DNA from: Nitrospirota bacterium
Lineage (GTDB): Bacteria; Nitrospirota; UBA9217
NCBI GenBank assembly: GCA_963790205.1
Contig: CAWBNQ010000002.1
Span: 160,001 to 224,000, forward strand
DNA length: 64,000 nt
Direction: 5' to 3'
This document shows positions 1 to 64,000 of this stretch, in pieces; the first letter of the stretch is position 1, and the number at the start of each line of letters is the position of its first letter. Made by a program: the position numbers and the translations under genes. The notes below the pieces were generated by a model that saw nothing but the letters and a program-made list of their open reading frames with translations, ran no database searches and had not been told where the DNA came from.

Positions 1-1
1 G

Positions 2-733
2 CTCGCGGCGGCGAAATTCTTTACTCTTTCCAGTCCCGTGGCGGGCGACATTCTTTATTATATATTCCTCAATCCCCTGGGCGGTTTTTCGAACATACTC
101 TGGTTTGTTTATACTCTGTTCGTGATCTTCCTTCTGTTCCCGCTGCTCAGGTTGCTGGCGCGAAATGAGCTTCTTCTCTTCGCGGTGACGATCCTCCTGT
201 CCTTTCTGCCGTGGCCCCACGTATTTTGTCTTGACCTGGCCTTTCAATATCTGCCGTTCTTTACCGCGGGTTGTCTTCTGCACAAAATGTCCTTTCTCGA
301 GGAGGTCCGCCTGTCAACAGGCATCATCCTGCCGCTCTGCCTCTATGTCTTTTTTTTCGCGATGCGAACACACGTCTCAAGCTTCGCCTTTGCATCACAA
401 ATGATCTCGATCGCGCTCGGCGTGTCCGGCAGCCTTGTCTGCATCGCGGTTGCAGCGCTGATAGCCGGGCAGGCGCGCCCGGTGGAAAAGGTCGCGGCGC
501 TGGGCAGGTACTCAAGCGGCATTTATCTTCTCCATACCATCTTCATGGGGGCGGCAAAGGTGTTGCTGACGCAGGTCATGCATCTGGGAACGTCGGAATT
601 TGCAATGATCTCTCTTGTAATGATCTTTGCGGGCCTGGTCTTTCCGGTGGCCATGGAAAAATATATTATCAGGCGCTCGGCCGTCGCGTCGCGGTTCATC
701 TTGGGAGTGGAAGCGCCGCCGCGGCATGATTGA
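2..733 (+). CDS. Acyltransferase family 3 (OafA-like) multi-pass membrane protein, 5'-truncated by window edge
   Basis: Frame open from base 2; multiple TM segments; LWFVYTLF, YLPFF and LGRYSSGIYLLH motifs typical of Acyl_transf_3. Confidence 0.75.
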   Translation, partial: LAAAKFFTLSSPVAGDILYYIFLNPLGGFSNILWFVYTLFVIFLLFPLLRLLARNELLLFAVTILLSFLPWPHVFCLDLAFQYLPFFTAGCLLHKMSFLEEVRLSTGIILPLCLYVFFFAMRTHVSSFAFASQMISIALGVSGSLVCIAVAALIAGQARPVEKVAALGRYSSGIYLLHTIFMGAAKVLLTQVMHLGTSEFAMISLVMIFAGLVFPVAMEKYIIRRSAVASRFILGVEAPPRHD

Positions 734-899
734 AGCCGGGTCGGTCATTATCTTTGTATCAAATACTACACTCTCTTCAGCAGAGACTCCAATTTTCCCC
801 AGTCTGTTTTTTCTATCGTTTTATCCTTCTGATTTTATGATAGAATTTATCCAGCCGTTTTGGCGCGGTCATTGCTACTATATATCATGGAGGCATGCG

Positions 900-2150
900 A
901 TGGGACGCGGGTTTTTTACATTCCTTTTTCTTCTATCCTTGGTCCTTATTACTCCGGCACTCGCCCGGGCCCAGGAAGTCGTCGTTACACTCAAAGACCT
1001 GGAGCAAGAGGCGCTTCAGAACAATCCCGAAATCGGGATGGCGGGGAAAAAAGCGGAGTCTGCCGAGGAAAAAAAGTCCCTGGCTGCTGCCATGCCCGAC
1101 CCCATGATCGGCTACATGATCCAGAACGTAGGGGGGCTCGGCACGTCCACGGTGGGCAAGGAAGAGATGAGCATGCAGGGCTTCGTGGTGACCCAGGAGG
1201 TTCCCTTCCCGGGAAAGCTCTCGACCAGGGGGAACGCAGCGCGAAAAGCGGCTGAGCGGGAGGAAGACAACAGCCGTGGAACGAAACTCAAAGTCCTGAG
1301 CGACCTCAGGAACGCCTACTACGATTACTTCCTGTCCTACCGGACCCTGGAAATCCTCGACCAGACAAAAGAGCTCATGAAGAACTTCGAACGCATTGCG
1401 GAGACGCGCTATGCCACGGGCCAGGGCCTGCAGCAGGACGTGCTCCGGGCCCAGCTCGAAGTGTCGATGCTGATCGAACGGATTTCCATGGAAGAGCAGA
1501 AGCTCGATACCGAGCGGGCCAGGGTCAACAGCCTCGTGGGCCGGGACCCGCGCTCGTCTTTGGGCAGGCCCGGTGACCAGTTCGCAACGGCCTTCCCTAT
1601 GGGGCTCGATCAGATGAGCGCGATGGCCCTGGAGCATTCTCCCATGCTTGAGGCCAAGAAGCGCATGGTGGAAGAGAACGAGTACGACCTCTCGCTGAGC
1701 AAACGGGAGTTTCTTCCCGACATGGTGGTCTCCGCGGGCCGGTTCACCAGGGGCGATTTCAAGGACGTATGGCAGGCAAGCGTCATGTTCAAGGTGCCGC
1801 TCTATTTCTGGAACAAGACCACGGGCGTAAAAGCGGCCCACGCGGACCTGAGCTCGGCCCGCTTCGACTATGAAGCGACGAAGCTGGCGATCCTCACCCG
1901 GGTCCAGGAGCTCTATTCCATGGCCAAGATGTCGGAGCACCACATCCACTTGTACGACTCCGGCATCATCCCCCAGGCCCGGCTGGCTCTCCAGTCCGCA
2001 ACGTCCAACTACCAGGTCGGCAAGATCGATTTCCTGTCGCTCCTCGAAAGCGAGACCGTGCTGCTCAAGTACCAGATCGCGTATGAGGAGCAGCTCGTGA
2101 ACCTGAACAAGACGATGGCCATGATGTCCGAAGTGACGGGAGAGCAGTAG
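900..2150 (+). CDS. TolC-family outer membrane efflux protein (CusC-like)
   Basis: ATG 900 after GGAGG; signal peptide ending ALARA; ALQNNPEI and YATGQGLQQDVLRAQLE / YQVGKIDFLSLL OEP repeats; first gene of RND operon. Confidence 0.88.
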   Translation: MGRGFFTFLFLLSLVLITPALARAQEVVVTLKDLEQEALQNNPEIGMAGKKAESAEEKKSLAAAMPDPMIGYMIQNVGGLGTSTVGKEEMSMQGFVVTQEVPFPGKLSTRGNAARKAAEREEDNSRGTKLKVLSDLRNAYYDYFLSYRTLEILDQTKELMKNFERIAETRYATGQGLQQDVLRAQLEVSMLIERISMEEQKLDTERARVNSLVGRDPRSSLGRPGDQFATAFPMGLDQMSAMALEHSPMLEAKKRMVEENEYDLSLSKREFLPDMVVSAGRFTRGDFKDVWQASVMFKVPLYFWNKTTGVKAAHADLSSARFDYEATKLAILTRVQELYSMAKMSEHHIHLYDSGIIPQARLALQSATSNYQVGKIDFLSLLESETVLLKYQIAYEEQLVNLNKTMAMMSEVTGEQ

Positions 2151-2229
2151 CAGTGCGGAGTGCGGAATGGGCAGATCAAAGGCAGGGCATCGTGGCTGTG
2201 GCCATCAGCCTGTGTGAAAGGTGTTTCCT

Positions 2230-3369
2230 ATGAAAATTTTCCCCAGAGTTTTTCAATCGTCAATCATCAATCTGCAATCTGCAATTGCGGCAGTATTGAT
2301 TCTTTTCTCCGCTGCCGCTGCCCAGGAGCCTGCTCCTCCCGGGGGGAACGCGAAGCAGGAAGCACCCGTGGTCGTGCTCAGCCCGGACAAGGTGCAGCTG
2401 ATCGGCGTGCGCACGGCCCTGGCCGGTTTCCGCTCCGTGGACCGGCAGGTGAGGACCGTGGGCAGGATCGAGCCGGACGAGACGAGGCTCGCCTTCGTAA
2501 ATACGAAGATCGGGGGATGGGTGAAGAAGCTTTTCGTGAGCTACACCGGGGACCGGGTCGAGAAGGGCCAGCCCCTGCTCTCGCTTTACAGCCCCGACCT
2601 GGTGACGGCCCAGGAAGAGTACCTCCTGGCGCTCAAGGCCGCGCAGCCGGCCCATAACCATAACCACAGCGATCAAAGCCTCGAAGAAGTCGAGACCTCG
2701 CGCAAGGACCTCCTCGAGTCGGCAAGGCGCAGGCTTCTGCTCTGGGACATCACGCCCGGGCAGATCGAAGAGCTCGAAAAAACCGGCAAGCCGCAGACCG
2801 ACATGATCATCACCGCCCCGCTGAGCGGGATCGTGCTCGATAAAATGGTGCTCGAGGGGACCTACATCACGCCGGGCATGAACCTCTACAAGGTCGCCGA
2901 CCTCTCGGACGTCTGGGTCATGGCTGAGGTCTACGAATCGGAAGTGCCGATCGTAAAGGTCGGCCAGCAGGCCCGGGTCACGCTTCCCTACTATTCCGGC
3001 GAGGCCATGACCGCCAGGGTGGACTTCATCTATCCCGTGCTCGACCCCGTGTCGCGGACCGTCAAGGTGCGGCTCAGGATGCATAATCCCGGTCTTGCGC
3101 TCAAGCCCGACATGTTCGGCAACGTGGAGATCATGGCCTCCTCGGGCCGGAGGCTCGTGATCCCCCGGGAAGCCGTGCTCTTCTCGGGCCTCCGCCAGCT
3201 CGTCTACGTCGAAAAGAAGCCCGGCGTGTACGAACAGCGCCAGGTGACCCTGGGGCTCCGGGGCGAGGATTATGTGGAAGTGCTCAAGGGGATCAAGAAG
3301 GGCGAGCGGGTGGTCACCTCGGGGAACTTCCTGATCGATTCGGAAAGCCAGCTGAGGACGGGGCAGTAG
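2230..3369 (+). CDS. cusB: CusB-family RND periplasmic adaptor subunit
   Basis: GWVKKL..GDRVEKGQPLLSLYSPDLVTAQEEY, ADLSDVWV, LKPDMF and GNFLIDSES motifs; His-rich linker; lies between OMF and cusA. Confidence 0.9.
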   Translation: MKIFPRVFQSSIINLQSAIAAVLILFSAAAAQEPAPPGGNAKQEAPVVVLSPDKVQLIGVRTALAGFRSVDRQVRTVGRIEPDETRLAFVNTKIGGWVKKLFVSYTGDRVEKGQPLLSLYSPDLVTAQEEYLLALKAAQPAHNHNHSDQSLEEVETSRKDLLESARRRLLLWDITPGQIEELEKTGKPQTDMIITAPLSGIVLDKMVLEGTYITPGMNLYKVADLSDVWVMAEVYESEVPIVKVGQQARVTLPYYSGEAMTARVDFIYPVLDPVSRTVKVRLRMHNPGLALKPDMFGNVEIMASSGRRLVIPREAVLFSGLRQLVYVEKKPGVYEQRQVTLGLRGEDYVEVLKGIKKGERVVTSGNFLIDSESQLRTGQ

Positions 3370-3506
3370 AATTGCGATTTCGAATTGCGGATTGCGAATT
3401 AACGTCGAAAGGCGATGCGCAGAAAGATATTCAATCCGAAATCCGCACACCCTTCGCTCGCGCTTTGCACTCGTAATCGCTGGGTGCAGGCTCCGCAATC
3501 CGCAAT
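3369..3506. repeat. Inverted pair of degenerate heptamer arrays (ATTGCGG / ATCCGCA)
   Basis: GAATTGCGATTTCGAATTGCGGATTGCGAATT ... AATCCGAAATCCGCA ... CTCCGCAATCCGCAAT; same family at 10992-11074 and 26457-26536. Confidence 0.75.
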
Positions 3507-3516
3507 GAGGTAATTC

Positions 3517-6500
3517 ATGTTATCCAAAATAATCGAACTGTCGGCGCGCAATAAATTTCTGATCTTCCTGGCCGTGCTGTTTCTCACGGTCTGGGGCGTC
3601 TGGGCGGTCTACCATACGCCGCTCGACGCGATCCCCGACCTTTCGGATGCCCAGGTGATCGTGTACACCGAATGGATGGGCCGGAGCCCGGACCTGGTGG
3701 AGGACCAGATCACCTATCCCATTGTCTCGACCATGCTTGCCGCGCCCAAGGTGCGCGTGGTGCGCGGCAAGTCCTTCCTCGGGATTTCCTTCGTGTACGT
3801 GATTTTCGAGGACGGCACGGACCTCTACTGGGCCAGAAGCCGGGTCCTCGAATACCTCCAGGGCGTGGCGGGAAAGCTCCCTGCCGGCGTTACCCCGGTG
3901 CTCGGGCCTGACGCCACCGGCGTGGGCTGGGGCTTCCAGTACGCGCTGACCGACGAGACGGGGACGCAGGACCTCTCGCAGCTCCGGTCCCTCCAGGACT
4001 GGACCCTCAAGTACGCCATCGAATCGGTGCCCGGAGTTTCCGAGGTGGCCTCGGTGGGCGGGTTCGTGAAGCAGTACCAGATCATCATCGACCCCAACCG
4101 GCTCCTGGCCTACAAGCTTTCGCTCATGAAGGTGATGGAGGCGGTCCGCAGAAGCAACCGCGACGTGGAAGGCCGCGTCGTCGAATGGTCCGGCAGGGAG
4201 TACATGGTCCGGGGCCGGGGTTACATCAGAGACCAATCGGACATCGAGAAGATCAGCGTGGGCACCGATGGCAGGGGCACGCCCATCCTGCTCCGCGACA
4301 TCGCCGAGGTCCAGCTCGGCCCGGAGATCAGGCGCGGGGCCGCCGACCTGGACGGCAAGGGCGAGGCCGTGGGCGGCATCGTGGTGGTCCGGTTCGGCGA
4401 GAACGTCCTCTCGGTCATCGACCGGGTGAAGCAGAAGCTCGCCGAACTGGCGCCGACCCTGCCCAAGGGCGTCAAGATCGTCACGACCTACGACCGGTCG
4501 GAGCTCATCCACCGTTCCGTGGACACGCTCAAGGCGGAGATCATCAAGCTCGGCCTGGCCGTGAGCGTCGTGTGCCTCGTGTTCCTGTTCCATCTGCCGA
4601 GCGCCTTCGTGGTGATCCTGACGCTCCCGATCGCGATCCTCATCTCCTTCATCTGCATGTACTATCTCGGGATCAGCTCGAATATCATGAGCCTTTCAGG
4701 GATAGCCATCGCCATCGGCGCCATGGTGGACGCCTCGATCATCATGGTCGAGAACGCACACAAGAAGCTCGAAGACTGGGAGCGGACCGGCAGGGCGCAT
4801 GGGTCCCGGGTGGACGTGGTCATCGACGCAGCCAAGGAAGTCGGTCCATCGCTGTTCTTTTCCCTTTTGGTCATCACCGTCGGGTTCCTGCCCGTTTTTA
4901 CGCTCGAAGAGCAGGCAGGCAGGCTCTTCAAGCCCCTGGCCTACACCAAGACTTTTTCCATGCTCTTTGCGAGCTTCCTCGCCATCACACTCACGCCGGT
5001 GCTCATGACGATCTTCATCAAGGGGAAGATCCGGCACGAGGACGACAACCCCGTGAGCCATTTCCTGATCAGGCTCTACCACCCGGTGGCCGAGTTTGCG
5101 CTCCGGTTCCGCAAGCTCGTGATCATCGCGGCGATCGTCATCGTGGCCGTCACCGTCGTCCCCTTCACCGAGCTGGGCTCGGAGTTCATGCCGCCGCTCT
5201 ATGAAGGCACGCTCCTGTTCATGCCCTCGGCTCTTCCCGGGGCCTCGATCACCACCATGTCCGATGTGCTCCAGGCCGAGGACCGGATCATGAAGCAGTT
5301 CCCCGAGGTGGAGCGGGTCTTCGGCAAGGCGGGCCGCGCCGAGACGGCCACGGACCCGGCGCCCCTCGAAATGATCGAGACGAACGTGATCCTCAAGCCC
5401 GAGAGCCAGTGGCGGCCCCGGTTCAAGAAGTGGGAGGACCTGCGGGACGAGATGGATACGGCCCTCACGATCCCCGGCGTGGCCAACACCTGGACCATGC
5501 CGATCATCGGCAGGATCGACATGCTCGCTACGGGCATCAAGACGCCCCTGGGCCTCAAGATCTTCGGGCCCCATCTGGACGAGATCGAGCGGATCGGGCT
5601 GGACGTGGAGAAGACGCTCAAGGACGTGCCGGGCACGCGGCTGGCCTACGCCGAGCGGGCCAACACGGGCTATTTCCTCGACTTTACGGTGAACCGCGAC
5701 GAGATCAGCCGCTACAACCTCGCTGTCGAGGACGTGCAGGAAGTGATCGAGTCGGCCATCGGCGGCATGAACCTGACGACCACGGTGGAAGGCCGCGAGC
5801 GCTATCCCGTGAACATCCGCTACGGCAGGGAGCTGCGGGACGACATCGAGAAGCTGAAGCGGGTGCTCGTCCCGGTCATGGACGGCGCCCAGGTGCCCGC
5901 TGGGGCAGCTCGCCGACATTAGGATAGTGCGCGGCCCGGGCATGGTCCAGAGCGAGGGCGGGAGGCTCACGGCGACGGTCACGCTCAATATCGAAGGGAG
6001 CGACTTCGGCGGCTACGTGAAGCGCGCCCAGCAGGCGATCGCCGAAAAGGTGAAGGTGCCGGCAGGCTACCAGGTCCAGTGGTCGGGCCAGTACGAGTAC
6101 ATGGAGAACGTGAAGGCAAAGCTCCTCTACGTTATCCCGCTCACGCTTCTCATCATCGTGGTGCTCATTTACCTCAACACGAACTCATGGCTCAAGACCG
6201 CGATCGTGCTTTTGGCAGTTCCCTTCTCGCTCGTGGGCACGGTCTGGCTCCTCTACTTCCTCGGCTACCACATGAGCATCGCGGTCTGGGTCGGCGTGAT
6301 CGCCCTGGCCGGGCTCGATGCGGAGACCGGCATCGTGATGCTCCTCTACCTCGACCTGTCCTATAACCGCTGGCACCAGGAGGGAAGGATTAATTCGCTC
6401 CGGGACATCGAGGACTCGGTCATGGAAGGGGCGGTGAAACGCATCCGTCCCAAGATCATGACCGTGTCGGTGATCCTGGCGGGCCTGGTGCCGATCCTGT

Positions 6501-6658
6501 TCTCCACCGGGACGGGCGCGGACGTGATGAAACGCATCGCCGCGCCCATGGTCGGCGGCGTGGTCACGTCGACCATCCTCGAACTCGTCATCTATCCGGC
6601 GATCTATGTGATCTGGAAGGAGAGGGAACTGTTAAAGGCCGAAAGGCGCGAGGGGTAA
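3517..6658 (+). CDS. cusA: CusA/CzcA heavy-metal efflux RND permease, split by a +1 frameshift at ~5896-5898
   Basis: PLDAIPDLSD..QVIVYT, LYWARSRVLEYL, GAMVDASIIMVEN in ORF 3517-5922; AVKRIRPKIMT, MKRIAAPMVGG in ORF 5927-6658; removing one C from GTGCCCGCTG joins them as QVPLGQLADIRIVRGP. Confidence 0.92.
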
Positions 6659-6679
6659 GGGGAAAGAGGAGGCAGTCGA

Positions 6680-7384
6680 CTATTTTTTTGGAGGGTTCAT
6701 CGCGGCTTCGTAGCGCTTGAGATAGTCGCTGATCATGCGCTCTGATTCGTATCCCAGGGCCTTTGCGTAGAGACCGAGAAATCCCCGGAGGTAGGGGCGC
6801 GCAGGGAGTTTTGCGTAATTTTCTTCTTCGATGTACTCGAGATAACGGGAGCCTACCTTCGTCGTGTCGGCGATGTTCCGGATGGTCAGGCCGCGCTGCT
6901 CGCGCAGGACCTTGATGACAGGGCCTGTGAATTCAGCGATGAAGGGAGAGACCGGAGAAATCTCCTCCTGCGCGGGTTTGTCCGGAGCCGGTGCGGGTTG
7001 CGGGGGCGGCGCGTTTGCCCCGATGTAGCGATTTTCCGATTGCAGGGGGAGCGCCGGCTGTGCAGCCCTTGTCTGATATTTCGGTATTGATGGGGGCGGA
7101 GAGGCCGGTTCAGGCATCTCATTCCGGCTTCTTAGCATCGCATCGTACCGTCTACGGTTGTCTTCGTAAACAAGAGTGCGATAAGCCTCTTCTATCCGCT
7201 GGTGAATAATGGTCGTTTCTTCCGGCGTAAAGAGCGAGTACAGAGCTACGGAATTCGGTTCGTACACCCGCCGGACCCGTTCGTAAGCCCTATGGATCTC
7301 CTGTGCGGTCGCCGTGAGGCTCACCTCCAGCAACTCGTAATAGTTCAGGTCCTCTATTTTTTTGATCATGGCTGCTCCATTCAA
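6680..7384 (-). CDS. DnaJ-like N-terminal domain + Pro-rich linker + RodZ-type helix-turn-helix protein
   Basis: NYYELLEV..IHRAY..IEEAYRTL..RRRYD (J-like, no HPD); C-terminal LREQRGLTIRNIADTTKVGSRYLEYIEEENYAKLP..YLRGFL..YAKALG (HTH_25). Start may be 7369. Confidence 0.8.
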   Translation of the reverse strand: MNGAAMIKKIEDLNYYELLEVSLTATAQEIHRAYERVRRVYEPNSVALYSLFTPEETTIIHQRIEEAYRTLVYEDNRRRYDAMLRSRNEMPEPASPPPSIPKYQTRAAQPALPLQSENRYIGANAPPPQPAPAPDKPAQEEISPVSPFIAEFTGPVIKVLREQRGLTIRNIADTTKVGSRYLEYIEEENYAKLPARPYLRGFLGLYAKALGYESERMISDYLKRYEAAMNPPKK

Positions 7385-7475
7385 CTGTGCAAATAGTTTA
7401 AACCGTTCAAGCTGTTCTGTTCAAGCTATTTAAACTGCTGAAGCTGTTAGAACTGTTTGAATCGCTTAAACCATG
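7380..7475. repeat. Degenerate 9-mer array (AAACTGTTC/T-like)
   Basis: AAATAGTTT AAACCGTTC AAGCTGTTC .. AAACTGCTG AAGCTGTTA GAACTGTTT; same family at 10044-10110. Confidence 0.7.
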
Positions 7476-7485
7476 TAACCGACAA

Positions 7486-8430
7486 TCAATACAGCATGCT
7501 GAGCGTCAGCTGTTCCTTCCTGAGTAGGTTGTGTACGATACGTTCGAGGCAGCGCGACGGCCGCGAGTATGGGTATTCGATGGCGAGCGGCCGTTTGCTC
7601 CGGATGGACTGCCATACGCAGTCGTCGTATTCCACATACCCGAGGTATTCGAGGTTGATGCCGAAGTATTTCTGGCAGGCGCTTTTCATCGAGAAGCCTA
7701 TCTGGATGTCGTTCTTGGTCCTCACCTGGTTCACAATAAGCTTGGGCTTGAATTTCAGCACTTCGAGCTCGAGGATCTCGCCCACTTCCCGCTCCATCTG
7801 CTTCACGCGCTCGATCAGATCATAGGGCGTGCGAATGCCCATGGTGTTTTTCTGATCCATGGCCGCATCAATGAGGTCCTTGATCCCCTGATTGGTCACG
7901 ACCTTCTTGAATCGACGGTAGAAGGCGCTCTTGATAAAACGGTAGGCGTTTTCGATTGCGGTGGGCTCGGGCAGCACCACAAGGATGCCATGGTCCGAGA
8001 AGAGGAAAAAATCGAGGATATTAAATGACGTGCCCGCGCCAAGGTCCAGCAGGATATAGTCCGCGTCGAGCGTCTCAAGGTGCCTCAGAAGCCGCGCCTT
8101 TTGCGCGAAATTGGGATTGGCCGCGTCGAGGAAGTCCTGTGCCCCGCTGATCAGGCTGAGGTTCGGTATGCTCGTCTTGATGATCACGTCCTGGATTTTC
8201 TCCGCGCGCCGGTTCAGAAAATCGGAGAGCGTCATCTCAGGGACCCCGATGCCGAGGGTGGTGTGAAGGTTCGCGCCGCCCAGGTCCGCATCGACGAGCA
8301 GCACCTTCTTCTTGAGGTGCGCAAGGTGGATGCCGATATTGCCGGTGATCAGGCTTTTGCCGATCCCGCCTTTGCCGCCGCCGATGGCCCAGATCTCTTT
8401 TTTACGCAGGGCATCCTGAAGTTCTATCAT
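7486..8430 (-). CDS. MinD/ParA family (FlhG/FleN-like) P-loop ATPase
   Basis: Deviant Walker A GGGKGGIGKS, LVDADLGGANLH, LLDLGAG, PEPTAIENAY. Confidence 0.88.
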   Translation of the reverse strand: MIELQDALRKKEIWAIGGGKGGIGKSLITGNIGIHLAHLKKKVLLVDADLGGANLHTTLGIGVPEMTLSDFLNRRAEKIQDVIIKTSIPNLSLISGAQDFLDAANPNFAQKARLLRHLETLDADYILLDLGAGTSFNILDFFLFSDHGILVVLPEPTAIENAYRFIKSAFYRRFKKVVTNQGIKDLIDAAMDQKNTMGIRTPYDLIERVKQMEREVGEILELEVLKFKPKLIVNQVRTKNDIQIGFSMKSACQKYFGINLEYLGYVEYDDCVWQSIRSKRPLAIEYPYSRPSRCLERIVHNLLRKEQLTLSMLY

Positions 8431-9095
8431 TCCGTAGCGTTTCCCCCCGTAACGGCCGCGGTCGCCGGATCCTCAACCGCGGACTCTTTCTCCGCAACAG
8501 GTACCTTTCCCGCCGCCGGCGCATCGTCCGCTCCTTCGGCGGGGACTTCTTCCATGACCTCTTCGCCGGCCTCGAGCTCCTGGAACTCCCTGAGCGTCGG
8601 CAGGGCCGAAAGGTCTTTCAGCCCGAAGTACTGGAGAAATTCCAGCGTTGTGCCGTAGAGCATGGGTTTGCCCGGCACGTCTTTTTTGCCCACGATTTTC
8701 ACGAGGCGGCGCTCCATGAGGTTGCGCATGATGCCGCCGATGTTTACGCCGCGGATGGCCTCCACTTCGGAGCGCGTGATGGGCTGCTTGTAGGCGACGA
8801 TGGCGAGCGTTTCGAGCGCGGGTTTCGAGAGCCTGGCCGAGACCTTGACGGACCTGAACTTCCGGATCCAGGCGGCGTTCTCAGGCCTGGTTGCGAACTG
8901 ATATCCGCCGGCCACTTCGGCCAGCATGATGCCCGCGTCGCGTTCGTCGTACTCCTGCCGGAGCGCCTGGAGCTGTGCTTCTATCTGTTCCGCTGTCGCC
9001 TCCTCAAAGATACCCTTGAGCCTGTCCGCGGACAGGGGATTGCCCGAGACGAAAAACAGAGCTTCGATTGCCGATTTTAATTCATTATCTTCCAA
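8427..9095 (-). CDS. scpB: SMC-Scp complex subunit ScpB
   Basis: AIEALFF, EVAGGYQF.T, LSKPALETLAIVAYKQPITRSEVEAIRGV, PMLYGTT..FL.YFGL..L..LP. Confidence 0.96.
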   Translation of the reverse strand: MEDNELKSAIEALFFVSGNPLSADRLKGIFEEATAEQIEAQLQALRQEYDERDAGIMLAEVAGGYQFATRPENAAWIRKFRSVKVSARLSKPALETLAIVAYKQPITRSEVEAIRGVNIGGIMRNLMERRLVKIVGKKDVPGKPMLYGTTLEFLQYFGLKDLSALPTLREFQELEAGEEVMEEVPAEGADDAPAAGKVPVAEKESAVEDPATAAVTGGNATE

Positions 9096-9183
9096 ATACA
9101 GTACCTCTCGATAAAATCAGGTTGAGGATAAGGTTCAGGTTGAGAACTTCTTAACCTCAGTCTCGACCTTAGTCTGTCTTGCA

Positions 9184-10033
9184 TTACATCCCCGTCGGGT
9201 CTCCGAGTCTCCCTAGGGCCACTTTGGCGTTCATCTTAATGTCGATGTCCGTCGCGGTCTCCATGATCTTCCGGATCTTCGGTACGGCGTCCTTGACGAG
9301 CTCGGGGTTCGAGCTGCCGATGTTTCCGAGCGCCGCTACGGCGTTCTTGACCGCGTTCGGGTGTCCGCTGTCCAAATAGCGCATCAGCCGCGGCACCAGG
9401 CTCGGCCACTTCCTTGGGGTAGTGGAGGCCGATCGCGCCCAATGCGAAGAGTACGCCGCCGCAGGTGGCCTCTTTTGAGAATTCGAGCACCTCCACGAGC
9501 TTGGGCAGGATCCCGCGGATCAACTCCGGCGCGTTGATGCCGACCTTGCCCAGGGCGTGCGCCGCGGCCTCGCGCTCGTCGTCATCGCCCTGCTCGAGCA
9601 TTTGGATCAGGCGCGGGACCGCGTCCCGTACGAGGTCGGTATGGGCAAAGCCGATGTTCCCGAGGGCGTAGGCTGCTTCCTGCCGTACCAGACTTTGCTC
9701 ATGAGCGAGCATGGCCTTCAATTTCGGAGCCGCCTGCGCGGCCGAGTCCTTGAAGGTAAAGCCCAGGTTTCCCACGGCGTTCGCCGCGTCGATCTTGACG
9801 AACATGTCGGGATCGTCCAGGAGCGCGATCAGGGTCGGCAGGTGCGGCCGCGTGTCGTTCGGGTAATCGAAGCCCACCCGCGACAGCAGGTTCAGTACGC
9901 CCGAGCGCACGTCGCCGTTTTTTTCGCTGAGGAGCCCGACGAGGTCGCCGATAAGCGCGCGGTCCGCGTAGACCGCGGTCTCGATGTCGCCGAATTTTTT
10001 CGCCTCGGCAAGCGTCTTGATATCGGGTTTCAT
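9184..10033 (-). CDS. HEAT-repeat protein, split by a 1-nt frameshift at ~9399-9400
   Basis: Repeats such as LIALLDDPDMFVKIDAANAVGNLG and LIQMLEQGDDDEREAAAHALGKVG; ORFs 9236-10033 and 9184-9396 join as KEVAELVPRLMRYL if one base is removed. Confidence 0.85.
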
Positions 10034-10119
10034 GGTTTGTGATAACAGTTTAAGCGGTTCAAACGGTTCAAGCAGTTTAAACGGCTTGAACGGATTAAAC
10101 AGTTTGAACTTTTAGATTT

Positions 10120-10878
10120 CTATCCGAACAGGTTCCCGGTGGCCGTATCCTGGTCTTGCCGCTCTGTCACGGCCTTCATGATCCGGATGGCGCCGAACTG
10201 CTCGATCTGTACGGCCTTTATCACCCGCGTCTTGATCAGTTCCAGGAGGGCCAGGAACGTGCCGATCACCTGGATCTTCGAGGTGCTTCCTTCGAAGAGG
10301 TCGGCGAACAGCAGGCTGTCCACGGCCTCCAGCCGGGCCAGTATCTGCGAGATCTTCTCGGTGATGGACACGGTTTCGGCTGTGATCTCGAACCTGGCGT
10401 CGGGCACCCGCGCCATCACGTCCTTGAGCGCCGCGAGCAGGTCGAAGAGATGAAAGTCGAAGAGCAGGGGCTCGTCGTCCGCGTGAACGTCGGGCATCGC
10501 TTCGGCAGGCCGCGTGTACACCTTCGACCAGGCCTCCTCCTTGTCTTCGAGGGAGCCGGCGGCCTCCTTGAAGCTCTTGTACTCGAGGAGCCTCCGGATG
10601 AGCTCGGCCTGCGGGTCGACGCCGTCTTCATCGCCTTCGGGGTTCTCGGACGGCGGCAAGAGCATCCTGGACTTGATGTGGGTGAGCGTCGAGGCCATGA
10701 CGAGGAAATCGCCCGCGATCTCCATGTCCAGGCTCTTCATGAGATCGAGGTATTCGAGGTACTGCTGGGTGATGAGCGCGATGGGGATGGAGTAGATATC
10801 GAGTTCGTGCTTCTTGATGAGATACAGGAGAAGGTCCATGGGACCTTCGAAAATCTCGAGTTTTATCTGGTACGACAT
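10120..10878 (-). CDS. scpA: Segregation/condensation protein A (kleisin)
   Basis: FEGPMDLLLYLI..ELDI..IPIALITQQYL, DFLVMASTL..IKSRMLLP, TFLALLEL; ATG 10878 after GGAGG. Confidence 0.96.
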   Translation of the reverse strand: MSYQIKLEIFEGPMDLLLYLIKKHELDIYSIPIALITQQYLEYLDLMKSLDMEIAGDFLVMASTLTHIKSRMLLPPSENPEGDEDGVDPQAELIRRLLEYKSFKEAAGSLEDKEEAWSKVYTRPAEAMPDVHADDEPLLFDFHLFDLLAALKDVMARVPDARFEITAETVSITEKISQILARLEAVDSLLFADLFEGSTSKIQVIGTFLALLELIKTRVIKAVQIEQFGAIRIMKAVTERQDQDTATGNLFG

Positions 10879-11113
10879 GGGTGGCTTGAGCCCCTCCGTG
10901 CATGGGCCGTACGGGTCCGTGCCATGAAAAATTATTATAGGGAAATTAGCGTTATTTGCCCGAAAAGTCAAGGAAAAACGTTTTACGTTCATGGATTGTG
11001 GATTTCGGATTGTGGACCGGCGTTTTCCAGGGTTCTGTTTTTAAATCCGCATTCCGCAATCGACAATCCGCGATGGAAACAGTCTGGTATAATGAGAGTG
11101 GGGGAGAAGGAAG

Positions 11114-12094
11114 ATGGCGGCAGACAACGGCGGCTACACGGAAAAAGAACTGCTGCGCATGATCCGCAAGTGGGTGCCGCGGGAACGGGTGCCCAAACGC
11201 GTGAAGATCAAGGACACGTCGGACTTTTTCCGCGTGGACTACGACGACGTGGTCGTGCTCGGCGGCATTCCCTATTTCGTCCGGAACAACGAGCGCGAGG
11301 GCAGGTTCGGCCTCGACGACGAGCAGAAGTTCTGGGTCAAGCGCGCCAGAAATCTCCTCACCGGCGACGTGAAGATCCTGAAATGGGTTTTCAAGGAACG
11401 GTTCGAGGCCAGGATCGGGAACTTCGTGTTCGAGTGCGTACGCAGTCCGCAGAAGGAGGCGCGGATCCTCGAACTGGTGCGCGGCAGGCCGGACTTCATG
11501 CAGGGCGAGACCGTGCTCGATTCCTCGGGGAACCAGCTCCGCATCCTGGATTATATCCGGGGCAAGACGCTCGGACAGCTTACACTCGAGATGGGGAAAG
11601 ACCACGAAGATTTCTTTTACCACCATTATCCCCGGCTCCTCGATGAGTTCATCCGGATCGTCGAGTCCATCCGCTTTCTGCACGATAACAACGAGAAACA
11701 CGGCGATATTCGGCGCGACCACATCATCAAGGACGCCGCGACCGGCGAGTACCGCTGGATCGACTTCGACTTCAGCTACCGCCACGGCGAGAGCCGCTTC
11801 GGCTTCGACCTCTTCGGCCTCGGCAACGTACTGCTCTTCATCACGGGCCGGGGCGACATCACGACGCAGCGACTCCTGCATGAGAGTCCGGAGTTATTGG
11901 ACCGCCTGACCGAAGACGACGTGAACATCGTGTTCCATAACCGTGTGAACAACCTTAAAAAGATCTATCCCTACATCCCGGCGAAGCTGAACCGGGCGCT
12001 GATGCACTTCTCCCTGAGCGCGCAGGTGTACTACGAGGAAACGAAGGAACTGCTCGATGACCTCGGGGAGGCGAGGGAAGAACTGAACCGATAG
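11114..12094 (+). CDS. Protein kinase-like (Ser/Thr kinase/phosphotransferase fold) protein
   Basis: VKILK, ILDYIRG, catalytic-loop-like HGDIRRDHI, WIDFDF, DLFGLGNVL. Confidence 0.7.
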   Translation: MAADNGGYTEKELLRMIRKWVPRERVPKRVKIKDTSDFFRVDYDDVVVLGGIPYFVRNNEREGRFGLDDEQKFWVKRARNLLTGDVKILKWVFKERFEARIGNFVFECVRSPQKEARILELVRGRPDFMQGETVLDSSGNQLRILDYIRGKTLGQLTLEMGKDHEDFFYHHYPRLLDEFIRIVESIRFLHDNNEKHGDIRRDHIIKDAATGEYRWIDFDFSYRHGESRFGFDLFGLGNVLLFITGRGDITTQRLLHESPELLDRLTEDDVNIVFHNRVNNLKKIYPYIPAKLNRALMHFSLSAQVYYEETKELLDDLGEAREELNR

Positions 12095-12198
12095 CAGACA
12101 GAGTGACGGGGCGAATGGGCGACCAGGAGACAGGTCAATTCGCCCCTTCACCAAGTCCCTACGTCGCCGCGTCATGCATTCCAGAAAGGAGTTTAACC

Positions 12199-12672
12199 TT
12201 GAAGCCCGAAGACACCCCCCTGAAGGACAAGCATCTCCTGATTGCCGTCGACGAATCGGACAGCTCACGCCGCGCCGTGCTGTATGTGGCCGATTTACTC
12301 GGCGGGTTTCCCGGATTCACCGTAACGCTCATGAGGATTGTTCCCGAGCCCGAGGAGGACTTCTTCGACAGCAACGACGAGTTGAACTCCTGGATCAAGG
12401 GACAGATCGACAAATCGAACACGATGCTCGAGAACTACCGCCAAGTCCTGATCCAGTCCGGCTTCCCCGAGGACAAGGTCCGCTACCGCGCCTGCGTGGG
12501 CGAGGCCAAGTCGTTCGCCGAAGCCATCCTCGAGACCCGCTGCGATCTCACCTGCTGCACCGTGGTCGTCGGCCGCCACCATCACTCCAAGGCCGAAGAG
12601 TTCCTTTTCGGCAGCACATCGAGCAAGCTCATCCATGAGGCCAAGAACTGCGCAATATGGGTCGTGGAGTAA
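12199..12672 (+). CDS. Universal stress protein
   Basis: HLLIAVDESDSSRRAV.Y, VVVGR..EFLFGSTSSKLI..AKNCAIWVV; probable TTG start at 12199 after AAGGAG. Confidence 0.9.
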   Translation: MKPEDTPLKDKHLLIAVDESDSSRRAVLYVADLLGGFPGFTVTLMRIVPEPEEDFFDSNDELNSWIKGQIDKSNTMLENYRQVLIQSGFPEDKVRYRACVGEAKSFAEAILETRCDLTCCTVVVGRHHHSKAEEFLFGSTSSKLIHEAKNCAIWVVE

Positions 12673-12977
12673 ATCGGCTTACGGCTTGGGGCGGGACCCG
12701 TAGAACAGAACGATCCGTCCTTCCCGAGAAGTATGGGGTAATCTGGTAAATGGAACTATTCTTCTTTTACTCTTTATCTTATTGTTCAATTCCATTATAC
12801 TTTCCGTAAACGATCCATGCATCTCTCCCGGAGATGCCCGGCGATGATATGCTTAACCGGATTTTCAGGATGTTCATTACCCTGAATGGTATGGACAGTT
12901 GCTCGACGGGTTCAGGATGTACGCAAGGATATGAACATGGTCAAATCGCATCAACGCCGCACTCGGAGGAAACTACC

Positions 12978-13556
12978 ATGAAATCCTTCAGAAGCCTGTT
13001 CCCCAGGGAGGACCGCGTCTGCCCTTGGTGGCTGGCGTATTCGTTCGACAATCCTCTTCGCCGTTTCCTGCACGATCCCCAGGCCCTCCTCGGTCCTTTT
13101 GTCAGGGAAGGGATGACGGTCGCTGATATCGGATGCGGCATGGGATTTTTTTCGATCGCTATGGCGAGGATGGCGGGCGACAAAGGGACCGTTATTGCCG
13201 TGGACCTTCAGCAGGAGATGCTCGATAGAATGCAGAAGCGGGCGGAGAAGGCCGGCGTCGCCTCCCAAATCCGCTCTGTTCTTGGAACAGAGGAAGATAT
13301 CGGTATCAAAGAACCGGTTGATTTCGTCCTGGCCTTCTGGATGGTTCACGAAGTGCCCGACATCCCGCAGTTTTTATCGCAGGTCAAGTCCGTCCTGAAG
13401 GGGTCTGGGAAATTTCTTATCGCTGAACCCAGGATGCACGTTCCGAATCGCAAGTTTCAGGAGACTCTCGAATATGCCCGGTCAGCGGGCTTTCAGATCA
13501 GTGCCGCGCCGGGCATCAGGATCAGCCGGGCTGTGATCTTGTCGAGGAATATTTAA
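12978..13556 (+). CDS. Class I SAM-dependent methyltransferase
   Basis: VADIGCGMGFF, VIAVDLQQEML, FWMVHEV; ATG after GGAGG. Confidence 0.9.
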   Translation: MKSFRSLFPREDRVCPWWLAYSFDNPLRRFLHDPQALLGPFVREGMTVADIGCGMGFFSIAMARMAGDKGTVIAVDLQQEMLDRMQKRAEKAGVASQIRSVLGTEEDIGIKEPVDFVLAFWMVHEVPDIPQFLSQVKSVLKGSGKFLIAEPRMHVPNRKFQETLEYARSAGFQISAAPGIRISRAVILSRNI

Positions 13557-13698
13557 CGAAGCGTAGTTGTCAGCGTGCGTCAGCTTGGGTTTTGCTGTAC
13601 GAGCGGCACCGCAGGATCGTTTTGCAAACGACCCTTGGACCCGTTGCAGTCCCCGTAGGGACCGCAACGGCGTGACCTTACGGGAGGCCGAAGAGCTT

Positions 13699-15228
13699 AT
13701 GGAAATCCATCGCGTAAAGGAAAAGCGGACCAATCAGAGGCTCGCCATCGGGGTCGGCATCCTCGGTCTCGGGGCGGCTGCCGCGCTTTGTGTCCTCTTT
13801 TATATCGTGATGCTGACAAATCCGGGAATGCTCCTCGGCCTCCTGCCGGGTCCGTCCAGGACCACGACTGTCAGGTCCGACGGCAACCGGATTTATCTTT
13901 TTTCCAGCAAACTTGACATGAGCACGGTTTCCTTTAAAGAGAAACGGGAGGCAGAGGAAAAGACCTACTTCGCTGTTTTAGAGGGAACGGACCTTTCGAA
14001 GCCGCGAGAAATCCCGGCGTTCGTAACTGCGGGCGGCTGGGACGGCCGGATCGTCCTTTTCAATGACGGGGGATACCGCTCTTTTGACGGCACCCGCTGG
14101 ACTGACGTGCGGACGGCCGGCATCGGGAATGGTCCAAAGGGGATCGCAACGCCCCAGGGATTGTACGTCATGAGCAGGTTTGCCGATGGGCTGCACATTA
14201 CCCGGGTCCGGGACGACTCGTCAATAGACATCCCTCTTCCGGAGGAGTTTCTCCGCTCCGGCCCCGACTATGCGTTCCCCTTCTCAGAACTGGTCTGGTA
14301 CCAGGGACAGCTTTGTTTATTCTGGTCAACGAACGACTCCATCAATTGGACGTGCTGGAACGGCGCGGCGTGGGCGCCGGCCGCCGCGTCGCCCTTCTCC
14401 GGAGCATTTCAGGTTACTGCAGACGAGAAGCGGCTGTATTTCATTCACCAGGAAGATGCGGGCCCTCAACGTACGCTCAGCTGCTATGTGTTCGAGAACA
14501 ACGCATGGAGCGGCCCCTCTATCCTCCCCGTGCAGCACGGCTTCAATGACTGGGGAGTATTCGTACACCGGGGGAAACCCCTGCTCTTCGTACGGCGTTC
14601 TTTTTTCCAGACGCTCTACACGATCGAGAAAGGGACCCTTGCAAACCCGATCCGCCTCATAGACACGTTTCATCCGCTGCGTATCGCGGAAAGAATGGCC
14701 CTTATCGCGTTTTTCGCAAGCCTGGCGCTCCTCGTGTTCATCTTTGGCGTCTCGGCGCTCATCGGGACAAACAAGAACCGAAGCTGGCGGCAGGACAAGG
14801 AGCACTATGAGTTTGCCAGCCTGTTCAGGAGGTCCCTCGCGTATTTTATTGACACACTGGTCATCCTCATTCCGGCAGCACTCGTGATCGCGTGGTTTAT
14901 TGCCATGGAGGAAATCCCCTGGAACCCCTTTCAGTTCATGCTCATGGTCCTGTTTACCGCGGCATGGTATCTGCTCGGCGGCTTCCTGTATCATACTCTG
15001 CTCGAAGGCCTGTTCGGTGCGACCCTGGGAAAGAAGATCTGCGATATTAGAGTGCTCAAGGCGGATTTCACCCCCTGCGGGATCGGCGCCGGGTTTCTCC
15101 GGAACCTGCTGCGGATCGTCGATAGTTTCCTTTATTATCTGGTGGGTGCAATTGCCCTGGCAGGAACGCTCAAGTGGCAGCGTCTCGGCGATAGGGCAGC
15201 CGGGACCGTCGTCGTGCGGCAGAAATGA
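13699..15228 (+). CDS. Membrane protein with extracytoplasmic beta-rich domain and C-terminal RDD domain
   Basis: C-terminal RRSLAYFID..GATLGKKICDIRV..RNLLRIVD..QRLGDRAAGTVVV is the RDD signature; N-terminal TM. Confidence 0.8.
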   Translation: MEIHRVKEKRTNQRLAIGVGILGLGAAAALCVLFYIVMLTNPGMLLGLLPGPSRTTTVRSDGNRIYLFSSKLDMSTVSFKEKREAEEKTYFAVLEGTDLSKPREIPAFVTAGGWDGRIVLFNDGGYRSFDGTRWTDVRTAGIGNGPKGIATPQGLYVMSRFADGLHITRVRDDSSIDIPLPEEFLRSGPDYAFPFSELVWYQGQLCLFWSTNDSINWTCWNGAAWAPAAASPFSGAFQVTADEKRLYFIHQEDAGPQRTLSCYVFENNAWSGPSILPVQHGFNDWGVFVHRGKPLLFVRRSFFQTLYTIEKGTLANPIRLIDTFHPLRIAERMALIAFFASLALLVFIFGVSALIGTNKNRSWRQDKEHYEFASLFRRSLAYFIDTLVILIPAALVIAWFIAMEEIPWNPFQFMLMVLFTAAWYLLGGFLYHTLLEGLFGATLGKKICDIRVLKADFTPCGIGAGFLRNLLRIVDSFLYYLVGAIALAGTLKWQRLGDRAAGTVVVRQK

Positions 15229-15689
15229 CACGGAGGGGGCTGAGGCTCACTGTCCACACAGGAAAGAGATGATTTGTGAAGAAAGAAGCATCGGATGGAA
15301 AAGCATGAACAACCGAAGAGACTGCTCGTTATTCTAGCCATTCTCGCGTCAATCTATCTCTTGAACGATCTTCTCTTCATGCGGGCGGCGGCCCTCTGGG
15401 GGCCTCCCGATGCTGGCGATGATCAGGGCCGGGTCGGCGGTGCGGTACCGGCCATGATCGTTCACTCTATTACAGACCTGGACCTGGTGAGCCTAGGGGG
15501 TTCGCTCCCGTGACCTGGTTCAAGTTTATGAAGTAAAAACCAGACCAAACCGCTCCTCGCGGGCCTCATTCGTAAATTCGGGAGGAGCTAAAGACAGGCC
15601 GCTGGCGCGGGGTTCCCAAGCCCTGCTCTCTTTCAGCCTTGTTTCATGCCCTCTTCAGAGCTAAAAATTATTACACCCGCGTGAAATTT

Positions 15690-15743
15690 GGACTAAATAT
15701 GGTATAAGTTTTGGCTTGACAACACAACATGTTGTGTTATACT
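15690..15743 (+). promoter_or_regulatory. Tandem NrdR boxes overlapping the sigma70 promoter of nrdJ
   Basis: ACACAACATGTTGTGT (15722-15737) and GGACTAAATATGGTAT (15690-15705), 32 bp apart, match acaCwAtATaTwGtgt; TTGACA 15716-15721 and TATACT 15738-15743 flank the downstream box. Confidence 0.85.
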
Positions 15744-15946
15744 TCACAACAGTTTGCGAATTAATTCATAAGCCTTGCAGCACCCGTTTCAACCCGCATT
15801 ACCTTGTTTGTCTTCAAAACTGAACACCCAAAAACGCGACAGGCGGTAAATCAGACATGATGCGGTGTTTGTGTTTTACGAATAACTTCTCAGTCGTAAC
15901 ATTCTGTTCTTCCGATCGGAAGAACAGAGAGCGATAAGGAGTACTG

Positions 15947-15981
15947 AAATCAGGGCGAGGACCTCGCCCTGATTTTGTTTT
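15947..15981 (+). terminator. Intrinsic terminator-like hairpin in nrdJ leader
   Basis: AAATCAGGGCGAGG-A-CCTCGCCCTGATTT followed by TGTTTT. Confidence 0.5.
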
Positions 15982-16014
15982 CATCTCAATCTTATTATAC
16001 AGGAGGGGGTTTTT

Positions 16015-18369
16015 ATGAAGAGCGCGGCTTCCGTCTCTGCTTCAGCATCCGGCAAGGGTCTCAACCTGAACGAAAATAGCCTCAAGGTCCTCGAAAAACG
16101 CTACCTCAAGCGCAATGAGGACGGGACCGTCATCGAGACGGCAGTGGACATGTTCACGCGCGTGGCCCGGACCATTGCCGAGGGCGACCGCGCCTACGGC
16201 AAGTCCGCCGCCGACGTGGAGCGGATTGCGACCGAGTTCTACCGCCTCATGACCTCCCTCGAATTCCTGCCGAACAGCCCCACGCTCATGAACGCAGGGC
16301 GCGAGCTCGGCCAGCTCTCGGCCTGCTTCGTGCTGCCCGTGGGCGATTCCATGGACGAGATCTTTGAGTCCGTGAAGCACGCCGCGCTCATCCACAAGTC
16401 CGGCGGCGGCACGGGCTTCTCCTTCTCGCGCATCCGTCCGAAGAACGACGTGGTGAAGTCTACCAAGGGTGTCTCCTCCGGTCCCATCTCGTTCATGACC
16501 GTGTTCGACGCGGCCACCGAGACGGTGAAGCAGGGTGGCACGCGCCGCGGCGCCAACATGGGCATCCTCTCGGTGGACCACCCGGATGTCCTCGATTTCG
16601 TCACCTGCAAGCAGCAGAACGACCGGCTCAACAACTTCAACATCTCCGTGGCCATGACCGATCCCTTCATGGATGCGGTGGAGAAGGACGGCGAGTACGA
16701 CCTCGTCTCCCCCCGCAACAAGGGCGTGGTGAAGCGGCTCCAGGCCCGCAAGGTCTTCGACACCATCGTGAACATGGCCTGGAAGAACGGCGATCCCGGC
16801 ATCATTTTCCTGGACCGCATCAATCAGTACAATCCTACGCCGCACGTGGGCAAGGTGGAATCCACGAACCCCTGCGGAGAGCAGCCGCTGCTCCCGTACG
16901 AGTCCTGCAACCTGGGCTCGATCAACCTCGCGAGAATGGTCGCACAGCACGGAAAAGCGGTCGATTTCGACAAACTCCGCCACACGGTGCGGCAGGCGGT
17001 CCACTTCCTCGATAACGTGATCGACGTGAACCGCTATCCCATCGACAAGATCCGCGAGATGACCCGGGCGAACCGCAAGATCGGCCTTGGCGTCATGGGC
17101 TTCGCCGACATGCTCCTTGAGATGGGCATACCATACAGCTCGGACGAAGCGGTCAAGCTCGGCGAAAAGGTCATGAAGTTCATCAGCGATGAAGGCCGCA
17201 CCATGAGCGAGGAACTGGCCAGGGAGCGCGGGGCCTTTCCGAACTTCAAGGGCAGCATCTACGACAAACCGGGCCAAGCGCCGGTCAGGAACGCCACGGT
17301 GACGACGATCGCGCCGACTGGGACCCTTTCCATTATCGCCGGCTGTTCCTCCGGCATCGAGCCGCTTTTCGGGCTCACCTTCATCCGGAGGGTCATGGAC
17401 GGCGCGGAACTCCTTGAAGTGAACCCCGTGTTCGAGCGGGTGGCGAAGGAGCGGGGGTTCTATTCCGACGAACTCATGAAGGAGATCGCCGAGCACGGCG
17501 GCTGCACGAACGTTGCGACCGTGCCCGAGGCCGTGCAGAAGGTCTTCGTCACGGCCCATGACATTACGCCCGAGTGGCACATCCGCATGCAGGCCGCGTT
17601 CCAGAAGTACACCGACAACGCGGTGTCCAAGACCGTGAACTTCCCGCACGACGCCACACAGAAGGACGTCGAGAAGGTGTATTTGCTGGCCTACAAACTC
17701 GGCTGCAAGGGCGTGACGATTTACCGGGACGGCTCCCGCGACGAGCAGGTGCTCAGTACGGGCGCCACGGAAAAGGCGCGCAAGGCCGCGGGCCAGCACG
17801 TGACCGTCGCCTCCGCCTCGCCCGAGCTGGCCGAGGAGAAGAAGCCGCGCCACCGGCCGCTCCTTACCCAGGGCGTCACCCAGAAAATCCCCACGGGCTG
17901 CGGCAATCTCTATATTACGATCAACGAGGACGAAGAAGGCATCTGCGAGGTCTTCTCGACCATGGGCAAGTCCGGCGGGTGCGCCGCCAGCCAGTCCGAG
18001 GCCGTCTCCCGCATGGTGTCCCTTGCGCTCCGGTCCGGCGTATCGATCGACTCTATCATCAAGCAGGTGAAAGGCATCCGTTGTCCCTCGCCGGCCTGGG
18101 GAGAAGGCGGCTCCATCCTGTCCTGCCCCGACGCCATCGGCCGGGCGCTCGAGCGCTACATGAAAGAGGGCGTGAACCATCGCTACCAGAAGCCCAAGAC
18201 CGCTGCTGCTCCGCAGGCGACAGTCGGCTACGCTTCATCCGATTGCACTCAGGGCGGCAACAAGAACCACCTCGGTCTCTGCCCCGAATGCCCGGATTGC
18301 GGCGGTCTCCTGGAGTTCGGCGAAGGCTGCGCCTTCTGCCGGGGTTGCGGGTTCTCGAAGTGCGGGTAA
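16015..18369 (+). CDS. nrdJ: Vitamin B12-dependent class II ribonucleotide reductase with C-terminal TSCPD/Zn-ribbon domain
   Basis: [73 protein letters not shown], terminal CPDC..CRGCG. Confidence 0.96.
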
Positions 18370-18520
18370 TTGCAATGCGGATAACCCCTCGCTTCTGATG
18401 GGGAGGGGGAATAAAAGTCCTCATTTTCGATAGTAATGACCTGGTTTCGATAGCATACCGGAGGCAGCGTGAGACAGCATCCCGTATCATCGCAGGACAA
18501 TCTGAGACCGTCTGAATAAC

Positions 18521-18552
18521 AAAAACCGGGAGTTTTTTCTCCCGGTTTTTTT
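18521..18552 (+). terminator. Rho-independent terminator after nrdJ
   Basis: AAAAACCGGGAG-TTTTTT-CTCCCGGTTTTTTT. Confidence 0.8.
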
Positions 18553-18625
18553 GCAGGTGTAAAGGCTGACTTGTCAGCCAGGCCACCTATTTTGCACTAA
18601 CTTTCTGTATTTAAAGGAGATTTTA

Positions 18626-18817
18626 ATGAAGCTTGAGGAGGTCATTTACGAACTTTACCGGCTTGCCGAAACCAGGCAGTGGGATGGCAAAGCAACGGAC
18701 GAAGCCCTTGCCTCTGCTATCGAGGGTATGGAGAAGATATGGGAGGTACAGCAGGCGGACAGGAGAAAGAGCGCCATGGTCAAAGCGAACAAGAAACAGC
18801 CGAGAATGTGGTCTTAA
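18626..18817 (+). CDS. Small hypothetical protein (63 aa)
   Basis: Strong RBS AAAGGAGA before ATG; helical composition. Confidence 0.6.
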   Translation: MKLEEVIYELYRLAETRQWDGKATDEALASAIEGMEKIWEVQQADRRKSAMVKANKKQPRMWS

Positions 18818-19006
18818 TCGCTGAACCGGCATAAAAAAAACTTGACATTTGATTGATATGATTCTAAATTAATTTCTAAGAGCATTGCCGCACGACAGAA
18901 TCGTGCGATTCTCGAAGTATTCTAAAAGCGCAGCTCAACAGAGTCGGTGTACGGCCATGAAGCCCGGAAAACGGGTTATCAGCTTAACCTAAGGAGGGGG
19001 ACGCGT

Positions 19007-19357
19007 ATGGGTATTGAGAGGATCATGCAGTATGAGTGCAGGGTCTGCGGCAGGAAGATAGATGTGACCAGGACCGGCGATGTGTATGAGGAGCCGGTGT
19101 ATTGCTGCGGTCTGGAGGCCACAGAGGCCAGAGTACCGGCGGTGCCCGCTGCGCCTGCGGCAAAGAGGCCTGTAAAGAAAAAGGCTAAGAAGGCCGCTAG
19201 GAGGAAACCTGCTAAAAAGAAGGCCAAAAAGGCAGTAAAGAAAAAGGCAGGAAAGAAAGCTGCAAAGAAGAAGGCGGCCGGGAAAAAAGCGACTAAAAAG
19301 AAAGCGACCAGAAAAAAGGCTACCGGAAAAAAGAAAGCCGCGAAAAAGAGACGATAA
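19007..19357 (+). CDS. Desulforedoxin-like CxxC...CC knuckle fused to Lys/Ala-rich histone H1-like tail
   Basis: YECRVCG...VYCCG then PAKKKAKK-type repeats; RBS AAGGAGG; promoter TTGACA 18842-18847 / TAAATT 18865-18870. Confidence 0.75.
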   Translation: MGIERIMQYECRVCGRKIDVTRTGDVYEEPVYCCGLEATEARVPAVPAAPAAKRPVKKKAKKAARRKPAKKKAKKAVKKKAGKKAAKKKAAGKKATKKKATRKKATGKKKAAKKRR

Positions 19358-19382
19358 TTTTCGTCAAGACAGGCATAACGTT

Positions 19383-19416
19383 AAGGCACCCGGATATGCA
19401 CCGGGTGCCTTTTTTG
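19383..19416 (+). terminator. Rho-independent terminator
   Basis: AAGGCACCCGG-ATATGCA-CCGGGTGCCTT followed by a T run. Confidence 0.8.
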
Positions 19417-19474
19417 TTGCAAGGGTATTCATAAAACTGTTGACGAAGGGACTGCCAAACCGTAGGATTTACGC

Positions 19475-20257
19475 ATGCGAACCGATGCCTACCATGAACG
19501 ACGCATCCGGCGACTTGTGGGCCGGGCCATCAGCGACTTCGGGCTGATCGAAAACCGGGACCGGATACTTGTTGCGCTGTCGGGCGGCAAGGACAGCTGG
19601 ACGCTGCTCCATATGCTGGAAAGCCTGAGACAACGGGCGCCTGTCCGGTTCTCGCTGGTCCCGGTGACCGTGCACCCGGGGTTTCCCGGTTTTGAGACCG
19701 GGCTGATGGAGGCGTATCTTCGTACGCGGGCCCCTGAATACCGCATCGTACGCGCGCCCATCCACGAGACCATGATCGAGAAACTTGCGCCCGACGATAC
19801 GCCTTGTTCCCTCTGCGCCCGGATCCGCCGCGGCGTGCTGTACACCCAGGCAGTTGAACTCGGCTGCACGAAGATCGCCCTCGGTCATCACCGTGAGGAT
19901 TTCATCGAGACGCTTCTGCTCAATCAATTTTATAACGGCAAGATCAAGGCCATGACGCCGCGCCTCACAGCCGATGACGGCCGGAACGTGGTGATCCGCC
20001 CGCTCGTCTATGTGGCCGAGGAAAATATCGTCCGGTTCGCCTCCGCTGCGGGTTTCCCCGTCACCTGCTGCGCCTGCCCCTCCTGCGGTGATCCGGACAT
20101 GAAGCGCGTGAGGATAAAAAAGCTTCTCGCCGGCCTCGAGCGAGACCAGCCGGGCATAAAATCGAGCCTGCTTGCGGCGCTCTCCGACGTGGACCGGCGG
20201 CATCTGCCGTTAAAAACGGCGAAAAATATAGTATGTCGCGCGGGAAGTGACTCATGA
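19475..20257 (+). CDS. ttcA: tRNA 2-thiocytidine(32) synthetase
   Basis: PP-loop SGGKDS, PCSLCARIRRG.LY, IALGHH..D..ET.LLN, VIRPL, CxCPxC. Confidence 0.92.
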   Translation: MRTDAYHERRIRRLVGRAISDFGLIENRDRILVALSGGKDSWTLLHMLESLRQRAPVRFSLVPVTVHPGFPGFETGLMEAYLRTRAPEYRIVRAPIHETMIEKLAPDDTPCSLCARIRRGVLYTQAVELGCTKIALGHHREDFIETLLLNQFYNGKIKAMTPRLTADDGRNVVIRPLVYVAEENIVRFASAAGFPVTCCACPSCGDPDMKRVRIKKLLAGLERDQPGIKSSLLAALSDVDRRHLPLKTAKNIVCRAGSDS

Positions 20258-20446
20258 TGGAGGGGATGCCGGCGGATATCGGCGTACGGCGCGAAAAGGC
20301 GTTGGCGCGCCCATGACGAGGTATAGTATAATTGAACAAGCTCAGGATGTCCTGCACCCGGACTTCAAACTGATTGACAGCGTTTGCATGTATGGCTTAT
20401 AATTCGAGCTGGTGCGCAAACGGAACGGGCGTCGCGAGCGGGGGAG

Positions 20447-21154
20447 ATGTCGATGACCGAAAAAAAGAAGCTTGGCGATATCTTAAAGGAAACCGGGCTG
20501 ATCGACGATTTCCAGCTCGAGTCGGCGCTGTCGCACCAGCGTAAATGGGGAGGGAAACTGGGGTCCATCATTGTGGAGTTCGGCTTCGTTCAGGAGTCGG
20601 AATTGGCAAGGGTGCTCGCGGAAAAGCTGAGCCTTCCCTATGTGAACCTGTTCGATCCCGAAATACCCGAGACAGTCACGAACCTGATCAAGCCGGAGAT
20701 AGCGCGAAAGTACCACGTTATCCCCGTGAAAAAAGAGGGGAAGTCACTCGTGCTTGCGATGGCTGACCCGTTGGACCTTGAGGCGATGGACTCGATCCGG
20801 TTCGCCACCGGGAGCACCATAAAGCCGGCCCTGGCCATGGGGTCGGAAATCGAAAACGCAATTAAAAAATATTATGAGCATGAACAGGTCGCGTATAAGC
20901 TGCAATCGGCCGTTGCCGCGAATAAGGTCTCGTCGGGAAAGATGGAACTGATCCGAGGAAGCGAACTCAACATGCCGAAGGCCCCGGAGACCGACGCAGC
21001 GTCGCCTATCCTGTCCAGGGAAGACGCTGCGCAGCAGACGCAGGCGGACACCAAGGTGCGGCTCGACGCCCTGATCGCCGTGCTAATAGAAAAAGGGCTG
21101 GTCACGCGCGAAGAGCTTGTCAACATGATCTATCAGAAAAAGATGGGACTTTAG
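20447..21154 (+). CDS. Stand-alone MshEN/T2SSE_N (GspE/PilB N-terminal) domain protein
   Basis: KLGDILKETGLIDDFQLESALSHQ..GGKLGSIIVEFGFV tandem motif; LVLAMADPLD; no ATPase domain. Confidence 0.8.
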   Translation: MSMTEKKKLGDILKETGLIDDFQLESALSHQRKWGGKLGSIIVEFGFVQESELARVLAEKLSLPYVNLFDPEIPETVTNLIKPEIARKYHVIPVKKEGKSLVLAMADPLDLEAMDSIRFATGSTIKPALAMGSEIENAIKKYYEHEQVAYKLQSAVAANKVSSGKMELIRGSELNMPKAPETDAASPILSREDAAQQTQADTKVRLDALIAVLIEKGLVTREELVNMIYQKKMGL

Positions 21155-21169
21155 GGAGGGGCAACGGGC

Positions 21170-21565
21170 ATGAAAGTCATAGCGATAAAAGGCATGGTTC
21201 TCTTTTTTCTTCTCGCGGCCGGCGCCGTGTCGGCCCGGGAGCTGAAAGGTCCCAGAATAGAGGTGAAGGAGGAGCAGTACAGCATGGGAAGCGTCGCGCA
21301 GGGGAAACAGGCCACGCACGTGTTCGAGGTCAGGAACGCGGGGACCGAACCCCTGGTTATCGACAGCCTTAAACCTTCCTGAGGGTGCACCGCTGCGGTG
21401 ATTAGTTCTAATCGCCTGGAACCGGGGAGCGTGGGACAGATCAAAGTCACGGTGGATACGGACGGAAGAGTCGGACGCCTCGAAAAATATATTGCTGTCT
21501 ATTCGAATGACCGGACAACTCCGGTGCTCACGCTTACGGTGACCCTGGATATTGTACAAAAGTGA
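21170..21565 (+). CDS. Secreted DUF1573-family protein with in-frame UGA (probable selenocysteine, S-U-G-C-T)
   Basis: Signal peptide; HVFEVRNAGTEPLVI..LKPS-TGA(21380-21382)-GCTAA..LEPG..GQIKVTVDT..KYIAVYSND..P; frame stays open to TGA 21563-21565; SECIS-like hairpin 21397-21416. Confidence 0.8.
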
Positions 21566-21841
21566 TGGGAAATGACGGATCGGGACCTGCGGAACGGCTC
21601 GTACTATTTTCTTGACAATTTTCCGCGGCTTATGCTACTCTCCTATGGTTTTGGCCTGAATTCTGGAGCGAGCACATTCCCGGAGCTTGCTGCGGGGAAT
21701 GCGAGCGAATCGAGATGCCTGCAGATGCCTATTCGAACCTTCATTTGCTGCAGGGAGCTTCAATTATTCAAAGAGAGGCAGTACTCTATCGTGAAACAGC
21801 ACAGACATCCGCAATATCCCAGCGACCTGCCAACCCCGGGC

Positions 21842-21875
21842 ATAGGTCCCGCCCCGGCGGGACTATAATTTTTTT
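21842..21875 (+). terminator. Terminator-like hairpin upstream of aminotransferase-serA
   Basis: GTCCCGCC-CC-GGCGGGAC then TATAATTTTTTT. Confidence 0.55.
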
Positions 21876-21964
21876 GTACAAACTCAAAGCGTTTCGATCT
21901 GTTCAGCTGTTTACGTTATACTAATCCGACTAAATACAGTAAAGAATTTTTGGAGGGTATCCCT

Positions 21965-23101
21965 ATGCAGAAAAAATATCTTTTAGCCCCTGGCCCGACT
22001 CCCGTGCCGCCTGAGGCGCTCCTGGCCATGGCCATGCCGATCATTCATCACCGGGCGCCTGATTTTTTGCCCGTGCTCGATGCCGCGAAGAAGGGCCTCC
22101 AGTGGCTCTACCAGACCAGGAACGACGTGCTCATCCTCTGCGCCACAGGAACCGGCGGCATGGTGGGCTCGGTGACCAACTTCCTGAGCCCCGGCGACGA
22201 CGTGCTCGTGATCAACGGCGGTAAGTTCGGCGAACGCTGGACCAAGATCTGTCAGGCCTACGGTATGAAGGTCGAGGAACTCATCGTGGAGTGGGGCCAT
22301 GCGGTAAAGCCCGAGCAGGTGGATGCAGCGCTCAAGAAGAACCCGAAGATCAAGGCCGTGTTCGTTCAGGCGAACGAAACTTCGACCGGCGTGTACCACG
22401 ATGTCAAGTCCGTTGCCGCTGTGGTCAGGAAAACCGGCGCACTCTTTGTCGTTGACGCGATTTCGGCCCTTGTGGCGCATGATATCAAGACCGACGAGTG
22501 GGGCATCGATGTGATGATCGGCGGCTCACAGAAGGGCGTGATGCTTCCTCCCGGCCTCGCTTTTGTATCGGTCAGCGACAAGGCGTGGAAAATGGCGGAT
22601 ACGGCCAAGACGCCGAAGTTCTATTTCAACTTCAAGAAGGAACGCGAGAACCTGGCCAAGAACCAGACGAACTTCACCTCGGCGGTGACGCTCATCATCG
22701 GTCTGAACGCCAGCATCAAGATGCTTCAGGAAGAAGGGCTGGAGAATGTGTTCAGCCGCCACGAGAGGCTCGCGCGGGCCACCCGCGCGGCGGCCGGCGC
22801 ACTGGGCCTCAAGCTTTTCCCGAAAGAGAATCCGAGCAATGCGCTCACGGCCATCGAGGCGCCGGCCGGCGTCGACGGCCAGGCGATCTACAAAGATTTA
22901 CGCGTGAAGTACGGCATCACCGGCGCCGGCGGCCAGGACAAGCTCAAGGGCAAGATCTTCCGCATTGCGCATCTGGGTTATGCAGATACGTTCGATGTGA
23001 TCACCGCCGTGGCCGGCATCGAAATGGTTTTGAAGGGCCTGGGCCATCCGGTGAAACTCGGCACGGGCGTAGCCGCTGCGCAGGAAATTTTAATGAAATA
23101 A
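21965..23101 (+). CDS. Class V PLP aminotransferase (alanine-glyoxylate/serine-pyruvate type)
   Basis: LLAPGPTPVP, NGGKFGERW, NETSTGV, VDAIS, GSQKG.MLPPGL, FRIAHLG. Confidence 0.92.
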   Translation: MQKKYLLAPGPTPVPPEALLAMAMPIIHHRAPDFLPVLDAAKKGLQWLYQTRNDVLILCATGTGGMVGSVTNFLSPGDDVLVINGGKFGERWTKICQAYGMKVEELIVEWGHAVKPEQVDAALKKNPKIKAVFVQANETSTGVYHDVKSVAAVVRKTGALFVVDAISALVAHDIKTDEWGIDVMIGGSQKGVMLPPGLAFVSVSDKAWKMADTAKTPKFYFNFKKERENLAKNQTNFTSAVTLIIGLNASIKMLQEEGLENVFSRHERLARATRAAAGALGLKLFPKENPSNALTAIEAPAGVDGQAIYKDLRVKYGITGAGGQDKLKGKIFRIAHLGYADTFDVITAVAGIEMVLKGLGHPVKLGTGVAAAQEILMK

Positions 23102-23208
23102 ACTGCTTTTCACCACGAAGTCACGAAGACGCGAAGTGATATCTCATTTAGCTTTATGTTTTCTTCGAGCCTTTGTGCCTTTGTGACAAACGATTTTTGG
23201 AGGATTTC

Positions 23209-24786
23209 ATGAAGGTTCTCATCAGCGACAACCTCTCCCCCGTCGGGGTGGAGATTTTGAAAAAGGCCGGGCTCGAAGTAGACGCCCGGAGCAAGACCTC
23301 GGTCGAGGAGATCGAGAAGATCATCGGCGATTACGACGCGCTCATCATCCGTTCAGCAACAAAAGTCACGAAGGACCTCCTGGACAAGGCGACAAAGCTC
23401 AAGGTCGTGGGCCGCGCCGGAAGCGGCCTTGACAACGTGGACATCCCCTCGGCGACCAAAAAGGGCGTGGTGGTCATGAATACGCCAGGCGGCAACACCG
23501 TCACCACGGCTGAGCACACCATCGGCATGATCTTCGCCTGCGCCCGAATGATTCCGCAGGCCTACTCCTCGCTCAAGGCGGGCAAGTGGGAAAAGAAGAA
23601 ATTCGAAGGCGTCGAACTTTACGACAAGACCCTGGGTGTAATCGGCACAGGGGCCATCGGCGGCGTCGTGGCGAGCAGGGCGATCGGGCTCGGCATGAAG
23701 GTCCTGGCCTATGACCCCTTCATCTCTCCGGAAAAGGCGAAATCACTCGGGATCGAGCTCGCGGACCTGCCGACGATCTACAAGCGCTCTGACTTCATCA
23801 CGATCCACACGCCCAAGACCAAGGAGACCGCGAACCTCATCAATAAGAATACGATCGCCCAGATGAAGGACAGCGTGCGCATCATCAACTGCGCCCGCGG
23901 CGGCATCGTAAACGAGCAGGACCTCTATGAGGCCTTGAAGAGCGGCAAGGTCGCGGCAGCGGCCTTTGACGTGTTCGAGAAGGAGCCGCCGGAGAACCAC
24001 CCGCTGCTTACGCTCGACAACTTCATCGCCACGCCGCACCTCGGCGCATCCACGAGAGAGGCGCAGGAGAACGTGGCCGTGGCCGTGGCCGAGCAGATCG
24101 TGGACTATCTCATCGCAGGGACCGTGCGGAACGCGGTGAACGTGCCTTCGGTGCCGGCGGACCAGCTCCCGGCCTTGAGCCCCTACATCAACCTCGCCGA
24201 ACGGATCGGGTCCTTCGAGGCGCAGCTCTACGAGGGCGGCCTGACGCAGGTGACGGTAGAGTACAGCGGCGAGGTGTCGAACCTCAAGCTCGAGCCGATC
24301 ACGCTTGCGGCGCTTAAGGGACTCTTAACGCCTATCCTCAAGGAGAACGTGAACTACGTGAATGCGCCGCTCATCGCCAAGGACCGCGGCATCGAGGTCA
24401 AGGTATCGAAGACGAGCAGCGGTTCGGAGTACACCAGCCTGGTCACCGTGAGGGTCAAGGCGAGCGGCAGGGAAATGGCAATAGCGGGCACGCTGAACAG
24501 CAAGAAGGAGCCGCGCATCGTGCAGGTGGACAATTTCCCGATGGAGACGGTGCCGGAGGGCGACATGCTCGTGCTCATGAACAACGACAAGCCGGGCGTC
24601 ATCGGCGGCATCGGCATGCTCCTCGGCCAGAACGGCGTCAACATCGCGCGCATGCAGTTCGGCCGCGAGAAGCAGGGCGGCCTGGCCATGTCGGTCGTCA
24701 GTATCGACAATCAGGTGTCCGATGGGCTCATGGCGAAGATCAGACAGCTGCCGAATGTGTTGTCAGTGAAGCAGATTAGAATCTAA
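23209..24786 (+). CDS. serA: D-3-phosphoglycerate dehydrogenase
   Basis: IRSATKVT, GRAGSGLDNVD, NTPGGN, NCARGGIV, TPHLGASTREAQ, ASB and C-terminal ACT (NDKPGVIG..NIA). Confidence 0.96.
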   Translation: MKVLISDNLSPVGVEILKKAGLEVDARSKTSVEEIEKIIGDYDALIIRSATKVTKDLLDKATKLKVVGRAGSGLDNVDIPSATKKGVVVMNTPGGNTVTTAEHTIGMIFACARMIPQAYSSLKAGKWEKKKFEGVELYDKTLGVIGTGAIGGVVASRAIGLGMKVLAYDPFISPEKAKSLGIELADLPTIYKRSDFITIHTPKTKETANLINKNTIAQMKDSVRIINCARGGIVNEQDLYEALKSGKVAAAAFDVFEKEPPENHPLLTLDNFIATPHLGASTREAQENVAVAVAEQIVDYLIAGTVRNAVNVPSVPADQLPALSPYINLAERIGSFEAQLYEGGLTQVTVEYSGEVSNLKLEPITLAALKGLLTPILKENVNYVNAPLIAKDRGIEVKVSKTSSGSEYTSLVTVRVKASGREMAIAGTLNSKKEPRIVQVDNFPMETVPEGDMLVLMNNDKPGVIGGIGMLLGQNGVNIARMQFGREKQGGLAMSVVSIDNQVSDGLMAKIRQLPNVLSVKQIRI

Positions 24787-24886
24787 GAAGCAGTCAGGAG
24801 TTCGGAGTGAGGAGTTCGGAGGGTGAATACAGAATTTTCACCTGACCACTTACACTTCACTTTTCACGGTTTCACAAGGAGACACC

Positions 24887-26191
24887 ATGCCAGTATTGGT
24901 TGTAGTAGGCGCCCAGTGGGGCGATGAAGGCAAGGGAAAGATCATCGACCTGCTTACCGAGAAGGCGGACATCGTCGCGCGTTATCAGGGCGGCCATAAT
25001 GCCGGCCATACCGTGGTAGTGGGTATGAACGAGTTCATCCTGCACCTGGTCCCTTCGGGCATTCTGCACAAGGGCAAGAAGTGCATCATCGGAAACGGCG
25101 TGGTCGTGGACCCCGCGGCGCTCCTCGAAGAGATGGATGCGATGGCCAAGCGGGGCGTCAAATTCGACGGCAGCCTGCTCATCAGCAAGAACGCGCACCT
25201 GATCATGCCCTACCACAAGGCCCTCGACATGGCGAGCGAGAAGCTCAAGGGGAACAAGAAGATCGGCACAACCGGCCGCGGCATCGGGCCCGCGTACGCC
25301 GACAAGATCAACCGCAAGGGTATCAGAATGGCCGATCTCCTGGACCCCGAAGCGTTCCGCGACAAGCTCGCGTGCAACACCGGCGAAGCGAATTTCCTGC
25401 TCGAGCGCTTCTACCATGCGCCGCTGGTACAATTGGACCAGGTATATGAAGAATATATGGCCTACGCCCGGCGGCTCAAAAAATACATTGCCGATACGAC
25501 GCTCTTCCTCAACGAATCGATCGCCGGAAACAAGAAGATCCTGGCCGAGGGAGCTCAAGGCACCCACCTGGATGTGGACCACGGCACCTATCCCTTCGTG
25601 ACCTCGTCAAGCCCCACGGCGGGGGGGGCCTGCACGGGCCTCGGCATCGGTCCGAATACGATCACCGAGGTAATAGGGATCGTCAAGGCCTATACCACGC
25701 GCGTGGGCAGCGGTCCGTTCCCGACCGAGCAGGAGAACAAGCTCGGAGAGCTGCTCCGCGCCCGGGGCAAGGAATACGGCGCCACGACCGGAAGGCCCCG
25801 GCGGTGCGGCTGGCTGGATACGCTCATCGTCCGCCATGCCGTGCGCGTGAACGGGCTGACGGGCGTTGCCATCACCAAGCTCGACGTGCTCGACACGCTC
25901 GATGAGCTCAAGATCTGCGTGGGCTACAAATACAAGGGCAAGCTCTATGAAGAGATGCCGTCCGAGCTTGCGGTGCTGGAGAAGGGCATGCCCCAGTACA
26001 TCACCATGCCGGGCTGGAAGCAGACCACGATCGGCATCACGAAGTATGCTGACCTGCCCAAGAAGGCACGCGCCTATGTGGAGAAGGTCTGCAGGCTCTG
26101 CGGGGTGAAGCCCGCCATCATTTCAACCGGCGCGCGAAGGGACGAGACCATTATCCTTCAGCAGCCCTTCAAGAGGGCGGGGAAGAGATAA
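24887..26191 (+). CDS. purA: Adenylosuccinate synthetase
   Basis: GAQWGDEGKGK, RYQGGHNAGHT, GTTGRGIGPAY, EGAQG, YTTRVG.GPFPTE, TTGRPRRCGW, TKLDVL. Confidence 0.98.
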   Translation: MPVLVVVGAQWGDEGKGKIIDLLTEKADIVARYQGGHNAGHTVVVGMNEFILHLVPSGILHKGKKCIIGNGVVVDPAALLEEMDAMAKRGVKFDGSLLISKNAHLIMPYHKALDMASEKLKGNKKIGTTGRGIGPAYADKINRKGIRMADLLDPEAFRDKLACNTGEANFLLERFYHAPLVQLDQVYEEYMAYARRLKKYIADTTLFLNESIAGNKKILAEGAQGTHLDVDHGTYPFVTSSSPTAGGACTGLGIGPNTITEVIGIVKAYTTRVGSGPFPTEQENKLGELLRARGKEYGATTGRPRRCGWLDTLIVRHAVRVNGLTGVAITKLDVLDTLDELKICVGYKYKGKLYEEMPSELAVLEKGMPQYITMPGWKQTTIGITKYADLPKKARAYVEKVCRLCGVKPAIISTGARRDETIILQQPFKRAGKR

Positions 26192-26320
26192 ATTCCAAAT
26201 TACAAGCACCAATAGCCAAGCACTAAACTCCAAACGTTTGGGTATTGTGATTTGCTGACTGGATCTTATCTGAATTTTGTGAATTGAAATGAGGAGCTTT
26301 CAGAGTTCGGCAGATTCTAT

Positions 26321-26349
26321 TTGCAAAACTGCAAGAACTCTGATATTAT
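26321..26349 (+). promoter_or_regulatory. Sigma70 promoter of the tRNA operon
   Basis: TTGCAA-17 bp-TATTAT about 25 nt upstream of tRNA-Lys. Confidence 0.6.
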
Positions 26350-26374
26350 ACGCTTCTTTGAAAACCGCGAAAGC

Positions 26375-26450
26375 GGGCCGGTAGCTCAGTTGGTAGAGCA
26401 CCGCCCTTTTAAGGCGGGTGTCCTGGGTCCGAATCCCAGCCGGCTCACCA
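26375..26450 (+). tRNA. tRNA-Lys (TTT)
   Basis: 76-nt cloverleaf GGGCCGG..TAGCTCAGTTGGTAGAGC, anticodon arm CCGCC-CTTTTAA-GGCGG, encoded CCA. Confidence 0.96.
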
Positions 26451-26545
26451 TTAAATCATTGCAGATTGAAGATTGCGGGATGCGGATTTGAAGGCATTTG
26501 AAGTGCGATCCGAATCCACGATCCGAAATCTGAAATAGTAAAACC

Positions 26546-26623
26546 GTCCCCATCGTCTAGTCCGGCCCAGGACACCGCCCTTTCACGGCGATAACAAGGG
26601 TTCGAATCCCTTTGGGGACGCCA
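26546..26623 (+). tRNA. tRNA-Glu (TTC)
   Basis: GTCCCCA..CTAG..GG..AGG, anticodon loop CTTTCAC, GGGTTCGAATCCC, TGGGGACG-CCA. Confidence 0.96.
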
Positions 26624-26630
26624 ATCAAAT

Positions 26631-27707
26631 TCAGGGGTTACCGGTTTCCGGTAGCTCCTTTTCTTTTGACTGTGATAAAAATGTGATAATTTCCCCGTAG
26701 CTCTTCTCTAGCTGGCTGATTGCGCTGGCAAGGTGCTTCGGTCCGATGTGGGCATAACGCCGGGTCATGCGCGTGTCCTTGTGTCCCATGAGGTCGGCCA
26801 GAGTATCCAGATCCACTCCCGCCTGTCTGTTCCATGATGCGAAACAGTGCCGAAGATCGTGGAACCGGAAATTTTCAATCTTAGCCGCTTTCAGCGCCTT
26901 TTTGAAAGCCCTCTGCACCTGCATCGCCGTGTAGGGCTTTCCGTCCGCATGGCAAAAAACACGCGGATTATTGAGGCGTGTGACCTTCATCGCTTCTTTC
27001 AGGGCTTCATAAGCAAGAGTGGCGATCGGAATGATCAGGGGCTCCTCATTCTTCATTTCTGAGCTATCAAGTGAGATCGTCCGCGCGAAGATATTTACCT
27101 GATCCCGCCGCAGGCTGAGGATGTTTCCCTTCCGTAATCCTGTCCATGCCGCCACTGTCACGATACCCTTGAGCCACCCGTCGCATTCTTTCAGGAGCCT
27201 GTGGTATTCCTCATAGGAGAGATACCTGAGCCGCTTTGTATCGGCCTGCCGCTCCATCTCGATTGGTGGCACTTCCCTGAGCCACATCCAGCGTTTCTTT
27301 GCAAGGTTGAGCATACGCTTCAGGATGTTCAGCTTTCTAACGATCGTCGCCGGCTTGTCCTTCTCACCTTTGCGCTTTTGCCTGAATTCATCGATCACTG
27401 CGGGCGTAATTTGTGCCAGTGTTCGGGAGCCGAAGAACTCTTTCAGCTGCCGAAGGTAGCTTTCCACCGACCGCCAGCTTTTAAGCTCTTTGAACTCGGT
27501 CGCTTCATACTTAGCGACGAGCTCCTCGAAAGTCCTCTGACTGCCCTCGTCGATTTCGAGCCACTTGCCCTCTGCGATCTGCGTCATGACCTTGCGGTAA
27601 ATCTTTGCGGCCAGCTTCTTGTCGTTTGTTTCCGTGGGTCTTCTCAGCTGCTTACCGTTGTATGTAAAACACATCCACCAGGCTTGGCCTCTTCTGTACA
27701 GTCCCAT
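26631..27707 (-). CDS. Tyrosine recombinase/integrase
   Basis: TGLRKGNI (R), FRFHDLRH (HxxR), LMGHKD..MT.RYAH (H, Y); N-terminal arm-binding region. Confidence 0.95.
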   Translation of the reverse strand: MGLYRRGQAWWMCFTYNGKQLRRPTETNDKKLAAKIYRKVMTQIAEGKWLEIDEGSQRTFEELVAKYEATEFKELKSWRSVESYLRQLKEFFGSRTLAQITPAVIDEFRQKRKGEKDKPATIVRKLNILKRMLNLAKKRWMWLREVPPIEMERQADTKRLRYLSYEEYHRLLKECDGWLKGIVTVAAWTGLRKGNILSLRRDQVNIFARTISLDSSEMKNEEPLIIPIATLAYEALKEAMKVTRLNNPRVFCHADGKPYTAMQVQRAFKKALKAAKIENFRFHDLRHCFASWNRQAGVDLDTLADLMGHKDTRMTRRYAHIGPKHLASAISQLEKSYGEIITFLSQSKEKELPETGNP

Positions 27708-28036
27708 TAAACCTCCTTCCTGAGACCGTGATGTTGGCCTGGTTTCCCGTTGGATGGATTATACTCTTTACCCTTTGTGCCTTCAATAGCTCTTTTGACG
27801 ATGGAGTCTATGTCTTGAGGATGTTTTTTCACGATGTAAAGTTCCTGTTTCTTCGGTTCTTTGCGTGAAGCCTTGACCCAGTTTTCGATTTCTACCATGT
27901 CGAAACGTATCAGCCCATTTAGCTTATGAAAAGGGATTAAGCCGGTATGCACCCATGAGTAAAGTGTTGATTCTTTGACTGTAAGGAATCTAGAAAGCTC
28001 TTTTACCGTTACAAACGTCATGGTTTCTTTTTCCAT
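27707..28036 (-). CDS. Excisionase-like HTH_17 DNA-binding protein
   Basis: FVTVKELSRFLTVKESTLYSWV..GLIPFHKLNGLIRFD; stop overlaps integrase start. Confidence 0.85.
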   Translation of the reverse strand: MEKETMTFVTVKELSRFLTVKESTLYSWVHTGLIPFHKLNGLIRFDMVEIENWVKASRKEPKKQELYIVKKHPQDIDSIVKRAIEGTKGKEYNPSNGKPGQHHGLRKEV

Positions 28037-28136
28037 TATTCGTTCTGTCTTTTTGTTGGTATTTCGTGATAAAACGTAAAATAGATAACAATGCCGATCA
28101 GAGCAACCCAGCCGAGCGGCTTTATTTCCCATCCTG

Positions 28137-28217
28137 CTAAAAGGGGATCTCGCCGACCCCAACTCCACTCGCGAACTTCACCGTAGATTTTCCAATGTCA
28201 AATTCGATTGCAGTCAT
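28137..28217 (-). pseudogene. 26-codon diverged copy of the parM 5' end
   Basis: MTAIEFDIGKSTVKFASGVGVGEIPF* versus ParM MTAIGIDMGKSAVKYASGAGVGEIPS at 34249. Confidence 0.85.
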
Positions 28218-28278
28218 AGTCCCGCCTGTTTGATATGGTGTGGCGCACACCACACCATATGTTTCATGCTATTATGCT
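28142..28278 (-). repeat. Inverted diverged copy (~140 bp) of 34183-34324 (parM upstream region + 5' coding)
   Basis: Reverse complement AGCATAATAGCATGAAACATATGGTGTGG...AAACAGGCGGGACTATGACTGCAAT...GAGATCCCCT aligns with 34183-34324. Confidence 0.9.
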
Positions 28279-28292
28279 GCGTGAAATATTTA

Positions 28293-28329
28293 TATACAGT
28301 ATACTGTATACTATATATCAAAGTCAAGC
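28293..28329 (-). promoter_or_regulatory. Promoter/operator for xis-int, copy of 29694-29730
   Basis: GCTTGACTTT-N9-TATACAGTATACTGTATA on minus strand; 18-bp perfect palindrome identical to 29713-29730. Confidence 0.75.
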
Positions 28330-28372
28330 TAAATATTGATTTACTGCTTTACACGGCTATTCAATGCGGTAA

Positions 28373-28590
28373 GGATCCGATTTCAAGCTTCAAGTAGTTA
28401 AGAAGCACCTTGAGGAGAGCATTTCTGTTTCGGTGACCCGGCAGGAACGCGGGCTGAGCGGTGAGAGCTAGCTTATCGTCGTGATGGTGAAGCAGGGCTT
28501 ACCACAAACTACCGGGGAAAGGGCAGAAGTCTTCCCGCCCTGGTCAAACAGAAGATCGTCGAAGTAAAAGAAGCCAACCCGCTGTTCAGC
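28373..28590 (+). pseudogene. Degenerate transposase N-terminal (HTH) fragment
   Basis: GSDFKLQVVKKHLEESISVSVTRQERGLS* then shifted frame YRRDGEAGL..SLPALVKQKIVEVKEANPLF, resembling IS3/IS481-type N-termini. Confidence 0.55.
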
Positions 28591-28741
28591 CGCAGGCGGC
28601 CTGGCTGAGCATGAAGGCATTTATTCCAGATGCCGTCAACGGGAGAGCGTTACCCCATTTACTGATTCTGGTATTATAAACTGCTGGCGTGCACACCCTC
28701 GATTAAGACTGTAACTATATATCCTTTAACGCCATCTTACT

Positions 28742-29206
28742 TTAAGCGCTTTTCTTCCCACCGATGTTTCCAAAATTTATTATTACAATTGGCAATAGAA
28801 GAACCAATAAAATTATTGTAAAGACCGCCATGAACGATGAATTAAATTTCACAGACAAAACATAACCGACAAAAGAAGAACACCCCAGAATGATCAGCCA
28901 CTTTTTACTTTTTCTCCAGTTGGCTTCGATCTGTTCTTTTTTTAAATGTTCGCGAAGGGGATAACCGCAGTCAGGGCAGGTAATCGCGGCGCGAGCCGGA
29001 TTGTTATTGCATACCGGACATTTTGTTTTGTCGGGGTTCAGCGGCTGAGAGGCAGAACTGCTCTCGACATAATTAAGGAGATATTGTTTCAAATCATCTT
29101 TAAGCTCGCTTACGTTCTCTTCCTCCGAAGGCAACCGTCGACCTCTCTTGATTGCTTCTTCAGATAAGTTAATTATCTTGTTCGGCTTATTTTCAGTATC
29201 GTTCAT
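28742..29206 (-). CDS. Hypothetical protein with double CxxC zinc ribbon and two C-terminal TM helices
   Basis: CPVC..CPDCG; hydrophobic C-terminus; directly downstream of the XRE gene. Confidence 0.65.
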   Translation of the reverse strand: MNDTENKPNKIINLSEEAIKRGRRLPSEEENVSELKDDLKQYLLNYVESSSASQPLNPDKTKCPVCNNNPARAAITCPDCGYPLREHLKKEQIEANWRKSKKWLIILGCSSFVGYVLSVKFNSSFMAVFTIILLVLLLPIVIINFGNIGGKKSA

Positions 29207-29218
29207 GGACGTTCTTTA

Positions 29219-29647
29219 CTACGCGGACCTTTTCGAATGCTTGACCACATCCGCGGCCCCGGTTTTTTTACTCTCGACCTTTTCCTTCATGAATTTACTG
29301 ATCAAGTCTTTTTTCTTTTTGGGGGATAAATTGCTGTCAATTTCCGTCAAAAAACTATTGAGCAAATTGACCAGTTCTTCGGGCTCGCCGAAAATATCCA
29401 CTTTTCTCGATTTGGAGACGGATACCGGGGTTTCTTCGAAAAAAACACGTCGCGCCTCATGTTCGTCCACATCATACGCCTTGCAGACCTTCAGAAGCGT
29501 ATCATAGCTGGGTTTTAAAATTCCTCCACGCTCCATCTGGTTCAGCATCGACGGAGAAAGGCCGGTCTTATCCGCCATTTTGACAAGGCTGAAACCCAAT
29601 TTATTTCTTCTTGCTGTAAGATACCCGCCGAATTCTGATCTATCCAT
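29219..29647 (-). CDS. XRE-family HTH regulator (probable element repressor)
   Basis: FGGYLTARRNKLGFSLVKMADKTGLSPSMLNQMERG..KPS..TL; divergent from the rep operon. Confidence 0.85.
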   Translation of the reverse strand: MDRSEFGGYLTARRNKLGFSLVKMADKTGLSPSMLNQMERGGILKPSYDTLLKVCKAYDVDEHEARRVFFEETPVSVSKSRKVDIFGEPEELVNLLNSFLTEIDSNLSPKKKKDLISKFMKEKVESKKTGAADVVKHSKRSA

Positions 29648-29734
29648 ACAGTGTATTATATACTACTTGAAGGGCTCTGTAAAGCAATATAACGCTTGAC
29701 TTTAAAATATAATATACAGTATACTGTATAAAGT
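29648..29734. promoter_or_regulatory. Divergent promoter switch with palindromic operator
   Basis: Minus: TTTACA (29678-29683)-17-TATAAT (29655-29660); plus: TTGACT (29696-29701)-18-TATACT (29720-29725) overlapped by TATACAGTATACTGTATA. Confidence 0.7.
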
Positions 29735-30145
29735 ATGAATGAGACCATTGTCGATGAGCTGTACCTGCGGGAACACTTACGGCTTAGTGAGTCTTTTATA
29801 GCGAGACACAGCCGCAGTATGGGTTGTTTCGCGCGAAAGCCGCGAAGATTCTTTCTGGCTCAGGTCATGGCGCATCTCGAATTTCTGGCAGCAGAAGCAC
29901 AGGCTAGGGCGCATGGCCGAAAGTCGGCGCAAACGACACAAATCCGCAACGTGCGACGGATGGCAGACCATGTTATCCAATCGAAATACAAAAAATTGAA
30001 AGACGGGGTAACGGATTTTGCCGAGTATTTCGCCCGACAATACGATGGCGAAGACGCCCCTGGTAAGACGAATCGCAAGAGATATAAGGGCATCCAGGGA
30101 GAACACAACACTAAGACGGACTTGCCGGCTGCGGAGACGGTGTGA
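29735..30145 (+). CDS. Hypothetical protein (first gene of rep operon)
   Basis: 136-aa ORF overlapping the next gene by GTGA; follows the promoter directly. Confidence 0.6.
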   Translation: MNETIVDELYLREHLRLSESFIARHSRSMGCFARKPRRFFLAQVMAHLEFLAAEAQARAHGRKSAQTTQIRNVRRMADHVIQSKYKKLKDGVTDFAEYFARQYDGEDAPGKTNRKRYKGIQGEHNTKTDLPAAETV

Positions 30146-31071
30146 AGAATAGAATTAATGATGATAGTGATGAGATAGTCATTATTGATGAAACCAACCG
30201 AGGATTCACCGTGGTCGCTCAATGGATTCTTGAGCTGCCGCTGCGTGCTACGCCGAAAATGGTATTTATCGCCCTTAAATCATTTTCCGGCTTTGCCGAG
30301 ATCAGGCCGTCAATCAGAACAGTAGCACTGAGAGCGGGTTGCTCTCGCTCCACAGTAAAACGCTGTGTCCAGATATTGGAAAAGAAAAAGCTGGTTTACA
30401 TAAAACAGGGAAAACGGCCAGATGGAGGAGACGGTGCCAATATTTACGTTCTACGAAATCCTGACGATAAGCCCCCGGTTCAAAATGAACCCGGGGTCAA
30501 TATGAACCAGGCCCAGGGTCACAGTGGACCGGGGGCCAGGTTCAATGTGAACCCCCAAAAGAATAATAACAAACAATACATAAAAACACACATGGTCGAT
30601 AGTGTGTCTGCTGAAGCTGTTGAAGAGATACTGTCAGGCAGGTTTTCAAGTGTTGACCGCAACTGGCTTATTTTGCAAATACGAAGGACCAAGCGGCCTG
30701 TAAAGGAAATATTACGAGACCTTGACCGTCTCTGCTGGCAGTACGGCAAGGCTAATGCCCAGGAAGTCAGGGCTCCAGAGGCATTGGTTCTAAAGGCAAT
30801 CTGCGAAGGCTGGGCGGAACCGGATGGATTCGTGGCTGCTGAGGATCGTAAGCGAAGGTCTCAGGAGTCGGAATCTGCTGCTTCCCAGGCCGAGGCAGCA
30901 GAACGAGCACGTGAAGAAGCTGAGGCGCGACACTGGGAGGCGGCTAGGAAACAGTTTCGAAATTTGTCAGAAGCCGAGCAGCAAAGATATTTAACGAGGT
31001 ATTCATGGATGCGCCATGAACGGCGTGAAGCGGCGGCCATCGGCGCATATATGCGGAAGACGGGCATATAA
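30142..31071 (+). CDS. HTH_36-type replication initiator-like protein
   Basis: RGFTVV..W, KMVFIALKSF..IRPSIRTVALRAGCSRSTVKRCVQILEKKKLV..NIY.L winged helix; internal iterons. Confidence 0.72.
   Translation: MKNRINDDSDEIVIIDETNRGFTVVAQWILELPLRATPKMVFIALKSFSGFAEIRPSIRTVALRAGCSRSTVKRCVQILEKKKLVYIKQGKRPDGGDGANIYVLRNPDDKPPVQNEPGVNMNQAQGHSGPGARFNVNPQKNNNKQYIKTHMVDSVSAEAVEEILSGRFSSVDRNWLILQIRRTKRPVKEILRDLDRLCWQYGKANAQEVRAPEALVLKAICEGWAEPDGFVAAEDRKRRSQESESAASQAEAAERAREEAEARHWEAARKQFRNLSEAEQQRYLTRYSWMRHERREAAAIGAYMRKTGI
30477..30590 (+). repeat. Four 15-bp imperfect palindromic iterons plus A-rich tract (putative ori inside rep)
   Basis: GGTTCAAAATGAACC 30477, GGGTCAATATGAACC 30494, GGGTCACAGTGGACC 30516, GGTTCAATGTGAACC 30539; then AAAAGAATAATAACAAACAATACATAAAAACACA. 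Confidence 0.75.
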
Positions 31072-31092
31072 CGCGAGAAGGGATTTAGCATC

Positions 31093-33918
31093 ATGCTTTC
31101 TATCACGAATGTCTCCACTGCCCAAGCTGGTTCCTACTATCAAAAGGATTCATACTACGCCGCCGAGCCCGGCGAATGGCAGGGTAGGGGCGCGGATGCA
31201 CTCGGCCTTCGGGGGGAAATAACTTACGACGATTTCAAAAGAGTGGTCCGGGGTTTCGATCCTCGCAATCCTGATATCGAGAAACCGTTTGTCGGTGACG
31301 GCGCCAACGGTACGCGGAGGGCCGGGACAGATTTAACTTTTTCCGCGGGAAAGGGGCTGTCCTTACAGGCACTTGTACATGGCGACATGAACATTACCCT
31401 GGCTCACCGCGAAGCCGTGTCCGCGACTCTGGATTACATTGAACAGCATTACGGACAGGTGCGTGAGATGACGGATGGCGTGTCCTCAAAAGTGTATACC
31501 GGTAACCTCGTCATCGCCAAGTTCGACCATTCTACCAGTCGCGAGCTGGACCCGCAGCTTCATACACACGCGCTCGTGCTTAATCTTTCGCAAAAAAAAG
31601 ACGGCTCATGGAGAGCGCTGTCGAATGAGAAGCTATACGAAGCGAAGATGTTTATCGGTCAGTATTACAGAAGCGAAGTCGCCGCACGAATTGTGGAGCA
31701 AGGCTATGCCATAGAGACCCAATTGGGCGGGCTGTTCGATCTCCGGGGCGTGGACGAGAAATTGAAAGAAGTATTCTCATCCCGGTCTGAACAAATTGAC
31801 AATAAAATGAACGAGCTCCGCAAGGACTATCCGAACGCCGCAGATCAGAAGCTCCGCGAGATGGCGGCCCTCGGTTCCCGCGTTGCAAAGCAGGACGTGG
31901 ACATGAGCATTGTCCGAGAGTTATGGAATGCACGACTCAGTGAACTTGGATACTCGAGGGAGGGCATTGACCAGGCAGTGAAGAGTAAAGCTCGGCGGGC
32001 CGAGGCGGGAAAAGACATATCTCAGCAGATGAGCAGTTACGATGCAGTGCGCACAGCGACCCGAATCATTACCGAGCAAGAGTCGGTTTTCACAAAAGAA
32101 GAATTGCTAAGGACTGCCGGGGCTCTCACCCTGGGGACTTTCCGCATTTCTGAACTCGAACGCATAACCCGCGGCATGGAGAAAAATGGTGAATTGATCA
32201 AGATGGGCAACGAATACACCACGGTGGAGATGAAGCGTATTGAGGCTCTGAACGTTCGACTCATGAAAACGGGCCAGGGGCAAGAAACGTCTATCATGAG
32301 CGAGGGTGAGGCCAAATCGTTGATTCAATCCAATTACCCCTACCTCACTCATGGCCAAGCGTCGGCATTTACGAACATACTCACGACGCATGACCGGATC
32401 ATCGGCGTCCAGGGCTACGCCGGAACAGGGAAAACAACGCTTTTCCACGCCATCCGGGAACAAGCGGAATCTCAAGGGTTGAAAATTCAGGGACTCAGCT
32501 TCACGGGTAAAGCAGCTGAAGAAATTCAAAAAAATTCCGGGATCACGAGCAGTACGATAGACTCTTTTTTTGCACGCGGCCAAAAGATGGAGTCTGACGC
32601 AATCTATGTCGTGGATGAGGCCAGCATGATCGGCAGCCGTCACGTAAACCGGCTTGAACGAATGGCGATCGAAAGCAAGGCTCGCCTGGTTCTCTCCGGG
32701 GATGCCAAACAGCTCCCGGCGATATCAGCAGGCTGTCCCTTCGCTGAATTGCAAAAAAATGGTATGAGCACCACGGTGATGGGGGAGATCGTCAGACAGA
32801 AGGATGGTGCCTATCGGGAGATCGTAAAGGACATCGTCGATGTAAAAATCGATAATGCCTTTGAAAAACTTGCCGCTCATGACAAGCTCAAAGTCATCCC
32901 GGACCGGGCCGAGCGGATCGAGGAGATAGTGAGAAGCTATACGAAAGACGAGGATTGGCGGAATACGATCATCACGACGCAATATAACGCAGACCGGGAC
33001 GACCTGAACGGAAAAATACGTGAGACCTTGCAAGAACGCGGAGAACTCGGCAGGCATGAAATTCGGGTTGCTGCGAGAGTCCCGAAATCGCTCTCGCCCC
33101 TCGAACACCACTTCGCCCAGTCATATCAACGGGGCGATCATATTTTTGCAAGATTTTCCGGGAGCGGGATGAGGGCCGGGGCCGAGGGGCAGATCGTCGG
33201 CATAGACTCCCAGGCTCATACACTGTTCGTCGAGAAATCATTGTCAGGAGAAAAGGTCGAGATCGACCTCAAGACAGCGGGAGAGATGTTGACGGTATTT
33301 CAAGAGCAAAGGATCTCCCTTGCGCCCGGCGAGAAGGTCGTTTTTTTGAAAAACGACTCACAGCTCGGGCTTAAAAACGGGCAGACAGCTGAATTCAAGA
33401 AAGTTGATTCCGTGTCCGGGAAACTCATGTTCGAAAGAAACAGCGGAAGGGTCCAGTTTACCATCGAGGAATATAACTATCTGGACTATGGCTATGCCCG
33501 GACAGTTCATAAGGGACAGGGAGTAACCGAGCGCAATGTCATCGTCCATGCCCCCGCAAACGGTCAAAGTTATAACAGCTTCTATGTGGGCGTGACCCGA
33601 GGACAGTATAACGTAAAAGTCTTCACGGACGACCGCCAGGCACTTGAGGCAAGGGTGAGGGAGGAAATCGAGAAAACATCCTCTTACCGTGAGCGGGAAC
33701 GAGAGCAGGAAACAGGCCTATCAGATGAGCGAAAGGCCGACAGTATCAAAAAGGATCAGGGCCTGGCGGGAGAAGATACCATGCGTATTGATTCTGACAT
33801 TCCCCCCGATTCCTTTAAATCGGACGAAGCAGGAAAGGAGGCCTCAAAGTCCTCGGGAGGGGCTGAAAAGGGCACTATCGCTCTTTCCCGGGGCAGGGAA
33901 ATCGAACTGGAGATGTAA
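31093..33918 (+). CDS. trwC: MOBF conjugative relaxase-helicase (TrwC/TraI)
   Basis: GSYYQKDSYY, W.G.GA..LGL.G, DLTFSAGK, H.TSRELDPQLHTH, FSSRSEQI; helicase QGYAGTGKT, VDEASM, GDAKQL, YARTVHKGQG.T, YVGVTR. Confidence 0.95.
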   Translation: MLSITNVSTAQAGSYYQKDSYYAAEPGEWQGRGADALGLRGEITYDDFKRVVRGFDPRNPDIEKPFVGDGANGTRRAGTDLTFSAGKGLSLQALVHGDMNITLAHREAVSATLDYIEQHYGQVREMTDGVSSKVYTGNLVIAKFDHSTSRELDPQLHTHALVLNLSQKKDGSWRALSNEKLYEAKMFIGQYYRSEVAARIVEQGYAIETQLGGLFDLRGVDEKLKEVFSSRSEQIDNKMNELRKDYPNAADQKLREMAALGSRVAKQDVDMSIVRELWNARLSELGYSREGIDQAVKSKARRAEAGKDISQQMSSYDAVRTATRIITEQESVFTKEELLRTAGALTLGTFRISELERITRGMEKNGELIKMGNEYTTVEMKRIEALNVRLMKTGQGQETSIMSEGEAKSLIQSNYPYLTHGQASAFTNILTTHDRIIGVQGYAGTGKTTLFHAIREQAESQGLKIQGLSFTGKAAEEIQKNSGITSSTIDSFFARGQKMESDAIYVVDEASMIGSRHVNRLERMAIESKARLVLSGDAKQLPAISAGCPFAELQKNGMSTTVMGEIVRQKDGAYREIVKDIVDVKIDNAFEKLAAHDKLKVIPDRAERIEEIVRSYTKDEDWRNTIITTQYNADRDDLNGKIRETLQERGELGRHEIRVAARVPKSLSPLEHHFAQSYQRGDHIFARFSGSGMRAGAEGQIVGIDSQAHTLFVEKSLSGEKVEIDLKTAGEMLTVFQEQRISLAPGEKVVFLKNDSQLGLKNGQTAEFKKVDSVSGKLMFERNSGRVQFTIEEYNYLDYGYARTVHKGQGVTERNVIVHAPANGQSYNSFYVGVTRGQYNVKVFTDDRQALEARVREEIEKTSSYREREREQETGLSDERKADSIKKDQGLAGEDTMRIDSDIPPDSFKSDEAGKEASKSSGGAEKGTIALSRGREIELEM

Positions 33919-34248
33919 TCCGACGCGCTGTGCCGCAAGGAAGAAACAGTCCGATGGAGGTCAAAAAGAGGTAGCGCTTAGCGTTGTTTCTTTGCGCTCG
34001 TCTTGTTCACACCCAACGCAACCTGTCGTTGCCTTGGGCGTTTACAAACATCAAAATTACAGACAAAATCCTCGAATTATCAACAGATTTGGCGTATACG
34101 CTCTTGTATACGTTAGCTCGAGAAAAAAGCGGTTTCAGCCGCGCCAGTACAGGCGTTAACGGCGTTAACCAAAATTTGACGAAGCATAATAGCGTGAAAC
34201 ATGTGGTGTGGCGTGCACCACATCACACCACAACAAACAGGAGGGACT

Positions 34249-35238
34249 ATGACTGCAATAGGAATTGACATGGGCAAATCTGCGGTGAAGTACGCAAGTG
34301 GAGCCGGGGTCGGGGAGATCCCCTCCTATGTTGCACGAGGGACTATTACCCGCGTTCTTCCGGCCCAAGGTAATGGGAACCGGTCGGTTTCGGTCAAAGT
34401 GGACGGTATCGATTGGCTGCTTGGAGAGGATGCGACAATGGGCACAAATTTCGTCTGGCAGACGGATGAAAACAAGGGAGGTGAAAGGAACCAGCTTTTC
34501 ATGCTGGCGGTCTTGGGCATGCTCGGTCTCAGCGAAGCCGATGTGGTGGTCGGGCTACCCGTCAGTCTGGCTGAAAATGAAAAGGTACGTGAGGCGGCCA
34601 AGAAGGCTTTCTCAGGTGAGAGGCAAACGATTGTCAACGGACGGGAAATGACATTCCGAATCAATGCCCGTGTGGTTGCTGAGCCGCTTGGGACGTATTT
34701 CAGTTTGGTTTTGGACGAACAGGCCCGGCCCCTCACTTCATCGCCCTTTTACCGGGACCAGATGGCAGTAGTCGATATCGGCTTCAGGACTGTGGATATA
34801 GTCACGCTTCGCTCCGGTAGGCTGGCAGCAGCGAAGGATTCAACGCTTTCCGGAACCGTGACCCTTTTCGAAAAGGCATGGAAGCTCTTGGAGCAAAACC
34901 ATGGCATGCTCAAGGCAAATGAACGCGTGAAGGTCTACGAAACAGCTACCAGAAACTTCGGAACATCTCATCTCAGCATTAACGGCGAATACGTATCGCA
35001 GGGTTTCTGGAGCGAGATCGTCAAACTGAAACGACAGCTTGCCCACGATATCGTGGATGAGGTCAGAGGTACTCTTGGCAATATCCGTCCCGATCACATT
35101 GTTGTGACCGGAGGAGGCGGTCTATTTCTGAAGGATGATCTGCTCGCTACTGAAAAGAGCCTGACAATACACCCAAACCCCAGGTTTGCAAATTCAATCG
35201 GTTTTTATCGCGCTGCGCTCGCCGGAGCCAGGAGGTAA
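34249..35238 (+). CDS. parM: ParM/StbA actin-like partitioning ATPase
   Basis: IGIDMGKSAVK, VVVGLP, EPLG, VVDIGFRTVD, VTGGGG, FANSIGF; RBS GGAGG. Confidence 0.88.
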   Translation: MTAIGIDMGKSAVKYASGAGVGEIPSYVARGTITRVLPAQGNGNRSVSVKVDGIDWLLGEDATMGTNFVWQTDENKGGERNQLFMLAVLGMLGLSEADVVVGLPVSLAENEKVREAAKKAFSGERQTIVNGREMTFRINARVVAEPLGTYFSLVLDEQARPLTSSPFYRDQMAVVDIGFRTVDIVTLRSGRLAAAKDSTLSGTVTLFEKAWKLLEQNHGMLKANERVKVYETATRNFGTSHLSINGEYVSQGFWSEIVKLKRQLAHDIVDEVRGTLGNIRPDHIVVTGGGGLFLKDDLLATEKSLTIHPNPRFANSIGFYRAALAGARR

Positions 35239-35241
35239 GGG

Positions 35242-35652
35242 ATGCCGGACCTGCGTTTCCTCAATGTCCGCTTCAACCTCGATGCCCCGGACGAACAAGC
35301 TATATTCAAAGCTTTAAACGCCTATCCAACCGGCGCAAGGAGTCAAGTGGTACGGAAGGCCCTGGCCGCATACTTGGGGATCGAGATCGGGACAGAGGAG
35401 AGCAGGGCAACTCAAATGCCTGCTCGTAAGTCCAAACCTTTGCAGACTCATGGTAGGGGAGGTACCAAGGCGCCAAAGACACATATCATTGAGCCGGCAG
35501 AGAGCTCAGGACCCGGTCAGGAAAAACATCGAGAAAAGCACCGTGAAGAACCGGCTCCTGAATCAGTGGTCGATTCTGCTCATGTCCAGGAAGGGGATGA
35601 AAGCGTTGACGAACGAGACGCGGTCAAAGGACTCCTTTCAATGTTGCATTGA
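35242..35652 (+). CDS. ParR-like DNA-binding adaptor (putative)
   Basis: Immediately after parM; RHH-like N-terminus (LNVRFN..EQAIFKAL..RSQVVRKALAAY), disordered middle, short C-terminal helix. Confidence 0.6.
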   Translation: MPDLRFLNVRFNLDAPDEQAIFKALNAYPTGARSQVVRKALAAYLGIEIGTEESRATQMPARKSKPLQTHGRGGTKAPKTHIIEPAESSGPGQEKHREKHREEPAPESVVDSAHVQEGDESVDERDAVKGLLSMLH

Positions 35653-35882
35653 AGAGGCGAGATGTAGGAAGAAGTAACGTTCTGGTTTGTGTTTCGTACT
35701 CTTGATGGGGATGTCAGACGAATCGAAGATGCCAATTACTTAAGATATGCTGAACCTTGTGGACATGGCTTCGCTTGACCGAGCCAGGGGACTTATCATA
35801 TCACACATTGTGGCGTCGCTTAACGGGTCCATTCGCGGGCCATGGGAGTCGCAGGCTTGAATTGCATGAAAAAGGAGCTTAG

Positions 35883-36251
35883 ATGAAGACGATTGGCGTA
35901 AGACTTGATGGAGAGGCAATACGAACTCTAAGAGACCGGGCTGTTGAGAACGGCCAGACGATATCTGAGACGGTCAGGTCAATCATCATGGATGCCCAGG
36001 AGCGCGAAAGATTGGAGTCGAGGCTGTCTACTATTGAGGTCAGACTCAATGGTCTGGTCGATGCTTTTCGGGAGATGGACGGCTTACGGCGCTTTCGGAG
36101 CCTCTACGCTCAAACAAAACGAACCACAATCGCCGTTGATGAACTTGTCCGCGCATTGCTTGGAGATCAGAAATACGCAGGCTGGAAGACGGTCGTGGAC
36201 AAGGCTATGAAGGAAGCTGCTACCCAGGTAGTCTCAAAAATCGACAAATAG
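35883..36251 (+). CDS. Ribbon-helix-helix + coiled-coil protein (possible relaxosome accessory)
   Basis: MKTIGVRLD..LRDRAVENGQTISETVRSII; RBS AAGGAG; upstream of T4CP. Confidence 0.6.
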   Translation: MKTIGVRLDGEAIRTLRDRAVENGQTISETVRSIIMDAQERERLESRLSTIEVRLNGLVDAFREMDGLRRFRSLYAQTKRTTIAVDELVRALLGDQKYAGWKTVVDKAMKEAATQVVSKIDK

Positions 36252-36265
36252 GAGGACAGGATAAC

Positions 36266-36526
36266 ATGAAACAGGCAACGGAAAAGTCCATAGAGGCGAT
36301 GACCAGGTGGGAATTTGGTGAGCATCTCCGCGTGCTCAGGCAGAAAAAAGGACTGAGCATGAAGAAACAGGCGGAAAGTCTTGGTGTTTCGGCCCAACAG
36401 CTTCAGAACCTTGAACACGGTGGTGTGGTCCAGCCGAAATATGGCACTGTCGTGAAGCTTTCACGGGCGTTCAGGATCAGGGAGAAACAGATATTGAAGG
36501 TCTTTTTTCACAAGGATACAAAATGA
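36266..36526 (+). CDS. XRE-family HTH protein
   Basis: FGEHLRVLRQKKGLS..QAESLGVSAQQLQNLEHG..QP. Confidence 0.8.
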   Translation: MKQATEKSIEAMTRWEFGEHLRVLRQKKGLSMKKQAESLGVSAQQLQNLEHGGVVQPKYGTVVKLSRAFRIREKQILKVFFHKDTK

Positions 36527-38394
36527 GTAAATTAAACAAGCCAAAAGCTTTTGAAGGTTTTGAAACCTGGCGGAATGGCCTCAAGATGACACTCAAGATG
36601 GCTTGTTTGGCTACTTGGATTGTCCTGTTCATGCAGATACTGATTCTCGTTCTCTTGTTTTTGGCATTTTTTACGAGAGAAGAGATCAAAGGATTCGGAC
36701 AATTTCTGATCAGCATATTGGTAAGCCAGCTCTGGCCGACTTTTGTTCTCCATTTTGTTACCTTTGGACATCACTGGAAGCCTCAGGCGGCAGAAGCGGA
36801 AGCCGTCCTCTCTAAGCTCTTGCGACCATTGATGCCGCGTGTCTGGACGGTTATCGGTACGTCGTTTATCACATGGTGCCTCTGGCCGGGTATTATCGGA
36901 TGGTTCCGAAGGCGATCTGAAAAGCAAAGTGGGCGCCGGCACGTCCGCGGTGCTCAGCTCATCCTTGAACGGGATATGATCATAAATTTGCGTAAATCAT
37001 GCGAGCCGCTTGACATTCCTTTTGGAAGTAAAGTGAAGATGCCCCGGAGCTCGGAGGTCAAGCACGTATTCATGTGCGGGCGGCCGGGTGTCGGGAAGAC
37101 AACCCTTTATTTACAGGTGATCGAGCGGCTGATCGCACGCGGTGAAAAAATCATTATCTACGATTTTAAGGGCGATTATCTAACGCGCTTCTATAATGCT
37201 GATCGTGACCTCATATTCAACCCTCTTGATGCTCGGGGGATCAAATGGAGCATTATGAAGGAATTGAAGTCGATCATGGATATTGAGAGCGTGGCAACTT
37301 CGCTGATCCCCCAGTCCATGGGGCAGGATGCTTTTTGGGACACGGCGGCGCGCTCGGTATTCGCCGCATGTCTTCTCGACCTTCACCGGCAGGGCATGCG
37401 AAAGAACAGTGACATCTGGAAAGCGGTGAGCGCACCTGCCCTGGAGATCGAAAAACGGCTTCGCGCCCCGGGGTGCGAGCGCGGGTATAGATTTATTGAG
37501 GATGCAGACTCCAAGATGGCGAAAAGCGTGCTTGCCGTTCTCATGCAGTACGCGCAGACCTTTGAGCACATGGGCGACGACGAGGATGATTTTACCGTTG
37601 ATGCGTGGCTCACGAATGGAAAAGGCGGATGCATCTTTGTTACATCTTATGCCGAGGTCCAGGATTCGCTCAGGCCGGTTCTCTCATTATTTGTCGATCT
37701 TTTTGGGAGGCGGCTTCTGAGCCTCCCCGATGACCCTAACCGAAGGGTGTTCATACTGCTTGACGAATTCGGGACACTCCAACGGCTCAGTACTATTGTC
37801 AGGCTACTCACGCTCAGCCGGTCCAAGGGCGGTTCTGTCTGGCTTGGCATCCAGGACATCGGCCAGATCGACAAGACTTATGGTGAAAAGCACCGGCAGG
37901 CAATTGTGAATGCCTGCGGGACCTCGGCACTCTTTAGTGTCGCTGATCCAGATACCGCTGAATATCTCAGCAGAAAAATCGGAGATGCCGAGTACCTCGA
38001 AGCCGAACGCACACACTCCATGGGTGTTGCCGATAATCGGGACGGTCTCAATATCTGTGACGTAAAACGACAAGAGCGTCTAGTGCTGCCGTCTGAACTT
38101 TCGCGGCTTCCCGATTTTAAGTTCTACTTCAGCCTGCCGGGACAGCAGATCGTGCAGACGGATACTGCACGAAATGACATTTCTTATAAAGCCGAGCCGT
38201 TTGTGATGAGGGCAGGCCTGTCTCTCGATGAAACCCAGGCTGAATATCTTCGCATCGTCGCATTAGCCGAAACAGTGCGCCGCAGCGGAGACAAGGAGGC
38301 AGAGAAGGGGGGTGCGCTGAAACTCAAGGTCGATCAAGATAAAGTGAGGGATGAAAGTCGGGATATATCGGATGTCGAGGAGATGGATTTTTGA
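36523..38394 (+). CDS. traD: Type IV coupling protein (TraD/TrwB family)
   Basis: Two N-terminal TMs, HVRGAQL, GRPGVGKT, IIYDFKG, FNPLDAR, LLDEFGTL, RSKGG..LGIQ..Q...YG. Confidence 0.92.
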   Translation: MSKLNKPKAFEGFETWRNGLKMTLKMACLATWIVLFMQILILVLLFLAFFTREEIKGFGQFLISILVSQLWPTFVLHFVTFGHHWKPQAAEAEAVLSKLLRPLMPRVWTVIGTSFITWCLWPGIIGWFRRRSEKQSGRRHVRGAQLILERDMIINLRKSCEPLDIPFGSKVKMPRSSEVKHVFMCGRPGVGKTTLYLQVIERLIARGEKIIIYDFKGDYLTRFYNADRDLIFNPLDARGIKWSIMKELKSIMDIESVATSLIPQSMGQDAFWDTAARSVFAACLLDLHRQGMRKNSDIWKAVSAPALEIEKRLRAPGCERGYRFIEDADSKMAKSVLAVLMQYAQTFEHMGDDEDDFTVDAWLTNGKGGCIFVTSYAEVQDSLRPVLSLFVDLFGRRLLSLPDDPNRRVFILLDEFGTLQRLSTIVRLLTLSRSKGGSVWLGIQDIGQIDKTYGEKHRQAIVNACGTSALFSVADPDTAEYLSRKIGDAEYLEAERTHSMGVADNRDGLNICDVKRQERLVLPSELSRLPDFKFYFSLPGQQIVQTDTARNDISYKAEPFVMRAGLSLDETQAEYLRIVALAETVRRSGDKEAEKGGALKLKVDQDKVRDESRDISDVEEMDF

Positions 38395-38614
38395 TGAAGC
38401 ATGTATGAAATGCGACAGATTTCTTCGATGTTTCTCCAGTGGCTTATCCTACGATCGAGTTTATTTCTCATATCAGACCGCCTTTCGCGCCCATTCTCGT
38501 TCCTTTGCTACATGGTCATCTCCCACGTAGTTTTTCCATCTCTTCTCTGGACTTTTAAAGCTACTTATAGTAATGTTTTGAAATATTAGTAGAAGTATGC
38601 GCGGGGGGAGGAGC

Positions 38615-38968
38615 ATGACTGCTTTCGAATCCATCCAGAAAAAGATCATCTCATTCCGGAACGAGCGTGATTGGCGGCAATTCCACGATCCCAAGAACCT
38701 CGCCGAAGCCCTTTCCATTGAAGCGGGGGAACTGCTTGAAAACTTCCTATGGAAGACGACCGAGCAGTCCCGCAACCTCACCGCAGAAGAACTCAAGAAC
38801 GTAAAAGAAGAACTGGCTGATATTTTTATCTTTCTCACTTACCTTAGTGAAGAGTATAAAATCGATTTGATGGAAATGGTGGAAAAGAAAATAGCAAAGA
38901 ATGAAGAAAAATATCCGGTTGAGAAGGCAAGGGGTTCAGCAAAGAAGTATACAGCATTTTCTTTGTAA
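38615..38968 (+). CDS. MazG-like nucleotide pyrophosphohydrolase
   Basis: FRNERDWRQFHDPKNLAEALSIEAGELLE.F.W, EELADI, N..KYPVEK. Confidence 0.9.
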   Translation: MTAFESIQKKIISFRNERDWRQFHDPKNLAEALSIEAGELLENFLWKTTEQSRNLTAEELKNVKEELADIFIFLTYLSEEYKIDLMEMVEKKIAKNEEKYPVEKARGSAKKYTAFSL

Positions 38969-39020
38969 GGTGCGATTTCCATATAATGATCATGATACTC
39001 AGTAGAGGAGGGTCTTAAGA

Positions 39021-40124
39021 GTGAATAACGCAAGTGACGTTGTTAAAAACGATGAGTCTGTTGTGGATGATGAAGCCGCAACGGATACTGCTGTCAAGCC
39101 AATTGTTTATAACATTACAAGCTATGGTGCTGACTATGATGTGCGTGGTCTTGTTGACAGACTTGTCAAAGGAGATATTATTGTACCTCCTTTTCAGCGG
39201 GCCTACGTATGGAAGCAAACGGATGCATCTTCTTTTATTGAATCATTGCTGCTCGGTTTGCCTGTTCCTGGCATTTTTCTTTCAACTGAAAAGGAAGCAA
39301 ACAAGCTGTTAGTCATAGATGGTCAGCAAAGATTGCGGACTTTGCAATTTTTTTATAGCGGTTTTTTTGATCCAAAGCCGACTGAAGAAAAAAAGAAAAT
39401 ATTCAAATTGGTTGAGGTTCAGCCACAATTTGAGGGAAAAACATATGAGACATTGTCAGAAAAGGATAAAAGGCGTTTAGATAATGCAATACTTCATGCA
39501 ACGATTATCAAGCAAGAAACACCGCTTGATGGTGACACTAGTATATATCACATTTTCTATAGATTGAATGCGGGTGGTATGATCCTGAAGCCACAGGAAA
39601 TACGAAGGGCGGCTTTTCACGGGCCTCTGCTTGACAAAATAACAGAACTTAATAGTCATGCTGCGTGGAGAGAGATTTTTGGCAAGGTGAACAAAAGACT
39701 TAAAGACGAAGAGCTTATTTTGAGATTCATCGCGTTATATTTTGACGCCAATACATATACAAAACCAATGGAGGAATTCTTAAACAGCTTTGCATCAGGA
39801 CATAACAAACCTCCAGTAGAATTCCTTAAAAATATAGAAAAAATATTTTTGGATACTATTGATATGGCTCATAAAACACTTGGAGCAAAATCGTTCCGTG
39901 TTGTACGGGCAATAAATGCTGCGGTTTTTGACTCGATCATGGTTGGCTTAGCGCGAAGATTGAATCAGGGACCTATTACTGACATTGCGAGTTTAAAAGA
40001 TGCCTATGAAACGTTAATGAAGAATCCAGAGTATTTAAAAGCAACATCAAAAGGAACATCGGATGAGGCAACTGTGGCGTTTAGATTAGATCTGAGTACA
40101 AAGGCCTTTTCGCAAATAAAATGA
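39021..40124 (+). CDS. DUF262 (GmrSD N-terminal/ParB-like) protein
   Basis: PPFQRAYVW, FIESLLLGLPVP.IF, VIDGQQRL.T, IFYRLNAGG..L..QEIR. Confidence 0.9.
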   Translation: MNNASDVVKNDESVVDDEAATDTAVKPIVYNITSYGADYDVRGLVDRLVKGDIIVPPFQRAYVWKQTDASSFIESLLLGLPVPGIFLSTEKEANKLLVIDGQQRLRTLQFFYSGFFDPKPTEEKKKIFKLVEVQPQFEGKTYETLSEKDKRRLDNAILHATIIKQETPLDGDTSIYHIFYRLNAGGMILKPQEIRRAAFHGPLLDKITELNSHAAWREIFGKVNKRLKDEELILRFIALYFDANTYTKPMEEFLNSFASGHNKPPVEFLKNIEKIFLDTIDMAHKTLGAKSFRVVRAINAAVFDSIMVGLARRLNQGPITDIASLKDAYETLMKNPEYLKATSKGTSDEATVAFRLDLSTKAFSQIK

Positions 40125-40612
40125 AAAATCAGGAACTGTCGCGGCAATTACAGCGACTTGCTGGATTGATAGATAAAACTTCAATGGCCTGCAATGGCGA
40201 TTTGGAACTTCAATCGCATTGGGCGAAGTATCTCTGTGTTTTATGCGCGGGTTTTCTCGAAAATGCATTGACAGAAACTTATTCGGAATATGCCAGGGTA
40301 TCGGCTAATGAAGCAGTCTCAGGTTATGTTTCAAGACAACTCGATCGGATTCAAAACCCAAATATACAGAAAATACTTAGCACAACCTATCAGTTTAAAA
40401 AAGCCTGGGGTGATACTCTTGATGAATATATTTCACAAGACGGAAGAAAAGAGGCCATCGAGGCTATAATGAAAAATAGACACAAAATAGCCCATGGTGA
40501 AGATTCCGGTATTACTATCTTGAGGATTAAAGAGTATTTGCCGAAGATAGTCCAGGTCGTAGAATTTATGGAGTTACAGTGTTCGCCAAATACACCGGCT
40601 CAGTGTAGATGA
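40121..40612 (+). CDS. HEPN-domain protein (RiboL-PSP/MAE_28990-like)
   Basis: YLCVLCAGFLE, QNPN, RxxxxH motif NRHKIAHG; ATGA overlap with the DUF262 gene. Confidence 0.8.
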   Translation: MKNQELSRQLQRLAGLIDKTSMACNGDLELQSHWAKYLCVLCAGFLENALTETYSEYARVSANEAVSGYVSRQLDRIQNPNIQKILSTTYQFKKAWGDTLDEYISQDGRKEAIEAIMKNRHKIAHGEDSGITILRIKEYLPKIVQVVEFMELQCSPNTPAQCR

Positions 40613-40613
40613 T

Positions 40614-43028
40614 ATGAAACTCACAGACAATGATATAAGTTCCATCGTGAAACACCTAGAATCTGGCGAATCTTTGCCCGAAAAGTGGCGCAGCAAATTG
40701 TTTCCTGATAGCAGCCATTCGACTGAAATTGGCAAGGAATATCGGCTTGTCTATGAAGGCAAAATGCGTCGCGAGGAAGTCTTGGCTCAGACGCCAGCAG
40801 CACCCTGGCAGCTTGTGCGCCGTTTTTGTACCGATCGACCTCATCCAGACGGTTGGCACAATTTACTTGTTTGGGGTGACAATCTTCTTGCGCTACGTGA
40901 ACTGTTTGCTGACCAGCAGGGACAGAACTGCTTCGGCACCCGCGATAAGATAAAGTTGATCTATATTGATCCGCCATTTGCTACGAAGCAGGATTTCATG
41001 AAGGATAAGGAAAAAGCCTACCGAGATAAAGTCCTTGGTTCGCAGTTCATTGAATTTCTCCGCAAAAGACTAATTCTCCTTCGTGAGCTTCTGGCCGATG
41101 ACGGAATGATCTATGTTCATCTTGATTACAAAAAAAGCCACTATATCAAAACCGTTTTGGATGAAGTGTTTGGTGAGGAAAACTTTCAAAACGAGATCGT
41201 GTGGGAGCGAACGAATGCTCACAATATGCCGACGAAAACTTTCGCGAGAGCTCACGATTCCATATTCCTTTACTCGAAGTCGGATAAATTCTATTTTCAC
41301 AAGCTACGAGAGGCTTACGGCGAAGCTCAGCTTAAGCGGTTCAAGCGTGACAAGGATGGAAGGCTTTACACGGGTAGAGACTTAACGTTTAGTGGCGAAA
41401 ATCCGAAGCGGCGCGACGAATGGCGTGGTTCAAAACCACCGCGGGGTCGATCTTGGGGCTCCTCACTCGAACAGCGGGAAAAGTGGTGGGCCGATGGACT
41501 GATTCTTACAAAGAAAGACGGGACGCCACGGCTGGATGGTTTAAAAACGTATTTAGATGATCTCGAAGGAAAGCCGATCAATACAATCTGGAATGACCTT
41601 AGCCGTATAGGGAATACCTCAGGGGAGCGCACTGATTATCCAACTCAAAAGCCGGAGCAACTGCTTGAAAGAATTATCAGGGCGTCTTCAGATGTGGGCG
41701 ACATTGTGCTGGATGGCTTTGCAGGTAGTGGTACGACAGCGGCCGTGGCAGAAAAATTAGGCCGCCGCTGGATCGCAATGGATTGCGGTAAGCTTGCAAT
41801 CAATACCACACAAAAGCGGCTGTTCTCTCTTACTAATACTGTCGGCAATGTTAAAAAAGATGACCGCGATGAGCCGGCGCGTGTAGAAGATTGGGCAGCC
41901 CACTTGAAGAATGCGCCAGGTATATTTCTCATCACAGAAAAAGCGCGAAAAGGTGAATGTGATATCACTCTTGAGCTACTTGAAGATTGGGCTGCCTTGG
42001 TTAAGAAAAACGGCTTAATGAAGAAGGATTCGGCGTTTTCATTGGCCTGTCCGGAAGACAAACTGAAAATACCATCAACAAAGCTGGATGACACGGACGA
42101 GGGGCCGGGGGTTAAACAGATTAAGATCAAGGGGATTGAGTTTAGAATATCTTACATAGATCCAAAAGAGAAAACAGACAAGGAAAAGCCGCTTTCGGCA
42201 AAAGAGTTCGCTCTTTATCGCGCAGGTGTGTATGACATGGCGGCCATTAAAGAGATGCCATGGCAGGAGTACCGTCCATTTGTTCTCAAACTATTCAGCG
42301 TCCGCGAGCATCCACACGAACGTTATGGATTTTCGCTTGATGGATATGTGAACACGCATTCCACCTTGGTTTGGAACTATCCTGATTATAAAAAACTAAC
42401 GATTGATCACGGCTATGTGGAAGACTTACACCGTACACTTCGAGGTCGTCCTGGAGACCGTTTCTATATTATTGCACCGGTAGTTGCTATGGCCTTTGCT
42501 GAAGATGAAGTGGTTCGCGAAAGTACGACGTATGTTTTCCTCAAGGTACCGCTTTCGGTACTTCTACGCCTGATTGAGAAGAAGGAGCCCGCCGCGTTTA
42601 AACAGCCGACCAAAGAAGCGGATGTGAACGAGGTAATAGACGCAATCGGTTTTGATTTTATCTCGCAGCCGCAAGTGAAGGTAAAGGCCAAGAAGGAAAA
42701 GCGAAAGGGGGATATGTTCCCCGATTGCGTGCTGGAAATCCGCGAGTTCCGAGCGCAAACACTTGCGACGGACGTTGAGGATTTCGCAAATTTCGAAACC
42801 TTCTCAATGGCTATGGTAGACCTTGATTACGATGGCGATGTATTTAAACTCGGCAAAGTCTTCTGGGCCGAAGATCTGTTAAAAGAAGCCGGTGGGTTGG
42901 AAAAAGCTGATCGGCTCACTGTACGTATCCCCGAGCAAGATTTTAACGGGAAAAAGATGATGGTAATTCTCTGTGACCGGTACGGAAACGAAAAGACGCT
43001 TGTATTCGACAAAAAGGAGTTCAGATGA
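40614..43028 (+). CDS. mod: Type III R-M methyltransferase (Mod)
   Basis: WGDNL, IYIDPPF, LDEVFG..NFQNEIVW, YPTQKPE.LLERII, LDGFAGSGTT.AVAEKLGRRWI. Confidence 0.9.
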   Translation: MKLTDNDISSIVKHLESGESLPEKWRSKLFPDSSHSTEIGKEYRLVYEGKMRREEVLAQTPAAPWQLVRRFCTDRPHPDGWHNLLVWGDNLLALRELFADQQGQNCFGTRDKIKLIYIDPPFATKQDFMKDKEKAYRDKVLGSQFIEFLRKRLILLRELLADDGMIYVHLDYKKSHYIKTVLDEVFGEENFQNEIVWERTNAHNMPTKTFARAHDSIFLYSKSDKFYFHKLREAYGEAQLKRFKRDKDGRLYTGRDLTFSGENPKRRDEWRGSKPPRGRSWGSSLEQREKWWADGLILTKKDGTPRLDGLKTYLDDLEGKPINTIWNDLSRIGNTSGERTDYPTQKPEQLLERIIRASSDVGDIVLDGFAGSGTTAAVAEKLGRRWIAMDCGKLAINTTQKRLFSLTNTVGNVKKDDRDEPARVEDWAAHLKNAPGIFLITEKARKGECDITLELLEDWAALVKKNGLMKKDSAFSLACPEDKLKIPSTKLDDTDEGPGVKQIKIKGIEFRISYIDPKEKTDKEKPLSAKEFALYRAGVYDMAAIKEMPWQEYRPFVLKLFSVREHPHERYGFSLDGYVNTHSTLVWNYPDYKKLTIDHGYVEDLHRTLRGRPGDRFYIIAPVVAMAFAEDEVVRESTTYVFLKVPLSVLLRLIEKKEPAAFKQPTKEADVNEVIDAIGFDFISQPQVKVKAKKEKRKGDMFPDCVLEIREFRAQTLATDVEDFANFETFSMAMVDLDYDGDVFKLGKVFWAEDLLKEAGGLEKADRLTVRIPEQDFNGKKMMVILCDRYGNEKTLVFDKKEFR

Positions 43029-45616
43029 GCCTGCAATTTCAAATAATGGATCAGGTACTTCTCCTTGATGACAAGCGCGATACGACTGATGCCATTGTCC
43101 ATAAATACGACGCTTTTTTAAATCTGCTTTGTGGAGATCGCTACGCATTCCAACGTGATGCGGTGCGAGCCGCTTTTCGTTTCCTTGTCTCTGATAAATA
43201 TCCGAACCTTGAACGTCTGGCAAGGGAGAACTGGAGCGACAGCGTCGCCCTCCACCAGCGTCACGACAACCTGGATGCATTTCTGGCCAAAATGCAGCTG
43301 CGTGATCGAAAGGCAGTGTCACTGGACCTTGCCACCGGCACCGGCAAGAGTTTTGTCATGTACGCATTGGCGGCTATAGCTTTAGCTGAAGGCCTTGTGG
43401 ATCGTGTACTTGTGCTTTGCCCTTCGTTAACTATTGAGGAGGGCTTGCTGGGAAAATTCACAACTCTGGCCGGGAATTCTGAGCTTGCAGCTATCATGAA
43501 GGAACTGGGCGCGGTAGCCGCGATCCCTGGCATCAAGCGCGGGAATGAGACCGTAAATAAACACGACATCTGCATTGAAAACATTCATGCGGTTTATGAG
43601 AATGCTGGTTCGTCCATTGCGGACAGTTTTAGAGGTCACGGCGGGCGTACGCTCGTGTTGAACGACGAAGCCCATCACTTGTTTAGCCCGCAGGATAAAG
43701 GGCTCAAGGAATGGCTGAAGTTTCTACTCAAGGAAGACTATGGTTTCCGTTATATCGTGAATGTAACAGGGACACCCTATATTGGCAGCGATGGCAATGA
43801 TTATTTCCCTGATATTATTTTCCGATACGGTTTGAAACAGGCTATTGCGGACAAAGTGGTAAAGAAACCGAACTATAAGCAAGCGGATACCTACAAGACG
43901 AACGATTGGCAGAAAACCTACAAAATCCACGAAGAGAATCGCAAGACATATGGCAAGCAGCTTAAACCGATTACGATCGTTATTACACAGGAAATCGCTC
44001 GTTGTGTGGAGGTATGGAGAGAGCTAGTTGATTTTCTGGCGAAGAAAGACAAAATAACGCGCGAAGAGGCTCAGAAAAAGGCTATTTGGGTCACGTCTGG
44101 TATTCCGACTGGCGCTGATAAAGCTCGTGTAGAAGCGGCATATATTCCACGTAATGATAAGGATTCACCGGAAAAGCAGAGAAGAGACAATGTTGCCATT
44201 CTTCGTCAAGTGGATGAATCATCGAACGAAGTAGAGTGGATCGTTTCTGTCAGCATGCTAACCGAGGGATGGGACGTAAAGAACGTTTTTCAAATTGTTC
44301 CCCACGATTCAAGGGCATTCTCATCGAAATTGCTCATTGCCCAGGTGCTTGGTAGGGGCTTGCGGGTTCCCCCGGGACTTAACAAAGAGCCATTGGTGAC
44401 CATTAATAACCATGAGGCGTGGTCAGGCGAAATTGAAAACCTGCTCAAAGAAGTATTGGAAATTGAGAATACCCTTTCTTGGGGCTATGATCCACGTCGG
44501 AAGGACTTTGTCTTTCCGCTCCATAATCTGCGTTATGAGCCGGAGCAAAAGACAGTAGAGACGAAGCGTGAAAAGGCACGTGATCCGGAAGTAAAGTTCA
44601 TGCCTCAAGACAGGAAGACTACGGAAATGTCCACTTTTTCCGAGACCGGCTTAATGTCAATCGAAATAGAGCATCAGGATCTCTATGATATAGATGATGC
44701 CGTTAAGATAATGCGACTTTTCTTGCGGGAAAAGGATCCGAAGATCGACGTTGCTTGGCCGAAGAATAGGTTGCGCGAGTTTATCATTGATGGGCTTCAA
44801 AAGGCCGGACAAGATACGAGCTTTATCAGTAAGCGAAATGTGCTGCTTCTCCAGCACAGTTTTGGTCCGATGTTTCGAGAACTGGATAAGGAGCATCCCC
44901 GTGTCAGCCAGACCTCGAAAGACGTGGTGTCTGTCGATCTGACTGCAGTACCACCGCAGTCTTTTTCGGAAAGCTCACTAAAAGCTCATGGCTCAATTTG
45001 GTATGTTGCAGAAAAGACACCGCCATTCAGCGGCCTGGAGGTTCATTTGTGGGAGCAATATCTTAAAGCGACGAAGGTAGCCGAAATTGATGCAAGCTTG
45101 CTCAGCGATGATGCGAAGAGTATTGCAGGTCGATTACATATAGCTGACGCGGCCTCTTTTAAATCACCATGGAACGTCCACTACGCCAGCTTCGAGCCAG
45201 AAAGAAAATTCTCCGAACTTCTTTTCGTCAATGCGGACCGCTTTGATGCTTTTGTAAAAATGCCTGATCGCGGCGTCTATTTTTTCCCCTATTCCTATAA
45301 GCCGGCAAAGACCGGTAAAACACATACGGCAAACGAAAATTTCAATCCTGACTATTTTATACGTTTACTAAACTCCAGCGATATTCTTGTGGTTGAAATA
45401 AAGGATGAAGGCGACGATTCAAACCGCAACCGTGCGAAGTACCGAGATGGGCAGAAGCACTTTGATACTCTCAATATCAGACTCTCTGAGATGAAGGAGC
45501 CGTGGCGATATCACTTCTATTTCCTATCGCCGGAAGACTATACCCATTTTTTTGAACAGGTTCGCAAAGGGACATATAAAGCGTGGAAATCTGGATTGAT
45601 GCAGTCGTTAAGTTGA
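43025..45616 (+). CDS. res: Type III restriction endonuclease (Res), SF2 helicase-like
   Basis: LATGTGKS, NDEAHH, TGTP, MLTEGWDV, QVLGRGLR, C-terminal NPDYF..VEIK PD-(D/E)xK; ATGA overlap with mod. Confidence 0.9.
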   Translation: MSLQFQIMDQVLLLDDKRDTTDAIVHKYDAFLNLLCGDRYAFQRDAVRAAFRFLVSDKYPNLERLARENWSDSVALHQRHDNLDAFLAKMQLRDRKAVSLDLATGTGKSFVMYALAAIALAEGLVDRVLVLCPSLTIEEGLLGKFTTLAGNSELAAIMKELGAVAAIPGIKRGNETVNKHDICIENIHAVYENAGSSIADSFRGHGGRTLVLNDEAHHLFSPQDKGLKEWLKFLLKEDYGFRYIVNVTGTPYIGSDGNDYFPDIIFRYGLKQAIADKVVKKPNYKQADTYKTNDWQKTYKIHEENRKTYGKQLKPITIVITQEIARCVEVWRELVDFLAKKDKITREEAQKKAIWVTSGIPTGADKARVEAAYIPRNDKDSPEKQRRDNVAILRQVDESSNEVEWIVSVSMLTEGWDVKNVFQIVPHDSRAFSSKLLIAQVLGRGLRVPPGLNKEPLVTINNHEAWSGEIENLLKEVLEIENTLSWGYDPRRKDFVFPLHNLRYEPEQKTVETKREKARDPEVKFMPQDRKTTEMSTFSETGLMSIEIEHQDLYDIDDAVKIMRLFLREKDPKIDVAWPKNRLREFIIDGLQKAGQDTSFISKRNVLLLQHSFGPMFRELDKEHPRVSQTSKDVVSVDLTAVPPQSFSESSLKAHGSIWYVAEKTPPFSGLEVHLWEQYLKATKVAEIDASLLSDDAKSIAGRLHIADAASFKSPWNVHYASFEPERKFSELLFVNADRFDAFVKMPDRGVYFFPYSYKPAKTGKTHTANENFNPDYFIRLLNSSDILVVEIKDEGDDSNRNRAKYRDGQKHFDTLNIRLSEMKEPWRYHFYFLSPEDYTHFFEQVRKGTYKAWKSGLMQSLS

Positions 45617-45750
45617 AATTATTGGATGTCGAAGAGATAGCGTAGATGGCGTCGCGCAGCAAAGGACGCTGTCTGTTCGACATGCCGAATCCGGGGGGGG
45701 CATTAGCACAAGTGGTAAAACCATAAAACAGAAATCAGGACCTTATCATT

Positions 45751-46215
45751 ATGACACCTGAAAGTCCGAGCGAAGAGAGAAAACAGATATATGCAAGTAC
45801 ACGACAGGATCTCCTTGCTCGAAATTTGTCTAATTCTGAAAAGTACGATAATGCGATACTGACCTTATCTACCGGACTTTTGGGTGCATCATTGGCATTT
45901 ATTAAGGATGTTGTGCCCTTGGATAGAGCCGAATATATTCCGTTGATTAAGTTGTCATGGTGGCTTTTCGGCGCGGCTATTGTTTCCACTTTGGTATCAT
46001 TTGTCGTCAGCCAGCATGCCATTAAGCGGCAGCTGGAATATGCAGAAAAATATTACTTAGACGGAGATGAAAAATACTTAAGAGAAAAAAACGATCCTGC
46101 TACATGGACCGATTATATTAATTACACCTCAGGCGCATTCTTTATTGCAGGTATTATTGCAACTGTCATTTTCGTCTCTGTAAATATAAAAGGAGGGACA
46201 ACTTCGTCTCTGTAA
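45751..46215 (+). CDS. Hypothetical 3-TM membrane protein
   Basis: KYDNAILTLSTGLLGASLAF, WWLFGAAIVSTLVSF, GAFFIAGIIATVIFV; ends inside the 32-bp duplication. Confidence 0.7.
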   Translation: MTPESPSEERKQIYASTRQDLLARNLSNSEKYDNAILTLSTGLLGASLAFIKDVVPLDRAEYIPLIKLSWWLFGAAIVSTLVSFVVSQHAIKRQLEYAEKYYLDGDEKYLREKNDPATWTDYINYTSGAFFIAGIIATVIFVSVNIKGGTTSSL

Positions 46216-46234
46216 ATATAAAAGGAGGGACAAC
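46171..46234 (+). repeat. Perfect 32-bp tandem duplication containing an RBS
   Basis: TTCGTCTCTGTAAATATAAAAGGAGGGACAAC at 46171-46202 and 46203-46234. Confidence 0.97.
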
Positions 46235-46235
46235 C

Positions 46236-46502
46236 ATGTCTAAGGATTCGAAGCAGCAGTTAAATGAAGGAGCGCCAGTGCCGAAACTACAGTGTCTTAC
46301 CGGAATTCCTGAAAAGCAGGATACATCATTCCAACATGTACAAGGTGGAGCTCCGGTTCCGTCAATGCAAAAGATTGAGAGTGCTCCTGCAAAAAAGGGC
46401 GCGCCTGTACCCGCCATGCAGCCAGTTTCACAGCCGGCGCAGACGGGTCAACAAAACCAAGGTTCCCAAGGCAATCAGGTTGGTAACGCCGACAAGAAGT
46501 GA
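46236..46502 (+). CDS. Small Gln-rich protein with three GAPVP repeats
   Basis: RBS AAGGAGG; EGAPVPKLQ, GGAPVPSMQ, KGAPVPAMQ. Confidence 0.7.
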   Translation: MSKDSKQQLNEGAPVPKLQCLTGIPEKQDTSFQHVQGGAPVPSMQKIESAPAKKGAPVPAMQPVSQPAQTGQQNQGSQGNQVGNADKK

Positions 46503-46536
46503 ACATGCAATGCTGTACTGAAATATCATTGGACCT

Positions 46537-47697
46537 ATGTCAAAACAGATTAAAGCTAAAATAACGCCTCAAGTTCTTATCTGGGCGCGGAATCTCTGCA
46601 ACCTCTCGCTTGAAGATGCGGCCAACAGGGCGAAGATCTCAGACACTAAGTTACAAGCGTGGGAAGAGGGCAATGACTTACCCTCCGTACCGCAAGCTAG
46701 GAATCTTGCGGCTCTTTATCGTGTGCCACTAATTTCCCTTTGGCTAAATACGCCACCTACTGATATCAAAATCCCAAAGATACGTGACTTCAGAAGACTA
46801 CCCGGAACTGCTTCAAAAGGGCTTTCTTATAATCTCACGATAGCAATTCGCGAGGCGATTAGCCGTCGCGAACTGGCGTTTGAGTTAGCTGAGAATGTAA
46901 AGAAAACGATACAGTCGTTCTCACTTCATTATCCTACAAGTGTAAGCGTTGATAGTATATCGCCAGAAGTGCGGCGGATTCTCGCTATTGACTGGGATGA
47001 ACAGCGAAAGTGGAAAGATTCACGTATAGCATTCAATGCACTTAAGGAAAAGATAGAAAATGTAGGGGTCCTCGTATTTCAATATCCGAGAATATCGGTG
47101 ACTGAATTCAGAGGGTTTTCAATTTATCATAAGCGTTTTCCAATAATCGGTATCAATAGAAAGGACAGCCCGGCAGCCAGATCATTTACCCTAATTCATG
47201 AGTTCATCCATCTCTTGCTTGGAGAATCAAGCGTATCCAATATATCGGAAATCGAAACAGGCTATGGTCCAGATGAGAAGATAGAAAGACTTTGCAATGA
47301 AGCGGCTGGGGCCGTTCTCGTGCCGGCGGTCGAACTACAAACAGAGCTAGGCTCATCTCGTGATTTCAGCTTGTCGCGACTGAACGCACTGTCAACAGTA
47401 TTTGGTGTATCCAGAGAGTCAATTTCGGTTAGGCTGTATCAGCTGGGGATCATTGATCAGCGTCAACTTAACGTCCTGCTTGACATTATCAAAAAATCAT
47501 ACAAAAAAACCGGCAAGAAGGGTTTTGTCCAACCGCATCAGGATTTTGTCAGCAAGACTGGTAAGCCTATTACGCGGCTGCTTCTTGATAACTTGTCGCG
47601 CGGCCATATAACGGAAAACGATTTTTCAGATTATTCGGGCCTTAAGTTGAAGCAAATACCAAAGGTTGGGCAGGCTGTTTTGGTGTCTGGTGATTAA
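46537..47697 (+). CDS. XRE-HTH + ImmA/IrrE zinc metallopeptidase
   Basis: N-terminal LIWAR..LSLEDAA..LQAWEEG..P, DFR, FRGFSI, FTLIHEFIH (HExxH), ERLCNEAAG..LVP. Confidence 0.9.
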   Translation: MSKQIKAKITPQVLIWARNLCNLSLEDAANRAKISDTKLQAWEEGNDLPSVPQARNLAALYRVPLISLWLNTPPTDIKIPKIRDFRRLPGTASKGLSYNLTIAIREAISRRELAFELAENVKKTIQSFSLHYPTSVSVDSISPEVRRILAIDWDEQRKWKDSRIAFNALKEKIENVGVLVFQYPRISVTEFRGFSIYHKRFPIIGINRKDSPAARSFTLIHEFIHLLLGESSVSNISEIETGYGPDEKIERLCNEAAGAVLVPAVELQTELGSSRDFSLSRLNALSTVFGVSRESISVRLYQLGIIDQRQLNVLLDIIKKSYKKTGKKGFVQPHQDFVSKTGKPITRLLLDNLSRGHITENDFSDYSGLKLKQIPKVGQAVLVSGD

Positions 47698-48173
47698 TGG
47701 CAAAGCCGGAGAAGATATATGTCGTGGATACATGCTCTTTCACCACGTTGCACAAGACATATCCCCGCGATGTATTCCCCGGCGTTTGGGATAAGGTAAC
47801 AGAATTGATTGAGTCCGGACGATTGATTTCTGTTGACGAAGTTCTGCACGAAATAACTCGTCAAGATGACCTTCTTGCAAAATGGGCAAAGACAAAAAAG
47901 GAAATATTTGTACCCTTAACCGAGGAAGTGCAGGATGCAGCGAAGTATATTGTTAATCGCTTTGTGAAAATCCTCGACTTCAAGAAGAACAAGTCAGGTG
48001 CAGATCCATTCGTTATAGGATTAGCACGGATTCGTCCAGAGGCGGTTGTCGTAACAGAGGAAAAATATAGTGGTGGACCGGATAAACACAAGATACCAGA
48101 TATCTGTGATGCTCTGAATATACCTCATATGAATTTTCTTGCAATGATTAAGACTGAGGGGCTGAAGTTATAA
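47697..48173 (+). CDS. DUF4411 PIN-like protein (putative toxin)
   Basis: YVVDT, YP.DVFPGVWD, V..EI, ADPFVI..A, VVTEE, KIPDIC; translationally coupled to the peptidase. Confidence 0.85.
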   Translation: MAKPEKIYVVDTCSFTTLHKTYPRDVFPGVWDKVTELIESGRLISVDEVLHEITRQDDLLAKWAKTKKEIFVPLTEEVQDAAKYIVNRFVKILDFKKNKSGADPFVIGLARIRPEAVVVTEEKYSGGPDKHKIPDICDALNIPHMNFLAMIKTEGLKL

Positions 48174-48198
48174 ATAGCGCACTGAATGTTCTGTATCT

Positions 48199-48609
48199 CT
48201 ATTTGTATCTCTTCTTCTCCATCACAACGCCGACAATCCGGTACTCCTGGTCCTTGTTCAGAATGATGTCTTTATATTTGGGATTGAGAGGGTGGAGGAT
48301 TCGCGTGTTGTCGTACTGCCTGTACTGCTTGAACGTTGCCTCTTCCTCGTTGTTCTTCGCAACAATATAGTCGCCGTTCCCGGCCTTCGCAGTAGGACTG
48401 ACGATAAGAATATCCCCCTCGTTGAATTCCGGCTCCATGGAATCGCCCTTCACCCGCAGCGCGAAGTTGTGCTCGCCCTTGACATCGGAATCGATCCACT
48501 CTAACGCTTCTCCTTCATGGAACGACTCGCCGGTTTCAGCCCACTTGCCGGCAGCCACCCAGGATATGACCGGGATCTTCCGCATCTTGCCGAGAGCGGC
48601 GGGCTCCAT
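48199..48609 (-). CDS. LexA/S24 peptidase domain lacking the DNA-binding domain
   Basis: IPVISWVAAG cleavage site, ALRVKGDSMEP, ATFKQY, LHPLNP; in-frame stop shortly upstream, no HTH. Confidence 0.75.
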   Translation of the reverse strand: MEPAALGKMRKIPVISWVAAGKWAETGESFHEGEALEWIDSDVKGEHNFALRVKGDSMEPEFNEGDILIVSPTAKAGNGDYIVAKNNEEEATFKQYRQYDNTRILHPLNPKYKDIILNKDQEYRIVGVVMEKKRYK

Positions 48610-48712
48610 GGGGAGTGAAGAGAGAGTACTTTTGTGGTTTCAAAGTGCTACGGCCGTAAGCCAGTCGGTATCTTACTTATTGCCGGATGTGCTGCGAAAG
48701 AACACGGGCATG

Positions 48713-49549
48713 CTATTTAAAATCAATTTTATAGAATCTCCTGATAAATTTTTCCTTGAATGCCGAAGGTATCAAATGCACACCGAGCGGGGCCAACCGC
48801 TCAAACAATGCACCTGATGAATAAAATGTCTTGGGCCGACGCTTTCGCAGGATGGAGTATATCTTTTTCGCAGTAACCTCAGGCATCGGCGCTGTTGAAA
48901 TGTTTTTGTTGATGCTTTCCAATGCTATGCTGAACCATCGGCTATAAGGAGAGCCGGCAGGCTTCAAAACGACCATTCTATTCGGAAAATTGGTTTTCAT
49001 GTGGCCTGGTCGTACTGCGGATACTTTGATCCCCATGCCGTGAAGTTCATGCCGTAGGCCCTCGGTGAAGGCGTCAACGGCATATTTCGTGGCGGAATAG
49101 TGTGTCTGATAGGGAATAACCATGCTGCTGCTTACGGAGCTGACCAGAACTATCCGACCGGAATTTCTCGCCCTCATGTGCGGTAACGCCGCCTTGACCG
49201 TTCGCAAGAGTCCGAACACGTTTACATCAAATTGTTTAAGGGTAAGATCATCGGGCATTTCCTCGATGCTGCCGCAAAGCCCAAATCCAGCATTACAAAC
49301 CAGAACATCGATCTTGCCGTCCTTGTTTATAATATCATCGACGCCTTGTCTTATTGATTCTGCTTTGGTAACATCCATTTCCAGGAAATGCAGTTGATTC
49401 CCGAACCGGGTCCTCGCCTCGTTGACCACCTCCGCACAAGCCGTGAGGCTTCGAGTCGTGCCATAGACCCGATATCCCTTCGATGCGAGAATCTTTGCAG
49501 TTTCCCAACCGATCCCGGATGACGCACCGGTTATGAGAGCAATTTCCAT
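48713..49549 (-). CDS. SDR family NAD(P)-dependent oxidoreductase
   Basis: TGASSGIG, MDVT, NAGFG, YSATK. Confidence 0.92.
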   Translation of the reverse strand: MEIALITGASSGIGWETAKILASKGYRVYGTTRSLTACAEVVNEARTRFGNQLHFLEMDVTKAESIRQGVDDIINKDGKIDVLVCNAGFGLCGSIEEMPDDLTLKQFDVNVFGLLRTVKAALPHMRARNSGRIVLVSSVSSSMVIPYQTHYSATKYAVDAFTEGLRHELHGMGIKVSAVRPGHMKTNFPNRMVVLKPAGSPYSRWFSIALESINKNISTAPMPEVTAKKIYSILRKRRPKTFYSSGALFERLAPLGVHLIPSAFKEKFIRRFYKIDFK

Positions 49550-49559
49550 TCTTTTCACC

Positions 49560-51770
49560 TCAGATAACAACTGTACTTTCTCTGCCTCCAATTTTCAAAT
49601 CGGAATCCAGAACAGTTCTTACGACTGCGACAAACTCCGACGGTGCGAACGGTTTATGCAGTCTTTCGGAAACGTTTATGCCGTTTAACATCTGCTCAAC
49701 TTTTTCATGATTGAATGCGGATATCACAATAACTTTGATTTCGGGTAGGACAGCGCGGACTTGCCTCACCAGATCGGCACCATTCATCTTGGGCATTGCC
49801 ATATCAGTTATCAAAAGAGTAATGCTTCCCGCATCTCTTTGAATAATCCTGACAGCTTCTTCAGGCCTTGTAGTCGAAACGACATTATATCCTCTGGCTT
49901 CTAGCGCATCGGACATCATAGTGATCAGCGCTTCATCATCATCAACAAATAAAATATTGCCGGTCTTTTGCGGTATCAAACGATCCTGTCCGGGCGCCAT
50001 TTCAATGGTCGCTTCCTGCAAAGATTCAGCGCTCTTTTCACGGGGAGTTCTTTCGGAAATGAGAGGGAAATATATTTTGAATTCACTACCCTTGCCTGGT
50101 TCGCTTTCGACAGTAATATGTCCTTTATGGTCGGCGACAATGCTATATACCATCGCCAGCCCGAGCCCTGTCCCTTTGCCTTGCTCCTTCGTGGTAAAAA
50201 AAGGTTCAAAAATGCGCTGCTTATTATCAGTTGTGATGCCAATACCTGTGTCTGAAATGGTCAAAACCGCGTATTCTCCATCCGTGATATTCTTGGGAAT
50301 GACATTTTCCTTATAGGCAATAGTCAAAGCTTCTGTGGCAATAGTGATCCGACCTCCGTGGGGCATGGCGTCTCTCGCATTTAACACTAGATTCATAATG
50401 ACAGTTTCAATTTGATTGATATTGCCGCGGATAATAAGATCATTCCGCCAAAGATGAGGAATAATCTCTATTTTTTCACCGATACTTGCAGCAATGATGT
50501 TGAGTGTATCACGCACAACATCATTGAGGCCGGCCTCAGCCAACGGTGTCTTGCTCTTTCTCGCGAAAGTCAGCAGTTGAGATATCATATTGCCGGCGTT
50601 AAGGATAGATTTATCCAAAAGATTTGTTCTATGGAGTGTCCGTTCTGATACTCCTTTGTCGTTCCTGACGATCTCGATATATGCGATCATCGAAGTAATA
50701 ATATTCCGGACATCGTGCGCTATCCCGCCGGCAAATGTCGCGATAGATTCCATTTTCTGGCTCTGAGAAAGCTGTTCCTGAAACATCCTTTTTTCCGTAA
50801 TGTTACGGGTTACCATCAAAATGTATTGGTCCTCGCCGATAAGAATGTTCTGGATGCTGATTTCCAGAAAGACGGTTTTTCCGCTTTCGATATTATAGGG
50901 CATTTCGAATACGATTGACCTGACGCGGAGCATCTTGTTGAATATCGATGTCATGTCGTCTTTCATTTCACTTTTGAACAGGTTGCCGACATGCATCCCG
51001 GTAAGTATGTTCCGGGTCGAATTGAACATTTTGCTGGCCATATCGTTTGCATTGGCGATAATGCCGTTCTTCGTAAGAATCAATATGCCGTCATTGGCAT
51101 TTTCAAAAATCGAGCGGTGCCATTGTTCGGATTTGTTGAGTTCCGCCGTTCTCTCCTGGACAAGCCGATCCAACAGATTCTTTTCGTTTGTCAGGTCGCA
51201 TTGCAGCCTGAGCTCGTTCTCAACGTTTTTGTTGCCAACGATTCTGATGATTGACGTGATAATGAGGACGGAAATCAGGTAGAGATTGTATAGAATAAAT
51301 ATGGATACGTCACGAATCGTATCAAGGAGAAGAATAGGCAAGACATAAATGAGATAGACAATTACCCCGAGGAAGAGCGACGCCAGCGCGCCCATCGGCA
51401 AGAGGGCGACGCCGACGATCATGATAGGGATCATTCCGGCATAGTAAGGAGCATTATGCCCGCCGGTCCTCATCGTCATGTACTCATTAAGCATTGCCGA
51501 TGCAATAACGCCGCTATAACAAAGCGTGATTAAATACCATCTGGTTCGTTTAAGTTTCGTGAGGAAGTACAGCAGGATCGATAAAAGCGCCATCCCTGCG
51601 CGCAAGGGGATCAATTCTATAAAAAGATTATTTTCGGCATAGTAATCTGCAAGCCCAAACAAAGGCCAGGAAAACGCACTGATAAGAGCGGCGACCCCGG
51701 CCCATCGTTGCAGTCGCATGGTCAGTTGTTCTTCTCGATATGTTTCCTGTTTTCCCATAGGTTCCTTCAA
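49560..51770 (-). CDS. Hybrid sensor histidine kinase (multi-TM, PAS, HisKA, HATPase, REC)
   Basis: AGGIAHDVRN, NLVLNARDAM, DTGIG, FEPFFTTK..GTGLGL, receiver FVDDD..ITDMAMP..KPF. Start may be 51758. Confidence 0.93.
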   Translation of the reverse strand: MKEPMGKQETYREEQLTMRLQRWAGVAALISAFSWPLFGLADYYAENNLFIELIPLRAGMALLSILLYFLTKLKRTRWYLITLCYSGVIASAMLNEYMTMRTGGHNAPYYAGMIPIMIVGVALLPMGALASLFLGVIVYLIYVLPILLLDTIRDVSIFILYNLYLISVLIITSIIRIVGNKNVENELRLQCDLTNEKNLLDRLVQERTAELNKSEQWHRSIFENANDGILILTKNGIIANANDMASKMFNSTRNILTGMHVGNLFKSEMKDDMTSIFNKMLRVRSIVFEMPYNIESGKTVFLEISIQNILIGEDQYILMVTRNITEKRMFQEQLSQSQKMESIATFAGGIAHDVRNIITSMIAYIEIVRNDKGVSERTLHRTNLLDKSILNAGNMISQLLTFARKSKTPLAEAGLNDVVRDTLNIIAASIGEKIEIIPHLWRNDLIIRGNINQIETVIMNLVLNARDAMPHGGRITIATEALTIAYKENVIPKNITDGEYAVLTISDTGIGITTDNKQRIFEPFFTTKEQGKGTGLGLAMVYSIVADHKGHITVESEPGKGSEFKIYFPLISERTPREKSAESLQEATIEMAPGQDRLIPQKTGNILFVDDDEALITMMSDALEARGYNVVSTTRPEEAVRIIQRDAGSITLLITDMAMPKMNGADLVRQVRAVLPEIKVIVISAFNHEKVEQMLNGINVSERLHKPFAPSEFVAVVRTVLDSDLKIGGRESTVVI

Positions 51771-51885
51771 AATAATAAGAGAAAACGACCATTCTTATAT
51801 TATGCCGTCAGACCGTCAGAGACGCGTCGATTCCGGAAAACGGTAGGGGGAGATGGCGAACTGACGCTTAGCTCGATTGCCGGAG

Positions 51886-52320
51886 CTAAATAAGTTTTTT
51901 GCCGGTCGCTTTTTCATAAAGCTTGATAATAAATTTTTTTGTTTCTATGCCCATCTCTTCCGAAAAGGCGCGCAGTGCAAATTCTTTCAATGTTTTGTCT
52001 TTCCTGATCCGGTCAAGGATATTGTTAAGATGTCTGTGCTCATTTGCCGCATCTTCATCCTGGTCGCGATAATAGACGGCGAGTACTTCTTCTTCTTGTA
52101 ATTTATAACCAATGACGATTTTATTTATTTTGTCGGAACCCGGTTGTTTGACCGCTCCCTGTTCCAACGAATTAATATAAGATTTTTTTAACCCGGTCTT
52201 CCGCTCCATTTCTTCTTGGCTCAGGCCGGCCTGCATCCGCACATTCGCCAGATAACGACCGAATTCGTGCCTGCTCATGGATGTTTTATTATTACTGTTC
52301 TTATGTTTTTTTATAGGCAT
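51886..52320 (-). CDS. XRE-family HTH regulator
   Basis: FGRYLANVRMQAGLSQEEMERKTGLKKSYINSLEQG..QP. Confidence 0.8.
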   Translation of the reverse strand: MPIKKHKNSNNKTSMSRHEFGRYLANVRMQAGLSQEEMERKTGLKKSYINSLEQGAVKQPGSDKINKIVIGYKLQEEEVLAVYYRDQDEDAANEHRHLNNILDRIRKDKTLKEFALRAFSEEMGIETKKFIIKLYEKATGKKLI

Positions 52321-52398
52321 TTTACAAATACGAATTTTTGGAATTTAAGACCGGTTATCCTTTTTCGCTATGAGCGTCACGGCAAGGGAAGTCGCTGA

Positions 52399-52827
52399 TC
52401 ACAAAAGCTTCTTATGGTAGATATTTTCATAAAGCCTGATGATCAACATTTTCGTGTTTTTCCCTAAATCCCCGTCTTCAAGAACGTCCTGGAGGAGGTC
52501 TCGAAGTTTAAGTTTTTCGTCGGCCGCTATTTGTTTCAATATGATGTCGATGTGCGCCATCTCTTCCGCTTCCTTCGCGCTGGCTTTGAACGCGCTTTTT
52601 ACATTTTCAAGGGGGACCCTGTATGCTTTAGATATTTTCAGTATTTTGTCATATTTTGTCTTATCGATATTCCCGCGCTCCAACGCCGACAGGTAAGAAG
52701 CAGAAAGGCTGCCTGTTGCAGCCAATTCGACAAGACTTGTTTTTAATTCTTTTCTCCTTTTTTTGAGCAATCTGCCGAGCGCTTTTTTATCCAAAGACAT
52801 TTCTCCGTTGCCGTCTTGATCCAACAA
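52399..52827 (-). CDS. XRE-family HTH regulator
   Basis: LGRLLKKRRKELKTSLVELA..SLSASYLSALERG; C-terminus (TKMLIIRLYE) paralogous to 51886-52320 (TKKFIIKLYE). Confidence 0.8.
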   Translation of the reverse strand: MLDQDGNGEMSLDKKALGRLLKKRRKELKTSLVELAATGSLSASYLSALERGNIDKTKYDKILKISKAYRVPLENVKSAFKASAKEAEEMAHIDIILKQIAADEKLKLRDLLQDVLEDGDLGKNTKMLIIRLYENIYHKKLL

Positions 52828-53058
52828 ATAAACTGATCACAGGTAATACAGTTGAAAATCTTATCATTTCCCTTCATCGAATGCAATAAATTATTTGCGA
52901 TATATTTAATTCTATGTTATTTTTATAGCCGGTTTTCTTGTCATATTCCCTGAAATGTGTTACTTTTTATTCGTTGTTCGTTGTCTGAATGCTAAATCCG
53001 TCGGAAGCAGCGTTCAGACTTTTAAATTCTCTTGGAAGAGGAGGTTGCAATACGCTAA

Positions 53059-53418
53059 ATGAAAAAAGTTTTCGTTGCGGAGGATAACGAGCTTTTCGCG
53101 GCTGCAGTCACAGACCTGCTTGCATTCCATGGATACGAATTTAAAATGGCAGCGCAGGATGGTGATATTCTGAGTCAAATAAAAAAATACAGACCAAACG
53201 TCATCATTCTTGATATCATGATGCCGGCCGCAAACGGCTTGGAAATTTGTCGAAGCGTAAAAAGCGATCCAGGACTTCGTTCTGCTTATGTTATCATTCT
53301 GTCGTGCCTGGACACGGACGCAGAAATCCAGGCAGGTAAGGCAGCCGGCGCTAACGAATACATGGTAAAGCCTTTCTCGCCGGCGGAGGTGATAAAGATC
53401 ATCAAGTCTGTCGGGTAG
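53059..53418 (+). CDS. Single-domain response regulator
   Basis: VAEDN, IILDIMMP..NGLEIC, GANEYMVKPF. Confidence 0.9.
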   Translation: MKKVFVAEDNELFAAAVTDLLAFHGYEFKMAAQDGDILSQIKKYRPNVIILDIMMPAANGLEICRSVKSDPGLRSAYVIILSCLDTDAEIQAGKAAGANEYMVKPFSPAEVIKIIKSVG

Positions 53419-54018
53419 TCTGTTTGAAGCCTTTCTTCTGAGGAATGATTATATGACTTCCTCTTGCACATCTCCTGTTACAGCTCGCTGCTGAGACTCC
53501 CTGTCGCAGTTTGACCAAATTCCTCGAAGCCGTAGTCTTTTCAAGAGAAGGGAAGTACGCGGAGCGGGATGCCGCAGGCTCCACTAGCTTCTTTCTAAAG
53601 TCTCTCATCTCCGGCCGTTCCATCAGTAGCATCTTAGAGCTTTTCCCCATCATTATTATTCAGTTGACAACGACAAATCAATTATTTATAATTTGCAGTA
53701 AATAATTTACAGCAAATAAGATTAAACCCGTAATCTGCGGGACGTACCTGTTCGAAAGTCGGAAGGATATGTTTGCAACAATGAAAATTTCATTCGTAGT
53801 GGAATTACAAATAAAAATTCGACATGAATGCAGTGCTTGTCATAAATACAGATTACTTGAATATTAAGTAATGGACGAGAGGAACAACATGTTCAGCGTT
53901 TGTAAAGAATGCAAAGATGATTTAAAGCAAAAAGAAGGGTCTGAAGAGAAAGAATATGATGAGCTACGCCGCTAAATTCAACTCTATGAGTTAAAAGACT
54001 GAAACGGGAGGCACCTCA

Positions 54019-54603
54019 ATGCGTTGTTGTATATTTTTATTGCTCGCAATTCTCATGTTCCCGTCTTTTGCTCATGCTGATGATAAAAGCATGCGCTTTG
54101 GACTTATGCCGATGTATTCTCGGTACGAAATTACCGATCCTATCAGTCGTACCCAGCCAGGGTCAGATTTTACCACTCTTAGCGGTGTAGCGATTTTCGA
54201 CGCTGGCCGTGATGCCCGTATATTTGTTAATGCCTTCTATGCCGACTTTAATTTGACTCCATCCACAACTGACGTTGGCCAGATAGTGAAGCAAACCGGT
54301 GTAACTGCTTCTTATCAAATGATGTTCCGACTCACACGAAGCATAAAGCCCTGGCTTGGCATTGGGCTTGGCTACGAGTCGGAGCGTTATCAGAATCGAT
54401 ACCTTACGACTCCCGGAGGGTACCTTGCGCCGGGAAGCCCTTATCCGGAACGATCTGTAGTAAACTACCCGGTCGTACTGAATGCAAGCCACGAGTGGCA
54501 GTACAATAAAAATTTCGACATTGGTTTGCATTTACAATTTGAACAACCTATTTCATCCGATGGAGCTCGCGCGCTGCGTCTTGGAATCTACGTCGTTTAT
54601 TAA
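54019..54603 (+). CDS. Small outer-membrane beta-barrel-like protein
   Basis: Signal peptide ending AHA; amphipathic strands (KPWLGIGLGY, FDIGLHLQF); terminal aromatic RLGIYVVY. Confidence 0.6.
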   Translation: MRCCIFLLLAILMFPSFAHADDKSMRFGLMPMYSRYEITDPISRTQPGSDFTTLSGVAIFDAGRDARIFVNAFYADFNLTPSTTDVGQIVKQTGVTASYQMMFRLTRSIKPWLGIGLGYESERYQNRYLTTPGGYLAPGSPYPERSVVNYPVVLNASHEWQYNKNFDIGLHLQFEQPISSDGARALRLGIYVVY

Positions 54604-54622
54604 CATGGAGCATGTAAAACTT

Positions 54623-56026
54623 ATGAGATTGACGGCTCTATATTTTTTATTATTTGTTCTCATCGGCTGCGGGAGAGGGTCTGGCGGCGGTACACCCGGC
54701 GTCACTCCAACGCCCTCTCTCGTTTCAATATCAATAAGTACAAATCTTGCGTTTATCGGGACTCAACGGCAGTTCACCGCCTCTGGTCTGTTTTCTGATG
54801 AAACAAAAACCGATATCACCAGTTTAGTGCTCTGGTCTTCAAATACACCGACTGTTGCTACAGTAACACCCTCTGGACTTGTAACCGGCGTTTCGGCAGG
54901 TCTTGCTACAATCACCGCGTCTGATGGCTCGATTGCCGACAATATATCGTTCAATGTCGAATATCCGTGGATTTTTGTTTCTGCCGGCAGTCTTTATTCT
55001 GCTGGCATCAAATCTGACGGTTCTCTCTGGACGTGGGGCTATAATGCCGATGGTGAACTTGGTGAATCACGAGCCAATACAAATATACCGACCAGGCTAG
55101 GAACCGGCACTTGGCTTGCCGTCTCTGCAGGCATCACCCACGTTCTCGCTATAAAATCCGATGGCACGCTGTGGGCCTGGGGCGATAATACTTATGGCGA
55201 GTTGGGAAACGGATCATACGGAACAACTTATAACCTGGCGCAACAGATAGGTTCAGATACAACGTGGGTATCTGTTTCTGCAGGTTACGAACATTCGCAC
55301 GCCATTAAATCTAACGGTACGTTGTGGGCGTGGGGTAATAATGGCTGGGGTCAGCTTGGAGACGGTACCATTGTCGATAGGCACGTCCCGGTCCGGATCG
55401 GAGCGGCAACCGACTGGGCCTCTGTCTCGGCCGGAGCCTATCATTGTATTGGCCTTAAGAAAAACGGCGCGCTGTTCGCGTGGGGTGATAATGGCTGGGG
55501 TCAGCGGGGTGATGGTACAACCAACCTCGAACCCACACAAGGGCCTACGCAAATAGGCACATCAATCGGGTGGCTTTCCGCTCGCGCTGGATGGGCGCAT
55601 TCGCTCGCCATTAAGTCCGACGGTACGCTGTGGGCCTGGGGTAACAATTTAGGTTATGTCTTCGGAAACGGTACTGATTTACAGAGCAACCCCACCCCTA
55701 CGCAGATCGGCACATCGACGTTTCACGCGGCAGCTGGCGGCTCTCAACACTCTCTTGCAGTCAAGTCTGATGGTACGCTGTGGGGATGCGGTAGCAACCA
55801 ATATGGTCAAGTTGGGGCGGGTACGTCTGGTTTAGGTGCAACTGAGAAGTCCTTTATACAAGTTAGCGCTGATACAACTTGGTGGTTAATTGCGCCAGGT
55901 TATTCACATTCGCTGGCGATCAAGTCAGACGGTACGCTATGGGTCTGGGGCGATAATACTTATGGTGAGCTAGGCGACGGTAACGCAGGCGGTTTTGCGA
56001 TAGCGCCGGATCTTGTTTACTATTAA
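54623..56026 (+). CDS. Lipoprotein with Ig-like (Big_2) domain and RCC1-type beta-propeller
   Basis: Lipobox LIGC + Gly linker; WSSNTPTVATV..GLVTGV..G.ATITAS; seven SAG..H.LAIKSDGTLWAWG.N..GQLG-type repeats. Confidence 0.85.
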   Translation: MRLTALYFLLFVLIGCGRGSGGGTPGVTPTPSLVSISISTNLAFIGTQRQFTASGLFSDETKTDITSLVLWSSNTPTVATVTPSGLVTGVSAGLATITASDGSIADNISFNVEYPWIFVSAGSLYSAGIKSDGSLWTWGYNADGELGESRANTNIPTRLGTGTWLAVSAGITHVLAIKSDGTLWAWGDNTYGELGNGSYGTTYNLAQQIGSDTTWVSVSAGYEHSHAIKSNGTLWAWGNNGWGQLGDGTIVDRHVPVRIGAATDWASVSAGAYHCIGLKKNGALFAWGDNGWGQRGDGTTNLEPTQGPTQIGTSIGWLSARAGWAHSLAIKSDGTLWAWGNNLGYVFGNGTDLQSNPTPTQIGTSTFHAAAGGSQHSLAVKSDGTLWGCGSNQYGQVGAGTSGLGATEKSFIQVSADTTWWLIAPGYSHSLAIKSDGTLWVWGDNTYGELGDGNAGGFAIAPDLVYY

Positions 56027-56076
56027 ATATATTTATATAACTATATTTTTACATTTAACCTGCGGAGGTTACATCT

Positions 56077-57717
56077 ATGAAGAAGCTATTGAGTATGATC
56101 TGTCTTTGCATATTTCTTTTCTCGTGCGGCGGGTCTGGCGGCAGTGGTAGTAGTGGTGCGCTTCCGCCTCCGATACCTACTGGAACCGTCAAGGGTACCG
56201 CGCACGATAATATTCTTGTCGGTTCCACTGTCACGGCTTATCAGTATACTAACGGAACAAGAGGCCAAGTCCTCGGAACAGCCACTACGGATAGCAATGG
56301 TAATTACTCATTAAGCGTTCAGGTTGAAACATGCCCCATTCTCCTTGAGGCAACTGGTGGATATTATAAAGAAGAGGCGACTAATCCACCTTATCAGGTG
56401 AATTTAAAAGCCGGCCAAGTGCTTGACGCTGTGATGAATTACACCACCGGAGGCAATATCAGCGTGCAGCTTACGCCTTTTACCCATATTGCGGCAGGCC
56501 TCGCAGCGTATCGCATATCTACGGGGACAAATGTCGCGACGGCGATCGATACGGCGAATCAGGATGTAAGCACGATGCTGGGTTTTAATATTCTCGATGT
56601 CACGCCCCTTGATGTTACCAATCCGCTTAATGCTTCTGCCTACGTTAGCAACGGGCTCGTCTACGGCTTCTTGAGCGCGGCAATATCCGACTGGACGTTA
56701 TACGCCAGTATGAAAGTAGAGCCAGGTACACCCCATGCACACTTTAATTCAATTGCCCTGGCTCAGATAATGTATACGGATATCGTGGCAGACGGCGTCC
56801 TGGACGGTAAAGGATTAGATGCGACGGGGCAGCTTGTACCGCTTTCCTTTGGTGTCCTTCCGCTCGATGCGAATGTTTATAGTCATGCACTGGCGGCGCA
56901 TATGATTCAGTTTGCCGATAGTTCACCAAATAACGCTACATCCCTTACGGGAGCGGACCTGCAAACCTTCGCGGCCGCATATGCCGGATATACCGGTGTT
57001 ATCTTTGGCACAGTCGCGCCTTTACCTTTTGTGAACAACGGAGTGCCTGTTATTTCAAACCCGACTATAAGCGGACTTGCAACAAGCCCCACTGCTACGC
57101 CGCTTCTTGCCGGCTCCTGGATCGGCAACACAAAGACCATTTGCGCAACTGTAGCAAGCACAGGCGCATTAGATTCCGGCTCAATAACTCTTAATAATAC
57201 ACCAACGTATATATCAAGCTATGAGAGTTCAACTCAGCCCTGCTGGAATCTTGATTCGTCTGTTGCATCTGACGGTACTAACACCCTCTCTTTTAATGTG
57301 ATAGACACTTACGGTATTGTATCGTCTCCTACGCTTACGATTGCCGTCAAAATCGACAATACCCGTCCTGCTATGACTGCCAAATACGCGTTTTATTCGG
57401 CTGACAATATTGTTATAGGCCCTGGTATAGGTCTGGTGTTTACTGTATCCGATTCCGGATCGGGCGTTTATTCAATTAAGAACTTGGATAACGGACATAA
57501 AGCATTTTCGCTTGCAGCTTATGGGTTTCCGGGTCAATGGGAGATTCTTTCACGAACTGCCTATTCCTTTGACGTACAAGCCACTTGGACCATACAGATA
57601 GAAGATTATGTTGCGAATTGCGGTACTTATTATGTTAAATCTTATCCTATCCAACCTTTCATGCAGGTTGAATTTCTTGCTCAAGTGACACTTCTGCCGG
57701 CGGGACCTTGTCATTAA
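56077..57717 (+). CDS. Surface lipoprotein with beta-sandwich/Ig-like domains
   Basis: Lipobox LFSC-GGSGGSG; ATTDSNGNYSL, LTPFTH, IDNTRP; Ser/Thr-rich. Confidence 0.7.
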   Translation: MKKLLSMICLCIFLFSCGGSGGSGSSGALPPPIPTGTVKGTAHDNILVGSTVTAYQYTNGTRGQVLGTATTDSNGNYSLSVQVETCPILLEATGGYYKEEATNPPYQVNLKAGQVLDAVMNYTTGGNISVQLTPFTHIAAGLAAYRISTGTNVATAIDTANQDVSTMLGFNILDVTPLDVTNPLNASAYVSNGLVYGFLSAAISDWTLYASMKVEPGTPHAHFNSIALAQIMYTDIVADGVLDGKGLDATGQLVPLSFGVLPLDANVYSHALAAHMIQFADSSPNNATSLTGADLQTFAAAYAGYTGVIFGTVAPLPFVNNGVPVISNPTISGLATSPTATPLLAGSWIGNTKTICATVASTGALDSGSITLNNTPTYISSYESSTQPCWNLDSSVASDGTNTLSFNVIDTYGIVSSPTLTIAVKIDNTRPAMTAKYAFYSADNIVIGPGIGLVFTVSDSGSGVYSIKNLDNGHKAFSLAAYGFPGQWEILSRTAYSFDVQATWTIQIEDYVANCGTYYVKSYPIQPFMQVEFLAQVTLLPAGPCH

Positions 57718-58135
57718 ATGAACTGAATGAACCCCGCGATGCAAGGTGGTGGGATGGCTAAATGATCAAATATGTTTTGAGAACCAAAAGGAACCCCAGT
57801 ATTACAACACGGATGACCCGTCTCGTTGGTGGATAAGTTGAATCTTATGGAAGCACAGGGCACCGACATTGACGATAGTACCGTTATGGCTATTGATACA
57901 GAAAGGTATCCTCCAGTCATTCGAACTGCCAAAGAATTTTTGAAGAGGCACAGAATAAAATAACAGCATTAGAATTAACTTCTGCCATCATGATGAAGGG
58001 CTTATATTATGAAAATCGGCGGTTAAATTATTGTTTGTCCGGGCGCTCCGCAGGCTGCCAGAACTTCTTGAAACAAAGTTCGTGCTTCGAAGATTCCATA
58101 ATAAGAAGCGAGTATTATAAAAAAGGAGAAACACA

Positions 58136-58456
58136 ATGAAAAAAATCACGGCATGTATTCTTGGCATGTGGGCTATTGTTTATGCGCTATCAGCAGAAGC
58201 GGCGCTGCAGCTGCCGAATTATGCAGCGGGTGGCGCGAACCTTCAAGGGGACCTCGAATCAACAGGCAGCGCAATTACAAAGATCCTTCTCGGGTTGACT
58301 GTTATGATCGGAATCGCCGGGATAATATTTTCAGGGATGGCGTTTGCCGCCGGCGACGGTGAAAAGGGAAAGGAACGTCTGAAATACTCAGTTATCGGTC
58401 TGATCATCGCGGCAACGGCAGCGGGCATCGCGTCAATTGCGACGGGAAATCATTAA
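58136..58456 (+). CDS. virB2: VirB2/TrbC-like conjugative pilin
   Basis: Signal peptide, two hydrophobic helices separated by GDGEKGKERLK; first gene of MPF operon. Confidence 0.7.
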   Translation: MKKITACILGMWAIVYALSAEAALQLPNYAAGGANLQGDLESTGSAITKILLGLTVMIGIAGIIFSGMAFAAGDGEKGKERLKYSVIGLIIAATAAGIASIATGNH

Positions 58457-58731
58457 TGGGCGCATTCAACCGAAGACTTGAACCAAAGGAAATAAACGGC
58501 ATGCCGTTAGAGGGCATGGCGGCGCTTGTCATGGCGCTCATTTTCCTCTCGCTTACCTTAATAGCTCCCGGAATTGCCAAGATCATTCCGGGACTGTTGT
58601 TGACCGGATCGATTATCGCGGCCATAATCGCTTTTGCGTTTCGAGCGGAGCTTCCTTTTTTGGTCGTAATTCTTCAAGGCAGGTTCATTGAACCTCGTCG
58701 CGTTACGTCGGAAACACGGACGCGCTTATAA
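58456..58731 (+). CDS. VirB3-like membrane protein
   Basis: Small 2-TM protein (INGMP) between pilin and VirB4. Confidence 0.6.
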   Translation: MGAFNRRLEPKEINGMPLEGMAALVMALIFLSLTLIAPGIAKIIPGLLLTGSIIAAIIAFAFRAELPFLVVILQGRFIEPRRVTSETRTRL

Positions 58732-58737
58732 CCTTAT

Positions 58738-61122
58738 ATGACAGACCTTTTACAGCTCAACCCGAGACAATACGCCGACCTCTTCACGTGGTCACATCCT
58801 CTCGGCGATCACGCCATGGCGCACACGGACGGCGCGGTATCTGTCATGATCGAGTGGGAAGGTTTGGATGCAGAGCTTCTCACTCCTGATCAGCGATCGG
58901 CGGCATGGGAAGGTTATTACACCATCCTTCACTCTATACCGGTCGGCTGGGTCGCCGAGTGGCACTGGTGGAGAGAGAAAGAAGAATCCCTTGCCGACGC
59001 GTATCTCGCACACAGTACAAAGATGTCCCGGCCGAGCGAGTTGGCAAACGTTATTCGCGTCGAGCAAGCCGACCATCTTCGTCGCATGTCCCGCAATAAC
59101 GCGGTCGGCCTGGTCCTGACCGTACCGCCGAAAAAAAGGTTCTTTACCGGTGCGAAGCGGGCGTTAGTTGCCCAGTCCGACCTGGCGGATGCTCTGCTTG
59201 AAAAAGTACAGTCCATCATCACGAACTTAAAAGGCGCGCGAGTGTCGCCCGTCGCGGACTACGCGGCGCGTATCTGCCAAAGCAGCGACCGGGGAAAATT
59301 CAAACGCGGCCATCCCGTGGGGATCGATCCGCGATTCTTACTCAACGAGCAGCTGATACGCGTAGCGCCGGGACAGGACAAGAATCTCCTTGCCTTCGGT
59401 GATGTCTTTACCAAAGTACTTCTCTTGTATCTTTATCCTGACGCGCAGCCGGCATGGTTTTCCGGCATATCGTCACTTCCTATCGATATGCATGTGGTAT
59501 CGATCCTGCGCCCGAAAGATACCCGCCAGGCGCTTAAAGCAAGCGAGAAAAAGACGGATTTCGCAGAGGGGTCCCTTGGCCGTCAGGGCCGAAGCCTTCA
59601 GGCCCGGGTCGTCCAGGACTTAAACGACTTTCAAAACTTCGTCGCGACAAATGCTTTATCGATTTTCGACAACTCGTATATTATTCATCTGCATGGCACG
59701 CGCGAAGAAGTAACGCGATACGCGCAGTCTATTACCGATTGGTGCGAGCCTGCCGGGGGACAGATTCGAGACGCCGATTATATGCAGTATCCGTATTTCC
59801 GGTCCGCGATGCCGGGCCAGGGCTACCGAGTGCCTCTGTTTCGGCCTGATCACTCCTGGCAGGTCGGCAATATGCTGCCGGTCCAGGTGAACCGGACCGG
59901 CGAGGCGGAGCCGGAGAGTCTTCGCCTGGGCGCTGCCGGCCAGCTGGTCGGTTTCGGGATCAGCACGCAGTCCGTGCCTCATTCCTTCACTGTTGCCATG
60001 ACGGGCGGCGGCAAGGGCGTTGACAAGGTCGCCACGATTGCCGAAACATACCCCTTTGGCATCGATTGGTATATCGCCGAGATCGGTGGCAGCTACAAAT
60101 GGATTGTCGAGGGGCTCGGGGGAGTATATTCGCGGATTGATCTGAGCGAGACGGTGGTAAATCCCTTGCCGCCGTTTTCGATTGCCGACCAGGCAGAGAC
60201 CTATCCGTTAAATGCCGTTATCGCAGGCGGCACGGTGAACTCGCTTGCGTTCCTTCTTACAGACGGCAGCACGGTCCTCGATATCCATAAGCAGCGGGTA
60301 GCTGAAGATGCGCTACAGAGGTTGTACGCGGTGGCGGATTTAGCGCGGGAAGCGCCGACGCTCCCGGATTTCTTAGCCGAGCTTGAGCGCGCTGATTATC
60401 CCGATGAACCCGAGGAAGCAGCAGCGGCAAAGAGTATGAGCAGCAAGCTGCACTCGTTCCTTGAAACGACCGGGGGCCGGGTATTCACCCGACAGGACAA
60501 CCTTGTTCTCTCCGAGGGGATCACCGGCGTGGACCTGAAAGACGTTGACCGGGCAAGCCCCAAGATGCTTAAATTCTACCTCGTGTTTCTGGCCCTCAGG
60601 TTCAGCCATCTTGCTTTTGCGCGGCGTAATCCGGCGCGCGTGCTTCTCGATGAAATGCACAAGTTCGTTAAAAGCTTTCCCGAGGTGATCGGCAAGCTGA
60701 TTTCGGAACTTGCGAGAATGGGGCGGAAAGACGCTGCCGCCATTGATATCGTCACGCAAGGCATTGCGGAAATAGACTGTATAGAAAAAGAAGTGCTTAA
60801 CTCAATGCCGCTGCGGTCGCTTTTATACCGGCCCGACGAACACGACACAATAGCCGAGCGTATTGCAATGCCCTCCGGAGCTCTCGCGATCTGGAAATCG
60901 TATCCCGACCCGACTAATTTTCCGTGGCGACCGGCTATGAGGTCCGTTGGAGGCGATTATTATAACCTGTATCTGACGTTTCCGAAGATTCTTCTGGATC
61001 TCGCCGCTACCGGCACGCGAGCCGGACAAATAGCCGATCTTGATCTCAAAGACGAAATCGGAAGCAAGATATCGGATCCCATCGAGAGACTTAAAGAGTT
61101 CAGGCGAAGGAGGCAAGCATGA
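58738..61122 (+). CDS. virB4: VirB4-like T4SS ATPase
   Basis: 794 aa; HSFTVAMTGGGKG (deviant Walker A), EIGGSY, VNPL, LLDEMH, RMGRK..VTQ. Confidence 0.8.
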   Translation: MTDLLQLNPRQYADLFTWSHPLGDHAMAHTDGAVSVMIEWEGLDAELLTPDQRSAAWEGYYTILHSIPVGWVAEWHWWREKEESLADAYLAHSTKMSRPSELANVIRVEQADHLRRMSRNNAVGLVLTVPPKKRFFTGAKRALVAQSDLADALLEKVQSIITNLKGARVSPVADYAARICQSSDRGKFKRGHPVGIDPRFLLNEQLIRVAPGQDKNLLAFGDVFTKVLLLYLYPDAQPAWFSGISSLPIDMHVVSILRPKDTRQALKASEKKTDFAEGSLGRQGRSLQARVVQDLNDFQNFVATNALSIFDNSYIIHLHGTREEVTRYAQSITDWCEPAGGQIRDADYMQYPYFRSAMPGQGYRVPLFRPDHSWQVGNMLPVQVNRTGEAEPESLRLGAAGQLVGFGISTQSVPHSFTVAMTGGGKGVDKVATIAETYPFGIDWYIAEIGGSYKWIVEGLGGVYSRIDLSETVVNPLPPFSIADQAETYPLNAVIAGGTVNSLAFLLTDGSTVLDIHKQRVAEDALQRLYAVADLAREAPTLPDFLAELERADYPDEPEEAAAAKSMSSKLHSFLETTGGRVFTRQDNLVLSEGITGVDLKDVDRASPKMLKFYLVFLALRFSHLAFARRNPARVLLDEMHKFVKSFPEVIGKLISELARMGRKDAAAIDIVTQGIAEIDCIEKEVLNSMPLRSLLYRPDEHDTIAERIAMPSGALAIWKSYPDPTNFPWRPAMRSVGGDYYNLYLTFPKILLDLAATGTRAGQIADLDLKDEIGSKISDPIERLKEFRRRRQA

Positions 61123-61745
61123 AATCTAAATTTTTGTGTCTACTGTTTTTGTTTCTCGCTGTCTGCAGCACGCCGGCATATGCTTTTTGGGGTGTCGGTG
61201 ATGTAACCTTTGATCCGACCACCTATGGGGAAGTGGCAAATTTATATAAGCAAACGGTGGACCTATGGAATACGGCAAAATCATCGTTAAATACCCTCAA
61301 TCAAGTGCGGCAGACGTTGAATGACGCAAAAGCGGGTGTCGATGCGCTGAAAAATTTCAATTTAAAGCAGACCGCCGGCAACCTTACGGGCAACGGGAGC
61401 GCCGACAAAATAAATGCTTTGCGGGCTGAAATGTCGAATGTTGAAGGCGGTCTTTCGGGAAGTGCTTCGTATTTAAACTATCAGAGACAACGGATAACAA
61501 ACCTGCAAAATCTTGAAAAACTGCGGGGGGAGTCCGCGAAAAATCTGTCGAAGGCGAGCGATACTACGAGCGCGGATGCTAATGGTAAGATTACCGCTCA
61601 GTCAACCTCGACAATGGCCGCGCTCGCGGCTGCGGAGAGTCAACGGAAAGAACAACAGGACATGGCTACTGCTCGTGATGCCGAGCAGCGCCGAAGCCTT
61701 GTTGGTGAGTCTAGTAAAATCTACGATGCGATAGGAAATGATTAG
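61119..61745 (+). CDS. VirB5/TrbJ-like secreted helical protein
   Basis: Signal peptide AYA, DVTFDPT, coiled-coil body; follows virB4. Confidence 0.65.
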   Translation: MKSKFLCLLFLFLAVCSTPAYAFWGVGDVTFDPTTYGEVANLYKQTVDLWNTAKSSLNTLNQVRQTLNDAKAGVDALKNFNLKQTAGNLTGNGSADKINALRAEMSNVEGGLSGSASYLNYQRQRITNLQNLEKLRGESAKNLSKASDTTSADANGKITAQSTSTMAALAAAESQRKEQQDMATARDAEQRRSLVGESSKIYDAIGND

Positions 61746-61747
61746 CC

Positions 61748-62887
61748 GTGTTTAACAGTATTGCATTATTCGCGAGCAATTTCGACGTGTCGTCTATACA
61801 CCTGGCGGCAGGGGACATCGCAAAGGTTGTCGCGATGTATATATCGCCGACGCTGCTTATTTTGGCTATTTATACGCGCATACTTCAGGACAGCCTCGAT
61901 ACGTTTACCACGACGGGCTCGGGCGTCTGGGCTCGCGCGGTGCGCGATTTTATCGTATGGGGAATGGTCCTTGCATCCTATTTCGCAATAGGCAGTCTCA
62001 TCATAAAATTTGCGAACGATATCTATCGCTGGGGCGATACGGTAGGCGGTCTGAAGCTGATCACCGGCGATATGAGTGCTGCCGCGAAATTTATTGACGA
62101 AAAAATGAAAAGCGATACCACTTCGAGCTCTTTAATCAGAGGTTTTGTTACCGGGGGCGGGACGCTTACGTTCATTACCGGTCTTTTCTATTATCTGTCG
62201 CTTTTGATTGCCTCGTTTCTTGTTGTCGCTCTTAAGATTGCTCACGCGCTTGTTTTCGGCCTCGCTTTCATATGGGGCCTTATTGCAATCCCTGTTTCCG
62301 TATCGAGGGGCATCAAGCTTTTGCGCGGTTGGGCGCTTCTTCTCGGTTTTGCCCTGGTCTGGCCCCTGATCCAGGCGCTTTTGTTGGCCATCATTCGCCC
62401 ATCCTTCGTCAAAGCTTTAAATGCAATCATGACAAACAATACAAACTCAGGCGTTGACATGCTTTCTTCAGATCTTCTTATGACGGTTCTTAATCTCATA
62501 TTTGCCGCTACCGTTGTCGCGGCGCCTTATGTTGCCTCTGCGCTTGTCAGTAACTCGCCGGCTGCGGCGGCTATGGTCACTCCGTTCGTCGCTGCCGCCA
62601 TGACAGGGGTGTCGGGTGTCGTGGGCGGCGCGAGACTGGCCGGTGCGCGGCTTGCCGGCCGCGGGGGCGGGCAGGCCGCTGCCGCGGTAGCTAGAAAAGC
62701 TGCCGGCTCCTTTGGAATGGGCGGCGGCTCTTCTGGTGGAGGCACGTCAAAAGTAGAAAAGGGACCTTCCGGCTCGGCTCCGGCTGCGGTTACGCCGGGA
62801 TCGCCGGGACCGTCCAGTGATTCAGTTGAGGCAAAGCAGAAGCAACAACGTCGGGGCGTTATCATAAACAATCTGAGGAAAAAATAA
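61748..62887 (+). CDS. VirB6/TrbL-like polytopic membrane protein
   Basis: About 7 TMs, GLIAIP..LLRGW, Gly/Ala-rich C-terminal tail. Confidence 0.7.
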   Translation: MFNSIALFASNFDVSSIHLAAGDIAKVVAMYISPTLLILAIYTRILQDSLDTFTTTGSGVWARAVRDFIVWGMVLASYFAIGSLIIKFANDIYRWGDTVGGLKLITGDMSAAAKFIDEKMKSDTTSSSLIRGFVTGGGTLTFITGLFYYLSLLIASFLVVALKIAHALVFGLAFIWGLIAIPVSVSRGIKLLRGWALLLGFALVWPLIQALLLAIIRPSFVKALNAIMTNNTNSGVDMLSSDLLMTVLNLIFAATVVAAPYVASALVSNSPAAAAMVTPFVAAAMTGVSGVVGGARLAGARLAGRGGGQAAAAVARKAAGSFGMGGGSSGGGTSKVEKGPSGSAPAAVTPGSPGPSSDSVEAKQKQQRRGVIINNLRKK

Positions 62888-63547
62888 ATGAGCAAACCTG
62901 ATATTAAGCAAGAAGCAAGGCCGATTAAAGCGACCACAAATCCTTTGCTCCAACATGGGCTTACCGGCCAGCTTATTATGAGGTTGCAACGCTATGCGGT
63001 GTTGGGCTGGGGCCTGGCTATTTTAGTTATTGTTCTTCATTTTATTATTCTTGCGGTGGCTGCTACCGTTCCGCGGCCTGTCGTCGTCGTGGACCAGGGC
63101 GGCCGGGAGATCGGCAATATCGACTATCTCAAGGCAAGCTCGCGCTCTGATCAGGAAATCATTGCCGCCTCGATGCGTTATCTGACGCTCCGCTTAAGCC
63201 TTAACAGCGCCACCATATATAATGACCTGGCTGAAGCAATGAATATGGAATCCCCGCAAATGCAAGCAATTACAAAGGCTGCGATCACGGCAGATAACTA
63301 TTTGCAAAGGGTCGAACAGGTCAAGTCTCGCTCGTGGCTCGATTTTTCCACCGCTTCTAAAGCTCCGGTCATTCTCGAACGCCGGGGCCTTGAGGCGCGC
63401 GTGCGCCTCAAGGGCAATATCAATGTCGATATGGGCGGGAAACATGCCGAGCCGAAACCGTTCGACGTTACTCTTTCCATCAGTTCGGCGGCGCGAAATA
63501 CCATAAATACGGCGGGTATCCAAATCACGGATATGAGGGACAACTAA
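62888..63547 (+). CDS. VirB8-like bitopic protein
   Basis: Single TM, PVVVVDQGG, C-terminal RNTINTAGIQIT; position in operon. Confidence 0.6.
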   Translation: MSKPDIKQEARPIKATTNPLLQHGLTGQLIMRLQRYAVLGWGLAILVIVLHFIILAVAATVPRPVVVVDQGGREIGNIDYLKASSRSDQEIIAASMRYLTLRLSLNSATIYNDLAEAMNMESPQMQAITKAAITADNYLQRVEQVKSRSWLDFSTASKAPVILERRGLEARVRLKGNINVDMGGKHAEPKPFDVTLSISSAARNTINTAGIQITDMRDN

Positions 63548-63550
63548 GAT

Positions 63551-64000
63551 ATGAATAAACTTTTACATTTCTGCATTATTACATTTTTATTGAGCGCGGT
63601 CCTTTTCCCGTTCAGCGCCAATGCCGAGCCGCGCGTGAAAACAGTAACCCTTGAGTCGCACACGTCGCTTACCGCTTACCTCATTCCGAATCTCGGTGTG
63701 CGCTTTATATTTCCTTTTATTCTCGACGAGTCGGATGATTTTATACCCTTTACGTCACAACTCACGAATCAATCTTTCAATTATAAGCGCGAACAAGGGC
63801 GTAACTCTTTCGTCGTCTGGATCACTCCCCAGGCCGGACAACAATGGGGCGACCTTTTCGTCACGGTAGCGGGATATCTCATCTCTATAGAAATTAAGAC
63901 CACGAACGATGCGAGTTTGTTTTACAGTGACATCAATTTTACTCTCGGGACCGCCGAGCGTGAGGATATTATTCAGAAAAGCATAAAACAGCGAACCAAG
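63551..64000 (+). CDS. Secreted T4SS core protein (VirB9/TraK-like), truncated by window end; absent from ORF track
   Basis: ATG 63551 opens a 150-codon stop-free frame MNKLLHFC..SANA-EPRVKTVTL..GVRFIFP..GDLFVTV. Confidence 0.55.
   Translation, partial: MNKLLHFCIITFLLSAVLFPFSANAEPRVKTVTLESHTSLTAYLIPNLGVRFIFPFILDESDDFIPFTSQLTNQSFNYKREQGRNSFVVWITPQAGQQWGDLFVTVAGYLISIEIKTTNDASLFYSDINFTLGTAEREDIIQKSIKQRTK

Follow-up and report, generated by a model that had tools for sequence, protein, structure and literature searches.

A likely mosaic integrative and conjugative element in tRNA-Glu of a Nitrospirota bacterium, with a MOBF transfer module and a divergent VirB-like pore

Much of the 64,000-nucleotide stretch analyzed here (the window) is likely to belong to a single mosaic integrative and conjugative element (ICE) of at least 71 kb, inserted in tRNA-Glu(TTC). 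The element would be one of a set of tRNA-targeting MOBF elements in its host's bacterial family, probably the Nitrospirota, and would excise, replicate briefly and transfer itself through a pore gained by module exchange. Gene content, the att repeat, motif conservation and synteny are observed; repressor binding, excision, replication, partition, transfer and the pairing of coupling protein with pore are inferred. The pore is the least known part of the element, and an earlier, preliminary description of this DNA gave it too little weight.

Boundaries, integration genes and repressor switch

The left end of the element contains the following features (window positions):

26546..26623, + strand: tRNA-Glu(TTC), the integration target (ARAGORN, Rfam)
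26580..26623, + strand: attL core of 44 bp, a copy of the tRNA-Glu 3′ end
26631..27707, − strand: tyrosine integrase (PF00589, E=1.5e-32; phrog_1)
27707..28036, − strand: excisionase-like HTH_17 protein, xis (phrog_66 match)
28142..28290, − strand: degenerate copy (83% at the nucleotide level) of the parM leader, with its palindrome and first ~25 codons, between P_xis and xis
28293..28344, − strand: P_xis, with an 18-bp palindromic operator over the −10 box
28366..28590: relic of the 5′ end of an IS481-like transposase (compared by eye with the transposase ORF L004:13947-15494)
28742..29206, − strand: zinc-ribbon membrane protein in one transcript with the repressor (the C5 sister element has a copy 94% identical to it)
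29219..29647, − strand: XRE repressor lacking an S24 peptidase domain
29655..29730: back-to-back promoters P_repressor and P_rep, with a second exact operator at 29713-29730
29735..30145, + strand: 136-aa ORF of no known family

The preliminary description proposed a tRNA-targeting integrase with int and xis genes. Both genes are present, the integrase next to tRNA-Glu; its catalytic motifs are intact, and the xis start was corrected to 28036. Two tRNAs were the sole matches in an Rfam scan. The same description suggested looking downstream for an attR that copies the tRNA-Glu 3′ end, and one was found: the only other copy of the 44-bp core in the 4.34-Mb genome lies at C14:348317-348274 (− strand), in the orientation required, which favors one ICE. 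As expected of an ICE, att direct repeats flank the integrase, provided that contig C2, which holds the window, joins contig C14 across a gap; the relaxase, oriT, coupling protein and VirB4-containing pore, also expected of an ICE, all lie inside the att sites. The core is also duplicated around islands in four other genomes (G032, G148, G201 and G024).

Beyond the window, the element continues to the end of C2 and, after one assembly gap, along C14 from 369414 to 348267. In support of this placement, a Cys-cassette/RHS repeat that would account for the gap is carried at the 3′ ends of these two contigs and at no other contig end. Misassembly is possible, since the repeat has a third copy at C2:11.7 kb; this counts against one ICE. 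Beyond attR lie a further integrase relic and variable genes, so synteny there does not help with the join. The far arm includes an RHS gene in pieces and many IS elements; the core genes inside the window are uninterrupted ORFs, in favor of one ICE. No attR was located for the C5 sister element. A prophage was rejected, with no virion genes among the scanned proteins. A search restricted to contigs and 5% of words (run X1) matched only host genes and the IS481-like relic at 28366-28590, a conserved stretch that was also considered, and rejected, as a non-coding RNA. Neither a circle nor an empty site turned up, a point against one ICE, although at this coverage the lack of an att joint weighs neither way.

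In the lambdoid immunity/replication region, back-to-back promoters and a repressor accompany an initiator gene with intragenic iterons and an A-rich tract. The element shares the back-to-back promoters, intragenic iterons and A-rich tract, with an XRE repressor. It differs in having no Cro homolog, repressor S24 domain, helicase loader gene or virion genes, and its operon runs on into the relaxase. Hence the lambdoid-style divergent switch of the preliminary description stands as to repressor and promoters but not as to Cro: the ORF at 29735-30145 had no match in Pfam, NCBIfam or PHROGs. Among sigma-70 matches in the 26.5-39 kb interval, the back-to-back promoters take two of the top three places. 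Because this interval contains 16 matches vs 11.9 ± 3.5 in shuffles, the switch promoters stand out only by position and score. One 18-bp operator is common to the xis-int and rep-traI promoters, and its exact sequence occurs elsewhere only in the C5 sister element, consistent with one ICE. In the integrated state, the XRE repressor would occupy this operator at both P_xis and P_rep; upon induction, Xis and Int would recombine the two 44-bp cores to yield an excised circle.

Replication, partition and DNA processing

The rep-traI operon and the genes that follow it are arranged as follows:

30142..31071, + strand: phage-type replication initiator (Rep), HTH_36, lambda O-like/DnaD-like (PHROG 186, 270 and 428, E about 1e-8 to 3e-9; Atlas HTH_36)
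30477..30590, + strand: putative origin, four 15-bp palindromic iterons (30477-30553) and then an A-rich tract
31093..33918, + strand: MOBF relaxase-helicase, TrwC/TraI (PF08751, E=3.7e-75; NF041492 above cut-off)
34009..34034, − strand: oriT, a hairpin and 9 nt up to the predicted nic site, laid out like the R388 nic substrate (PMC4176350)
34249..35238, + strand: actin-like ParM (PF17989, NF010498, phrog_691)
35242..35652, + strand: ParR-like adaptor (NF010497, E=0.019, weak; positional homologs in G014 and G201)
35883..36251, + strand: ribbon-helix-helix (RHH) protein, putatively TrwA-like (weak RHH matches)
36523..38394, + strand: TrwB/TraD-type coupling protein (PF10412, E=1.4e-92)

The Rep with intragenic iterons reported in the preliminary description is confirmed, and it has the features of a lambda O-like initiator: an N-terminal wHTH, intragenic iterons and an adjacent AT-rich tract. 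The iteron motif is absent from the rest of the genome, and none of 12 codon shuffles reached four copies. Rep has only one close homolog (58% identity). Three Rep homologs have linker repeats too, different in each, an argument for one ICE; the G024 Rep, with no clear iterons, argues against it. The type II (ParMRC) actin-like partitioning proposed earlier is likewise recognizable, with an actin-like ATPase (parM start corrected to 34249) followed by a small adaptor whose ParR match is weak. A palindrome at 34201-34232, with a copy at 28229, is a candidate parC. The O-like initiator would bind its iterons for short-lived copying of the excised circle, and ParMR would segregate the copies. The operator common to the xis-int and rep-traI promoters points to replication tied to excision rather than to a lasting episome, which would suit a rep active transiently on induction. 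It also gives a clear prediction for when such ICEs replicate.

The TrwC/TrwB-type transfer module was correctly recognized in the preliminary description. The relaxase combines a TrwC domain, a helicase and a MOBF-type nic, placing it in the MOBF class; it scores 257 bits on NF041492 (cut-off 100), but its identity to the best plasmid relaxases reaches only about 31%. In 9 of 29 other traI loci, the opposite strand downstream of traI carries the nic 12-mer or a near variant, supporting one ICE; an alignment cut around this motif serves as illustration only. Passages of PMC4176350 describe the R388 nic substrate as a hairpin plus 9 nt. Compared with R388/IncW as described there, the element has a similar relaxase-helicase, coupling protein, RHH accessory and nic layout, but differs in its gene order (traI-oriT-parMR-RHH-T4CP) and in being integrated. 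TraI would nick oriT directly downstream of traI, and the TrwB-type protein would pass the strand to the divergent T4SS. With the predicted nic orientation, the recipient would receive int and the repressor early, followed by the far arm (ArdC fragment, RadC, DUF6573). A metagenome scan with the coupling protein as query gave no match.

Cargo and the VirB-like pore

The remainder of the window, and the first stretch beyond it, comprise cargo and pore genes:

38597..48173, + strand: defence hot spot with MazG-like, GmrSD_N + HEPN, type III-like Mod/Res, and HTH-M78 peptidase + DUF4411 genes
48199..53418: head of the MPF region, with an S24 fragment, SDR, hybrid kinase, two XRE regulators and a response regulator
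54019..54603, + strand: outer-membrane beta-barrel (kept in 31 of 46 T4SS loci; Atlas OMP/TraO-like lead)
54482..56026, + strand: RCC1-repeat/Big_2 lipoprotein, an insertion (no tblastn match in 46 T4SS loci)
56077..57717, + strand: Ig-domain lipoprotein (kept in 27 of 46 T4SS loci)
58136..58456, + strand: VirB2-like pilin (PF18895 above cut-off)
58456..58731, + strand: VirB3-like (conserved position; no family match)
58738..61122, + strand: divergent VirB4 with a deviant Walker A
61119..63547, + strand: VirB5-like, VirB6-like (position and size) and VirB8-like (PF04335, E=1e-4), in conserved order
63551..64000, + strand: start of a VirB9-like gene, assigned by position
C2:224444-225355, beyond the window: VirB10/TrbI-like

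The stretch at 45772-48405 matches the G148 element at 80.6% identity, and homologs of the genes at 48199..53418 precede F-type tra genes in G148 and G201. The VirB-like operon begins at 58136, 19.7 kb past the coupling protein, in agreement with the MPF placed ~20 kb away behind defence cargo in the preliminary description; the "divergent" T4SS of that description is divergent in sequence but not in direction, since it shares its strand with traI. The pore consists of ten genes (VirB2-, 3-, 4-, 5-, 6-, 8-, 9- and 10-like, beta-barrel and Ig lipoprotein), with B3, B5, B6 and B9 assigned by position. VirB11 is absent from the element (eight PF00437 matches genome-wide, none inside it).

VirB4 falls far below every curated cut-off tried. 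MPFT was rejected, with 45 bits on TIGR00929 (VirB4/CagE/TrbE) vs a cut-off of 643 and no VirB11 in the element. MPFF was rejected as well, with 85 bits on the TraC model vs a cut-off of 567 and no TraN, U, W, H, G or F among the scanned proteins. MPFB was rejected too: only the architecture is similar, with no TIGR03783-type match in the scanned genes or in 25 VirB4 members. The Bacteroidota MPFB conjugative transposon gene set includes TraG, J, K, M and N, in the order traM-traN. The pore resembles it in lacking VirB11, in having the beta-barrel with its TraO-like lead and a lipoprotein beside the core, and in a weak TraM-like match of VirB10; its B9-B10 order is unlike traM-traN. In PDB sequence searches, VirB4 gave only a weak match (4ag5, E=0.19) and the VirB9-like protein gave none. 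In Pfam, the VirB9-like proteins have no family in common, with one DUF2381 match among 21 members, and a literature search for DUF2381 and "type IV secretion" found no paper.

In a FastTree tree that contains no named representative of each MPF type, VirB4 forms a discrete clade, comprising 46 GTDB loci and one of 72,556 plasmids. VirB4 of this clade occurs in 2 of 401 genomes of the phylum, and the whole gene combination in no other genome, which argues against one ICE. Elsewhere, the pore pairs with Replic_Relax-like relaxases or is relaxase-free in Acidiferrobacter-type chromosomes. Also against one ICE, none of the 46 loci, many of them short, has TraI within 10 kb; one has a TrwB-type protein and 14 have a different coupling protein. 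Metagenome contig L117 supports one ICE, for there virB2-B3-B4 (70%) adjoin a Rep homolog and a 46-bp tRNA-Ala end. The sole PLSDB member of the family, Candidatus Tenderia electrophaga plasmid CP013100, has all ten pore genes in the order typical of the family, with a 54% identical VirB4; unlike the element, it is circular and carries Replic_Relax-like genes and a different coupling protein. Its pore genes are annotated as hypothetical proteins, and MOB-suite types it only as "mobilizable".

Passages of PMC12282955 count eight MPF types in CONJscan. We tentatively suggest, with somewhat less than even confidence, that the VirB11-less ten-gene pore, whose VirB4 has a deviant Walker A, represents an additional type, set apart by curated family cut-offs rather than CONJscan profiles. 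This type would occur in Nitrospirota, Pseudomonadota and Thermodesulfobacteriota, usually with Replic_Relax-like relaxases, and could replace an F-type pore in MOBF ICEs. At a fixed Acidiferrobacter-type chromosomal site it would be kept without transfer genes for another transport job, making these loci candidate domesticated T4SSs. If the type is indeed separate, a number of environmental elements that are in fact conjugative are wrongly typed at present as no more than mobilizable, as seems to be the case for CP013100, the one complete plasmid.

Known ICEs and alternative histories

SXT/R391 ICEs have a MOBH relaxase, an MPFF pore and a prfC target, and their repressor SetR controls excision and transfer. 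The element, with MOBF, tRNA-Glu and a non-F pore, does not belong to them. In Carraro 2015 (PMC4489591), srpMRC is the type II actin-like partition system of SXT/R391, and SXT replicates via TraI at oriT. The likeness lies in integration, type II partition and repressor control; the element differs in its separate O-like initiator with iterons, MOBF relaxase, tRNA target and pore. Passages of Cury 2017 (PMC5587801) report, among 200 ICEs, 23 partition systems (5 of type II), 16 theta replicases and six MPFT ICEs with both; those of Cury 2018 (PMC6107060) give a replicase in 40% and partition in 11% of MPFT ICEs. Such MPFT ICEs likewise join integrase, theta replicase, partition and VirB-like pore; the element differs in lacking VirB11 and in having two extra conserved envelope genes and a phage-like initiator. 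Because these papers already report ICEs that have theta replicases and type II partition, the hybrid of int, Rep, ParMR and conjugation genes is not the surprise that the preliminary description made of it. Of its suggestion of a possibly undescribed ICE family, what stands is that the literature searched yielded no described family for the element; the supplements of the Cury surveys, outside that search, may list MOBF ICEs or relatives.

An unlikely alternative is a composite island, in which a mobilizable element (int, rep, MOBF, ParMR and T4CP) later collected an unrelated T4SS that has lost its own relaxase and coupling protein; this pore would not serve the MOBF relaxase, and might instead be in decay or act as an exporter of RHS proteins or of the giant protein encoded nearby. 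The genome lacks the partners typical of the pore family (Replic_Relax genes, the c20 coupling protein and c13), 14 loci have this T4SS without transfer genes, and the far arm is IS-rich with a fragmented RHS gene. Several backbone relatives, among them the C5 sister, G024, G014 and G201:C63 elements, lack a pore of this kind, which speaks against one ICE. On the other hand, the regulatory head before the pore is common to MPF-bearing relatives, L117 ties Rep to the pore family and locus L045 ties the family to a TrwB-type protein, and a second giant-protein/RHS block, 90% identical, lies elsewhere in the genome with no T4SS beside it. We consider it more improbable still that the element began as a conjugative plasmid on a phage-type replicon, acquired xis-int behind a duplicate of the parM leader, and is able to persist as a stable episome. 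Both sister elements have the truncated leader copy between P_xis and xis, Rep, ParMR, oriT and T4CP make up a single block like that of a plasmid, the pore family's only PLSDB member is a circular plasmid, and passages of PMC6107060 document plasmid-ICE interconversion. However, steady replication would need a second control, since Rep shares its operator with xis; no full-length plasmid Rep homolog was found (three partial matches in 72,556 plasmids); and every copy seen with flanks is integrated.

One ICE rather than separate islands, as the preliminary description proposed, is favored by attR and by the syntenic relative that it suggested seeking. The G148 element keeps the same gene order from parM as far as the MPF promoter region, with parM, T4CP, MazG, cargo, S24, XRE and response regulator followed by F-type tra genes; its assembly contains no TrwC, a point against one ICE. 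The T4SS would have been gained by module exchange, into a slot that holds F-type tra genes in sister elements. With an F-type pore in one genome and a divergent pore in another, the same backbone slot represents a natural swap, making coupling-protein/pore compatibility directly testable.

Boundaries and setting

The window occupies positions 160001-224000 of contig C2 in a host assembly of 4.34 Mb and 14 contigs. GC content is 0.58 left of the tRNA and drops to 0.45-0.53 within the element. Domain, NCBIfam and PHROG searches recovered every module that the preliminary description had named in the window; two gene starts were corrected (xis, 28036; parM, 34249). The terminal 44 bases of tRNA-Glu(TTC) were found again once, exactly, on the minus strand of a second contig (C14:348317), as expected of attR. 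The same 44-bp core is repeated around 7-20 kb islands at tRNA-Glu(TTC) in four relatives (G032, G148, G201 and G024). Close homologs of the integrase were found in 8 of 64 genomes of the family, the host counted.

C2 stops 49.9 kb past attL, in a region of Cys-rich cassettes and the beginning of an RHS gene; the end of C14 has one more such cassette and likewise an RHS gene. When all 28 contig ends were compared, this repeat turned up at these two only. Because attR lies on C14 and the repeat is common to only these ends, we take the element to span at least 71 kb. Misassembly at the join is possible, since the giant-protein/RHS block has a 90% identical copy at C2:8-20 kb. The far arm of the element carries IS elements, RadC, an ArdC fragment cut by an IS, DUF6573 and dehydrogenases.

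Directly beyond attR, an integrase C-terminal fragment (C14:348042-348239) is left over from an element that previously occupied this tRNA. Elsewhere in the host, IS elements have rearranged a relic int-xis at tRNA-Ala(GGC) (C3:1056956-1070644, L004), which has the arm-type motif also present next to attL and attR. A beta-helix/FlgD protein of 2386 aa, then several small Cys-rich ORFs that have a common C-terminus, and an RHS gene make up a block found at C2:227066-236501, C14:364754-369414 and C2:1520-20643; a second copy of it adjoins an HTH gene, a primase-like gene and two tyrosine recombinases.

Regulation, replication and DNA transfer

Sigma-70 matches in 12.5 kb are not above chance in total (16 vs 11.9 +/- 3.5), and the top three are as follows:

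29683, minus strand, P_repressor
29696, plus strand, P_rep
28327, minus strand, P_xis

An 18-bp palindrome covers the -10 box at both P_xis and P_rep; its only exact copies are at these promoters and in a sister element on contig C5 of the host. From this arrangement, one repressor would couple excision with replication and relaxase synthesis. Because P_rep and P_xis have one operator, the sequence argues for transient replication rather than a lasting episome. The switch is lambdoid in layout, as proposed earlier, but in layout only, because the repressor is without an S24 domain and no homolog of Cro was detected. The parM leader and first codons recur in truncated form between P_xis and xis (28142-28290), an arrangement common to both sister elements, through which ParR might act on xis.

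Rep matches phage initiator families (PHROGs) and HTH_36 clusters, with no full-length homolog found among 72,556 plasmids and 50,697 phages. Its gene does contain intragenic iterons: four 15-bp palindromes and an A-rich tract after the wHTH, a putative origin. None of 12 shuffles reached four copies. The Rep genes of the C5 sister and of a metagenome contig, L117, each have three repeats of their own sequence in the same place (three reached in 1/12 and 0/12 shuffles, respectively), and G024 has a different, O-like Rep upstream of traI with two repeats only. ParM has homologs in 4 of the 401 phylum genomes. In an earlier survey of 200 ICEs, partition systems numbered 23, of which 5 were type II, and theta replicases 16 (Cury 2017, PMC5587801); in another, 40% of MPFT ICEs had a replicase and 11% a partition system (Cury 2018, PMC6107060); a further study reports that srpMRC partition works (Carraro 2015, PMC4489591).

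TraI is a MOBF protein, and 28 of 401 phylum genomes, the host counted, encode relatives of it. On the opposite strand, 90 bp past traI, a hairpin plus nine bases has the same layout as the R388 nic substrate, as described in PMC4176350. The predicted nic 12-mer is exact in 6 of 29 other traI loci and altered in 3. Genome-wide, the loose pattern matches 24 places and the exact 12-mer two, so the assignment rests on position and conservation. Nicking in the predicted orientation would lead to early transfer of int, the repressor and the ArdC/RadC arm to the recipient. At 39021-40612, a GmrSD_N protein (PADLOC matches NsnA and PD-T4-2_A) and its RiboL-PSP-HEPN partner adjoin a type III-like Mod/Res pair.

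The pore and its VirB4

The T4SS, described as divergent, is so in sequence only, because it lies on the same strand as traI. Its VirB4 has no Pfam match, scoring 85 bits for TraC-F (cut-off 567) and 45 for VirB4/CagE (cut-off 643). All 25 aligned family members match TraC-F weakly, and 14 of 14 more distant members fall under every cut-off shown. A profile searched against 1.84 billion representatives gave 97 matches at E<=1e-30, in which full-length members scored at least 325 bits, against 117 for the next full-length protein. In a FastTree tree of 96 rows (10 near-duplicate locus rows and alternate distant members removed; long-branch warning), a branch with support 100 separates the 66 family rows from an outgroup without a named MPF type set, 1 of whose 30 rows passed a curated cut-off. 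Of 25 members, 22 have xTGxGKG at Walker A, where GxxGxGKS/T is usual. A 2025 review counts eight MPF types (PMC12282955); we tentatively suggest that the pore could be a further one.

A family search of the genome found no VirB11-family gene within the element. The order B2-B3-B4-B5-B6-B8-B9-B10 (B3, B5, B6 and B9 named by position only) is kept across 46 GTDB loci; the beta-barrel accompanies it in 31 of them and the lipoprotein in 27. Nearby are a distinct coupling protein (14/46) and Replic_Relax-like genes (13/46), both as matches under cut-off; a TrwB-type protein is near one locus, and none of the 46 has TraI within 10 kb. Only 1 of 72,556 plasmids carries the pore, and it is typed 'mobilizable'. 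The usual partners (L010, L015, L018, L025, L030, L123:14865-19393) are two Replic_Relax-like genes, ParB (sometimes ParA), a divergent coupling protein and a 118-aa protein, possibly an unrecognised relaxase system. In 14 of the 46 loci, all in Acidiferrobacter-type genomes, the pore lies without transfer genes between bio genes and rpoH:

L022, L028, L031, L032, L036-L040, L042-L044, L047, L049: Acidiferrobacter-type pore loci, between bioF/H/C and rpoH-ftsXEY

B9/B10 are shorter in these loci, which have neither a relaxase nor a coupling protein close by and are candidates for a domesticated T4SS. Five such genomes, searched without a positive control, gave no match to the pore family's coupling protein; two of them have TrwB-type genes.

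Backbone and proposed pore exchange

The pore might be merely a chance neighbour of the integrase-rep-MOBF backbone: VirB4 of this kind is rare in the phylum (2/401 genomes), and the C5 sister carries no pore. Three comparisons speak against this. The synteny search found that a G148 element at tRNA-SeC shares the order from parM through T4CP, MazG, common cargo (2.6 kb at 80.6%), S24 and XRE to the response regulator, with F-type tra genes in the pore slot. Contig G201:C3 has the same regulators in front of an F-type pore, and on L117 this virB2-B3-B4 lies side by side with Rep and an att-like tRNA end. Read most simply, there is a single backbone whose pore can be exchanged.

The element is quite probably a real ICE. 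For its family, proposed earlier as possibly undescribed, and for the pore, no description was found in the mostly open-access literature searched. Its modules are of known kinds. The pore is the part that merits following up.

The C5 sister (C5:323297-335620, tRNA-Ala(CGC)) has a near-identical xis/repressor module and operator, with identities of 96% for xis, 85% for the repressor, 28% for Rep, 36% for TraI (frameshifted) and 46% each for ParM and T4CP. A search for its attR found none. Cross-regulation or hitch-hiking between the two elements is possible. RadC-ArdC-DUF6573 lies ~75 kb from the sister. TrwC is absent from contig G201:C3, whose large F-type conjugative region (L165-L168) shares the XRE/response-regulator head and also contains ArdC and PRTRC-like genes.
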